In this document: positions 1-64,000 of the stretch, in pieces | Layout: each line of letters starts with the position of its first letter | Position numbering within the stretch: position 1 is the stretch's first letter | Source of the DNA: Laetmonice hystrix | Taxonomy: Eukaryota | NCBI GenBank assembly: GCA_965235115.1 | Contig: OZ249436.1 | Span: forward strand, 2,420,001-2,484,000 | DNA: 64,000 bases | Direction of reading: 5' to 3' | Notes under the pieces: model-generated | What the model saw: the letters and a program-made list of their open reading frames with translations, nothing else | Databases searched by the model: none | What the model was told of the DNA's origin: nothing | Program-made: the position numbers and the translations under genes

Positions 1-845
1 GAATATTTATATCCATTGTAGAATAATTAGGTTTGTGTAAATATTGTTCAGCTTGCATCCACAATGTTCTAAAGTTCTGCAGTATTTGTAGTGGATAGTT
101 AGTGTTGGCAGATGATGGCGAAGGCGTAAAGCCCCAATCCTAATCTAAAGATCAAATAATTCGGGTAACGCTCTCACCATGTTCTTTGAAAGTTTCCGGG
201 TTTATACTCTAAAGAAATCCATCCTTTCTAACCAGAAATAATCAAATTCAGTTATTATTCTGAGGCGGTGTGAGTTTGTAATGTAAATATTTGGACTTGT
301 ACAGGAGAACCAATAATGTGGATACGAGAGGGATAACGAGTTTTAAAAATTATGCAAGGCGCTCGGTGACGTCACGTCCCTTCAGGCCAATCAGGATCGT
401 TCTGAGCCAGGGCAGAACATAAATTAACTAGCCCAAACGATTTACAGTACCATTGAGATCAAATGCAGCTATAGATCGGGAAATATGAGAGGACTGGCTT
501 CTTGTCATCTTCTCTGGGACGATGACCTCACGTGTATACGCCAGACCTCCCATTGCACGGTTTGCTAGAGATTCATGTATTAGTAATCTCCACATGGGGC
601 AGTTACCAATACTGAATCAGTAGGTAACGTGTTAGGGATATGGAATCCTAGAAGCCATGTTAAGCTTGGTGTCACCTTTTAGATACGTACCTACTTTTAG
701 AGCATCTTATGCAATGATAGTTTTCTATAGTTAGCAGTGTTTGTAAGTCGGCCTACTCTGTGGTGTCAAGGATGCCTGTATTGTGTTGTTGTGTGTTGTT
801 GCTTGTTGTTGTTGTTGTTGTTGACACTCGGAGTGATGCTTCCAG

Positions 846-947
846 AACAACCGCCCGCTCCGGGAGAAGAACCGGTCGGCGAAGTCTCCATACAGGTTGA
901 CCTCTTCACACATCCGGGTACTGGAGAACACAAGGTCACAGTCAAAG
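846..947 (+). CDS. unc-13: UNC-13/Munc13 internal exon, start of C2C domain ([34 protein letters not shown])
   Basis: Acceptor ttccag| at 845/846 and donor |gtcagc at 947/948, phase 1. The peptide [21 protein letters not shown] is characteristic of Munc13. Confidence 0.93.
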
Positions 948-1188
948 GTCAGCTTCACCTCCCCCGCCTCCCAACCCCCAACAACAAAAAATTAAAACAG
1001 GGGGAACAGGAATTGTATTGGCTTTGTCTCAGAACTTTTTAAATGGTAATAGGGCCCGGTTTCTCGAAAATACTTAAGTCTAAGTTTCCCTCAAATCTAC
1101 TCAACTCGGGAATAGCGTCAAAATGAAGTGAAATAGAAGATTCCCATTGGCTAAAAACGTTCTTTGGAGCCTCACATCTAGTCCTCAA

Positions 1189-1675
1189 ACAGTAGAATGA
1201 GCCCATCTGAGCCCAGTGTTCCACTGTTACAGTAGAATGAGCCCATCTGAGCCCAGCGTTCCACTGTTACAGTAGAATGAGCCCATCTGAGCCCAGCGTT
1301 CCACTGTTACAGTAGAATGAGCCCATCTGAGCCCAGCGTTCCACTGTTACAGTAGAATGAGCCCATCTGAGCCCAGTGTTCCACTGTTACAGTAGAATGA
1401 GCGCATCTGAGCCCAGCGTTCCACTGTTACAGTAGAATGAGCGCATCTGAGCCCAGCGTTCCACTGTTACAGTAGAATGAGCCCATCTGAGCCCAGCGTT
1501 CCACTGTTACAGTAGAATGAGCCCATCTGAGCCCAGCGTTCCACTGTTACAGTAGAATGAGCCCATCTGAGCCCAGCGTTCCACTGTTACAGTAGAATGA
1601 GCCCATCTGAGCCCAGCGTTCCACTGTTACAGTAGAATGAGCCCATCTCAGCCCAGTGTTCCACTGTTACAGTAG
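1189..1675. repeat. 40-bp intronic minisatellite, about 12 copies (agtagaatgagcccatctgagcccagcgttccactgttac)
   Basis: Near-perfect tandem array seen directly. Confidence 0.97.
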
Positions 1676-1717
1676 TGAGTACTGTTCCTGTACCCGCCAT
1701 GTGTTCTTTTGTTACAG

Positions 1718-1877
1718 TTGTCGCAGCCAATGACCTCAAATGGCGAACGACAGGCATGTTCCGACCCTTCGTGGAGGTCAACCTGATCGGTCCACACCTG
1801 AGTGACAAAAAACGGAGACACTCTACAAAATCTAAGAGTAACAACTGGTCACCAAAATTCAATGAAACATTCCACTT
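1718..1877 (+). CDS. unc-13: UNC-13/Munc13 C2C exon ([54 protein letters not shown])
   Basis: Acceptor ttttgttacag| and donor |gtaagt. Joins in frame to both neighbouring exons. Matches the Munc13 C2C motif. Confidence 0.95.
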
Positions 1878-2094
1878 GTAAGTATTTGATTCAGGCGGGT
1901 AATGTGTTGGCCGATTTATAATAAATGTCGTAGTCAAGATTTTACATGCATTCAGATACGCTTTTCAACCCCAAAAAAATACATTCAGAACTCTGCAAGG
2001 GCATTGCACATTTGACAAAATTAGTACATGTATGTCCGTAAACTAGCTATTGAATGGCAGGGTAATAGTTGATATTATTCTCCACCCTCTCCAG

Positions 2095-2380
2095 TATCCT
2101 GGGCAATGAGGAGGAGCCCGACTCGTACGAGCTTCACATCTGTATGAAGGACTACTGTTTCGCGCGAGAAGATCGCCTCCTGGGTACAGCCGTACTACAG
2201 TTACGTGACATCACAGAGCAGGGATCGTGTGCCTGCTGGTGCTCGCTCGGCCGCCGGATACACCTGGATGAGACCGGATGGACTATCCTCCGTATCCTCT
2301 CCCAGCGTACTAACGACGAGGTAGCCAAGGAGTTCGTCAAGCTCAAGTCTGAGTGCAGGCACCCGGAGGAGGTGAGCTGA
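2095..2380 (+). CDS. unc-13: UNC-13/Munc13 last recognisable coding exon ([27 protein letters not shown]...[29 protein letters not shown])
   Basis: Acceptor ctctccag| at 2094/2095. [10 protein letters not shown] and [20 protein letters not shown] are Munc13 C-terminal hallmarks. TGA at 2378-2380. Confidence 0.95.
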
Positions 2381-5300
2381 GATGGCAGACAGTCTAACCA
2401 TAAGGAACCAGTGATTTTGTTTTCTGGCGGCGCCCCGGCTGCCGGCTCTTGCCGCACGGGGTCGCTCCAGCAGCACCACGGTGCGCATGCCCAGTTGGAC
2501 GGGAGATATTTTTACACAGATCGAGAGTTGGTACTCGGTTACTGATTGGGTGCGGGAATCCTGCCCCAGTCAGGGTGTGGTTATGGCATTCCATTGGGCC
2601 GTGCTAACCAAGGTGCACTAAACTCCAGACAACATAACAAACAGACATAGTCCATGTATAGCTAACACAGATGATTTGCTATCAGTTTCTGGTCTACCAA
2701 AAGTCCTGCTTGACAAATCACTGTGCCTTTGTAAACAAAGAGATGTTCATCTGTTCAACATTGTTTTGTTACAAATATGCAAAGAATGGTGCCAGTCTTA
2801 TGACAGCTAGGATAAAGAGACCAGATGACATACGGAACACAGTGAAGCAAGGATGAGTACGGTCTGCATTCTAAAGTCCAGGCACAAATATTTCTACTTT
2901 ATACAAACAAATGTTGATGAAGGTCATTGCCGCGACTATGGTGCCCTTAGGTGTGAACTGAGGTCATAGCAGTAACCTACCCAAGGTCATACGAAGGTTA
3001 CCACAGGGCTCCGTCGTGTATATATTATATATATAAATATATCTACATATATATTATATATTATGGTAACAAGAAGTGTGGCAGACCTCCAAGTGTGAGG
3101 GAATGCCTCCTGTGAGGTAAAGTGACCTAGAGGACACTGAACATAATGAGGAGGGTGGTGTCACAAGTGACGTGGGCTAGGAGTGAGGGGGGCCGGGCCC
3201 CCCGAGGGGGGGGGGAGCCTGCCGGGAGAGTGCAGGAGTGCCGGAGGTCATATATAGGGAGGTGTGGGTATAGGTGTGGGAGGTTGTACGTACCCCATAC
3301 CGTCGTGGTCCACGGTTGTGTGGGCGTCCCGAGTCTGTATATCACAGACTTTGTACAATAACTGTACATAGTAGACATCTCTATACGGGTTAGTCCGTCA
3401 AGGTCAACAAGCAACAGCGGCATAAGTTCTTATTGTGCACGAAACCAAACCTCTTCACATTGGGAAGAGAGTCGCCGACTGGTGACAAATAACCTACATT
3501 CACGTAACTCCCACCACCCAAATCATGGTGACCCCCGACAGTGTCGCCCTCTGGTGTAGTAGAATCTTTATTTACATTGTTATTTATTTAATTTTTGTGG
3601 ATCAATATAGTGATAATGACAACACTGTTTTGTTGCAACTTGAATGTGCAGTGTAATATGGTAGGTGCCTGGTATAAGTAAGACTGAGGCTCAGACTGAG
3701 GCTCAGACTGAGTCTGAGGCACCAGCCACGTGGCTTGTCTCATAACGTGTGCTACTGTTTTCTTCAACTCTCCACATTATCGAGTATCACACGTGTAGTA
3801 ACCCAGATGACGAGTAGCGAGCCAAGTCCCCCTTTGTATGTGGAATGTGTATTATCATGGTCATGCCAATACTTGTATGCAGTGGGGTTTTAGTACCAGT
3901 TTTTTGTATTTACGATATACATGAGGTACGCGTGGCAAACAATTTTCTATGTAAGGTATTATTTCCTACGATGATGAACAATTATAAATATAGAGCTATC
4001 ATTTTGTACGGGAGACAGATACGGAAAGTTTACAGCTATATTGCTGGCTCTCAATCGTTAATCGTTTTATCATCTGTTGCCTTTCCTCAGTTAATTGGTT
4101 AAGGTTATGTGGACCTCGAGCGGCGGTGCGTGAACTCTTTGTGAGAGTGGTTTTGGCAGTGACAAACGCCGTTGTTAGCGCCTTCCTCTCAGTGACGTGG
4201 TAGTCCAACCTCGGGTTTCTACACAATCTATTACAGATAGCCTCTCTATTTTTCTACTTAGATTTCGGGTATTTTAGTGTCTCTGACGATAAATGATAAT
4301 TAAGCGTACTTACAGATCCGGAGTCACTTTGTGGACTCGCCAGAATTATAGCAGAATCATTGCCGACCTGGAACCACCCTGAGCGGTGACGTGTGTGACT
4401 CAGTGACGGGTTGGTGGATGACTCTGGCCTGGGCTGTGGTCTGGGCACGTCGTGGAGTGGTCGTCTGCTCGCCCGGCACTGGTGGCGTCCTCTAGCGGCG
4501 GAAGTAGTCGGTCGGCCTGTGCTCGTGTCAAGGCCGTCTGTCATGTACTCCTGCCCCGCCACGGTCACACAAGGTCACGTCATGGGGGTCAAGGTCAACT
4601 TCAGCTTGATATCATCTCGGACGGCCAGCTTATTTTAGGTGTTAATAGATCAGTTTAGGGCTGCAAAACAGATCACAAATTTTACTTTGTTTTCTTGAAA
4701 ATGTTGGGACTTTATATGAAAAAGAAAGTAAGCCGTTATTAGGGGTTTACCTGAGGGTTTACGTACCAAAGAATGTAATGCTATTATTCAGGTATGACAA
4801 TATAATCTACCATTTAGATTTAGGTTAGCAAAGGTTTCAGTCATCCTAGGCGGGGTATTGAATTAAAGAGGAGACTTCGATGCTCTACCATACTATCATC
4901 TACTCTGTCTGATGGAAAACGGTGCTTGCAATGCAGTTGTCATGCCAGAAGTATTTTCACGTGGAAGCACGCCGAGTTGTCCCAGGTTTAGCATTGTCGT
5001 CATGCTGTGTTAGTGTTAGACGTACCCGCGCCGAGGACGCTTCTATCGTAGCTCAACAATATTAGGCCTGCCATGGTGACGTGGTCACACATTGTTTCTG
5101 CATCAATGGAAGAAATCGACCTCTGATAAAGACAAATATGCAATCTACTGTAGTTGTCAGCCCGAGTAGTTTATATATGCTGTGTGTTGACCACCTAAAG
5201 ATGTAAACGTGAGACGTGTAAGAGTCTGCCGAACTCATTCTCCATGTAGTTGAGGTGCATACTCGTTTATATACACACCTATATAATATTATCTAGACGG

Positions 5301-5614
5301 ATGTACCTACAAGTTGGCGTTGGGAATTATCATCAACATCATATTCATCCAATCATGATGGTCGTTATTGTTGAACTACATTCCATTAAACTTGTTGAAT
5401 TTTATGTTAAGTACCTAGAGCTGCAGAATATACCCGTATTCGACAAGTAGTTAAACTTTGACGTTTTCTTTGGTCTCCAAATGTTGGTTCTATTCTACCA
5501 TTGTTTCACGAAACAAACGTGGCCTTGGGATGGCTGCTCCTGACAGCAGACAGGGACGTAACAATCTCTGTTACAATGGACTCCCGCTGGCAACGGTAAA
5601 CTGTGATCTGTGTG

Positions 5615-6127
5615 AGGGCACTCTCCGGGCAGATATTGTCCCTCAGTACAAACATTGCACAGGGCAATCTCCGGGCAGATATTGTCCCTCAGTACAAACA
5701 TTGCACAGGGCAATCTCCGGGCAGATATAGTCTCTCAGTACAAACATTGCACAGGGCAATCTCCGGGCAGATATTGTCCCTCAGTACAAACATTGCACAG
5801 GGCAATCTCCGGGCAGATATAGTCTCTCAGTACAAACATTGCACAGGGCAATCTCCGGGCAGATATTGTCCCTCAGTACAAACATTGCACAGGGCAATCT
5901 CCGGGCAGATATAGTCTCTCAGTACAAACATTGCACAGGGCAATCTCCGGGCAGATATTGTCCCTCAGTACAAACATTGCACAGGGCAATCTCCGGGCAG
6001 ATATTGTCCCTCAGTACAAACATTGCACAGGGCACTCTCCGGGCAGATATAGTCCCTCAGTACAAACATTGCACAGGGCAATCTCCGGGCAGATATTGTC
6101 CCTCAGTACAAACATTGCACAGGGCAA
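5615..6127. repeat. 46-bp minisatellite, about 11 copies (ggcaatctccgggcagatattgtccctcagtacaaacattgcacag)
   Basis: Tandem array seen directly, with two interspersed variants (attgtccc / atagtctc). Confidence 0.97.
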
Positions 6128-6612
6128 AGCTCAAGTTTTGACGGGATCAAAGCATGTCACAATTCAGTTTGTCATCTGTCACTAGAAGTGACGAAACTAT
6201 AACTTGCTCCAAACTATCACTTTTATGGCACTAATAATTTCCTTTTAGAGGCTATCGACTTTAAGGTTTTAGCGTTCCTTTTTAAGTTGTTAAGTCAGCT
6301 CAATGCAGCGGTTCTCCATTATTGCTGTGTGTCTTGTGATGATGTAAAATGTTATAACTTTGTCCTGGTGATAAGTTTGTCCTGTCCTTGCAAATCTGTA
6401 CATACGTAGAGTCTACTAGGATTTAGAGATGCATGCATGCTCTTCACTTTACAGTGTCACTTTCTTACAAGAAATCTTTTTCTTAAATATTTCTAAATAA
6501 GCAAGGTTATTTTTTCTTGCGTCATATTTCCTGTGTCGAAACACCTGTGTCATATAACAAACAGATTGTCCTCACATTTAGAATGTATTACCAAGGTGTA
6601 AAGCATTCTCTC

Positions 6613-6790
6613 CAAATATAAAAGGTCTGACCTATCCAAAATATAAAAGGTCTGACCTATCTAAAATATAAAAGGTCTGACCTATCCAAATATAAAAGGT
6701 CTGACCTATCCAAAATATAAAAGGTCTGGCCTATCCAAAATATAAAAGGTCTGACCTATCCAAAATATAAAAGGTCTGACCTATCCAAAA
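6613..6790. repeat. About 25-bp minisatellite, about 7 copies (aaaatataaaaggtctgacctatcc)
   Basis: Tandem array seen directly. Confidence 0.93.
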
Positions 6791-7021
6791 AAGGGTCCTT
6801 GATTAATACTATTCACAGAAATGTTGAAAAGTTCCTACCAAACTCGAGTTGAAATTCAGTATTAATAGGACTTTTCGATTTAAGTAATTCCCATCAAGGC
6901 TCTTTCTATTTTGCACTGTATGAGGTTTTAAATAGAAGGATAGCTTAAGATGAGCAGTTAACAAGGCATTTTCTTGCCTCTAGCTGTGCTCTGTCGCTTG
7001 AGTGGAGTGGGGAAACATGAA

Positions 7022-7347
7022 GTTCAGAATCTCTGTGACGGGGAAGGTTTGAAGTGCGGTATACAGCCGGCTCAGAATCCCTGTGACGGGGAAGGTTTCA
7101 AGTGCGGTATTAGGTGCGGTAGCTTCAGATGAGCAGTTCACAACGGTTCAGGTTCAGACTCCCTGTGACGGGAGCGGTTTGAAGTGCGGTATTGAAGTGC
7201 AGTAGCTTCAGATGAGCAGTTAACAACGGTTCAGGTTCAGACTCCCTGTGACGGGAGCGGTTTGAAGTGCGGTATTGAAGTGCAGTAGCTTCAGAGCAGT
7301 TAGCAAAGGTTCAGGTTGAGAATTCCTGTGACGGGAGCCGTTTGAAT
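7022..7347. repeat. Degenerate tandem repeat, 5 copies of core ctgtgacggg..ggtttgaagtgcggta (period about 70-85 bp)
   Basis: The core recurs near 7033, 7081, 7163, 7246 and 7327. Confidence 0.8.
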
Positions 7348-10300
7348 CCGTTTGAATGTCGTTTCTGTAACTAAAAGCCGCCATGTGTTAGGCAATAACC
7401 AGAATGTGTTATGTACATAGGTGTTTTCACATGCTTCCATTTCCATTATTTGCATAAGAGCACAACTTAATGTGTTTATAATATGTGCATGTATTTGCCT
7501 GTTGGTGCGTGGGAGAGAATGTGCGTGGATGTGACTGGGTGGTTGGTCTAGGTCTTGGATGTGTGTGGGGCAGGTGTCATATTGCTGAGTTATAGCAATG
7601 TCTGATTACAGTAGATCTGTACTGAGATTAATCTCAGAGTTACTTACTTCTCTATCGGTGTATATAACATAGTGGTTGCTTGAGAGAAATTATAAAGAAA
7701 GCTCCTTTAATCCTAATTCTAACTTATCTCTCTGACATGAGCAGAGTTTCTTTTCCAACGTTCTTGCATTGTTTGGCTGTGATATCAGTTTCTCTACTCC
7801 AATGTAACCATTGATAATCACTCCCCGATTATGATAGTCTGGTAATCAAGGATTATAACAAATTAAGACGACAATTATAGATGATACTGTAGAAGAAGTG
7901 TGAACATGGTGCCGTATATTGTGAGGTAAAATGAAGTACCATGACGGGTAACGACTCCTTCGACTAGTCATTTCACCAGAGGCTATAGCTGTGACGGGCG
8001 GACCGTCATGGCGACTTGCAGCTGTCTCACTCCTTGGCTCCTGTAACAGACACGAGATGTAAGTCAAAGTCCACTGTAAACCTGGCAAGGTGGGAGAGTG
8101 TTAGCGAGAGATGAGCAAACTGGGGCCAGTCTAACGAAACTCATTGCTATTATTAACGATATCGTTGCGAGAAGTGAATATAAGGTTACTCGTTAATAAC
8201 GATTTCATTAACGATTTACTCGTTAATAATGATTTCATTAACGATTGAGCTCTGATTCACTGCTAGGGACGTCAGGGAGTGAACAGCAGAGATGCAGCAA
8301 AATGAAATTTATGTATGTGTATATTGTGTTCGATGTAAGGCCTCAGGTTCACTGAACACAGGGGGCGAGTAAATGCTACAATAACACCCTCAACATGACA
8401 CATTCCATTACTGACCAGTCTGGGCCTTCATTGAGAGAGCAATACTAGTAACTTCTTACCTGCTTGATAACGCCTTGATGACCAGTACGCCTGGCACAAC
8501 CAGTACGCCTGGCACAAACAGTACGCCTGGCACAACCAGTGGAAGTGACCAGTCAAAGTTTGAAAAGCGCTGCGATTCTTGTACTGGTGGTATTGTTTCT
8601 GTAGCTTAGAATTAATCTTGTTCCAAAATATAAATTATGGAGACAATTCTACACATTCACGTTATGAGGGGAATCAGTCTCTTGTCCATGTTTCACCAAA
8701 ATACCAAATTGCCACGACAGTCATTGACCTGCCCAAGGCCACCTTAGAATTTGGTTAGTATTGGCGGAATCTAACCACCTCTCGTACTGACGCGAGTACT
8801 GAGTCACAAACAGTCAAGGATAAGTTCGCACTGGTTTTCAATGTTCACTAATTATGTTGTTAAGTGTTCATTATGATATTTTCCCACTACTGATCTGGTT
8901 CATCGTTAAAACAGTCGCCACTAATGTTGCGATGGTGTCCGAGACATGAGACCCTACCTTGGTGTATGTTTATTATATATATATATATCTGTGTGTGTGC
9001 TACCGATTAGAATCGATGGGTTATTTTTTTAAACGATGGAGACGCGACATACCTTTAGTTAAGGGCGTTAGTCGGGTGGACCCACGTACTGTTTGTTGTG
9101 ATTCCCAGTTAGTCCCACAATGTCCGGTCAGTGTACGGTCCTACAATAACTTATTTCGGTCGGCCATTGATCCGGTAGTTCATGTATAATAATATGTTTA
9201 CTGTACAGGCCCCAACCCATGGTGCTGCCCGTTGTCAATATACATATATGTATATACATATAATATGCTTATATATAGAGCAGTTAATTCCAGGACGTTT
9301 GGGGTTCTCCAAACGCGATTATAAATATTTCATATAACATGTTATATTAATTATATTATACGGCGTTAAATCGTCGGGATATATATCTCATTGGGACCAC
9401 CCGAACCGCCTTTTTCACATCGGTTGTGTGACGTTTCCATGACCTTGTCGTGGTCCATGACCTTGTCGCGGTTTGTTGTGCGTGAAGCATTGTTTCAGCT
9501 GTCCTCCCACCTTACGCTTCATGTCATGTGAATTTAGCCGTGAAAAGTCCCCGTGCAAGCTGTCAGTGTACAACATGAGACTGGACACTGTCAGACAAAT
9601 TCCTTAGAACAATCAAGGCGAGAAAAGCGGTGGCTAAAAATGTCGGTCATAGCAGACACCCAATTGTCTCAAATATTAGATCTTTAATATATGCTCATGT
9701 ATAACTAATAAGGGAATTGTGTTTTGTTTATTGTGACATTGATTGAAGTTTTATTTCATTTCAGTTTTTGGTTGTTGAACGATTATTTCACAGATCATTT
9801 CACAGAAATTGACATGTTTATATTTACAGTTAAGAAGTTATGAATTGATACTAACAACATGGCCTTGCCACAGACTTTCTTTCCATACCAAGAGATGTTT
9901 TCGTTTGGTTGTGACGTGCCTTTCGACATGTAACGAGGTGGTTTTACAAGGAGACAAGTGTCGTATTTGAAAATTTATTATTTAGAACTGCATACATGTG
10001 TCGAGATGTCCAAGGCCCGCTGGTACTGTATAAACAGCGCCACCTTACGATTAATTTCGGTACCATTGATGCAGATTGACCGTATTATAGCTTGGCGGGT
10101 GTTATCAGTTTCTTTGTCAGCACCTTTACCACGGACACGCCAAACACATCGCTACCAATGACCAAGAAAGTCCATATTTTGTAAAGAAAACATGATTGGG
10201 TATTCCGCATTTAAATCTATCATTCGTCGAATATAAAAAGGATGCCCCACCAAAAGGATACGATAGGCCTTATACAGTAGGTGGCAATTTGCTTAATTCA

Positions 10301-10354
10301 TTCAGTTGGTAGTTTGGGTTTGTTTTACAGAAGTGTTTTCATTGCATAAAGGGA

Positions 10355-10410
10355 AATAAAAGTATAATTATATTAAAATAATGAAGTGGAGTTTTTGTTT
10401 TATCTTGTAT
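10355..10410 (+). terminator. Putative distal polyadenylation signal of unc-13
   Basis: AATAAA at 10355-10360 and ATTAAA at 10372-10377, then a T/GT-rich tract (gtttttgttttatcttgtatt). Assigning it to unc-13 is inference. Confidence 0.5.
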
Positions 10411-10442
10411 TGGCCACATTAACATGTTTCCACAACCATTAA

Positions 10443-11592
10443 TCTCTAAAACTGCCTCATACTACACGATTTATCAATGCTGTGACTCTTTCTCTAAAAC
10501 CTGCCTCACACTACACGATTTATCAATGCTGTGAGACTTTCTCTAAAACCTGCCTCACACTACACGATTTATCAATGCTGTGATACTTTCTCTAAAACTT
10601 CCTCACACTACACGATTTATCTCTAAAACCTGCCTTACACTAGGCCTACACGATTTATGAATGCTGTGATACTTTCTCTAAAACCTGCCTCACACTACAC
10701 GATTAATCAATGCTGTGATACTTTCTCTAAAACCTGCCTCACACTACACGATTTATCTCTAAAACCTGCCTTACACTAGGCCTACACGATTTATGAATGC
10801 TGTGATACTTTCTCTAAAACCTGCCTCACACTACACGATTAATCAATGCTGTGATACTTTCTCTAAAACCTGCCTCACACTACACGATTAATCAATGCTG
10901 TGATACTTTCTCTAAAACCTGCCTCACACTACACGATTAATCAATGCTGTGATACTTTCTCTAAAACCTGCCTCATACTACACGATTTATCTCTAAAACC
11001 TGCCTCACACTACACGATTTATCTCTAAAACCTGCCTCACACTACACGATTTATCAATGCTGTGATACTTTCTCTAAAACCTGCCTCACACTACACGATT
11101 TATCTCTAAAACCTGCCTCACACTACACGATTTATCAATGCTGTGATACTTTCTCTAAAACCTGCCTCACACTACACGATTTATCTCTAAAACCTGCCTC
11201 ACACTACACGATTTATCAATGCTGTGATACTTTCTCTAAAACCTGCTTCACACTACACGATTTATCAATGCTGTGATACTTTCTCTAAAACCTGCTTCAC
11301 ACTACACGATTTATCAATGCTGTGATACTTTCTCTAAAACCTGCCTCACACTACACGATTAATCAATGCTGTGATACTTTCTCTAAAACCTGCCTCACAC
11401 TACACGATTTATCTCTAAAACCTGCCTCACACTACACGATTTATCAATACTGTGATACTTTCTCTAAAACCTGGATCACAGTACACGATTTATTTCTAAA
11501 ACCTGCCTCACACTACACGCTTTATCTCTAAAACCTGCCTCACACTACACGATTTATCAATACTGTGATACTTTCTCTAAAACCTGCTTCAC
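10443..11592. repeat. Composite minisatellite: 32-bp core (ctctaaaacctgcctcacactacacgatttat) with or without a 17-bp module (caatgctgtgatacttt)
   Basis: Seen directly. The 49-bp and 32-bp units are interspersed. Confidence 0.95.
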
Positions 11593-11707
11593 ACAACCAT
11601 TCAAGATGTTTAAAAAAAATCTCTCATCCCACATGAAAGAGAAGAGGGGCGATCTATCGGATCGTTGTATTAAACTGGAAACGGCTCTGATTGGTTCGTT
11701 CTTTTTC

Positions 11708-11990
11708 GTTCGACGAGACGTTATGGGGACGTCTTTAGTCGACGTCTTTACCGGACGTCCACAGGCCGTCTTGTAAAGACGTCTTAGTGACGTCCTGAAT
11801 AGGCCTATAGGCCCCTATATATCACCGACCTAACTATGACGTCGACGAGACGTTGTGAGGACGTCTTTTGTCGACGTCTTCAGCAGTCGTCTAGAGGACG
11901 TCTGGTTACGACGAGTTAGTGACGTCCTGAATATGACCGACCAAATAGGAACGTCAATGAAACGCTGTGAGGACGCTACGGCAGCCCGCT
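11708..11990. mobile_element. GACGTC-rich degenerate repeats, probably the subterminal region of a decayed DNA transposon
   Basis: Repeated cgacgagacgtt..ggacgtc..tagtgacgtcctgaat blocks with a period of about 130 bp. A similar ACGT-rich stretch lies at about 14980-15100. Confidence 0.4.
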
Positions 11991-12099
11991 GACTTGAGAC
12001 AATCTCTTTTTTTTAAATCCAATAAAATGAACATGGCAGCTGCCCCCTACAGACTTTCAAGAGTGAACTCATTTCCGTCGTAGGCTACATTTTAGCCTA

Positions 12100-13864
12100 T
12101 GGGTCAAATCACCATGAGCGGGCCATTTGGGAAAGGTATACCATGAACGGGCCATTTTCAGGAGCCTATCACTCACACATCGTTGCATAATACGATCTTG
12201 CTCCTTCCTTGTCTCAGTAGGATACAGCGAATCCGTTGTGTGCTGCCATCTAGTGTATTCGTTGGTTGCGATAGTATGGTGTCACAGAATGTTTTCCCCT
12301 CGCGTATTTTTCGCATCTCCCGCCTGGTTCATGACGTTCGTTTCGGTGAGTGTCAATTTTCAGTTAGCACTTTCCAAATGACAGACCTGCCTGCAAATCT
12401 TTGGCGAGCTTTGGGGGAAGCATCATGTTACTAAATTATTAGTGATATTAGAAAAGTATCTTTAACAGAAAAATATAAATTAGGATGAAATCATTGGTTT
12501 TGTTTTCATAATTTCTGAATAAAAACACCAAGTCAGGGTAGGCCTAACCTTGAGTGGTCCAACACGTGACCATGAGTGGTCCCACCGCCGTCACCATGAG
12601 TGGGCCACCCGGTTACCACCCACCCAAAGGCCCCCATAGCTAATATTTTAAGATAAGTTACCGAAAAGAAATTGAACCAAATACTTTATTTGACCATTCA
12701 AGTTAAAGGGAGTCGTAAAATTCATTTTTTTTCGATTTATGGCAGTCTTAGAAACATTATGATTCCCATACCTTGGACTCCCAGTAACATCATGTGAGAC
12801 TGTTATGGCCCAGCGACCAGTATTTAGTAAGGAAAATATGCCAAATCTCTCGCAAATACGTAGCTCAGAATTAGCGAGCGGCCCACAGGATATTTGAGTT
12901 GGCCGCAGTCGGGCGATGATGACGCGTGATCACGTGACTTCCGGGTGTACATGCAGTATTTAGGTCAATGCTAGACTAGAGGAGGTGGACTAGAGGGAGA
13001 TTCCCTTCCACACCCGGAAGTCACGTGATCACGCGTCATCATCGCCCGACCGCGGCCAACTCAAATATCCTGTGGGCCGCTCGCTAATTCTGAGCTACGT
13101 ATTTGCGAGAGATTTGGCATATTTTCCTTACTAAATACTGGTCGCTGGGCCATAACAGTCTCACATGATGTTACTGGGAGTCCAAGGTATGCGAATCATA
13201 TGTTTCTAAGACTGCCATAAATCGAAAAATGAATTTTACGACTCCCTTTAAGGAAAGCAAACAGAAGGCATTTCTGGTGGCAGTGAAGAAAGAAAGAAGG
13301 CTGAAACGGGAGATGTGTCTGGGTGGCTATAGCAGGCCTAGGCCTAATGGCAAAGAAAGAAAAGCAATAGGCCTAAAAGGTAAAACAAAAAGTAGGGTTC
13401 AAGTCTATAAGGGAAGCTCGGTGTAGGCCTATACGGATGATCAGTGTGGGCAGTGCTGTCACGTGTAGATCTATAGGCATAGGGGCCTAAGTAGCTTACT
13501 GGGATTTATAATAATAATAATAATATAATGTAGATATAATAATAATAAAAGGTCTAATAATAATAATAGGCCTAATAATAATAATAATATTAATACCCCG
13601 GTCCACTCATGGTGACCCCCCGGTCCACTCATGGTACGTGGCCCCTGGCCCACTCATGGTGATTTTGGCTCCTACAACTTTTCGATTCCTCACACATTAT
13701 TTTTGAGTCTTTTTGAGGTCTTGCGCTCTTGATTTTTGAGAGAGCAAAATTTCCTACTTGTAAGATGATGTGCAGATTGATGGGATAGTGTGACTGTTAA
13801 GGAAACCACAGCCTTTCAAAATATTTGATACCAACAACCGGCCCACTTATGGTGATTTGACCCC
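12100..13864. mobile_element. Non-autonomous TIR DNA transposon with TA target and (G)GGG...CCCC ends (Tc1/mariner/pogo-like target preference)
   Basis: Left gggtcaaatcaccatgagcgggcc (12101) is the inverse of right ggcccacttatggtgatttgacccc (13840-13864). TA lies on both flanks. Internal copies of the accatgagtgg motif occur at about 12570-12605 and inverted at about 13600-13663. Confidence 0.8.
12707..13247. mobile_element. Kolobok-type foldback MITE nested in the element above
   Basis: TTAA target duplication (12703-12706 and 13248-13251) and AGGG...CCCT ends. Near-perfect inverted arms of about 240 bp (12707-12948 vs 13010-13247) surround a spacer of about 60 bp. Confidence 0.88.
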
Positions 13865-13896
13865 TAGGCCTATCCTATCTTCGACGTCATGGGTAG

Positions 13897-14236
13897 CTGG
13901 GCTTCCGCTAGCCGTTCGCCACGTTCGCATTGGCGAAAAACAGAGCAAAATGGCGAAAGAAAATATTGCAAAAAATACCATATTTTCGCCACACTGGCGA
14001 ATATAAAAATTCCCAGAAAGGCAAGGAAATTATTGCCATCAGACCGCTAAACCTAGGCCTACACATGAAATGTTCCATGTTGTATGAAAAAGTGTTTATT
14101 TCACGTATCAGTGGCATTGTCTTTTTTCGGTCGGGAGTCTCAAGATGTGGCTAAAAAAATTCTGATGTGGCTACAGGATTTGGTTACCCGTTTAGCTACG
14201 GTGGCTAAAGTAGATGATTGGCAAGAGGAAGCCCAG
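13897..14236. mobile_element. Short TIR element (hAT-like MITE)
   Basis: ctgggcttccgctagcc and ggcaagaggaagcccag are imperfect inverted termini, with subterminal tcgcca/tggcga/tggcta motifs. The TSD is unclear because the next element abuts it. Confidence 0.6.
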
Positions 14237-17200
14237 CTCCCAGTGAAGACGTGAGCTAATGCCATACTCATAATGAGCTCACCTGAAAGTCACAGGATGA
14301 GGTCATAAAGATGACCTAACACTGACATCACAGTGATGTCACAATTCTATCATGATGTGACTTCACGAAAAACTACCTCACTATGATGACACAGGGAACT
14401 CACATTGTGAGGTCATACTTTGATCTATCCGTTAGCTAACTGACATCATGGTCTTTGAGTTCATAGTGAGATCATCCTGAGAGGTCACAATATGAGGTTG
14501 CTGCGAGTTCATGGTGATGTAGTCAGTGGTGTCACAACTTCTCACAGTGTGAGGTCATACTGTGAGCTTTCTGTGAGCTTATGGTGAGGTCTCACCATAC
14601 CAAGTTCTGAAGTCATATCGTGAGCTTTCTGTGACCTGTTGGTGATGTATTTGTCAAAGCATCACAGTGATGTCACAATTCTATCATGATGTGACTTCAC
14701 GAAAAACTACCTCACTATGATGACACAGGGAACTCACATTGTGAGGTCATACTGTGATCTATCCGTTAGCTAACTGACATCATGGTCTTTGAGTTCATAG
14801 TGAGGTCATCCTGAGAGGTCACAATATAAGGTTGCTGTGAGTTCATGCATGGTGAGTTCGTGCATGGTGATGTAGTCAGTGGTGTCACAACTTCTCACAG
14901 TGTGAGGTCACACTGTGAGCTTTCTGTGAGCTTTCTGTGACATGTTGGTGACAAGGCTATATCCCATATACATGGAGATACCCAGTGGGCGCAGGACATC
15001 ATATATTTTGGGTGAATCTTAGTTGCCACGTTGACAACCATATTGCAACGTCTTACGTTAACAGGACGTCGACAAATTGACCTCAGTAGACGGCCTAACA
15101 GCAGGTATAGACTCCTCTATGGGTCTGATATATAATATACTCTATTCGTTGTATTTGTACAAATCCATAGCGAAAGATACACGTGGTATCCTCACCGTAG
15201 ATTTATATGTGCATTTAAACACTGTGTGAAAAAAGATATCTGAAAATAAATCCGGGGAAATGTAAAGTTTATACATGTTGTAGCAATAGTAAAGTGGCCA
15301 CAACGTCCGATAACCGATAGGTGGCAGCACAAGTGCCTGGGGGGACAGGGTGATTAATTGAGGGGTTTTGGCCCCGTACAATTTTAAACAATTAGAAAAA
15401 CATCACAGATCGTTTCTTTAGGTGGCAAGGAGGATATATTAACATAATTAGGTGAATTTATGCATAATTAAGAAAATTGACTAGATCACATTTCTGGCCC
15501 GCCCAGACGTTGTTGGAGAGTTGCACTGAAAGGTGATATCTTTCCTAAAGTTGCGGTAATTGGTCAAAAATGGTTCAAATTCTATAAAAAGTGGCGTTTC
15601 TATAGCCTAGGTGTTCTACACATTTCTAAGTGGATTCTATTTCAGATTTCTTAGGTAAAGTATTTTTAATTAATTAATTCTGAATAAAAAGGTGGACTTC
15701 ACAATCTGAACACTATAGCTCTTTTGATAATGCCAGGGGAGTAATCATACTGCTCCTGTATGCAGGCATGCATGGTCACTCTCTATGTACGCATACCCCG
15801 CAATCCTTATTATAGAAATACACTTTAAGAATTAATTATACTTTTAAATGAAATAAGTTGTTATCCACTTTACTGTTGGAGGAACCTTAGTGAAATTCTC
15901 AACGTTGCTAGGAATACCAAATCTCCAATGAGTCTTCCATTTCTAATCCATTATAACAGAAAACTGGTTAATTAATAACCTAAATAATTAGGGCTAAGTG
16001 TACTTGTGGCGCAACCTTCTGTCAGGAATAGGAAACTTTGAATACATCTGTCTGCCTGTTTTAATAGCTTATTTGGGGTACCTTTCATTCCCTTTCATAG
16101 GCTCCAACTTTGCTTATATTCACAAGACCTTTTGCCGTAAAATGTCTTAAGTTTGGGATAAAAGGATTCAGTACTTTTTTAAATACGGACCCTCCGTAAT
16201 TCTCCCATACAGCTACCCCGACCTGAATCCACCCTGCACGCGGGCTCCGACGCTGCCGGTCACGGCAACCGGCCGCCTGTCGGCCGGGGAATTGATAGCG
16301 AAATCCCACGCTTGCTGTGTCTTTCTGCCTGAATATGGATCATTATGAATCTTTGCGGTTACACCCCTCAGTATCTCCCGAATAAAAACCCTGCAAGTTT
16401 GGAACCAAAGTATCTGACTTTGTTTTGAGGGCGCAATGTAAATAGGACACGCGCAGCTGTAAAAGTGTTTGGGGGGGGGGGGGTGGGGGTAATAGGCGGT
16501 GGTGTCGTTTTAGACGAACCTGACATATTCTAGGACACCTTCTCACCAACGTCCAAAGTTGGGATCAAGTTATTCACCCGTTTTTAAATTCCATGTGGCC
16601 TGTGCCTAAATTATACCGCGGCCCGCTGACCCAGACCTTCCTGGAGTGCAGCATTCTGCACACAGCATAATACACGCAACGAGGTACAAGCGACCGCTGG
16701 AGTGGGAATATGACCTCGGGGTCATGAGCAGTACCCCAGGTTCAGCACACGTGTACTGGTTGGCGCGCAATTCAGTTGACCGAGTTCCTCCTGCATGCTC
16801 GGGTGCAGCCATCAAGACATCATTCTAGATTCTACGTCCCTCCAATACAGGCTACAAACACGTAAGTATAGCTATGTAATCTGTAATGATCTGCTTCATT
16901 TATTGAACTTAGGAAAGCCTCAACTAAGGAAACTAATATGTTGCTATTTCCCGCCACTTTAGATCGAGTATTCCATATGTTCTAAAATAGTTCTTCCAAT
17001 AACAGCCCCGCCTCTGATGCCATCTTACAGACATAGGCTACATATTTAGGCCTATACATGTGTATGTAGAGGACCTTCCCCCACACCCCTTTTTAATGTA
17101 GTCCCATGCAGAACTTTAAACCAACAGTCTCATATCGCCTTTCTGAACAAAAGATTCATACTTTTGACAGGATTGATTGGATATTGTTCCAATTTTGTAA

Positions 17201-18497
17201 TTATTATAATAGGCCTAGTCTCTTTCACTTTCAAGGTCTACATATTATATATGTAGATTTGTGTGTGGAAGTACATGTAGGTAGTATAGTGTCTATACTC
17301 GTTGGTTTGACCTCATTCTTGCTCATATGCCCAAAGTTCCTTACACTGAATGAGAGGGTGAGACCGCAGATATCATTATGGGATGTTGGCGGGCCATAAA
17401 AATAGGAATTAACCTACTTAGAGTGTGGAGAAATAAGATACCAGGCCGGGACTAGGTCAGGGTACTGTAACCCTGATGTTTGACATGTCAGCACATCATG
17501 CCATGTGTGAAGTATTTTATATTTAATCTACGCCAACGCATCAGTTTGTGTGTGTTCGTAGGGTTCAAAGCATTGTCTTCAATTAGAATACAGAATATGC
17601 ATGGCATCTTTGCTTGGTGTGATTATATGCTGGTAGTCCATAGCTAATGAATATTCTGATTTTTGTTTGGATGTGTTTGATAAGTTTCTAATAAACTTTT
17701 CTCTTTTCTTGGGACTTTCAGTGGAGCTGTACTGTCTTTGGCCATGAGCTGGAAGGATGAGATATAAAGCACTGCTGGTACGTGTCTTAAGAGTGTAGTG
17801 ATGTACTATACTTTCCACTATAAATACTATACTAAAATATTATGACTTACTGTAGTCATGTCAGAAGGGGGCTCTCGGTCTCGTCTCGATTCCGCATTTG
17901 AAAGTTCTATCAATATCTCAGGTAGTTTACCCGGTTATCCTACAAACCACACTTAAAGTGATGTGCATTTAACTAGTTGTAATCAGTTGTAATACGCAGA
18001 TTCGCATAAGTTATGACAAATTTTCCACGGCCCCACTATAGTCTAATGAGATGGATATGAACAACCCTAATATTGCCATTTTCAGGAATAGTGCAGTTTG
18101 ACAATGCAATGCTTTTGCAGTGTTTGAATATTATTATTGTATTTCCTTGAACATATCCAGGTATTTTGGTTTAGGAAAATTGATTAGATCTGCAAAGGTG
18201 GAAGATCCAGTGGTACTAATAAACTATGTAGAATTGCAATGGCCAATCATTAGAATTGTCCAGAGGTTGCCGACCTGAGCCATACATAAAGGCATTAATA
18301 TACAAAACTCTGGAAATTGCCACTGTGCAGTGTTGTAATAATAACAAATATCAAAAGTTTTTCAATATCAACTCTAATGGCTGCACTACAATGTTTATTT
18401 CTATACATTTTCAGATTTCAGCATGCTGATCTTACAGAAAGTCTGGAGCAAAATCTCGCAGCCATCATGAGGGATGTGGCAAAGCTCAAAGCAGTAA

Positions 18498-18910
18498 AGC
18501 CGGCCTCAGGTCGCCCTTGCGCCGCGCCGGATCAGTCGGCGACTGCCTAGGCCTATTTGGCGATAACCCACGACTGAGCCACGACGATCCACGACGAATC
18601 AGTCGTCGACCAAGGGTAACATGAGTGTGGTTGGGCCGGCGCGTCGACCGTCGTCGACCGAGAAGATCAGCCGTCGTAGAAGTAGAAATTGTTCAACTTC
18701 TACGCCGCGACGGAACAAGATTATAGGCCTACCAGTCGGCGATCGAGCGCAGTCGACCTGAGCGTGGTTGTAATTGATCGGCGACAAGATGCTGACAGTC
18801 GCAGGAAGGTGTACCCGATCTCCTCACAGGCGACATAAGCATGAAATTCACGTCAATTGCCGACGGTTCCGTCGCAGCGCAAGGAATCGCAGGGCGACCT
18901 GAGGCCGGCT
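18498..18910. mobile_element. PIF/Harbinger-like MITE
   Basis: Perfect 20-bp TIR agccggcctcaggtcgccct / agggcgacctgaggccggct with a TAA duplication on both sides (18495-18497 and 18911-18913). The interior is CGAC/GTCG-rich. Confidence 0.88.
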
Positions 18911-18945
18911 TAAAGCGCATCCCAGACGAACAAGATCGGAATGAA

Positions 18946-19212
18946 CAAACTGAGCTCTCTGGTCTAAGAAACTGAGCTCTATGGATGGTCTGCCAAACTG
19001 AGCTCTATGGACGGTCTGACAAACTGAGCTCTATGGACGGTCTGACAAACTGAGCTCTATGGACAGTCTGACAAACTGAGCTCTATGGTCTGACAAACTG
19101 AGCTCTATGGGCTGACAAACTGAGCTCTATGGGCTGACAAACTGAGCTCTCTGGTCTGACAAACTGAGCACTACGCCACTAGATTTAGGCCTATGGTCTG
19201 ACGAACTGAGCT
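18946..19212. repeat. 23-27-bp minisatellite (ctgacaaactgagctctatgg[acgg]t), about 10 copies
   Basis: Seen directly. Confidence 0.9.
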
Positions 19213-20094
19213 CCATCTTCTTCCCTTCCAGTGTGGACATGGACCTTTTTGTACTAATTATGATGTAATAAACATTTAAACCATAATAACTGTGTTTTTG
19301 ATAAGATCTAAAAATACATAATATAAACTCGCAAATATATCATAGTTAGCTCACCTGGTGAGTTTGCCTTGCAAACTCACAAACAGCTCACAGGAAGCTC
19401 ATTCTGTGAGTTGTGCAAACTCACAGAGAAGTCACAGCTAGCTCACATATTGAGTTCAAACTCACAAAAAGCTCACAGAAAGCTCATAGTGTGAGATTTG
19501 CAAACTCATAGAAAGGTCACACTTAGCTCACCTGGTGAGTTTGTAGTACAAACTCACAAACAACTCACAGGAAGCTCATTCTGTGAGTTGTGCAAACTCA
19601 CAGAGGGGTCACAGCTAGTTCACATGGTGAGTTCAAACTCACAAAAAGCTCACAGAAAGCTAACAGTGTGAGATTTGCAAACTCATAGAAAGGTCACAGC
19701 TAGCTCACATGGTGACCTCACCATGTGACTTTATAGTGAGTTAACCTACTTGCTTCAAAATGAGTCTGCTGTGACCTAACCATGTGATCTTTCCATACCT
19801 TTAATGTGAGGTCACAGTGAGCTCACTGTGAAGTTAGATTCTTCACTGGGAGGGTAGGTAGGGCCTACGTAGGCCTACGCTAAGCCTTGCTCAAGGTCAT
19901 ATCAGGCGTTAGCAGGGGCGTAGGCCTACCTAGACGTACGCTAAACCCTGCTCAAGGTTAGTGTATTTTACACAGGGCCCTATCTGACTTGTTCGACTGT
20001 CTATGCTCACTCCATCCGCCGTCGCCAAGAGGGCTGGAGAGACTCTCGCGGGCCAGGCCCCCTAGCGGGAGTACAGTGAAGCAGTCCTAGTGTT

Positions 20095-20125
20095 TTAAAG
20101 GGCCGACAACTTCCGGCAACACGTG
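20095..20125 (+). promoter_or_regulatory. Putative ZCCHC7 core promoter region
   Basis: CpG-rich stretch with an ETS-like acttccgg (20109) and an E-box cacgtg (20120), about 100 bp upstream of the predicted ATG. Confidence 0.4.
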
Positions 20126-20215
20126 TAGTGGCAGCGACCACGAGTGGAACGCCAACCCAACGCTGTCGAAGGAAACATACTAATATATCGAACTCGTAAA
20201 CAAAAGGAGATAATT

Positions 20216-20222
20216 ATGGAAG
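20216..20222 (+). CDS. ZCCHC7: ZCCHC7-like exon 1 coding part (ATG GAA G)
   Basis: atggaag|gtaaat. Phase 1 joins in frame to exon 2 to give MEGMMDEDED. An alternative start is the ATG at 21829. Confidence 0.6.
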
Positions 20223-20426
20223 GTAAATTGTACTGCTGTAGTCATTGTAAATCCAGCAATCCAGGCGTATAGAGGCAATCTGGCCATATGTTGCTCGCTC
20301 GGCTTGCTTGCCTCAAATATCGCCCAACTCCCTGTGTGGCTGTCGTGTGTGATTGCGAAATTCTCTGTCCCGTCTACTAAATTACTTTAAACTGTAACGT
20401 CGGGACTATAATGGCTGGGTGGACGA

Positions 20427-20902
20427 CAGTGGGTGAGATCAAATATGAGAGTTAACTATACCCCTGGTTTATCCAGGTGTTATCTCAAGAAAAAGTATAC
20501 CAGGCTCCAGTAAACATTTTGACAATACCTAGTCAGTAGGCTAGTTAAACACTTTGATAAAACTCAGGTAACCCTTACCTGACCCATCAGTCACACCTGG
20601 GTAACCCCCACTCCTACCAGTCAATAAGCTTGACTCTGAGTTTTGACCTGTCTCAGGTGTTAACCCACAGGTGGTTAACACTTTAGGTATAGGTTTTCTA
20701 TTGTATTCTAAAGACACCTGGGACCTTACTGAGATTAAGGGGACACCTGAGTTATATCTAGGTGTTTACAAGGGGGGTTTTAGCTTTTTAACACGTTGTT
20801 GAGACAGTGTTAACTCAGGACGAGGTCAAATTTTGGATTAGTAGAACACTTTCTAAATAGCGTTAACACCCATTTAACTTTTAGATTTGACCTTACACAG
20901 TG
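20427..20902. mobile_element. Old CACTA-like MITE in intron 1
   Basis: Degenerate ~29-bp TIR (cagtgggtgagatcaaatatgagagttaa vs the inverse of ttaacttttagatttgaccttacacagtg), with many internal cacctg/caggtg/gttaac motifs. Confidence 0.5.
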
Positions 20903-21826
20903 TAGATGTAATGCTGAAAAATTTACTTGGGGAAAAAACTCGATAATGTTGGGTTATGAATTTCTCATCCAAGATATTTAAAAGAAATATAGCTCAGCCA
21001 CAGTGGCACAGCCGTGAATTCTGGAATAAAGATTTTTCAGGGCCTAGTGACTAGATTTGTGTTGTGACTAGTGTTGTGACTACTAAGCCACTAGATCTAT
21101 CTGTCTATAATACGCTAGCCTCAGGCTCAGTCTTTACTAAAGACTTTAGGGCAGTGGTAGGTGTACATCACAAAAAAATTCAAAGTGAATATGGAATAAA
21201 TATGACCAGAATTAACTAACAATCAATAAGGCATCTTTTCGTCATAACTGTCTTAAGATAGGTATGTTGCAATCCACGTATTTGAGATCAGCGAATCCTA
21301 TCACAATATTTTTAACTATGACAGGTATACATACACCTATAGCTATGCATCACGGAAAGTTTCAAAACCTGGCTGAAACGTATTGTACACATTACGGGAT
21401 CAGGCACCAGGCTTCTTGTTCTATACTTTCCTTGGTGAAGGACCCTCATCCCATTATGTGTTTTTATGGTGAAGACAATAGGACTTCAACAAGTTAAAAA
21501 ATTTATTTATAACCATCACAACAGTTTTATTGTTTTGATTTAAACAAGGTTCAAATTTAAAACCACCCATCTTTAAATCCCAAAATATGATGAGGATGTG
21601 GCTAGAGTGTGTTCTCTTGATGCTACTGTTCGGATGAGCCATTCACAACAAAAATTTTAAATCACAAAATAAAATGTGTACCTTTCATCTATAACTACCA
21701 TTTGGTATAGAAATGAGCTTGTAAAGTAAAGTAGCTCCAGACTTGCAGTGATTTGACATGAATTATCTACCTGTGGTTTGGGTTAATAAAACTTGTGTCT
21801 TATAAAGATATGTCTCCTTATTGCAG

Positions 21827-22726
21827 GCATGATGGATGAAGATGAAGACGACATGTACAGAGATACGGTGACAGGAGCTCAAGATATTCAATATTACGGT
21901 TATTCTTCCGATGAAATGGATGAAGCAGAACTTGAAGCAGAACTCTACAGCCAGTTTCACTTTAATCCAGTGCCAGACGTCATTCCTGAATGTCGCAGTC
22001 CAAGCTCACAAAACCAGGTTGTCCTGGGACAAAGTCCAACAAAGGACAGAAGTGATAAGACAAGGAAAGAACATATTTCAGAGGTTCTTCCGACTCCTGA
22101 GGGTGCAAAGGTTCCTGTTCATCACCATTCAAATTCACGATCAAAACGGAAGTCCAACAACAAAAAAGTCACTGCTTTAAACCACACAGATCTTTCCAAG
22201 TTTCTTCAAAGGAGTTGTGACCCTCAACCGAAGAAATTCCCCAAAAGAGGCAGAAAGAAAAAATCATTGAAGTCGTCTAATTTGTCAGTTGTTGTAGTTT
22301 CTAGTGAAAGTGACACCGAGAAAAAAGAAAAAGATATACATGATAAATTTATAATAATTGATAGTATATCAAGTTGTGATGAGGATACTTCTATCAAAAT
22401 TACAAGTGATGATGACCCTAGATGGAAAGGCAAAAGGAAATTAGACTCTGAATGTAGAGTTATTAGCAGTACATCTGACAGTGGGGGGCAGAACTCTGTT
22501 GACTCCTCGGACAATGAGTCAGAATCTGTCGTGAGTCTGTCCTCCGTCGTGAGCCTGTCCTCTGTGGAATCAGAGAGTTCTTTAGACAGTGGCAGCAGTA
22601 ATGAACCTAGGAAGGCTGAAATGATATTGAATATCGCCAAGAACACGTCGTCATTCACACTGGACTGTGCTGAGTTGGAGGACTATGAGGACCTTTCCAT
22701 TGAGGACATTCACAAATCATTGGGAG
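21827..22726 (+). CDS. ZCCHC7: ZCCHC7-like exon 2 (acidic, Ser/Lys-rich N-terminus; ELEAELYSQFHF)
   Basis: Acceptor ttgcag|, donor |gtatga, 900-nt open frame. The E.E..LYSQ.H motif resembles the ZCCHC7 N-terminus. Confidence 0.88.
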
Positions 22727-22797
22727 GTATGATCACAATTTATGCAATCTTAATTTTTGAAGAAGAGTTTTTATCATGGCTTGAACCTCTAATTTAA

Positions 22798-23403
22798 AGA
22801 GACGCGTCACTTGTCTCAGTGGCGCCACCTCGTGGCAATTGACGAACTCTATTTTTACACGTTGCAGCGCGTTTTTTTACGTCACTCAATGCTGTCAACA
22901 ACACGGCAATGCAGAGGCAGAGTCAAGTCTGGCCGCTTCGGATCCCAGAAACAGTTTGACAAAAGGCTTCACGATGCCAGAAAAATGTACTTGACTATGT
23001 GTTTTAACATTGGAGTCTATGGGACCGATAAGACCCTTGGTAGTGAAAATGTCGATATCTCATGAATTTCCATGGTGACATATGATTTTTTTTAATCTAA
23101 AGTGTTCAAAACAAGTCATGCAACAATTCTGAGAAGTATTTTCAGAATCTCTGGGTTAGAAATGTCTGAAAAAAATCTTCTCTCTTCTAATTCGAACCAA
23201 AAATTTCACGTATCTCTCTCTACTGTAGACTGTAGTAGTGCGAGTTGAAGGCCTATCTTCAAATGCTCATAACTCAGGATCCGATATGGTGACCCGCCAT
23301 TTCCTTTGCACCAAAATACTCGAAAAATGTAGAATTATTTTATGTGAAAGTAGCCTGAAAATCTCTGGGTCAGAAATTTTTGACTTATTGGTGTCGAGTC
23401 CCT
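22798..23403. mobile_element. Kolobok-like non-autonomous element in intron 2
   Basis: TTAA on both sides (22794-22797 and 23404-23407). Imperfect 13-bp TIR agagacgcgtcac / gtgtcgagtccct with AG...CT ends. Confidence 0.7.
22819..22837 (-). promoter_or_regulatory. Candidate CTCF-binding motif
   Basis: The minus strand reads tgCCACGAGGTGGCGCcac, close to the CTCF core consensus. Confidence 0.5.
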
Positions 23404-23500
23404 TTAATTGTCTATAGATCTGTTTAAAATTCAGTCATGTCCACAACAGGTTCCAACTCCCATGCTTGACTAGTGGTAGTGGTTATTGGCATCTGGTAGC

Positions 23501-23879
23501 ACAACAGTTGTCAGTTTAGATCCAGGTTCTCTGACAAATAATGATCACTAGTGTTAGAATGATAGACCACTTATTTGAACTGATTCTCCATGACAGGAAT
23601 GTAGCCTGCATTGCTTCTTACAACAACCAAACAAACAGCATATTTTGTGGTTTTGTGTGTTGCATCTAAAAAAATACTTGGAATACCTGTAAGAACATTA
23701 TTATTCATGAAGTGATGAGAAAATAAAGTGGAACCTTTATTTCTACGGTGCCTTTCACACAGAGTAATTATTGCTTGGTGCTCTCATCGCCTGAATCAGT
23801 TCAAATTAGTGATGATCATTTCAGCACTAGTGATCATTATTTGTCAGTTTAGACCTGGATCTAAACTGACAACTGTTGT
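23501..23879. mobile_element. Inverted-repeat (foldback) element in intron 2
   Basis: acaacagttgtcagtttagatccaggt..ctgacaaataatgatcactagtg (23501-23586) is mirrored at 23793-23879. Confidence 0.7.
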
Positions 23880-23942
23880 CAGTTTAAACCAGTTGTCAGT
23901 TAAGACCTAAACAAATGTCGTTTTCACTCAATGAATTTGCCA

Positions 23943-24247
23943 TGTATAGACAACCGTTATCTTGGGTGCACTCGTTTTGACTTGCCCTGTATAGACAACC
24001 ATTATCTTGGGTGCACTCGTTTTGACTTGCCCTGTATAGACAACCATTATCTTGGGTGCACTCGTTTTGACTTGCCCTGTATAGACAACCCTTATCTTGG
24101 GTGCACTCGTTTTGACTTGCCCTGCATAGACAACCATTATCTTGGGTGCACTCGTTTTGACTTGCCCTGCATAGACAACCATTATCTTGGGTGCACTCGT
24201 TTTGACTTGCCCTGTATAGACAACCATTATCTTGGGTGCACTCGTTT
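23943..24247. repeat. 45-bp minisatellite, about 7 copies
   Basis: Unit tgtatagacaaccattatcttgggtgcactcgttttgacttgccc seen directly. Confidence 0.96.
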
Positions 24248-24276
24248 TTCATGCACATGTTAATAATTTTCTTCAG

Positions 24277-24422
24277 AATGTGACTGGAGTGTTATTCCCA
24301 AGGATCACACTACTGGTACATCCTTTGTGAATGCTGGGAGTCGGTACTTTAAAGCTTTAAATATTCGCTGCCACAACTGTAATGAGCGAGGACATCTCTC
24401 CAAAGTTTGTCCTAAGCCGAAG
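24277..24422 (+). CDS. ZCCHC7: ZCCHC7-like exon 3 (WSVIPKD...RYFKALNIRCHNCNERGHLSKVCPKPK; zinc knuckle 1)
   Basis: cttcag| ... |gtactc, with a CX2CX4HX4C motif. Confidence 0.92.
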
Positions 24423-24686
24423 GTACTCCCTGTTACTATAACTTTGAACAGAATTTATAAGAAGGGTACTTTTGATAACTACATAGTAAGTGCTATCTTG
24501 TTCACTGGTATTGGGATACGGTGTCTGTTTCCAGGCAAACTGATGTAGTTATTGTCAGGAACCATGAGTAGTTTATGGATATCTTCTAGTAACATAAAGT
24601 AATCTCAATGAAGTTTTAATGCTTTACATGTTCAGAACAAATTCAGGATAACTTTTAACATCTAGAACCTCTTTCTTGCATTACAG

Positions 24687-24866
24687 AAGGTATGTGTTTG
24701 TTTCCTGTGTGGACTAGAAGGACATATACACAGTAAGTGTCCACATATCATGTGCATAAACTGCCTCACCTTTAGCCATGGCAGGCGGCGTTGTACAGAG
24801 CTCCGGGGACCTCCAGCATATACTCAGAAATGTAGTCGTTGTGGAATGAAAGGCCATTTAAAACAG
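24687..24866 (+). CDS. ZCCHC7: ZCCHC7-like exon 4 (CFLCGLEGHIHSKC, CINCLTFSHGRRRC, CSRCGMKGHLKQ; knuckles 2-4)
   Basis: ttacag| ... |gtaact, 180 nt in frame. Not present in the supplied ORF track; translated by hand. Confidence 0.92.
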
Positions 24867-25022
24867 GTAACTCAATTTGTTTTAATCCTGTATCACTGAC
24901 ACATTCTCCAGGCACTAACATAGTCATAGGCCTTAGAAATTTGTGGCAGCCTGAAAGTCTAAAATTAAAGACTTCAATTAAAAAAACGTATGAGCTCACC
25001 ATTCATTATTAACTATTTTCAG

Positions 25023-25058
25023 AATTGCCCTGAATGGTGGAGGCAGTATCATATCACG
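25023..25058 (+). CDS. ZCCHC7: ZCCHC7-like exon 5 (NCPEWWRQYHIT; Air1/2 IWRxY-type motif)
   Basis: ttttcag| ... |gtaagt, 36 nt. WRQYH is the conserved ZCCHC7/Air motif. Confidence 0.92.
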
Positions 25059-25493
25059 GTAAGTCGTTGGTTTTGGTAGGATTGTCTATTGCCCAAGTCA
25101 CTTTGTGATGACTTAATGGGGAACATTAGCTCGGCAAAATCTGGAGTTACCTCTTTTTCTATTGACAGAGCAAGAGTTTTGATGGTTTAAAAAAAAATTA
25201 TTTTTCAAAAATTAACCAGGTGACCAGCTGTATTGACTAGTTTGTCGATGTTACTGAAGTGCTAATTTGTCTTTAGCTGATCACATGGAGGGTTTTGACA
25301 GAGGATTTGAAGGGTGTTATGAGCGGTTGAGTTGCTCCTCCTTGGTCTAGTACAACCGTATCCAGCCCAGTGAGGGCAACTAGCCACCCAGCAGGGTACA
25401 CGTCCTTTCATTCGGCAAGACATAGCTTCCCATTGATGTAAAATTATTTTCGGTATTTGATCTACTAATTTAATTTTCATTATGCAATTACAG

Positions 25494-25595
25494 ACTAAAG
25501 CAGGCCCGTTACAGAGACCCTCTGGGAAGGCAAAAGGTCGCATCAATAAGAATGTATCCTGTTATGTGTGCGCCAAGCGAGGACACTTTGGTTAC
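25494..25595 (+). CDS. ZCCHC7: ZCCHC7-like exon 6 (TKAGPLQRP...CYVCAKRGHFGY; knuckle 5)
   Basis: ttacag| ... |gtaagt, in frame. Confidence 0.92.
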
Positions 25596-25797
25596 GTAAG
25601 TAGTCTGAATATCCAATCCTTTTCTGTCACTATAAATTATTTCAACTGTGTTTTTTAATACATGTATTGTTGTTTGCAAACATCACTTACTGTACACTTG
25701 GCATCATATTTTACAACTTACAGTAAGTTACTTGTTATTACAATATTGAATGTTAACATAGTGAGAAGATGTTATAACACTATGTTTGATCTTACAG

Positions 25798-25924
25798 GAG
25801 TGTAGTCGTCCCAGTATGAATGGCCTTAGGCTGCGTCCTCCACCCTTTGTCACCAGTTACAGCCTGGAGCCAAATGTCAGGGAGGTGAGAACTTGGAGTA
25901 CCTACAAAACAAGGCTTCACTCAG
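25798..25924 (+). CDS. ZCCHC7: ZCCHC7-like exon 7 (ECSRPSMNGLRLRPPPFVTSY...RLHS)
   Basis: cttacag| ... |gtaaaa. Supplies the final Cys of knuckle 5. Confidence 0.85.
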
Positions 25925-26011
25925 GTAAAAACAATCATTTCTTACTGTAGGAAGGTTACCATATCACTGTTATTATACTTGGCCAAACTATGCATAGAGG
26001 TGCATTTCAGG

Positions 26012-26630
26012 ACCAATGTCAGACCAAAGATACCAGACCCTACAACCAACAGTCAGCCTGTCCCGACGCCAGTTGGATGGTCCAACCAATGTCAGACCAA
26101 AAATACCAGACCCTACAAGCAACAGTCAGCCTGTCCCGACGCCAGTTGGATGGTCCAACCAATGTCAGACCAAAAATACCAGACCCTACAAGCAACAGTC
26201 AGCCTGTCCCGACGCCAGTTGGATGGTCCAACCAATGTCAGACCAAAAATACCAGACCCTACAAGCAACAGTCAGCCTGTCCCAACGCCGGTTGGATGGT
26301 CCAACCAATGTCTGACCAAATATACCAGGGCCCAGTCTTTTTGTTTACTTTTCCACCATGAGCAAGGGTGAGCTGAGCTGAGCAAGGGTGAGCATGAGCT
26401 CATTCTCACCGTTTTCTTGTTTTTTTTGGGTTGCTTTTTTCCATGAGATGTGCTCATGGTAAGCAAGCTCGCGGAAAAACACCCCAAAGAGTGAAAACGG
26501 TGAGCAAAACGGTGAGCATGAGCTTCTACTCACGCTTGCTCAGCTCAGCTCACCCTTGCTTACGGTGGAAAAGTAAACAAAAAAAACGGGCCCTGACCTT
26601 ACAACCAAGAGTCAGCCTGTCCCGACGCCT
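26012..26630. repeat. 73-bp minisatellite (4 full copies plus a fifth split by a MITE)
   Basis: Units start at 26012, 26085, 26158, 26231 and 26304. The fifth unit resumes at about 26596. Confidence 0.93.
26329..26592. mobile_element. Harbinger-like foldback MITE (CWG target)
   Basis: cag|GGCCC...GGGCC|ctg with long imperfect TIRs (ttttgtttacttttccacc..agcaagggtgagctgagctgagcaag and its inverse). It is inserted at the CAG of the 73-bp unit. Confidence 0.82.
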
Positions 26631-26863
26631 TTCAATGGGGATTTTCTTGTATAACAGGATAATGAAGTACTGAAATGCATACGTGAATTGATATTGTGTG
26701 TACCGGTATTTGGAATGACAGTAATAGAAAAGAAAATACTTCCCCTCAAGCAAAAAAAGGTTGATAACTGTGGATTCTGGGATTCGGTACAGCCGATTGT
26801 CAAGTTGAGATGCATTCCTATTTCATTATACCAATGTAACTGAATTAATGTTCTTACATACAG

Positions 26864-27337
26864 ACCAACCTGGATCCAAGAGGCGATCTCGGGATGGAGG
26901 GCGGCCCAAGAGGAAACTGACCCAGAGTGAGAGGTTGGAGGCCGAGTACACAGGGCGACCAGCACGTTCCCAGAACCAAAACAGTTCTAATCGTCGTCAA
27001 ACTGGTTCCAGACTCACTCAGTCTGACCAAAAGCGTTCCAGCCAAACTCGTTCTAGACTCACTCAGTCTGACCACAAGAGTCCTGGCTGGAGTCAGACAA
27101 CCAGAAAACAGAAGGCAGTAAAAGTTGAGGTGAAACATTCAGGGGACTTCCCACGCCGCACCATCACAGTTGACAGCGGGAGGGGGAAAAGGAAAGCTAA
27201 GCCCGTGTCTGTTGACCAAAACACTCTACCCTCATCGAGGAAGAGAAAATCTGATGATTTCTGTGACGTGAAGAGAAAAGTGAAATGTTACGACAGAGAG
27301 CGTGTGACAGCTGAAAGTCAGTTGGATAACTCGACAG
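26864..27337 (+). CDS. ZCCHC7: ZCCHC7-like exon 8 (basic, low-complexity region with repeated xLTQS[DE] motifs)
   Basis: acatacag| ... |gtaggt, phase 1 at both ends, open frame. Confidence 0.78.
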
Positions 27338-27576
27338 GTAGGTCTGATCAAATCACAGGAATAACCAACAACTTATTACTGGGTACATGGTTAAACTGAA
27401 AAAAAAATCAAATGTTTTACAAAGTCGCCTTGCAATATCTGTAGTCTGTGCCATGAGATGACACTATTATCACAAAAAGTGAGATTGTGTAATCTAACAT
27501 TTTTAATAAATAGGATTTAATCATCTTATTGCTTCAGAAGTGAGCATGAGCATGTTTAATTGATTTTTCTTTTCAG

Positions 27577-27644
27577 GTGAAAAACGTAATGGAAGAAAGA
27601 AGAAGGCTTTCATATCCTCTAGAGGGTTCAAAGGTAGCAAATGA
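27577..27644 (+). CDS. ZCCHC7: ZCCHC7-like last exon (GEKRNGRKKKAFISSRGFKGSK*)
   Basis: Strong acceptor tttttcttttcag| and TGA at 27642-27644. The spliced CDS totals 2040 nt (679 aa). Confidence 0.75.
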
Positions 27645-27854
27645 TTTATTGCTTCTCTCAGTCATGAAGGGAACTTTCACAAATCTGGAGATATCGGACT
27701 TGGTGGGTTGTACAGTTATCGGAGGACCGGTGATAGACTGGACGACATACTGACAAGTTTGAGAAATATTTGAGGAATATTTATGTGACCAGCAAATACA
27801 GACATTTATTTTGTGTGGTAACTTGTGTGAGAATACGGAGGGCATTTCCCCTGA

Positions 27855-27860
27855 AATAAA
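27855..27860 (+). terminator. PolyA signal of the ZCCHC7-like gene
   Basis: AATAAA about 210 nt after the stop codon, with a GT-rich tract at about 27887-27900. Confidence 0.65.
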
Positions 27861-27900
27861 AAATGAAATATCTTTAAAACCTGACATTTTGTTGTTTTAT

Positions 27901-28302
27901 TGCATTCCTGGGTACTGTTGGGTAGTAAAACCCACACAAACGTTGAATGTACATCAGTACTGTCCCAAGGTTCCTTGCATTCCTTGGTACTGTTGGGTAG
28001 TAAAACGCACACAAACGTTGAATGTACATCAGTACTGTTCCAAAGTTCCTTGCATTCCTGGGTACTGTTGGGTAGTAAAACCCACATAAACGTTGAATGT
28101 ACATCAGTACTGTTCCAAAGTTCCTTGCATTCCTTGGTACTGTTGGGTAGTAAAACTCGCACAAACGTTGAATGTACATCAGTACTGTCCCAAGGTTCCT
28201 TGCATTCCTGGGTACTGTTGGGTAGTAAAACTCGCACAAACGTTGAATGTACATCAGTACTGTCCCAAGGTTCCTTGCATTCCTGGGTACTGTTGGGTAG
28301 TT
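27901..28302. repeat. 75-bp minisatellite, about 5.3 copies
   Basis: Seen directly, immediately downstream of the polyA signal. Confidence 0.95.
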
Positions 28303-28947
28303 AAACGCTGAAATAGCTGACAATACACAGAGTATTTTGACCCAAGCGTCTGAGTCCCGATTCTCTCTGACAGTCGAAGCATAAATCAAGTATAACTTGA
28401 AAACTATCGTGATTTTATCGTTTGTTGTATCGTGATACGTATCCTATCGTGGCACATGCAAGTGTATCGTTTCAGCCCTACTAAATCCCATGAAAGAAAG
28501 GATCACCTAATATTTTTTAATCAATGTCTTGCAGACTGGCAGAAGACAATGCCTTTAGAAGGGTTTCCTATAGCTTGCCCCAGCTGAACACCTGAGACTC
28601 GCGCTGGCCACGGTAAAACTGGACTTCACACGGAAGGTTTATAGAAAACAACCACTCGTGTCCATTTATTGCCCAATAGAATTAGCCAATCCGGTTGGAA
28701 ATAAAAGGAGATCCTTTAAGTATGTCGAATTGTGGGTGGCGGCGTGGCGGGGGTTATGGTCAGTGGATCCTTCCACGGAGAGAAGAGAAAGTTCACACAG
28801 GTCAGGTGAGATGTCTGACAAAAATATGACTGTGAATTTCTCTAAAAGATGTATGCCCTGTCCATCCTGACTTAACTGAAACACCCGTCGCCGCAAAGAC
28901 AATATCAGGGTCAATATTGGGGAACTATAGGTCCAATATTATTTTTT

Positions 28948-31748
28948 TAGCCCCCAAACCCATCGGGTTTTGGGGGCTGATGATTCACCCTCTGTCCGTT
29001 TCGTCCGGTCCGTTTCTCGTCCGTCCGTCCGTCCGTCCGTCCGTCCGTCCGTCCGTCCGTCCGTCCGTCCGTCCGTCCGTCCGTCCGTCCGTCCGTCCGT
29101 CCGTCCGTCCGTCCGTCCGTCCGTCCGTCCGTCCGTCCGTCCGTCCGTCCGTCCGTCCGTCCGTCCGTCCGTCCGTCCGTCCGTCCGTCCGTCCGTCCGT
29201 CCGTCCGTCCGTCCGTCCGTCCGTCCGTCCGTCCGTCCGTCCGTCCGTCCGTCCGTCCGTCCGTCCGTCCGTCCGTCCGTCCGTCCGTCCGTCCGTCCGT
29301 CCGTCCGTCCGTCCGTCCGTCCGTCCGTCCGTCCGTCCGTCCGTCCGTCCGTCCGTCCGTCCGTCCGTCCGTCCGTCCGTCCGTCCGTCCGTCCGTCCGT
29401 CCGTCCGTCCGTCCGTCCGTCCGTCCGTCCGTCCGTCCGTCCGTCCGTCCGTCCGTCCGTCCGTCCGTCCGTCCGTCCGTCCGTCCGTCCGTCCGTCCGT
29501 CCGTCCGTCCGTCCGTCCGTCCGTCCGTCCGTCCGTCCGTCCGTCCGTCCGTCCGTCCGTCCGTCCGTCCGTCCGTCCGTCCGTCCGTCCGTCCGTCCGT
29601 CCGTCCGTCCGTCCGTCCGTCCGTCCGTCCGTCCGTCCGTCCGTCCGTCCGTCCGTCCGTCCGTCCGTCCGTCCGTCCGTCCGTCCGTCCGTCCGTCCGT
29701 GAACAGCGATATCTCAGAAACGTGCGGAACAATCATTTTCATATTTGAACACAAGATCAGGTACCATCCTGGCATGATGCACGCCAAAAGATTTTTTGAT
29801 ACGATACAAGATGGCCGCCTGGCAGCCATATTGGTGAAATACACATTTACAGCGATATCTCTGTTAAAGGTGCTATTCGTCTCGCACAGAATGGCATTTC
29901 TCCTATCATACATTGTGCACATAGTACTAGAAAAAATTCCTACCGATACCATTGGCCTGATAAACCTTCTATTAGTTTGTGTGCAGCATTTGAAACCTAT
30001 CTCGGTGCGCACCGAGATAGAGCCATTTCCTATGGTGGGGCGTGTTAGGGTCTCCACAGGCCTTCTGAGAGAGCCCCATTTGTGCCGTTATCCATGAAAA
30101 ATTTTGATTTCCTTGGTTGTGAATCTATTTCCATGATAGGTGGGATCACATAAACGTCAACAAAATTAAAAATTAAAAAATTGAATTTTTGTTCACGAAT
30201 AGCACCTTTAAAAGAATACCATTTTCATTCAAACTTGGCACAACGATAGGGGTTCATGGGGCAAACATACACGTCATTTTGTTTTCAGTTCGGATCCAAT
30301 ATGGCCGATCGGCAGCCATGTTTGTGTTGTTGGCAATGTCATTAGACTTTAGTGGTGTATAACTTGACAATGAGGCGAGGTGTGGGTAAAGTTACTATGG
30401 GGAGCGAATAGGAAGTCATATATGAGGAATCTTTTGACACCATTATATTTGACCTTGGGTTGCCATTGTAAGGTCATTTGAGGTCAGGTGTTTATTAATG
30501 ATCACTATGTCAGAAATGGTGTTCTTTAAGTCCTTTAGTGCTACGATGCATTATGCAAAGGGAGACTTATATTACAATTCACCATGATTAAGATTTTGAA
30601 GAGTGCGTCCAAGATGGCCGCTCGACAGCCATATTGGCAAAATAGACATATACAGGCATATCTCTGTTAAAAGAATACCATTTTCATTCAAACTTGGCAC
30701 AACGATAGGGGTTCATGGGGCAAACATACACGTCATTTTGTTTTCAGTTTGGATCCAATATGGCCGATCGGCAGCCATGTTTGTGTTGTTGGCAATGTCA
30801 TTAGACTTTAGTGGCGTATAACTTGACAATGGGGCGAGGTGTGGGTAAAGTTACTATGGGGAGCGAATAGGAAGTCATATATGAGGAATCTTTTGACACC
30901 ATTATATTTGACCTTGGGTTGACATTTCAAGGTCATTTGAGGTCAGGTGTTATTTATAGATTAGGAAGTCATATAATTATGAAGTTTCATTTGGCGCCAT
31001 TTTCCATGACCGTGAGCGACCTTGAAAGGTCAATCAAGGTCATGCATTTTTTCAATAGCCTGGATCTTCAAAACAGTTGAGGATGCAGGTCAATGACATT
31101 TTTGACATCAGTCAAAATGGCCGTGTGGTGGCCATCTTGGATATAAACACATTTGGAGCAATACCTCAGACAAAACGATCCTGATGTCTTTAAAATTTGG
31201 TGGAAAGAAGGTGCATATGAGGGGCAATGTGCGTGCCAATACATTGCCAGATCAGAGCAAATATGGCGGCATGGCGGCCATATTAATATCCCCCCCCCCA
31301 ATAACACTGTTTTGGCTCATATCTCGAAAACGGTGCAATATAAGGCAATAGTTACTATTATTGACAGATAGAAAGTCATATATGAAGTTTGATTTGGCGC
31401 CATTTTCCATGACCTTGAGCGACCTTGAAAGGTCATGCATATTTTAATGGCCTGTACCTGCAAACCAGTTGAAGATAACAGCATCTAATCTTGCCTGAAA
31501 CATTACATAATAACCAGGGACAGTCTATAGGGAGGACACAGGTCAAACATATCATTAAAAATGGCTGCTTCGTGGCCATCTTGGATATAAAGAAATTCGA
31601 AGCAATAACTCTGACATTTTCTGGATTTCGTTCTTGCTGACAGAAAGCATGAGGGGTAACAAGCGTGCCAAAAGTACACATAGTTCCTGGACCCACAGAA
31701 AATTTGTTCCTACTCAGTTGGGGGCTGTGACTCCGACGGGGTCTAGTT
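28948..31748 (+). mobile_element. Non-autonomous Helentron (HINE/DINE-1-like) element
   Basis: Starts in a T-run. 5' palindrome agcccccaaaccc..gggttttgggggct, (TCCG)n, internal tandem blocks with a period of about 460 bp (30208 vs 30667) and aagatggccg/cagccat motifs, 3' subTIR gggggct (31720), short hairpin gactcc-gac-ggggtc and terminal CTAGTT (31743-31748). Confidence 0.85.
29018..29700. repeat. (TCCG)n microsatellite, about 170 uninterrupted units
   Basis: Seen directly. Confidence 0.99.
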
Positions 31749-31759
31749 AACTGGAAATC

Positions 31760-31805
31760 CTGGGGGGGGGGGAGTTGCCCCCTCGCCCCCCAGGCTACGG
31801 CCCTG
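31760..31805. mobile_element. Probable orphan right end of a hAT-like MITE (..gccccccaggctacggccctg)
   Basis: The inverse reads CAGGGCCGTAGCC, typical of hAT termini. The matching left end was not found. Confidence 0.35.
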
Positions 31806-31901
31806 CGTTCAGTTCGAGGGTGGGTGGGTATTTTGCTGGTTCAGTTCGAAATCTGGCACACGGGTCGATGGCGATCCCCATTTATTTTCATCAATGTATT
31901 T

Positions 31902-34900
31902 CATTTTTGATACGTCAAATTGAAACTACGCCCCCCAAAATTATGATTCTTAGGCCAGATGTATAACTGTCAAACTACCTCACTGTAGTGTTTGTATGGG
32001 TACTAGGCCAGCCGGTAAGATGTAGGGGCTTCTCACTCTACTGGTTGGCCTTCCCCACTGCTTGGCCCCACAGTGTAGACTACTGTTTGGCCTCACTGTA
32101 GGCCTACTCTTTGGCCTCACTGTAGTGTTCGCTTGGGTGCTAGGCCAGACAGTATACCTTGTAGCCATTCCTCCCTGTACTGTTTGGCCTTCCTCTACCG
32201 TTTGCTTGTATACAAGAGTAGCCAGTAGTATAGGGACGCCTCATGTTTCATGTTTCCATGCCTTTATTGTCCAGGAGGAAGGCCATCCGTTTCGTCTATC
32301 ATCTTCTCCCATCTAATCTATGTCCCCTACAGACCATCTGTAAGTGTCCGACAACGTTGTCAGGTCGTCCCAATGACTGTTTGCCGTAAAGCTTTAGTTA
32401 ACAATGGAAAATGACGTTGTACGCCTTTTCTATATCAGATATCCCATCCTCAAGTAACAAACAAACAAAGGAAGGTTACCGAGATTTTCCAGGCAAGAAA
32501 CAACAGGGTGCAGCACAACTCCACTGAAGCGGAGGGGGGGGGGGGGGGTCCCCGACTGCACTGCTACCTTGCGGCTAGCGGTGGAATCACCACGTACTGC
32601 CAGGCACCTGTGGCTCTGAGGCGAGAGACAGGTTAAGGCAATGATAAGCGAAAAATGGCTACATTTTTGATACGTTAAATTGAAACTAAGCCTCCCAAAA
32701 CTATGATTCTTAGGCCAGATGTACGACTGTCAAACGTATAGGTCTCGTACGTTCGCTACAGATATATGGTTGTGATGTGTACACTTCGCATTTGAGTATC
32801 TTCTCCAGATGTTAGCATTAGATGCTCCTCGCCTGTACCTTTCATTTCCACTACCTCACTGTAGTATTTGCATGGGTACTAGGCCAGCCGGTAAGATTTA
32901 ATGATTTCTCACTCTACTGGTTGGCCTTCCCCACTGCTTGGCCCCACAGTGTACTGTTTGGCCTCACTGTAGGCCTACTCTTTGGCCTCACTGTAGTGTT
33001 CGCTTGGGTGCTAGGCCAGACAGTATACCTTGTAGCGATTCCTCCCTTACTGTTTGGTCTTCCTCTACCGTTTGCTTGTATACAAGAGTAGCCAGTAGTA
33101 TAGGGACGCCTCATGTTTCATGTTTCCATGCCTTTATTGTCCAGGAGGAAGGCCATCCGTTTCGTCTATCAATTACTCCCATCTAATCTATGTCCCCTAC
33201 AGACCATCTGTAAGCGTCCGACAACGTTGTCAGGTCGTCCCAATGACTGTTTGCCGTAAAGCTTTAGTTAACAATGGAATATGACGTTGTACGCCTTTTC
33301 TATATCAGATATCCCATCCGCAAGTAACAAACAAACAAAGGAAGGTTACCGAGATTTTGCAGGCAAGAAACACCAGGGTGCAGCACAACTGCACTGAAGC
33401 GGGGGGGGGGGGGGGGGTCCGACTGCACTGCTACCTTCCGGCTAGCGGTGGAATCACCACGTACTGGCAGGCACCTGTGGCTCTGAGGCGAGAGACAGGT
33501 TAGGGCAATGATAAGCGAAAAAATGCTACATTTTTGATGCGTCAAATTGAAACTAAGCCTCCCAAAATTATGATTCTTAGGCCAGATGTACGACTGTCAA
33601 ACGTATAGGTCTCGTACGTTCGCTACAGATATATGGTTGTGATGTGTACACTTCGCATTTGAGTATCTTCTCCAGATTTTAACGTTAGATGCTCCTCGCC
33701 TGTACCTTTCATTTCCACTACCTCACTGTAGTGTTTGCACCTTTCATTAGGCCAGCCGGTAAGATTTAACGATTTTCCACTCTACTGGTTGGCCTTCCCC
33801 ACTGCTTGGCCCCACAGCATACTGTTTGGCCTCACTGTAGGCCTACTCTTTGGCCTCACTGTAGTGTTCGCTTGGGTGCTAGGCCAGACGGTATGCCTTG
33901 TAGCCATTCCTCCCTGTACTGTTTGGTCTTCCTCTACCGTTTGCTTGTATACAAGAGTAGTCAGTAGTATAGGGACGCCTCATGTTTTATGTTTCCATGC
34001 CTTTATTGTCCAGGAGGAAGGCCATCCGTTTCGTCTATCATCTACTCCCATCTAATCTATGTCCCCCACAGACCATCTGTAAGCGTCCGACAATGTTGTC
34101 AGGTCGTCCCAATGACTGTTTGCCGTAAGGCTTTAGTTAACAATGGAAAATGACGTTGTACGCCTTTTCTATATCAGATATCCCATCCCCAAGTAACAAA
34201 CAAACAAAGGAAGGTTACCGAGATTTTGCAGGCAAGAAACACCAGGGTGCAGCACAACTCCACTGAAGCGGAGGGGCGGGGGTCCCCGACTGCACTGCTA
34301 CCTTGCGGCTAGCGGTGGAATCACCACGTACTGGCAGGCACCTGTGGCTCTGAGGCGAGACACAGGTTAAGGCAATGATAAGCGAAAAATGGCTACATTT
34401 TTGATACGTCAAATTGAAACTAAGCCTCCCAAAACTATGATTCGTAGGCCAGATGTACGACTGTCAAAGATATAGGTCTCGTACGTTCGCTACAGCTATA
34501 TGGTTGTGATGTGTACACTTCCCATTTGAGCATGTTCTCCAGATTTTAACATTAGATGCTCCTCGCCTGTACCTTTCATTTCCACTACATCACTGTAGTG
34601 TTTGCACCTTTCATTAGGCCAGTCGGTAAGATTTAAGGATTTCTCACTCTACTGGTTGGCCTTCCCCACTGCTTGGCCCCACAGTGTACTGTTTGGCCTC
34701 ACTGTAGGCCTACTCTTAGGCCTCACTGTAGTGTTCGCTTTGGTACTTGGCCAGACAGTATACCTTGTAGCCATTCCTCCATGTACTGTTTGGTCTTCCT
34801 CTACCATTTGCTTGTATACAAGAGTAGCCAGTAGTATAGGGACGCCTCATGTTTCATGTTTCCATGCCTTTATTGTCCAGGAGGAAGGCCATCCGTTTCG

Positions 34901-37900
34901 TCTATCATCTACTCCCATCTAATCTATGTCCCCTACAGACCATCTGTAAGCGTCCGACAACGTTGTCAGGTCGTCCCAATGACTGTTTTCCGAAAAGCTT
35001 TAGTTAACAATGGAAAATGACGTTGTACGCCTTTTCTATATCAGATATCCCATCCCCAAGTAACAAACAAACAAAGGAAGGTTACCGAGATTTTGCAGGC
35101 AAGAAACACCAGGGTGCAGCACAACTGCACTGAAGCGGGGGGGGGGGGGACTCCGACTGCACTGCTACCTTCCGGCTAGCGGAGGAATCACCACGTACTG
35201 GCAGGCACCTGTGGTTCTGAGGCGAGAGACAGGTTAGGGCAATGATAAGCGAAAAATGGCTACATTTTTGATGCGTCAAATTGAAACTAAGCCTCCTAAA
35301 ATTATGATTCTTAGGCCAGATGTACGACTGTCAAACATATAGGTCTCGTACGTTCGCTGCAGATATATGGTTGTGATGTGTACACTTCCCATTTGAGCAT
35401 GTTCTCCAGATTTTAACATTAGATGCTCCTCGCCTGTACCTTTCATTCCCACTACCTCACTGTAGTGTTTGCACCTTTCATTAGGCCAGCCGGTAAGATT
35501 TAACGATTTTCCACTCTACTGGTTGGCCTTCCCCACTGCTTGGCCCCACAGCATACTGTTTGGCCTCACTGTAGGCCTACTCTTAGGCCTCACTGTAGTG
35601 TTCGCTTTGGTGCTAGGCCAGACAGTATACCTTGTAGCCATTCCTCCTTGTACTGTTTGGACTTCCTCGACCGTTTGCTTGTATACAAGAGTAGCCAGTA
35701 GTATAGGGACGCCTCATGTTTCATGTTTCCATGCCTTTATTGTCCAGGAGGAAGGCCATCCGTTTCGTCTATCATCTACTCCCATCTAATCTATGTCCCC
35801 TACAGACCATCTGTAAGCGTCCGACAACGTTGTCAGGTCGTCCCAATGACTGTTTGCCGTAAAGCTTTAGTTAACAATGGAAAATGACGTTGTACGCCTT
35901 TTCTATATCAGATATCCCATCCGCAAGTAACAAACAAACAAAGGAAGGTTACCGAGATTTTGCAGGCAAGAAACACCAGGGTGCAGCACAACTGCACTGA
36001 AGCGGGGGGGGGGGGGGGTCCGACTGCACTGCTACCTTCCGGCTAGCGGTGGAATCACCACGTACTGGCAGGCACCTGTGGCTCTGAGGCGAGAGACAGG
36101 TTAGGGCAATGATAAGCGAAAAATGGCCACATTTTTGATGCGTCAAATTGAAACTAAGCCTCCCAAAATTATGATTCTTAGGCCAGATGTACGACTGTCA
36201 AACGTATAGGTCTCGTACGGTCGCTACACATATATGGTTGTGATGTGTACACTTCGCATTTGAATATCTTCTCCAGATTTTAACATTAGATGCTCCTCGC
36301 CTGTACCTTTCATTTCCAGTACCTCACTGTAGTGTTTGCATGGGTACTAGGCCAGCCGGTAAGATTTAAGGATTTTCCACTCTACTGGTTGGCCTTCCCC
36401 ACTGTTTGGCCCCACAGCATACTGTTTGGCCTCACTGTAGGCCTACTCTTTGGCCTCACTGTAGTGTTCGCTTGGGTGCTAGGCCAGACGGTATACCTTG
36501 TAGCCATTCCTCCCTGTACTGTTTGGTCTTCCTCTACCGTTTGCTTGTATACAAGAGTAGCCAGTAGTATAGGGACGCCTCATGTTTCATGTTTCCATGC
36601 CTTTATTGTCCAGGAGGAAGGCCATCCGTTTCGTCTATCATCTACTCCCATCTAATCTATGTCCCCCACAGACCATCTGTAAGCGTCCGACAATGTTGTC
36701 AGGTCGTCCCAATGACTGTTTGCCGTAAGGCTTTAGTTAACAATGGAAAATGACGTTGTACGCCTTTTCTATATCAGATATCCCATCCCCAAGTAACAAA
36801 CAAACAAAGGAAGGTTACCGAGATTTTGCAGCAAGAAACACCAGGGTGCAGCAGAACTCCACTGAAGCGGAGGGGCGGGGGTCCCCGACGGCACTGCTAC
36901 CTTGCGGCTAGCGGTGGAATCACCACGTACTGGCAGGCACCTGTGGCTCTGAGGCGAGACACAGGTTAAGGCAATGATAAGCGAAAAATGGCTACATTTT
37001 TGATACGTCAAATTGAAACTAAGCCTCCCAAAACTATGATTCTTAGGCCAGATGTACGACTGTCAAACATATAGGTCTCGTACGTTCGCTACAGCAATAT
37101 GGTTGTGATGTGTACACTTCCCATTTGAGCATGTTCTCCAGATTTTAACATTAGATGCTCCTCGCCTGTACCTTTCATTTCCACTACCTCACTGTAGTGT
37201 TTGCACCTTTCATTAGGCCAGTCGGTAAGATTTAAGGATTTCTCACTCTACTGGTTGGCCTTCCCCACTGCTTGGCCCCACAGTGTACTGTTTGGCCTCA
37301 CTGTAGGCCTACTCTTAGGCCTCACTGTAGTGTTCGCTTTGGTACTAGGCCAGACAGTATACCTTGTAGCCATTCCTCCATGTACTGTTTGGTCTTCCTC
37401 TACCGTTTGCTTGTATACAAGAGTAGCCAGTAGTATAGGGACGCCTCATGTTTCATGTTTCCATGCCTTTATTGTCCAGGAGGAAGGCCATCCGTTTCGT
37501 CTATCATCTACTCCCATCTAATCTATGTCCCCTACAGACCATCTGTAAGCGTCCGACAACGTTGTCAGGTCGTCCCAATGACTGTTTCCCGAAAAGCTTT
37601 AGTTAACAATGGAAAATGACGTTGTACGCCTTTTCTATATCAGATATCCCATCCCCAAGTAACAAACAAACAAAGGAAGGTTACCGAGATTTTGCAGGCA
37701 AGAAACACCAGGGTGCAGCACAACTGCACTGAAGCGGGGGGGGGGGGGGGACTCCGACTGCACTGCTACCTTCCGGCTAGCGGAGGAATCACCACGTACT
37801 GGCAGGCACCTGTGGCTCTGAGGGGAGACACAGGTTAGGGCAATGATAAGCGAAAAAGGCTACATTTTTGATGCGTCAAATTGAAACTAAGCCTCCTAAA

Positions 37901-40900
37901 ATTATGATTCTTAGGCCAGATGTATGACTGTCAAATGTATAGGTCTCGTACGTTCGCTGCAGATATATGGTTGTGATGTGTACACTTCCCATTTGAGCAT
38001 GTTCTCCAGATTTTAACATTAGATGCTCCTCGCCTGTACCTTTCATTTCCACTACCTCACTGTAGTGTTTGCACCTTTCATTAGGCCAGCCGGTAAGATT
38101 TAACGATTTTCCACTCTACTGGTTGGCCTTCCCCACTGCTTGGCCCCACAGCATACTGTTTGGCCTCACTGTAGGCCTACTCTTAGGCCTCACTGTAGTG
38201 TTCGCTTTGGTGCTAGGCCAGACAGTATACCTTGTAGCCATTCCTCCTTGTACTGTTTGGACTTCCTCGACCGTTTGCTTGTATACAAGAGTAGCCAGTA
38301 GTATAGGGACGCCTCATGTTTCATGTTTCCATGCCTTTATTGTCCAGGAGGAAGGCCATCCGTTTCGTCTATCATCTACTCCCATCTAATCTATGTCCCC
38401 TACGGACCATCTGTAAGCGTCCGACAACGTTGTCAGGTCGTCCCAATGACTGTTTGCCCTAAAGCTTTAGTTAACAATGGAAAATGACGTTGTACGCCTT
38501 TTCTATATCAGATATCCCATCCGCAAGTAACAAACAAACAAAGGAAGGTTACCGAGATTTTGCAGGCAAGAAACACCAGGGTGCAGCACAACTGCACTGA
38601 AGCGGGGGGGGGTCCGACTGCACTGCTACCTTCCGGCTAGCGGTGGAATCACCACGTACTGGCAGGCACCTGTGGCTCTGAGGCGAGACACAGGTTAAGG
38701 CAATGATAAGCGAAAAATGGCTACATTTTTGATACGTCAAATTGAAACTAAGCCTCCCAAAACTATGATTCTTAGGCCAGATGTACGACTGTCAAACATA
38801 TAGGTCTCGTACGTTCGCTACAGCTATATGGTTGTGATGTGTACACTTCCCATTTGAGCATGTTCTCCAGATTTTAACATTAGATGCTCCTCGCCTGTAC
38901 CTTTCATTTCCACTACCTCACTGTAGTGTTTGCACCTTTCATTAGGCCAGTCGGTAAGATTTAAGGATTTCTCACTCTACTGGTTGGCCTTCCCCACTGC
39001 TTGGCCCCACAGCATACTGTTTGGCCTCACTGTAGGCCTACTCTTAGGCCTCACTGTAGTGTTCGCTTTGGTACTAGGCCAGACAGTATACCTTGTAGCC
39101 ATTCCTCCATGTACTGTTTGGTCTTCCTCTACCGTTTGCTTGTATACAAGAGTAGCCAGTAGTATAGGGACGCCTCATGTTTCATGTTTCATGTTTCCAT
39201 GCCTTTATCGTCCAGGAGGAAGGCCATCCGTTTCGTCTATCATCTACTCCCATCTAATCTATGTCCCCTACAGACCATCTGTAAGCGTCCGACAACGTTG
39301 TCAGGTCGTCCAAATGACTGTTTGCCGTAAAGCTTTAGTTAACAATGGAAAATGACGTTGTACGCCTTTTCTATATCAGATATCCCATCCCCAAGTAACA
39401 AACAAACAAAGGAAGGTTACCGAGATTTTGCAGGCAAGAAACACCAGGGTGCAGCACAACTGCACTGAAGCGGGGGGGGGGGGGGTCTCCGACTGCACTG
39501 CTACCTTCCGGCTAGCGGTGGAATCACCACGTACTGGCAGGCACCTGTGCCTCTGAGGCGAGAGACAGGTTAGGGCAATGATAAGCGAAAAATGGCTACA
39601 TTTTTGATGCGTCAAATTGAAACTAAGCCTCCCAAAATTATGATTCTTAGGCCAGATGTACGACTGTCAAACGTATAGGTCTCGTACGTTCGCTACAGCT
39701 ATATGGTTGTGATGTGTACACTTCCCATTTGAGCATGTTCTCCAGATTTTAACATTAGATGCTCCTCGCCTGTACCTTTCATTCCCACTACCTCACTGTA
39801 GTGTTTGCACCTTTCATTAGGCCAGCCGGTAAGATTTAAGGATTTTCCACTCTACTGGTTAGCCTTCCCCACTGCTTGGCCCCACAGCATACTGTTTGGC
39901 CTCACTGTAGGCCTACTCTTAGGCCTCACTGTAGTGTTCGCTTTGGTGCTAGGCCAGACAGTATACCTTGTAGCCATTCCTCCCTGTACTGTTTGGACTT
40001 CCTCTACCGTTTGCTTGTATACAAGAGTAGCCAGTAGTATAGGGACGCCTCATGTTTCATGTTTCCATGCCTTTATTGTCCCGGAGGAAGGCCATCCGTT
40101 TCGTCTATCATCTACTCCCATGTAATCTATGTCCCCTACAGACCATCTGTTAGTGTCCGACAACGTTGTCAGGTCGTCCCACTGACTGTTTGCCGAAAAG
40201 CTTTAGTTAACAATGGAAAATGACGTTGTACGCCTTTTCTATATCAGATATCCCATCCCCAAGTAACAAACAAACAAAGGAAGGTTACCGAGATTTTGCA
40301 GGCAAGAAACACCAGGGTGCAGCACAACTGCACTGAAGCGGGGGGGGGGGGGTCCGACTGCACTGCTACCTTCCGGCTAGCGGTGGAATCACCACGTACT
40401 GGCAGGCACCTGTGGCTCTGAGGCGAGACACAGGTTAAGGCAATGATAAGCGAAAAATGGCTACATTTTTGATACGTCAAATTGAAACTAAGCCTCCCAA
40501 AACTATGATTCTTAGGCCAGATGTACGACTGTCAAACATATAGGTCTCGTACGTTCGCTACAGCTATATGGTTGTGATGTGTACACTTCCCATTTGAGCA
40601 TGTTCTCCAGATTTTAACATTAGATGCTCCTCGCCTGTACCTTTCATTTCCACTACCTCACTGTAGTGTTTGCACCTTTCATTAGGCCAGTCGGTAAGAT
40701 TTAAGGATTTCTCACTCTACTGGTTGGCCTTCCCCACTGCTTGGCCCCACAGCATACTGTTTGGCCTCACTGTAGGCCTACTCTTAGGCCTCACTGTAGT
40801 GTTCGCTTTGGTACTAGGCCAGACAGTATACCTTGTAGCCATTCCTCCATGTACTGTTTGGTCTTCCTCTACCGTTTGCTTGTATACAAGAGTAGCCAGT

Positions 40901-43900
40901 AGTATAGGGACGCCTCATGTTTCATGTTTCATGTTTCCATGCCTTTATCGTCCAGGAGGAAGGCCATCCGTTTCGTCTATCATCTACTCCCATCTAATCT
41001 ATGTCCCCTACAGACCATCTGTAAGCGTCCGACAACGTTGTCAGGTCGTCCAAATGACTGTTTGCCGTAAAGCTTTAGTTAACAATGGAAAATGACGTTG
41101 TACGCCTTTTCTATATCAGATATCCCATCCCCAAGTAACAAACAAACAAAGGAAGGTTACCGAGATTTTGCAGGCAAGAAACACCAGGGTGCAGCACAAC
41201 TGCACTGAAGCGGGGGGGGGGGGGGTCTCCGACTGCACTGCTACCTTCCGGCTAGCGGTGGAATCACCACGTACTGGCAGGCACCTGTGCCTCTGAGGCG
41301 AGAGACAGGTTAGGGCAATGATAAGCGAAAAATGGCTACATTTTTGATGCGTCAAATTGAAACTAAGCCTCCCAAAATTATGATTCTTAGGCCAGATGTA
41401 CGACTGTCAAACGTATAGGTCTCGTACGTTCGCTACAGCTATATGGTTGTGATGTGTACACTTCCCATTTGAGCATGTTCTCCAGATTTTAACATTAGAT
41501 GCTCCTCGCCTGTACCTTTCATTCCCACTACCTCACTGTAGTGTTTGCACCTTTCATTAGGCCAGCCGGTAAGATTTAAGGATTTTCCACTCTACTGGTT
41601 AGCCTTCCCCACTGCTTGGCCCCACAGCATACTGTTTGGCCTCACTGTAGGCCTACTCTTAGGCCTCACTGTAGTGTTCGCTTTGGTGCTAGGCCAGACA
41701 GTATACCTTGTAGCCATTCCTCCCTGTACTGTTTGGACTTCCTCTACCGTTTGCTTGTATACAAGAGTAGCCAGTAGTATAGGGACGCCTCATGTTTCAT
41801 GTTTCCATGCCTTTATTGTCCCGGAGGAAGGCCATCCGTTTCGTCTATCATCTACTCCCATGTAATCTATGTCCCCTACAGACCATCTGTTAGTGTCCGA
41901 CAACGTTGTCAGGTCGTCCCACTGACTGTTTGCCGAAAAGCTTTAGTTAACAATGGAAAATGACGTTGTACGCCTTTTCTATATCAGATATCCCATCCCC
42001 AAGTAACAAACAAACAAAGGAAGGTTACCGAGATTTTGCAGGCAAGAAACACCAGGGTGCAGCACAACTGCACTGAAGCGGGGGGGGGGGGGATTCCGAC
42101 TGCACTGCTACCTTCCGGCTAGCGGTGGAATCACCACGTACTGGCAGGCACCTGTGGCTCTGAGGCGAGAGACAGGTTAGGGCAATGATAAGCGAAAAAT
42201 GGCTACATTTTTGATACGTCAAATTGAAACTAAGCCTCCCAAAATTATGATTCTTAGGCCAGATGTACGACTGTCAAACGTATAGGTCTCGTACTTTCGC
42301 TACAGATATATGGTTGTGATGTGTACACTTCCCATTTGAGCATGTTCTCCAGATTTTAACATTAGATGCTCCTCGCCTGTACCTTTCATTTCCACTACCT
42401 CACTGTAGTGTTTGCACCTTTCATTAGGCCAGCCGGTAAGATTTAACGATTTTCCACTCTACTAGTTGGCCTTCCCCACTGCTTGGCCCCACAGCATACT
42501 GTTTGGCCTCACTGTAGGCCTACTCTTTGGCCTCACTGTAGTGTTCGCTTGGGTGCTAGGCCAGACGGTATACCTTGTAGCCATTCCTCCCTGTACTGTT
42601 TGGTCTTCCTCTACCGTTTGCTTGTCTACAAGAGTAGCCAGTAGTATAGGGACGCCTCATGTTTCATGTTTCCATGCCTTTATTGTCCAGGAGGAAGGCC
42701 ATCCGTTTCGTCTATCATCTACTCCCATCTAATCTATGTCCCCCACAGACCATCTGTAAGCGTCCGACAACGTTGTCAGGTCGTCCCAATGACTGTTTGC
42801 CCTAAAGCTTTAGTTAACAATGGAAAATGACGTTGTACGCCTTTTCTATATCAGATATCCCATCCGCAAGTAACAAACAAACAAAGGAAGGTTACCGAGA
42901 TTTTGCAGGCAAGAAACACCAGGGTGCAGCACAACTGCACTGAAGCGGGGGGGGGGGGTCCGACTGCACTGCTACCTTCCGGCTAGCGGTGGAATCACCA
43001 CGTACTGGCAGGCACCTGTGGCTCTGAGGCGAGACACAGGTTAAGGCAATGATAAGCGAAAAATGGCTACATTTTTGATACGTCAAATTGAAACTAAGCC
43101 TCCCAAAACTATGATTCTTAGGCCAGATGTACGACTGTCAAACATATAGGTCTCGTACGTTCGCTACAGCTATATGGTTGTGATGTGTACACTTCCCATT
43201 TGAGCATGTTCTCCAGATTTTAACATTAGATGCTCCTCGCCTGTACCTTTCATTTCCACTACCTCACTGTAGTGTTTGCACCTTTCATTAGGCCAGTCGG
43301 TAAGATTTAAGGATTTCTCACTCTACTGGTTGGCCTTCCCCACTGCTTGGCCCCACAGCATACTGTTTGGCCTCACTGTAGGCCTACTCTTAGGCCTCAC
43401 TGTAGTGTTCGCTTTGGTACTAGGCCAGACAGTATACCTTGTAGCCATTCCTCCATGTACTGTTTGGTCTTCCTCTACCGTTTGCTTGTATACAAGAGTA
43501 GCCAGTAGTATAGGGACGCCTCATGTTTCATGTTTCATGTTTCCATGCCTTTATCGTCCAGGAGGAAGGCCATCCGTTTCGTCTATCATCTACTCCCATC
43601 TAATCTATGTCCCCTACAGACCATCTGTAAGCGTCCGACAACGTTGTCAGGTCGTCCAAATGACTGTTTGCCGTAAAGCTTTAGTTAACAATGGAAAATG
43701 ACGTTGTACGCCTTTTCTATATCAGATATCCCATCCCCAAGTAACAAACAAACAAAGGAAGGTTACCGAGATTTTGCAGGCAAGAAACACCAGGGTGCAG
43801 CACAACTGCACTGAAGCGGGGGGGGGGGGGGTCTCCGACTGCACTGCTACCTTCCGGCTAGCGGTGGAATCACCACGTACTGGCAGGCACCTGTGCCTCT

Positions 43901-46900
43901 GAGGCGAGAGACAGGTTAGGGCAATGATAAGCGAAAAATGGCTACATTTTTGATGCGTCAAATTGAAACTAAGCCTCCCAAAATTATGATTCTTAGGCCA
44001 GATGTACGACTGTCAAACGTATAGGTCTCGTACGTTCGCTACAGCTATATGGTTGTGATGTGTACACTTCCCATTTGAGCATGTTCTCCAGATTTTAACA
44101 TTAGATGCTCCTCGCCTGTACCTTTCATTCCCACTACCTCACTGTAGTGTTTGCACCTTTCATTAGGCCAGCCGGTAAGATTTAAGGATTTTCCACTCTA
44201 CTGGTTAGCCTTCCCCACTGCTTGGCCCCACAGCATACTGTTTGGCCTCACTGTAGGCCTACTCTTAGGCCTCACTGTAGTGTTCGCTTTGGTGCTAGGC
44301 CAGACAGTATACCTTGTAGCCATTCCTCCCTGTACTGTTTGGACTTCCTCTACCGTTTGCTTGTATACAAGAGTAGCCAGTAGTATAGGGACGCCTCATG
44401 TTTCATGTTTCCATGCCTTTATTGTCCCGGAGGAAGGCCATCCGTTTCGTCTATCATCTACTCCCATGTAATCTATGTCCCCTACAGACCATCTGTAAGT
44501 GTCCGACAACGTTGTCAGGTCGTCCCACTGACTGTTTGCCGAAAAGCTTTAGTTAACAATGGAAAATGACGTTGTACGCCTTTTCTATATCAGATATCCC
44601 ATCCCCAAGTAACAAACAAACAAAGGAAGGTTACCGAGATTTTGCAGGCAAGAAACACCAGGGTGCAGCACAACTGCACTGAAGCGGGGGGGGGGATTCC
44701 GACTGCACTGCTACCTTCCGGCTAGCGGTGGAATCACCACGTACTGGCAGGCACCTGTGGCTCTGAGGCGAGAGACAGGTTAGGGCAATGATAAGCGAAA
44801 AATGGCTACATTTTTGATACGTCAAATTGAAACTAAGCCTCCCAAAATTATGATTCTTAGGCCAGATGTACGACTGTCAAACGTATAGGTCTCGTACTTT
44901 CGCTACAGATATATGGTTGTGATGTGTACACTTCCCATTTGAGCATGTTCTCCAGATTTTAACATTAGATGCTCCTCGCCTGTACCTTTCATTTCCACTA
45001 CCTCACTGTAGTGTTTGCACCTTTCATTAGGCCAGCCGGTAAGATTTAACGATTTTCCACTCTACTGGTTGGCCTTCCCCACTGCTTGGCCCCACAGCAT
45101 ACTGTTTGGCCTCACTGTAGGCCTACTCTTTGGCCTCACTGTAGTGTTCGCTTGGGTGCTAGGCCAGACGGTATACCTTGTAGCCATTCCTCCCTGTACT
45201 GTTTGGTCTTCCTCTACCGTTTGCTTGTCTACAAGAGTAGCCAGTAGTATAGGGACGCCTCATGTTTCATGTTTCCATGCCTTTATTGTCCAGGAGGAAG
45301 GCCATCCGTTTCGTCTATCATCTACTCCCATCTAATCTATGTCCCCCACAGACCATCTGTAAGCGTCCGACAATGTTGTCAGGTCGTCCCAATGACTGTT
45401 TGCCGTAAGGCTTTAGTTAACAATGGAAAATGACGTTGTACGCCTTTTCTATATCAGATATCCCATCCCCAAGTAACAAACAAACAAAGGAAGGTTACCG
45501 AGATTTTGCAGGCAAGAAACACCAGGGTGCAGCACAACTCCACTGAAGCGGAGGGGCGGGGGTCCCCGACTGCACTGCTACCTTCCGGCTAGCGGTGGAA
45601 TCACCACGTACTGGCAGGCACCTGTGGCTCTGAGGCGAGACACAGGTTAAGGCAATGATAAGCGAAAAATGGCTACATTTTTGATACGTCAAATTGAAAC
45701 TAAGCCTCCCAAAACTATGATTCTTAGGCCAGATGTACGACTGTCAAAGATATAGGTCTCGTACGTTCGCTACAGCTATATGGTTGTGATGTGTACACTT
45801 CCCATTTGAGCATGTTCTCCAGATTTTAACATTAGATGCTCCTCGCCTGTACCTTTCATTTCCACTACCTCACTGTAGTGTTTGCACCTTTCATTAGGCC
45901 AGTCGGTAAGATTTAAGGATTTCTCACTCTACTGGTTGGCCTTCCCCACTGCTTGGCCCCACAGTGTACTGTTTGGCCTCACTGTAGGCCTACTCTTAGG
46001 CCTCACTGTAGTGTTCGCTTTGGTACTTGGCCAGACAGTATACCTTGTAGCCATTCCTCCATGTACTGTTTGGTCTTCCTCTACCGTTTGCTTGTATACA
46101 AGAGTAGCCAGTAGTATAGGGACGCCTCATGTTTCATGTTTCCATGCCTTTATTGTCCAGGAGGAAGGCCATCCGTTTCGTCTATCATCTACTCCCATCT
46201 AATCTATGTCCCCTACAGACCATCTGTAAGCGTCCGACAACGTTGTCAGGTCGTCCCAATGACTGTTTGCCGAAAAGCTTTAGTTAACAATGGAAAATGA
46301 CGTTGTACGCCTTTTCTATATCAGATATCCCATCCCCAAGTAACAAACAAACAAAGGAAGGTTACCGAGATTTTGCAGGCAAGAAACACCAGGGTGCAGC
46401 ACAACTGCACTGAAGCGGGGGGGGGGGGGACTCCGACTGCACTGCTACCTTCCGGCTAGCGGAGGAATCACCACGTACTGGCAGGCACCTGTGGTTCTGA
46501 GGCGAGAGACAGGTTAGGGCAATGATAAGCGAAAAATGGCTACATTTTTGATGCGTCAAATTGAAACTAAGCCTCCTAAAATTATGATTCTTAGGCCAGA
46601 TGTACGACTGTCAAATGTATAGGTCTCGTACGTTCGCTACAGATATATGGTTGTGATGTGTACACTTCCCATTTGAGCATGTTCTCCAGATTTTAACATT
46701 AGATGCTCCTCGCCTGTACCTTTCATTCCCACTACCTCACTGTAGTGTTTGCACCTTTCATTAGGCCAGCCGGTAAGATTTAACGATTTTCCACTCTACT
46801 GGTTGGCCTTCCCCACTGCTTGGCCCCACAGCATACTGTTTGGCCTCACTGTAGGCCTACTCTTAGGCCTCACTGTAGTGTTCGCTTTGGTGCTAGGCCA

Positions 46901-49900
46901 GACAGTATACCTTGTAGCCATTCCTCCTTGTACTGTTTGGACTTCCTCGACCGTTTGCTTGTATACAAGAGTAGCCAGTAGTATAGGGACGCCTCATGTT
47001 TCATGTTTCCATGCCTTTATCGTCCAGGAGGAAGGCCATCCGTTTCGTCTATCATCTACTCCCATCTAATCTATGTCCCCTACAGACCATCTGTAAGCGT
47101 CCGACAACGTTGTCAGGTCGTCCAAATGACTGTTTGCCGTAAAGCTTTAGTTAACAATGGAAAATGACGTTGTACGCCTTTTCTATATCAGATATCCCAT
47201 CCCCAAGTAACAAACAAACAAAGGAAGGTTACCGAGATTTTGCAGGCAAGAAACACCAGGGTGCAGCACAACTGCACTGAAGCGGGGGGGGGGGGTCTCC
47301 GACTGCACTGCTACCTTCCGGCTAGCGGTGGAATCACCACGTACTGGCAGGCACCTGTGCCTCTGAGGCGAGAGACAGGTTAGGGCAATGATAAGCGAAA
47401 AATGGCTACATTTTTGATGCGTCAAATTGAAACTAAGCCTCCCAAAATTATGATTCTTAGGCCAGATGTACGACTGTCAAACGTATAGGTCTCGTACGGT
47501 CGCTACACATATATGGTTGTGATGTGTACACTTGGCATTTGAATATCTTCTCCAGATTTTAACATTAGATGCTCCTCGCCTGTACCTTTCATTTCCAGTA
47601 CCTCACTGTAGTGTTTGCATGGGTACTAGGCCAGCCGGTAAGATTTAAGGATTTTCCACTCTACTGGTTGGCCTTCCCCACTGTTTGGCCCCACAGCATA
47701 CTGTTTGGCCTCACTGTAGGCCTACTCTTTGGCCTCACTGTAGTGTTCGCTTGGGTGCTAGGCCAGACGGTATACCTTGTAGCCATTCCTCCCTGTACTG
47801 TTTGGTCTTCCTCTACCGTTTGCTTGTATACAAGAGTAGCCAGTAGTATAGGGACGCCTCATGTTTCATGTTTCATGTTTCCATGCCTTTATCGTCTAGG
47901 AGGAAGGCCATCCGTTTCGTCTATTATCTACTCCCATCTAATCTATGTCCCCTACAGACCATCTGTAAGCGTCCGACAACGTTGTCAGGTCGTCCAAATG
48001 ACTGTTTGCCGTAAAGCTTTAGTTAACAATGGAAAATGACGTTGTACGCCTTTTCTATATCAGATATCCCATCCCCAAGTAACAAACAAACAAAGGAAGG
48101 TTACCGAGATTTTGCAGGCAAGAAACACCAGGGTGCAGCACAACTGCACTGAAGCGGGGGGGGGGGGGTCTCCGACTGCACTGCTACCTTCCGGCTAGCG
48201 GTGGAATCACCACGTACTGGCAGGCACCTGTGGCTCTGAGGCGAGAGACAGGTTAGGGCAATGATAAGCGAAGAAATGCTACATTTTTGATGCGTCAAAT
48301 TGAAACTAAGCCTCCCAAAATTATGATTCTTAGGCCAGATGTACGACTGTCAAACGTATAGGTCTCGTACGTTCGCTACAGATATATGGTTGTGATGTGT
48401 ACACTTCGCATTTGAGTATCTCCTCCAGATTTTAACGTTAGATGCTCCTCGCCTGTACCTTTCATTTCCACTACCTCACTGTAGTGTTTGCACCTTTCAT
48501 TAGGCCAGCCGGTAAGATTTAACGATTTTCCACTCTACTGGTTGGCCTTCCCCACTGCTTGGCCCCATAGCATACTGTTTGGCCTCACTGTAGGCCTACT
48601 CTTTGGCCTCACTGTAGTGTTCGCTTGGGTGCTAGGCCAGACGGTATGCCTTGTAGCCATTCCTCCCTGTACTGTTTGGTCTTCCTCTACCGTTTGCTTG
48701 TATACAAGAGTAGCCAGTAGTATAGGGACGCCTCATGTTTCATGTTTCCATGCCTTTATTGTCCAGGAGGAAGGCCATCCGTTTCGTCTATCATCTACTC
48801 CCATCTAATCTATGTCCCCCACAGACCATCTGTAAGCGTCCGACAATGTTGTCAGGTCGTCCCAATGACTGTTTGCCGTAAGGCTTTAGTTAACAATGGA
48901 AAATGACGTTGTACGCCTTTTCTATATCAGATATCCCATCCCCAAGTAACAAACAAACAAAGGAAGGTTACCGAGATTTTGCAGCAAGAAACACCAGGGT
49001 GCAGGGTCCACTGAAGCGGAGGGGCGGGGGTCCCCGACGGCACTGCTACCTTGCGGCTAGCGGTGGAATCACCACGTACTGGCAGGCACCTGTGGCTCTG
49101 AGGCGAGACACAGGTTAAGGCAATGATAAGCGAAAAATGGCTACATTTTTGATACGTCAAATTGAAACTAAGCCTCCCAAAACTATGATTCTTAGGCCAG
49201 ATGTACGACTGTCAAACATATAGGTCTCGTACGTTCGCTACAGCAATATGGTTGTGATGTGTACACTTCCCATTTGAGCATGTTCTCCAGATTTTAACAT
49301 TAGATGCTCCTCGCCTGTACCTTTCATTTCCACTACCTCACTGTAGTGTTTGCACCTTTCATTAGGCCAGTCGGTAAGATTTAAGGATTTCTCACTCTAC
49401 TGGTTGGCCTTCCCCACTGCTTGGCCCCACAGTGTACTGTTTGGCCTCACTGTAGGCCTACTCTTAGGCCTCACTGTAGTGTTCGCTTTGGTACTAGGCC
49501 AGACAGTATACCTTGTAGCCATTCCTCCATGTACTGTTTGGTCTTCCTCTACCGTTTGCTTGTATACAAGAGTAGCCAGTAGTATAGGGACGCCTCATGT
49601 TTCATGTTTCCATGCCTTTATTGTCCAGGAGGAAGGCCATCCGTTTCGTCTATCATCTACTCCCATCTAATCTATGTCCCCTACAGACCATCTGTAAGCG
49701 TCCGACAACGTTGTCAGGTCGTCCCAATGACTGTTTCCCGAAAAGCTTTAGTTAACAATGGAAAATGACGTTGTACGCCTTTTCTATATCAGATATCCCA
49801 TCCCCAAGTAACAAACAAACAAAGGAAGGTTACCGAGATTTTGCAGGCAAGAAACACCAGGGTGCAGCACAACTGCACTGAAGCGGGGGGGGGGGGGACT

Positions 49901-52900
49901 CCGACTGCACTGCTACCTTCCGGCTAGCGGAGGAATCACCACGTACTGGCAGGCACCTGTGGCTCTGAGGGGAGACACAGGTTAGGGCAATGATAAGCGA
50001 AAAAGGCTACATTTTTGATGCGTCAAATTGAAACTAAGCCTCCTAAAATTATGATTCTTAGGCCAGATGTATGACTGTCAAATGTATAGGTCTCGTACGT
50101 TCGCTGCAGATATATGGTTGTGATGTGTACACTTCCCATTTGAGCATGTTCTCCAGATTTTAACATTAGATGCTCCTCGCCTGTACCTTTCATTTCCACT
50201 ACCTCACTGTAGTGTTTGCACCTTTCATTAGGCCAGCCGGTAAGATTTAACGATTTTCCACTCTACTGGTTGGCCTTCCCCACTGCTTGGCCCCACAGCA
50301 TACTGTTTGGCCTCACTGTAGGCCTACTCTTAGGCCTCACTGTAGTGTTCGCTTTGGTGCTAGGCCAGACAGTATACCTTGTAGCCATTCCTCCTTGTAC
50401 TGTTTGGACTTCCTCGACCGTTTGCTTGTATACAAGAGTAGCCAGTAGTATAGGGACGCCTCATGTTTCATGTTTCCATGCCTTTATTGTCCAGGAGGAA
50501 GGCCATCCGTTTCGTCTATCATCTACTCCCATCTAATCTATGTCCCCTACGGACCATCTGTAAGCGTCCGACAACGTTGTCAGGTCGTCCCAATGACTGT
50601 TTGCCGTAAAGCTTTAGTTAACAATGGAAAATGACGTTGTACGCCTTTTCTATATCAGATATCCCATCCCCAAGTAACAAACAAACAAAGGAAGGTTACC
50701 GAGATTTTGCAGGCAAGAAACACCAGGGTGCAGCACAACTGCACTGAAGCGGGGGGGGGGTCCGACTGCACTGCTACCTTCCGGCTAGCGGTGGAATCAC
50801 CACGTACTGGCAGGCACCTGTGGCTCTGAGGCGAGACACAGGTTAAGGCAATGATAAGCGAAAAATGGCTACATTTTTGATACGTCAAATTGAAACTAAG
50901 CCTCCCAAAACTATGATTCTTAGGCCAGATGTACGACTGTCAAACATATAGGTCTCGTACGTTCGCTACAGCTATATGGTTGTGATGTGTACACTTCCCA
51001 TTTGAGCATGTTCTCCAGATTTTAACATTAGATGCTCCTCGCCTGTACCTTTCATTTCCACTACCTCACTGTAGTGTTTGCACCTTTCATTAGGCCAGTC
51101 GGTAAGATTTAAGGATTTCTCACTCTACTGGTTGGCCTTCCCCACTGCTTGGCCCCACAGCATACTGTTTGGCCTCACTGTAGGCCTACTCTTAGGCCTC
51201 ACTGTAGTGTTCGCTTTGGTACTAGGCCAGACAGTATACCTTGTAGCCATTCCTCCATGTACTGTTTGGTCTTCCTCTACCGTTTGCTTGTATACAAGAG
51301 TAGCCAGTAGTATAGGGACGCCTCATGTTTCATGTTTCATGTTTCCATGCCTTTATCGTCCAGGAGGAAGGCCATCCGTTTCGTCTATCATCTACTCCCA
51401 TCTAATCTATGTCCCCTACAGACCATCTGTAAGCGTCCGACAACGTTGTCAGGTCGTCCAAATGACTGTTTGCCGTAAAGCTTTAGTTAACAATGGAAAA
51501 TGACGTTGTACGCCTTTTCTATATCAGATATCCCATCCCCAAGTAACAAACAAACAAAGGAAGGTTACCGAGATTTTGCAGGCAAGAAACACCAGGGTGC
51601 AGCACAACTGCACTGAAGCGGGGGGGGGGGGGTCTCCGACTGCACTGCTACCTTCCGGCTAGCGGTGGAATCACCACGTACTGGCAGGCACCTGTGCCTC
51701 TGAGGCGAGAGACAGGTTAGGGCAATGATAAGCGAAAAATGGCTACATTTTTGATGCGTCAAATTGAAACTAAGCCTCCCAAAATTATGATTCTTAGGCC
51801 AGATGTACGACTGTCAAACGTATAGGTCTCGTACGTTCGCTACAGCTATATGGTTGTGATGTGTACACTTCCCATTTGAGCATGTTCTCCAGATTTTAAC
51901 ATTAGATGCTCCTCGCCTGTACCTTTCATTCCCACTACCTCACTGTAGTGTTTGCACCTTTCATTAGGCCAGCCGGTAAGATTTAAGGATTTTCCACTCT
52001 ACTGGTTAGCCTTCCCCACTGCTTGGCCCCACAGCATACTGTTTGGCCTCACTGTAGGCCTACTCTTAGGCCTCACTGTAGTGTTCGCTTTGGTGCTAGG
52101 CCAGACAGTATACCTTGTAGCCATTCCTCCCTGTACTGTTTGGACTTCCTCTACCGTTTGCTTGTATACAAGAGTAGCCAGTAGTATAGGGACGCCTCAT
52201 GTTTCATGTTTCCATGCCTTTATTGTCCCGGAGGAAGGCCATCCGTTTCGTCTATCATCTACTCCCATGTAATCTATGTCCCCTACAGACCATCTGTAAG
52301 TGTCCGACAACGTTGTCAGGTCGTCCCACTGACTGTTTGCCGAAAAGCTTTAGTTAACAATGGAAAATGACGTTGTACGCCTTTTCTATATCAGATATCC
52401 CATCCCCAAGTAACAAACAAACAAAGGAAGGTTACCGAGATTTTGCAGGCAAGAAACACCAGGGTGCAGCACAACTGCACTGAAGCGGGGGGGGGGGGGA
52501 TTCCGACTGCACTGCTACCTTCCGGCTAGCGGTGGAATCACCACGTACTGGCAGGCACCTGTGGCTCTGAGGCGAGAGACAGGTTAGGGCAATGATAAGC
52601 GAAAAATGGCTACATTTTTGATACGTCAAATTGAAACTAAGCCTCCCAAAATTATGATTCTTAGGCCAGATGTACGACTGTCAAACGTATAGATCTCGTA
52701 CTTTCGCTACAGATATATGGTTGTGATGTGTACACTTCCCATTTGAGCATGTTCTCCAGATTTTAACATTAGATGCTCCTCGCCTGTACCTTTCATTTCC
52801 ACTACCTCACTGTAGTGTTTGCACCTTTCATTAGGCCAGCCGGTAAGATTTAACGATTTTCCACTCTACTGGTTGGCCTTCCCCACTGCTTGGCCCCACA

Positions 52901-55900
52901 GCATACTGTTTGGCCTCACTGTAGGCCTACTCTTTGGCCTCACTGTAGTGTTCGCTTGGGTGCTAGGCCAGACGGTATACCTTGTAGCCATTCCTCCCTG
53001 TACTGTTTGGTCTTCCTCTACCGTTTGCTTGTCTACAAGAGTAGCCAGTAGTATAGGGACGCCTCATGTTTCATGTTTCCATGCCTTTATTGTCCAGGAG
53101 GAAGGCCATCCGTTTCGTCTATCATCTACTCCCATCTAATCTATGTCCCCCACAGACCATCTGTAAGCGTCCGACAATGTTGTCAGGTCGTCCCAATGAC
53201 TGTTTGCCGTAAGGCTTTAGTTAACAATGGAAAATGACGTTGTACGCCTTTTCTATATCAGATATCCCATCCCCAAGTAACAAACAAACAAAGGAAGGTT
53301 ACCGAGATTTTGCAGGCAAGAAACACCAGGGTGCAGCACAACTCCACTGAAGCGGAGGGGCGGGGGTCCCCGACTGCACTGCTACCTTCCGGCTAGCGGT
53401 GGAATCACCACGTACTGGCAGGCACCTGTGGCTCTGAGGCGAGACACAGGTTAAGGCAATGATAAGCGAAAAATGGCTACATTTTTGATACGTCAAATTG
53501 AAACTAAGCCTCCCAAAACTATGATTCTTAGGCCAGATGTACGACTGTCAAACATATAGGTCTCGTACGTTCGCTACAGCTATATGGTTGTGATGTGTAC
53601 ACTTCCCATTTGAGCATGTTCTCCAGATTTTAACATTAGATGCTCCTCGCCTGTACCTTTCATTTCCACTTCCTCACTGTAGTGTTTGCACCTTTCATTA
53701 GGCCAGTCGGTAAGATTTAAGGATTTCTCACTCTACTGGTTGGCCTTCCCCACTGCTTGGCCCCACAGTGTACTGTTTGGCCTCACTGTAGGCCTACTCT
53801 TAGGCCTCACTGTAGTGTTCGCTTTGGTACTAGGCCAGACAGTATACCTTGTAGCCATTCCTCCCTGTACTGTTTGGTCTTCCTCTACCGTTTGCTTGTA
53901 TACAAGAGTAGCCAGTAGTATAGGGACGCCTCATGTTTCATGTTTCCATGCCTTTATTGTCCAGGAGGAAGGCCATCCATTTCGTCTATCATCTACTCCC
54001 ATCTAATCTATGTCCCCTACAGACCATCTGTAAGCGTCCGACAACGTTGTCAGGTCGTCCCAATGACTGTTTGCCGAAAAGCTTTAGTTAACAATGGAAA
54101 ATGACGTTGTACGCCTTTTCTATATCAGATATCCCATCCCCAAGTAACAAACAAACAAAGGAAGGTTACCGAGATTTTGCAGGCAAGAAACACCAGGGTG
54201 CAGCACAACTCCACTGAAGCGGAGGGGCGGGGGTCCCCGACTGCACTGCTACCTTCCGGCTAGCGGTGGAATCACCACGTACTGGCAGGCACCTGTGGCT
54301 CTGAGGCGAGACACAGGTTAAGGCAATGATAAGCGAAAAATGGCTACATTTTTGATACGTCAAATTGAAACTAAGCCTCCCAAAACTATGATTCTTAGGC
54401 CAGATGTACGACTGTCAAACATATAGGTCTCGTACGTTCGCTACAGCTATATGGTTGTGATGTGTACACTTCCCATTTGAGCATGTTCTCCAGATTTTAA
54501 CATTAGATGCTCCTCGCCTGTACCTTTCATTTCCACTTCCTCACTGTAGTGTTTGCACCTTTCATTAGGCCAGTCGGTAAGATTTAAGGATTTCTCACTC
54601 TACTGGTTGGCCTTCCCCACTGCTTGGCCCCACAGTGTACTGTTTGGCCTCACTGTAGGCCTACTCTTAGGCCTCACTGTAGTGTTCGCTTTGGTACTAG
54701 GCCAGACAGTATACCTTGTAGCCATTCCTCCCTGTACTGTTTGGTCTTCCTCTACCGTTTGCTTGTATACAAGAGTAGCCAGTAGTATAGGGACGCCTCA
54801 TGTTTCATGTTTCCATGCCTTTATTGTCCAGGAGGAAGGCCATCCATTTCGTCTATCATCTACTCCCATCTAATCTATGTCCCCTACAGACCATCTGTAA
54901 GCGTCCGACAACGTTGTCAGGTCGTCCCAATGACTGTTTGCCGAAAAGCTTTAGTTAACAATGGAAAATGACGTTGTACGCCTTTTCTATATCAGATATC
55001 CCATCCCCAAGTAACAAACAAACAAAGGAAGGTTACCGAGATTTTGCAGGCAAGAAACACCAGGGTGCAGCACAACTCCACTGAAGCGGAGGGGCGGGGG
55101 TCCCCGACTGCACTGCTACCTTGCGGCTAGCGGTGGAATCACCACGTACTGGCAGGCACCTGTGGCTCTGAGGCGAGACACAGGTTAAGGCAATGATAAG
55201 CGAAAAATGGCTACATTTTTGATACGTCAAATTGAAACTAAGCCTCCCAAAACTATGATTCTTAGGCCAGATGTACGACTGTCAAAGATATAGGTCTCGT
55301 ACGTTCGCTACAGCTATATGGTTGTGATGTGTACACTTCCCATTTGAGCATGTTCTCCAGATTTTAACATTAGATGCTCCTCGCCTGTACCTTTCATTTC
55401 CACTACCTCACTGTAGTGTTTGCACCTTTCATTAGGCCAGTCGGTAAGATTTAAGGATTTCTCACTCTACTGGTTGGCCTTCCCCACTGCTTGGCCCCAC
55501 AGTGTACTGTTTGGCCTCACTGTAGGCCTACTCTTAGGCCTCACTGTAGTGTTCGCTTTGGTACTAGGCCAGACAGTATACCTTGTAGCCATTCCTCCAT
55601 GTACTGTTTGGTCTTCCTCTACCGTTTGCTTGTATACAAGAGTAGCCAGTAGTATAGGGACGCCTCATGTTTCATGTTTCCATGCCTTTATTGTCCAGGA
55701 GGAAGGCCATCCGTTTCGTCTATCATCTACTCCCATCTAATCTATTTCCCCTACAGACCATCTGTAAGCGTCCGACAACGTTGTCAGGTCGTCCCAATGA
55801 CTGTTTGCCGAAAAGCTTTAGTTAACAATGGAAAATGACGTTGTACGCCTTTTCTATATCAGATATCCCATCCCCAAGTAACAAACAAACAAAGGAAGGT

Positions 55901-58900
55901 TACCGAGATTTTGCAGGCAAGAAACACCAGGGTGCAGCACAACTGCACTGAAGCGGGGGGGGGGGGGGGGTCCGACTGCACTGCTACCTTCCGGCTAGCG
56001 GTGGAATCACCACGTACTGGCAGGCACCTGTGGCTCTGAGGCGAGACACAGGTTAAGGCAATGATAAGCGAAAAATGGCTACATTTTTGATACGTCAAAT
56101 TGAAACTAAGCCTCCCAAAACTATGATTCTTAGGCCAGATGTACGACTGTCAAACATATAGGTCTCGTACGTTCGCTACAGCTATATGGTTGTGATGTGT
56201 ACACTTCCCATTTGAGCATGTTCTCCAGATTTTAACATTAGATGCTCCTCGCCTGTACCTTTCATTTCCACTACCTCACTGTAGTGTTTGCACCTTTCAT
56301 TAGGCCAGTCGGTAAGATTTAAGGATTTCTCACTCTACTGGTTGGCCTTCCCCACTGCTTGGCCCCACAGCATACTGTTTGGCCTCACTGTAGGCCTACT
56401 CTTAGGCCTCACTGTAGTGTTCGCTTTGGTACTAGGCCAGACAGTATACCTTGTAGCCATTCCTCCATGTACTGTTTGGTCTTCCTCTACCGTTTGCTTG
56501 TATACAAGAGTAGCCAGTAGTATAGGGACGCCTCATGTTTCATGTTTCCATGCCTTTATTGTCCAGGAGGAAGGCCATCCGTTTCGTCTATCATCTACTC
56601 CCATCTAATCTATGTCCCCTACAGACCATCTGTAAGCGTCCGACAACGTTGTCAGGTCGCCCCAATGACTGTTTGCCGAAAAGCTTTAGTTAACAATGGA
56701 AAATGACGTTGTACGCCTTTTCTATATCAGATATCCCATCCCCAAGTAACAAACAAACAAAGGAAGGTTACCGAGATTTTGCAGGCAAAAAACACCAGGG
56801 TGCAGCACAACTGCACTGAAGCGGGGGGGGGGACTCCGACTGCACTGCTACCTTCCGGCTAGCGGTGGAATCACCACGTACTGGCAGGCACCTGTGGCTC
56901 TGAGGCGAGAGACAGGTTAGGGCAATGATAAGCGAAAAATGGCTACATTTTTGATGCGTCAAATTGAAACTAAGCCTCCCAAAATTATGATTCTTAGGCC
57001 AGATGTACGACTGTCAAACGTATAGGTCTCGTACGTTCGCTACAGCTATATGGTTGTGATGTGTACACTTCCCATTTGAGCATGTTCTCCAGATTTTAAG
57101 ATTAGATGCTCCTCGCCTGTACCTTTCATTTCCACTACCTCACTGTAGTGTTTGCACCTTTCATTAGTCCAGTCGGTAAGATTTAAGGATTTCTCACTCT
57201 ACTAGTTGGGCTTCCACACTGCTTGGCCCCACAGTGTACTGTTTGGCCTCACTGTAGGCCTACTCTTAGGCCTCACTGTAGTGTTCGCTTGGGTGCTAGG
57301 CCAGACAGTATACCTTGTAGCCATTCCTCCCTGTACTGTTTGGACTTCCTCTACCGTTTGCTTGTATACAAGAGTAGCCAGTAGTATAGGGACGCCTCAT
57401 GTTTCATGTTTCCATGCCTTTATTGTCCCGGAGGAAGGCCATCCGTTTCGTCTATCATCTACTCCCATGTAATCTATGTCCCCTACAGACCATCTGTAAG
57501 CGTCCGACAACGTTGTCAGGTCGTCCCACTGACTGTTTGCCGAAAAGCTTTAGTTAACAATGGAAAATGACGTTGTACGCCTTTTCTATATCAGATATCC
57601 CATCCCAAAGTAACAAACAAACAAAGGAAGGTTACCGAGATTTTGCAGGCAAGAAACACCAGGGTGCAGCACAACTGCACTGAAGCGGGGGGGGGGGGGG
57701 GGGACTCCGACTGCACTGCTACCTTCCGGCTAGCGGTGGAATCACCACGTACTGGCAGGCACCTGTGGCTCTGAGGCGAGAGACAGGTTAGGGCAATGAT
57801 AAGCGAAAAATGGCTACATTTTTGATGCGTCAAATTGAAACTAAGCCTCCCAAAATTATGATTCTTAGGCCAGATGTACGACTGTCAAACGTATAGGTCT
57901 CGTACTTTCGCTACAGATATATGGTTGTGATGTGTACACTTCCCATTTGAGCATGTTCTCCAGATTTTAACATTAGATGCTCCTCGCCTGTACCTTTCAT
58001 TTCCACTACCTCACTGTAGTGTTTGCACCTTTCATTAGGCCAGCCGGTAAGATTTAACGATTTTCCACTCTACTGGTTGGCCTTCCCCACTGCTTGGCCC
58101 CACAGCATACTGTTTGGCCTCACTGTAGGCCTACTCTTTGGCCTCACTGTAGTGTTCGCTTGGGTGCTAGGCCAGACGGTATACCTTGTAGCCATTCCTC
58201 CCTGTACTGTTTGGTCTTCCTCTACCGTTTGCTTGTATACAAGAGTAGCCAGTGGTATAGGGACGCCTCATGTTTCATGTTTCCATGCCTTTATTGTCCA
58301 GGAGGAAGGCCATCCGTTTCGTCTATCATCTACTCCCATCTAATCTATGTCCCCCACAGACCATCTGTAGGCTAAGCGTCCGACAATGTTGTCAGGTCGT
58401 CCCAATGACTGTTTGCCGTAAGGCTTTAGTTAACAATGGAAAATGACGTTGTACGCCTTTTCTATATCAGATATCCCATCCCCAAGTAACAAACAAACAA
58501 AGGAAGGTTACCGAGATTTTGCAGGCAAGAAACACCAGGGTGCAGCACAACTGCACTGAAGCGGAGGGGCGGGGGTCCCCGACTGCACTGCTACCTTCCG
58601 GCTAGCGGTGGAATCACCACGTACTGGCAGGCACCTGTGGCTCTGAGGCGAGACACAGGTTAAGGCAATGATAAGCGAAAAATGGCTACATTTTTGATAC
58701 GTCAAATTGAAACTAAGCCTCCCAAAACTATGATTCTTAGGCCAGATGTACGACTGTCAAACATATAGGTCTCGTACGTTCGCTACAGCTATATGGTTGT
58801 GATGTGTACACTTCCCATTTGAGCATGTTCTCCAGATTTTAACATTAGATGCTCCTCGCCTGTACCTTTCATTTCCACTTCCTCACTGTAGTGTTTGCAC

Positions 58901-61900
58901 CTTTCATTAGGCCAGTCGGTAAGATTTAAGGATTTCTCACTCTACTGGTTGGCCTTCCCCACTGCTTGGCCCCACAGTGTACTGTTTGGCCTCACTGTAG
59001 GCCTACTCTTAGGCCTCACTGTAGTGTTCGCTTTGGTACTAGGCCAGACAGTATACCTTGTAGCCATTCCTCCCTGTACTGTTTGGTCTTCCTCTACCGT
59101 TTGCTTGTATACAAGAGTAGCCAGTAGTATAGGGACGCCTCATGTTTCATGTTTCCATGCCTTTATTGTCCAGGAGGAAGGCCATCCATTTCGTCTATCA
59201 TCTACTCCCATCTAATCTATGTCCCCTACAGACCATCTGTAAGCGTCCGACAACGTTGTCAGGTCGTCCCAATGACTGTTTGCCGAAAAGCTTTAGTTAA
59301 CAATGGAAAATGACGTTGTACGCCTTTTCTATATCAGATATCCCATCCCCAAGTAACAAACAAACAAAGGAAGGTTACCGAGATTTTGCAGGCAAGAAAC
59401 ACCAGGGTGCAGCACAACTGCACTGAAGGGGGGGGGGGGGGACTCCGACTGCACTGCTACCTTCCGGCTAGCGGTGGAATCACCACGTACTGGCAGGCAC
59501 CTGTGGCTCTGAGGCGAGAGACAGGTTAGGGCAATGATAAGCGAAAAATGGCTACATTTTTGATGCGTCAAATTGAAACTAAGCCTCCCAAAACTATGAT
59601 TCTTAGGCCAGATGTACGACTGTCAAACATATAGGTCTCGTACGTTCGCTACAGCTATATGGTTGTGATGTGTACACTTCCCATTTGAGCATGTTCTCCA
59701 GATTTTAACATTAGATGCTCCTCGCCTGTACCTTTCATTTCCACTACCTCACTGTAGTGTTTGCACCTTTCATTAGGCCAGTCGGTAAGATTTAAGGATT
59801 TCTCACTCTACTGGTTGGCCTTCCCCACTGCTTGGCCCCACAGTGTACTGTTTGGCCTCACTGTAGGCCTACTCTTAGGCCTCACTGTAGTGTTCGCTTT
59901 GGTACTAGGCCAGACAGTATACCTTGTAGCCATTCCTCCCTGTACTGTTTGGTCTTCCTCTACCGTTTGCTTGTATACAAGAGTAGCCAGTAGTATAGGG
60001 ACGCCTCATGTTTCATGTTTCCATGCCTTTATTGTCCAGGAGGAAGGCCATCCATTTCGTCTATCATCTACTCCCATCTAATCTATGTCCCCTACAGACC
60101 ATCTGTAAGCGTCCGACAACGTTGTCAGGTCGTCCCAATGACTGTTTGCCGAAAAGCTTTAGTTAACAATGGAAAATGACGTTGTACGCCTTTTCTATAT
60201 CAGATATCCCATCCCCAAGTAACAAACAAACAAAGGAAGGTTACCGAGATTTTGCAGGCAAGAAACACCAGGGTGCAGCACAACTCCACTGAAGCGGAGG
60301 GGCGGGGGTCCCCGACTGCACTGCTACCTTGCGGCTAGCGGTGGAATCACCACGTACTGGCAGGCACCTGTGGCTCTGAGGCGAGAGACAGGTTAGGGCA
60401 ATGATAAGCGAAAAATGGCTACATTTTTGATGCGTCAAATTGAAACTAAGCCTCCCAAAATTATGATTCTTAGGCCAGATGTACGACTGTCAAACGTATA
60501 GGTCTCGTACGTTCGCTACAGCTATATGGTTGTGATGTGTACACTTCCCATTTGAGCATGTTCTCCAGATTTTAAGATTAGATGCTCCTCGCCTGTACCT
60601 TTCATTTCCACTACCTCACTGTAGTGTTTGCACCTTTCATTAGTCCAGTCGGTAAGATTTAAGGATTTCTCACTCTACTAGTTGGGCTTCCACACTGCTT
60701 GGCCCCACAGTGTACTGTTTGGCCTCACTGTAGGCCTACTCTTAGGCCTCACTGTAGTGTTCGCTTGGGTGCTAGGCCAGACAGTATACCTTGTAGCCAT
60801 TCCTCCCTGTACTGTTTGGACTTCCTCTACCGTTTGCTTGTATACAAGAGTAGCCAGTAGTATAGGGACGCCTCATGTTTCATGTTTCCATGCCTTTATT
60901 GTCCCGGAGGAAGGCCATCCGTTTCGTCTATCATCTACTCCCATGTAATCTATGTCCCCTACAGACCATCTGTAAGCGTCCGACAACGTTGTCAGGTCGT
61001 CCCACTGACTGTTTGCCGAAAAGCTTTAGTTAACAATGGAAAATGACGTTGTACGCCTTTTCTATATCAGATATCCCATCCCAAAGTAACAAACAAACAA
61101 AGGAAGGTTACCGAGATTTTGCAGGCAAGAAACACCAGGGTGCAGCACAACTGCACTGAAGCGGGGGGGGGGGACTCCGACTGCACTGCTACCTTCCGGC
61201 TAGCGGTGGAATCACCACGTACTGGCAGGCACCTGTGGCTCTGAGGCGAGAGACAGGTTAGGGCAATGATAAGCGAAAAATGGCTACATTTTTGATGCGT
61301 CAAATTGAAACTAAGCCTCCCAAAATTATGATTCTTAGGCCAGATGTACGACTGTCAAACGTATAGGTCTCGTACTTTCGCTACAGATATATGGTTGTGA
61401 TGTGTACACTTCCCATTTGAGCATGTTCTCCAGATTTTAACATTAGATGCTCCTCGCCTGTACCTTTCATTTCCACTACCTCACTGTAGTGTTTGCACCT
61501 TTCATTAGGCCAGCCGGTAAGATTTAACGATTTTCCACTCTACTGGTTGGCCTTCCCCACTGCTTGGCCCCACAGCATACTGTTTGGCCTCACTGTAGGC
61601 CTACTCTTTGGCCTCACTGTAGTGTTCGCTTGGGTGCTAGGCCAGACGGTATACCTTGTAGCCATTCCTCCCTGTACTGTTTGGTCTTCCTCTACCGTTT
61701 GCTTGTATACAAGAGTAGCCAGTGGTATAGGGACGCCTCATGTTTCATGTTTCCATGCCTTTATTGTCCAGGAGGAAGGCCATCCGTTTCGTCTATCATC
61801 TACTCCCATCTAATCTATGTCCCCCACAGACCATCTGTAGGCTAAGCGTCCGACAATGTTGTCAGGTCGTCCCAATGACTGTTTGCCGTAAGGCTTTAGT

Positions 61901-64000
61901 TAACAATGGAAAATGACGTTGTACGCCTTTTCTATATCAGATATCCCATCCCCAAGTAACAAACAAACAAAGGAAGGTTACCGAGATTTTGCAGGCAAGA
62001 AACACCAGGGTGCAGCACAACTGCACTGAAGCGGAGGGGCGGGGGTCCCCGACTGCACTGCTACCTTCCGGCTAGCGGTGGAATCACCACGTACTGGCAG
62101 GCACCTGTGGCTCTGAGGCGAGACACAGGTTAAGGCAATGATAAGCGAAAAATGGCTACATTTTTGATACGTCAAATTGAAACTAAGCCTCCCAAAACTA
62201 TGATTCTTAGGCCAGATGTACGACTGTCAAACATATAGGTCTCGTACGTTCGCTACAGCTATATGGTTGTGATGTGTACACTTCCCATTTGAGCATGTTC
62301 TCCAGATTTTAACATTAGATGCTCCTCGCCTGTACCTTTCATTTCCACTTCCTCACTGTAGTGTTTGCACCTTTCATTAGGCCAGTCGGTAAGATTTAAG
62401 GATTTCTCACTCTACTGGTTGGCCTTCCCCACTGCTTGGCCCCACAGTGTACTGTTTGGCCTCACTGTAGGCCTACTCTTAGGCCTCACTGTAGTGTTCG
62501 CTTTGGTACTAGGCCAGACAGTATACCTTGTAGCCATTCCTCCCTGTACTGTTTGGTCTTCCTCTACCGTTTGCTTGTATACAAGAGTAGCCAGTAGTAT
62601 AGGGACGCCTCATGTTTCATGTTTCCATGCCTTTATTGTCCAGGAGGAAGGCCATCCATTTCGTCTATCATCTACTCCCATCTAATCTATGTCCCCTACA
62701 GACCATCTGTAAGCGTCCGACAACGTTGTCAGGTCGTCCCAATGACTGTTTGCCGAAAAGCTTTAGTTAACAATGGAAAATGACGTTGTACGCCTTTTCT
62801 ATATCAGATATCCCATCCCCAAGTAACAAACAAACAAAGGAAGGTTACCGAGATTTTGCAGGCAAGAAACACCAGGGTGCAGCACAACTGCACTGAAGGG
62901 GGGGGGGGGGGACTCCGACTGCACTGCTACCTTCCGGCTAGCGGTGGAATCACCACGTACTGGCAGGCACCTGTGGCTCTGAGGCGAGAGACAGGTTAGG
63001 GCAATGATAAGCGAAAAATGGCTACATTTTTGATGCGTCAAATTGAAACTAAGCCTCCCAAAACTATGATTCTTAGGCCAGATGTACGACTGTCAAACAT
63101 ATAGGTCTCGTACGTTCGCTACAGCTATATGGTTGTGATGTGTACACTTCCCATTTGAGCATGTTCTCCAGATTTTAACATTAGATGCTCCTCGCCTGTA
63201 CCTTTCATTTCCACTACCTCACTGTAGTGTTTGCACCTTTCATTAGGCCAGTCGGTAAGATTTAAGGATTTCTCACTCTACTGGTTGGCCTTCCCCACTG
63301 CTTGGCCCCACAGTGTACTGTTTGGCCTCACTGTAGGCCTACTCTTAGGCCTCACTGTAGTGTTCGCTTTGGTACTAGGCCAGACAGTATACCTTGTAGC
63401 CATTCCTCCCTGTACTGTTTGGTCTTCCTCTACCGTTTGCTTGTATACAAGAGTAGCCAGTAGTATAGGGACGCCTCATGTTTCATGTTTCCATGCCTTT
63501 ATTGTCCAGGAGGAAGGCCATCCATTTCGTCTATCATCTACTCCCATCTAATCTATGTCCCCTACAGACCATCTGTAAGCGTCCGACAACGTTGTCAGGT
63601 CGTCCCAATGACTGTTTGCCGAAAAGCTTTAGTTAACAATGGAAAATGACGTTGTACGCCTTTTCTATATCAGATATCCCATCCCCAAGTAACAAACAAA
63701 CAAAGGAAGGTTACCGAGATTTTGCAGGCAAGAAACACCAGGGTGCAGCACAACTCCACTGAAGCGGAGGGGCGGGGGTCCCCGACTGCACTGCTACCTT
63801 GCGGCTAGCGGTGGAATCACCACGTACTGGCAGGCACCTGTGGCTCTGAGGCGAGAGACAGGTTAGGGCAATGATAAGCGAAAAATGGCTACATTTTTGA
63901 TGCGTCAAATTGAAACTAAGCCTCCCAAAATTATGATTCTTAGGCCAGATGTACGACTGTCAAACGTATAGGTCTCGTACGTTCGCTACAGCTATATGGT
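31902..64000. repeat. Satellite DNA array, monomer about 867 bp, about 37 copies, running off the window end
   Basis: ORF-track landmarks recur every 861-875 bp (33735, 34602, 35469 ... 63231). Monomers are highly similar, each with a variable poly-G tract. Confidence 0.98.

Follow-up and report, generated by a model that had tools for sequence, protein, structure and literature searches.

The window analysed here, a 64,000-nucleotide stretch of contig OZ249436.1 of Laetmonice hystrix, holds a minisatellite, a multi-copy block with a TIR element inside it, and a satellite of 867-bp monomers (Table 1). Short words in which G and C bases lie between two TA dinucleotides, most often TAGGCCTA, recur in this repeated DNA. 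The words are referred to below as family sites or scars.

Table 1. Repeats, elements and TA-flanked words in the window
Positions	Feature	Observation
10641..10648	Filled allele, +6 (TA to TA-GGCC-TA), 49/32-bp minisatellite; first copy of the event	2/26 units filled
10777..10784	Second copy of the 10641 minisatellite event	136-bp block differing at 1 position from that of the first copy
11600..20090	Multi-copy, non-coding block	Contig depth; right end near 20090
11800..11821	Nested scars: GGCC scar, GGCCCC scar, extra TAs	Pairwise alignment
12081..12099	TAGGCTA and TAGCCTA words immediately left of the TIR element	
12100..13864	Non-coding TIR element, TA on both sides, ends TGGGTC../..GACCCC	
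12702..13251	Nested palindromic MITE, TTAA-flanked, AG..CT ends, Kolobok-like	
13567..13574	TAGGCCTA breaking a (TAA)n run, in register	
13865..13872	TAGGCCTA adjoining the right end of the TIR element; the word's first TA serves as the target duplication	
18548..18731	Two TAGGCCTA sites (18548, 18724) common to a high-depth contig	
19171..19193	About 20 extra bases ending in TAGGCCTA at 19186, last unit of a 22/26-bp array	
32076..32082	Filled allele, +5 (TA-GAC-TA), first satellite monomer	1/37 monomers; 35 empty, 1 unmatched by pattern
32099..32106	Fixed TAGGCCTA of the 867-bp satellite unit	Present in all 37 monomers, to 63341
58368..58374	Filled allele, +5 (TA-GGC-TA), satellite monomer m31	Derived, recent
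61838..61844	Copy of the 58368 event, monomer m35, four-monomer duplication	m31 and m35 0.0% apart

In bases 1-32950, TAGGCCTA was found at 18 sites, compared with 0.48 expected under an order-2 Markov model and 1.35 under an order-4 model, and it is the top-ranking TA-NNNN-TA word by count. The whole window contains 54 copies (mean 0.82 and maximum 4 in 100 shuffles), 37 of which are the single fixed copy of the satellite unit. Between 10400 and 20100 there are 17 copies versus 0.34 expected (Poisson p ~1e-21, computed as 16 versus 0.34), and the remaining 22.2 kb outside this interval and the satellite has 0 versus 0.18 expected. A sequence-only reading of this DNA had reported almost no sites in 2.4-10.4 kb, which was borne out: no family site lies in 2401-10400 (605 TA). 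None lies in 21801-27900 (363 TA) either. All of the words in that reading were found where it placed them, except that the one given at 18725 starts at 18724. When counted against a Markov background within the window, the 8-mer was enriched as it had predicted, but the 7-mers were not clearly so; TAGGCTA, which it had included in the recurrent motif, and TAGCCTA together occur 5 times versus 3.0 expected. The 6-mer variants were not clearly enriched in the Markov comparison either.

G precedes C in every variant; words with the two swapped (TA-C..G-TA) occur at background level. TA-GGCC-TA is the dominant product (17/25 sites). Four longer variants, TAGGGCTA, TAGGGCCTA, TAGGGGCCTA and TAGGCCCCTA, each have a run of at most four G or C, the same length as the four-base run at the end of the TIR element. 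There are 17 exact copies of TAGGCCTA and only 3 with one mismatch, indicating that the words are young. Ten of 24 sites have a neighbour within 40 bases, versus 4.6 expected (p 0.039). Among 26 reconstructed sites the target showed no preference other than TA, and the site flanks otherwise have no common sequence. CpG depletion was rejected as the cause of the cluster because 2.4-10.4 kb has a similar CpG o/e and yet no scars.

Repeats in the window serve as internal controls. Empty and filled alleles can be paired at six places, and in all of the pairs the TA is duplicated on either side of the insert and the inserted bases are not present in the flanks. The five alleles listed by the sequence-only reading do have the form TA to TA-x-TA, but they represent three independent events, not five. 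The two minisatellite copies are one event: the 136-bp blocks that carry them differ at 1 position and have two linked substitutions in common. At the site filled in m31 and m35, 2 of the 37 satellite monomers are filled, 33 are empty and 2 are unmatched. The alternative that the empty state arose by deletion was checked here. Monomers m31 and m35 fall within a group of empty monomers, the nearest of which (m25) is 0.3% away, and a filled state inside an empty clade means that the insertion is derived and recent. For the other pairs, direction was assigned by parsimony only. The allele at 32076 had been grouped with the GGC/GCC type, and that grouping fails since its insert, GAC, does not fit GG..CC ends; the carrier is the most divergent monomer and lies at the satellite edge. 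Among 36 aligned monomers there are 3 non-homopolymer insertions of more than one base, 2 of which have the TA-3-TA form.

Two further internal controls were found. The fixed TAGGCCTA of the satellite consists of six extra bases between two 18-bp subunits. The 11800-11821 stretch is 20 bases longer than a paralogous empty site near 11932; pairwise alignment places a 20-base gap there with an 11/12 match beyond it, whereas a MAFFT alignment does not open this gap. The insertion at 19171-19193 is complex, with no clean +6, and in a multi-copy contig the interval 19121-19416 is 14 letters shorter. When empty counterparts of 27 sites were sought within the window, clear paralogues turned up for 11800, the satellite unit, the minisatellite and the (TAA)n run, and for no other site. 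Nine other arrays and seven duplicated pairs showed no GG-CC scar.

Outside the satellite, 23 of 26 family sites are inside the 11600-20090 block. In X1 contigs its depth is 2785-3022 (16.5-19.4 kb) versus 59-66 for 20060-22821, with similar values in X2 and X3; the overall figure of ~10-50 times single-copy depth comes from one sample. X4 depth is uneven and may be RNA, so it was left out of this evidence. Therefore, the cluster, first described as intergenic, coincides with multi-copy DNA and not with unique intergenic DNA, and some scars arrived with the repeat. The sites at 18548 and 18724 are common to a high-depth contig and thus predate the block's arrival or spread here. X4 record 30 covers 18213-18876 with 8 gaps, and X1 record 4 has 8 extra letters within 18218-18524; these lengths suggest that no letters are missing at either site. 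Over 16832-17323, an interval with two 6-base sites, X4 record 29 is 12 letters short, which is compatible with empty alleles and was not counted. At 19859-19928 the word belongs to a small duplicated unit. Helitrons begin with TC and end in a CTAG that precedes a T and closely follows a hairpin. The block has CTAG-T at 20087-20091, near the depth drop, and no hairpin near this end was better than shuffle (z -0.29, +1.35, -1.35).

The TIR element at 12100-13864 has TIRs that match at 17/20 positions and a TA target duplication, as IS630/Tc1/mariner elements do. It also carries nine subterminal 14-bp motifs, of which the 5 near the left end are forward and the 4 near the right end inverted. A GGGG...CCCC-ended element had been described here. 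The right end is indeed CCCC, but the left is TGGG, and the TIR sequence originally given is a composite. MULE/Mutator elements make an 8-11 bp duplication (PMC6446971); the flanks have no common repeat of that length and this assignment was rejected. Six family sites lie within the element, and deleting the word at 12539 in silico did not clearly restore a subterminal motif. Contigs covering the left arm are at ~10 times single-copy depth. A single copy was seen, and it is the only TA-flanked G-ended TIR pair in 33 kb, versus 26 family sites. GCCTA lies symmetrically just outside both G-run ends. The boundaries can also be read as GGCC-ended. The nested MITE is at very high depth, and one joint skips 12702-13248. 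Kolobok elements are defined by a TTAA duplication and RR..YY ends (PMC9587614), and the MITE was rejected as the scar source since scar sites are not TTAA.

Searches for a transposase were conducted on several levels. Pfam gave no transposase and two weak sub-threshold matches among 85 frames (84 of at least 45 aa in 11.6-21.8 kb and the first large downstream exon), and no match to the element. Rfam gave 0 matches in 1-34000. The element's open fragment had 3 phmmer matches, all repetitive proteins and none a transposase family, and no usable match in the Atlas search. In a metagenome scan with a 19-base TIR pattern, 58 of 58 loci lacked both the TA flank and TAGGCCTA; located in bacterial and other contigs, they were rejected as chance matches. 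A viral-contig scan for paired TAGGCCTA gave 121 loci; the 25 densest are short stretches, and the 4 viewed in context are tandem repeats or chance clusters with no animal-like or transposon context. No whole element was found at a scarred TA in the indel rows listed (12 of 152) or among the loose ends listed (24 of 1554).

On balance, the words are probably excision footprints of a TA-duplicating cut-and-paste DDE transposon with GG(GG)...(CC)CC ends. Pooled with the GGCC-ended variant considered below, an excision-footprint origin is quite likely. The sequence-only reading had proposed footprints of the 12100-13864 family. Enrichment, allele form and one derived insertion support footprints, for which that family would be a candidate source. 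The GG/CC interior matches the element's ends, which the GAC at 32076 does not, and we infer a link between element and scars. An element would enter a TA, giving TA-element-TA, as in the one example in the window. By Tc1/mariner chemistry, a label applied to the scars as an analogy of mechanism, the non-transferred strand would be cut ~2 bases in from each terminus, so that either flank would carry a TA-GG-3' overhang. End-joining that retains both overhangs would give TA-GG-CC-TA, the dominant product. Trimming of one would give TA-GGC-TA, and a nick further in that retains 3-4 bases would give TA-GGGG-CC-TA or TA-GG-CCCC-TA. The two TAs of each scar could be targeted again to produce nested scars, as 11800-11821 suggests, and scars inside repeats would be multiplied by array duplication and the spread of the 11.6-20.1 kb block, for which the duplicated alleles are part of the evidence.

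The likenesses and differences given here apply to excerpts of the literature. In Tc1/mariner footprints, two TAs enclose 2-4 bases taken from the very start or very end of the element (PMC6943129). Sleeping Beauty leaves TACAGTA/TACTGTA (PMC6943129), ZB 0-3 bp (PMC7913693), BZ CA/TG, under 3 bp (PMC12455594), and Passer 0-4 bp (PMC9976928). Like the scars, Tc1/mariner and pogo footprints have a TA duplication around 2-4 bases readable as element ends, a short size range, and one dominant product with trimmed variants. They differ in having a CA/TG-type interior where ours is GG+CC, and in coming from assays where ours is a dense natural signature known from sequence alone. Sailor has GT/CC ends, unlike GG-CC. 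Zator has GG..CC ends and a three-base TWA duplication. Empty sites here (e.g., acacTAcacg) lack TWA, and the net insert is TA plus 3-4 bases. Zator is related to ITm (PMC7386202). ISL2EU elements of the PHIS superfamily are animal DNA transposons with a two-base duplication and TIRs that usually start with GG, as seen here with right end CCCC and left end TGGG; their duplication is AT in A|AT|T (PMC4482050), whereas it is TA in every allele here. PIF/Harbinger elements encode a PHIS-type transposase and duplicate TWA, or TA in PHISTA, so TA fits PHISTA only. PHISTA has a TA duplication, as here, and belongs to a superfamily with G-rich ends, but it is from rust fungi, and the excerpted literature holds no footprint data for it (PMC12730594). 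No animal family with GG ends and TA duplication was found in the excerpts.

Genome-wide excision classes have been described as rice polymorphisms (PMC4423477) and as Sleeping Beauty footprints in mouse tumours (PMC4378557). The rice scars are heterogeneous and the mouse system is engineered, unlike the natural uniform word here, and the available sections of both accounts do not describe saturation of natural repeats by one word. Of 94 natural rice excisions, 8 were perfect, 43 had deletions and 58 had filler (PMC4423477, in excerpt). Since these are mostly messy, scars this uniform require a tidy repair route. The Trichoplax ACAGT 'microsatellite' (PMC2871265) is likewise a short TA-associated motif that is unexpectedly abundant in non-coding animal DNA. 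The word differs, and the excerpted paper proposes a transcription-factor site, with no mention of 'footprint' or 'excision'.

One other explanation is that the element itself ends in the palindrome GGCC, as a PIF/Harbinger-like transposon with the TA duplication of fungal PHISTA. The local element would then be bounded by the TAs at 12093 and 13871, and GCCTA would be part of both terminal repeats. Four-base GGCC overhangs pair perfectly and would ligate to exactly TA-GGCC-TA, which accounts for one product at 17/25 sites. It also explains the symmetric GCCTA, which otherwise needs two separate scars, although serial re-insertion into an element's own scar also yields scars on either side. 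The GGGG-CC and GG-CCCC variants would need slippage, and the left arm is one G short. PHIS elements with TA duplication do exist in fungi, but the excerpted description covers rust fungi only (PMC12730594), and PIF/Harbinger excision is often precise, as with mPing in the excerpts available. We consider this explanation unlikely.

It is somewhat harder to credit that no element was ever present at a scarred TA, and that a TA-specific nuclease or abortive transposase makes a two-base stagger to which repair adds fixed G/C filler. This would fit the ratio of scars to elements, ~26 to 1 in the window, the high satellite rate estimate, and the lack of a filled intermediate at any scarred site among the rows listed. 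We know of no enzyme that adds a fixed GGCC, which counts against it, and a matching G-ended, TA-flanked element does exist in the window.

Improbable to a similar or slightly greater degree is that most of the cluster represents a structural or protein-binding motif belonging to the block and its nested repeats, amplified with them and perhaps selected, with few insertions. The concentration in the multi-copy block (23/26, with at least 2 sites common to copies) and the word inside the small duplicated unit agree with this, and low decay could reflect constraint. AGGCCTA presumably resembles the ZFX/ZNF711 motif, which counts in its favour. Against it, the word arises newly in neutral tandem arrays and the (TAA)n run, always with TA duplication and filler, and the site flanks have only TA in common. 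Ordinary slippage, chance or assembly error is very improbable, and is rejected for the 8-mer TAGGCCTA: independent events are few and the 7-mers are at background, but the inserted G/C bases are missing from the flanks, the Poisson probability is that given above, and two sites are also in independent contigs.

Footprints themselves are textbook and are usually studied per locus, in assays; the novelty lies in the GG-CC type and in how densely it occurs in natural DNA. A broader proposal, which we regard as doubtful, is that a TA-targeting GG..CC transposase, of a lineage new to animal TA sites, carries out ongoing hit-and-run mutagenesis, with a scar rate per TA around a tenth of the per-base substitution rate in certain compartments. 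The palindromes over-represented in particular lineages of many eukaryotes (TAGGCCTA here; in others, TACATGTA, TACCGGTA and words with ACAGT) would in that case form a single, widespread mutational signature that has been overlooked, instead of being microsatellites or transcription-factor motifs. Because the same palindrome would be created repeatedly, scars at such density could mislead motif discovery. Tandem arrays offer a ready means to polarise scar events and estimate their rate. If real at such density, the scars would be a countable natural mutational signature, a fixed insertion of 5-8 bases, that keeps a trace of earlier transposon visits once the element has left and could date transposase activity. 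From the GG-CC interior, a TA-targeting transposase with G-run ends that has yet to be catalogued is predicted.

The 8-mer TAGGCCTA, which is the TA-GGCC-TA form of the TA-G(n)C(n)-TA words read as transposon excision footprints (scars), was the top-ranked TA-NNNN-TA word in 1-32950. It occurred there 18 times versus 0.48 expected under an order-2 Markov model and 1.35 under order 4. The whole window held 54 copies versus 0.82 in shuffles, and 37 of the 54 are one fixed copy of the satellite unit. Seventeen copies fell in 10400-20100 (0.34 expected) and none in the remaining 22.2 kb outside the satellite. When longer and shorter variants were included, the contrast was 25 sites versus 1 (binomial p 4e-11, one duplicate merged), with boundaries picked post hoc from data already seen. 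Spacing was mildly clumped, with 10 of 24 sites no more than 40 bases from another (4.6 expected, p 0.039). Reverse-order words, TA-C..G-TA, were only at background level. All words quoted in the sequence-only reading were found where it placed them. The 7-mers it listed as scars showed no clear enrichment (5 versus 3.0 expected) and, therefore, most of them carry no weight singly. The Sleeping Beauty-type footprint word TACAGTA/TACTGTA was counted 25 times in 1-32950 (5.8 expected); 12 copies lie in one minisatellite and the others are scattered, introns included.

Main features of the window
Feature	Position	Remarks
unc-13 gene, 3' end	last exon 2096-2380	
Non-coding stretch	between unc-13 3' end and zinc-knuckle gene	
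Zinc-knuckle gene (CCHC exons)	21.8-27.6 kb	CCHC knuckles observed; putative ZCCHC7 of the sequence-only reading
867-bp satellite	31900-64000	37 monomers, mean divergence 2.7%

For the unc-13 exon, identity is 91% with Owenia fusiformis and 88-90% with molluscs and a nemertean, which places the host among the lophotrochozoans. Across the body of the zinc-knuckle gene (21800-27900), most CpG o/e values are 0.4-0.6, versus mostly 0.7-1.2 in the repeat block, and the low values match the expectation for gene-body methylation. Downstream of this gene, a perfect (CGTC)171 tract (29018-29700) opens a repeat with CATGACCTTG-type motifs. Non-autonomous elements that are TTAA-flanked or TTAA-like lie at 12702-13251, 22796-23407, 29865-30211 and 20452-20866, the first three with Kolobok-like ends. 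The 12702-13251 element is a near-perfect 550-bp palindrome of very high depth.

Five alleles had been listed as empty or filled, i.e. without or with the insert. The net insertions are present, although they represent three events rather than five. The minisatellite has 26 units, two of which hold a +6 insert, within two 136-bp blocks that differ at one base. TA-GGC-TA fills 2 of the 37 satellite monomers (33 empty, 2 unmatched). The two filled monomers are identical to each other and nested deep in the tree, 0.3% from an empty sister, so this insertion is derived and recent. TA-GAC-TA, found in one monomer of 37, the divergent edge one, shares the geometry, but its interior is not GG..CC. 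Among 36 aligned monomers, two of the three non-homopolymer insertions longer than 1 base have the TA-x-TA form, the other being a tandem duplication of 7 bases. Four satellite monomers were recently duplicated (m30-33 = m34-37), and an internal region of the satellite is made of 18-bp subunits. The (TAA)n run is interrupted in register at 13567; further interruptions at 13505-13560, TAGATA and AAGGTCTA, are possibly decayed or other-family scars.

Two internal controls were added to these alleles. The segment 11800-11821 is 20 bases longer than its paralogue near 11932, a gap that MAFFT did not open, and the excess comprises extra TAs together with one GGCC and one GGCCCC scar. In the satellite unit, the fixed word accounts for an excess of six bases where two 18-bp subunits meet. 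None of nine further arrays and none of seven duplicated pairs carried a GG-CC scar, which counts against the footprint reading. Between duplicated copies at 30970-30985 and 31378-31390, a 4-base insert turns TA into TA-AT-TA, with like geometry and a different interior.

The cluster had been placed in intergenic DNA; contig depth shows that this DNA is not unique. Contigs from four runs of one sample were compared over 11600-23900, where depth does not give an exact copy number. In one run, depth was 59-66 over 20060-22821 (each contig with at most 1 difference), 2785-3022 over 16.5-19.4 kb and about 600-700 over the left arm of the candidate element described below. Two other runs showed the same pattern. 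These 40-50-fold and 10-fold steps identify 11.6-20.1 kb as repeated DNA; outside the satellite there are 26 family sites, and all but three of them (23) fall within it. At least sites 18548 and 18724 are also present in the high-depth contig, as deduced from lengths, so these scars predate the block's spread and were amplified with it. The multi-copy contig has 14 letters fewer in 19121-19416; among the 12 of 152 indel rows listed, left-out letters are at 19174-19179, adjoining site 19186. The block (11600-20090) is at least 8.5 kb of non-coding, nested repeats at 10-50 times single-copy depth, with no recognisable coding frame or RNA family. On the right it ends near 20090 with CTAG-T (20087-20091), as in Helitrons, with no convincing Helitron-type hairpin there. 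The fourth run covers the block very unevenly, peaking at 18.2-19.4 kb, which could reflect RNA-derived reads.

Since the block holds 17 exact words and only 3 with one mismatch, which is background (5 such copies in the 22.2 kb outside), the words are young or constrained. The per-TA scar rate is about 0.14-0.25 times the per-base substitution rate (two events, 58 TAs, a satellite tree of 0.14-0.25 substitutions/site; 95% Poisson range 0.017-0.88), or 0.07-0.12 times if the GGC event alone is counted. With two events, a tree distorted by conversion and an array noticed for having them, the estimate holds to no better than an order of magnitude.

On balance, we favor reading the words as Tc1/mariner-like excision footprints of a putative element with GG(GG) ends and a two-base overhang. 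In Tc1/mariner excision, the transposase nicks the non-transferred strand slightly within the element, by a few bases; once the ends are joined, 2-4 bases from the start or the end of the element remain between two TAs (PMC6943129). From a filled intermediate, such an enzyme would leave TA-GG-CC-TA as the full product if both overhangs were kept. Trimming would give TA-GGC-TA, and a nick four bases in would give GGGG-CC or GG-CCCC. All predicted products were seen, with G always before C and no run longer than 4. The stereotyped TA insertions, one polarised as derived, speak for the excision that the sequence-only reading proposed; the missing transposase and the off-type GAC allele speak against it.

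One pair of TA-flanked G-run ends was found in 33 kb, at 12100-13864. Its termini match at 17 of 20 bases, the left end being TGGG, and nine subterminal 14-bp motifs form outer and inner groups. It encloses the nested TTAA MITE and six family sites; nine lie within 1239 bases when flanks are included and the MITE excluded. Taking out the word at 12539 did not clearly bring back a subterminal motif. A frame at 12610-13470, open for about 74 codons across the nested MITE, is preserved by the 6-base scars within it and is possibly a captured coding fragment; its search gave no informative homologues. GCCTA outside both ends fits repeated re-insertion into the element's own scar or true ends starting GGCC alike. 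It is thus compatible with a GGCC-ended element whose cohesive overhangs were rejoined, which we consider unlikely. Neither a Pfam search of 85 frames of the window (84 of them from 11.6-21.8 kb) nor searches with the open fragment turned up a transposase, and all 58 of 58 matches in a TIR scan of metagenomes were chance, with no transposase. Abortive cleavage at TA, needing no element, appears improbable, and it is quite doubtful that the words stem mainly from a structural or binding motif that was amplified. Chance, set against the enrichment, is hardly credible.

The words behave like Tc1/mariner footprints by analogy of mechanism; membership in that superfamily would turn on the transposase. 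Zator has GG ends and TWA. ISL2EU shares GG ends, but its duplication is AT rather than TA (PMC4482050); PHISTA, described from rust fungi, shares the TA duplication (PMC12730594); Sailor combines GT or CC ends with TATA (PMC8533490). MULE and, as scar source, Kolobok were ruled out by their target duplications as described in the consulted text. The text covered (PMC2871265, PMC10379824, PMC4482050, PMC12730594, PMC6943129, PMC4423477, PMC9976928, PMC12455594, PMC6446971, PMC7325037, PMC7386202, PMC8533490, PMC4378557, PMC7913693, PMC9587614) describes no animal family with GG ends and TA duplications; TIR logos or Repbase entries could name one. A comparable over-abundant ACAGT word is reported from Trichoplax, with no mention of footprints in the text covered (PMC2871265). 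TAGGCCTA matched 283 papers, and among the 40 listed no title or start of abstract concerned transposon scars. For TACATGTA, which like TACCGGTA may be an over-represented palindrome of other lineages, a search with footprint and transposon gave 3 papers, none with a title on such scars (mostly open papers, so absence is no proof). In rice, most natural excision products differ from one another (PMC4423477); set beside them, the uniform words here stand out, and this also counts as an argument against a plain footprint reading. The insertions at TA are real, young and stereotyped. They are most likely footprints of a putative TA-targeting transposon with GG ends, and have been multiplied along with the repeats in which they sit.
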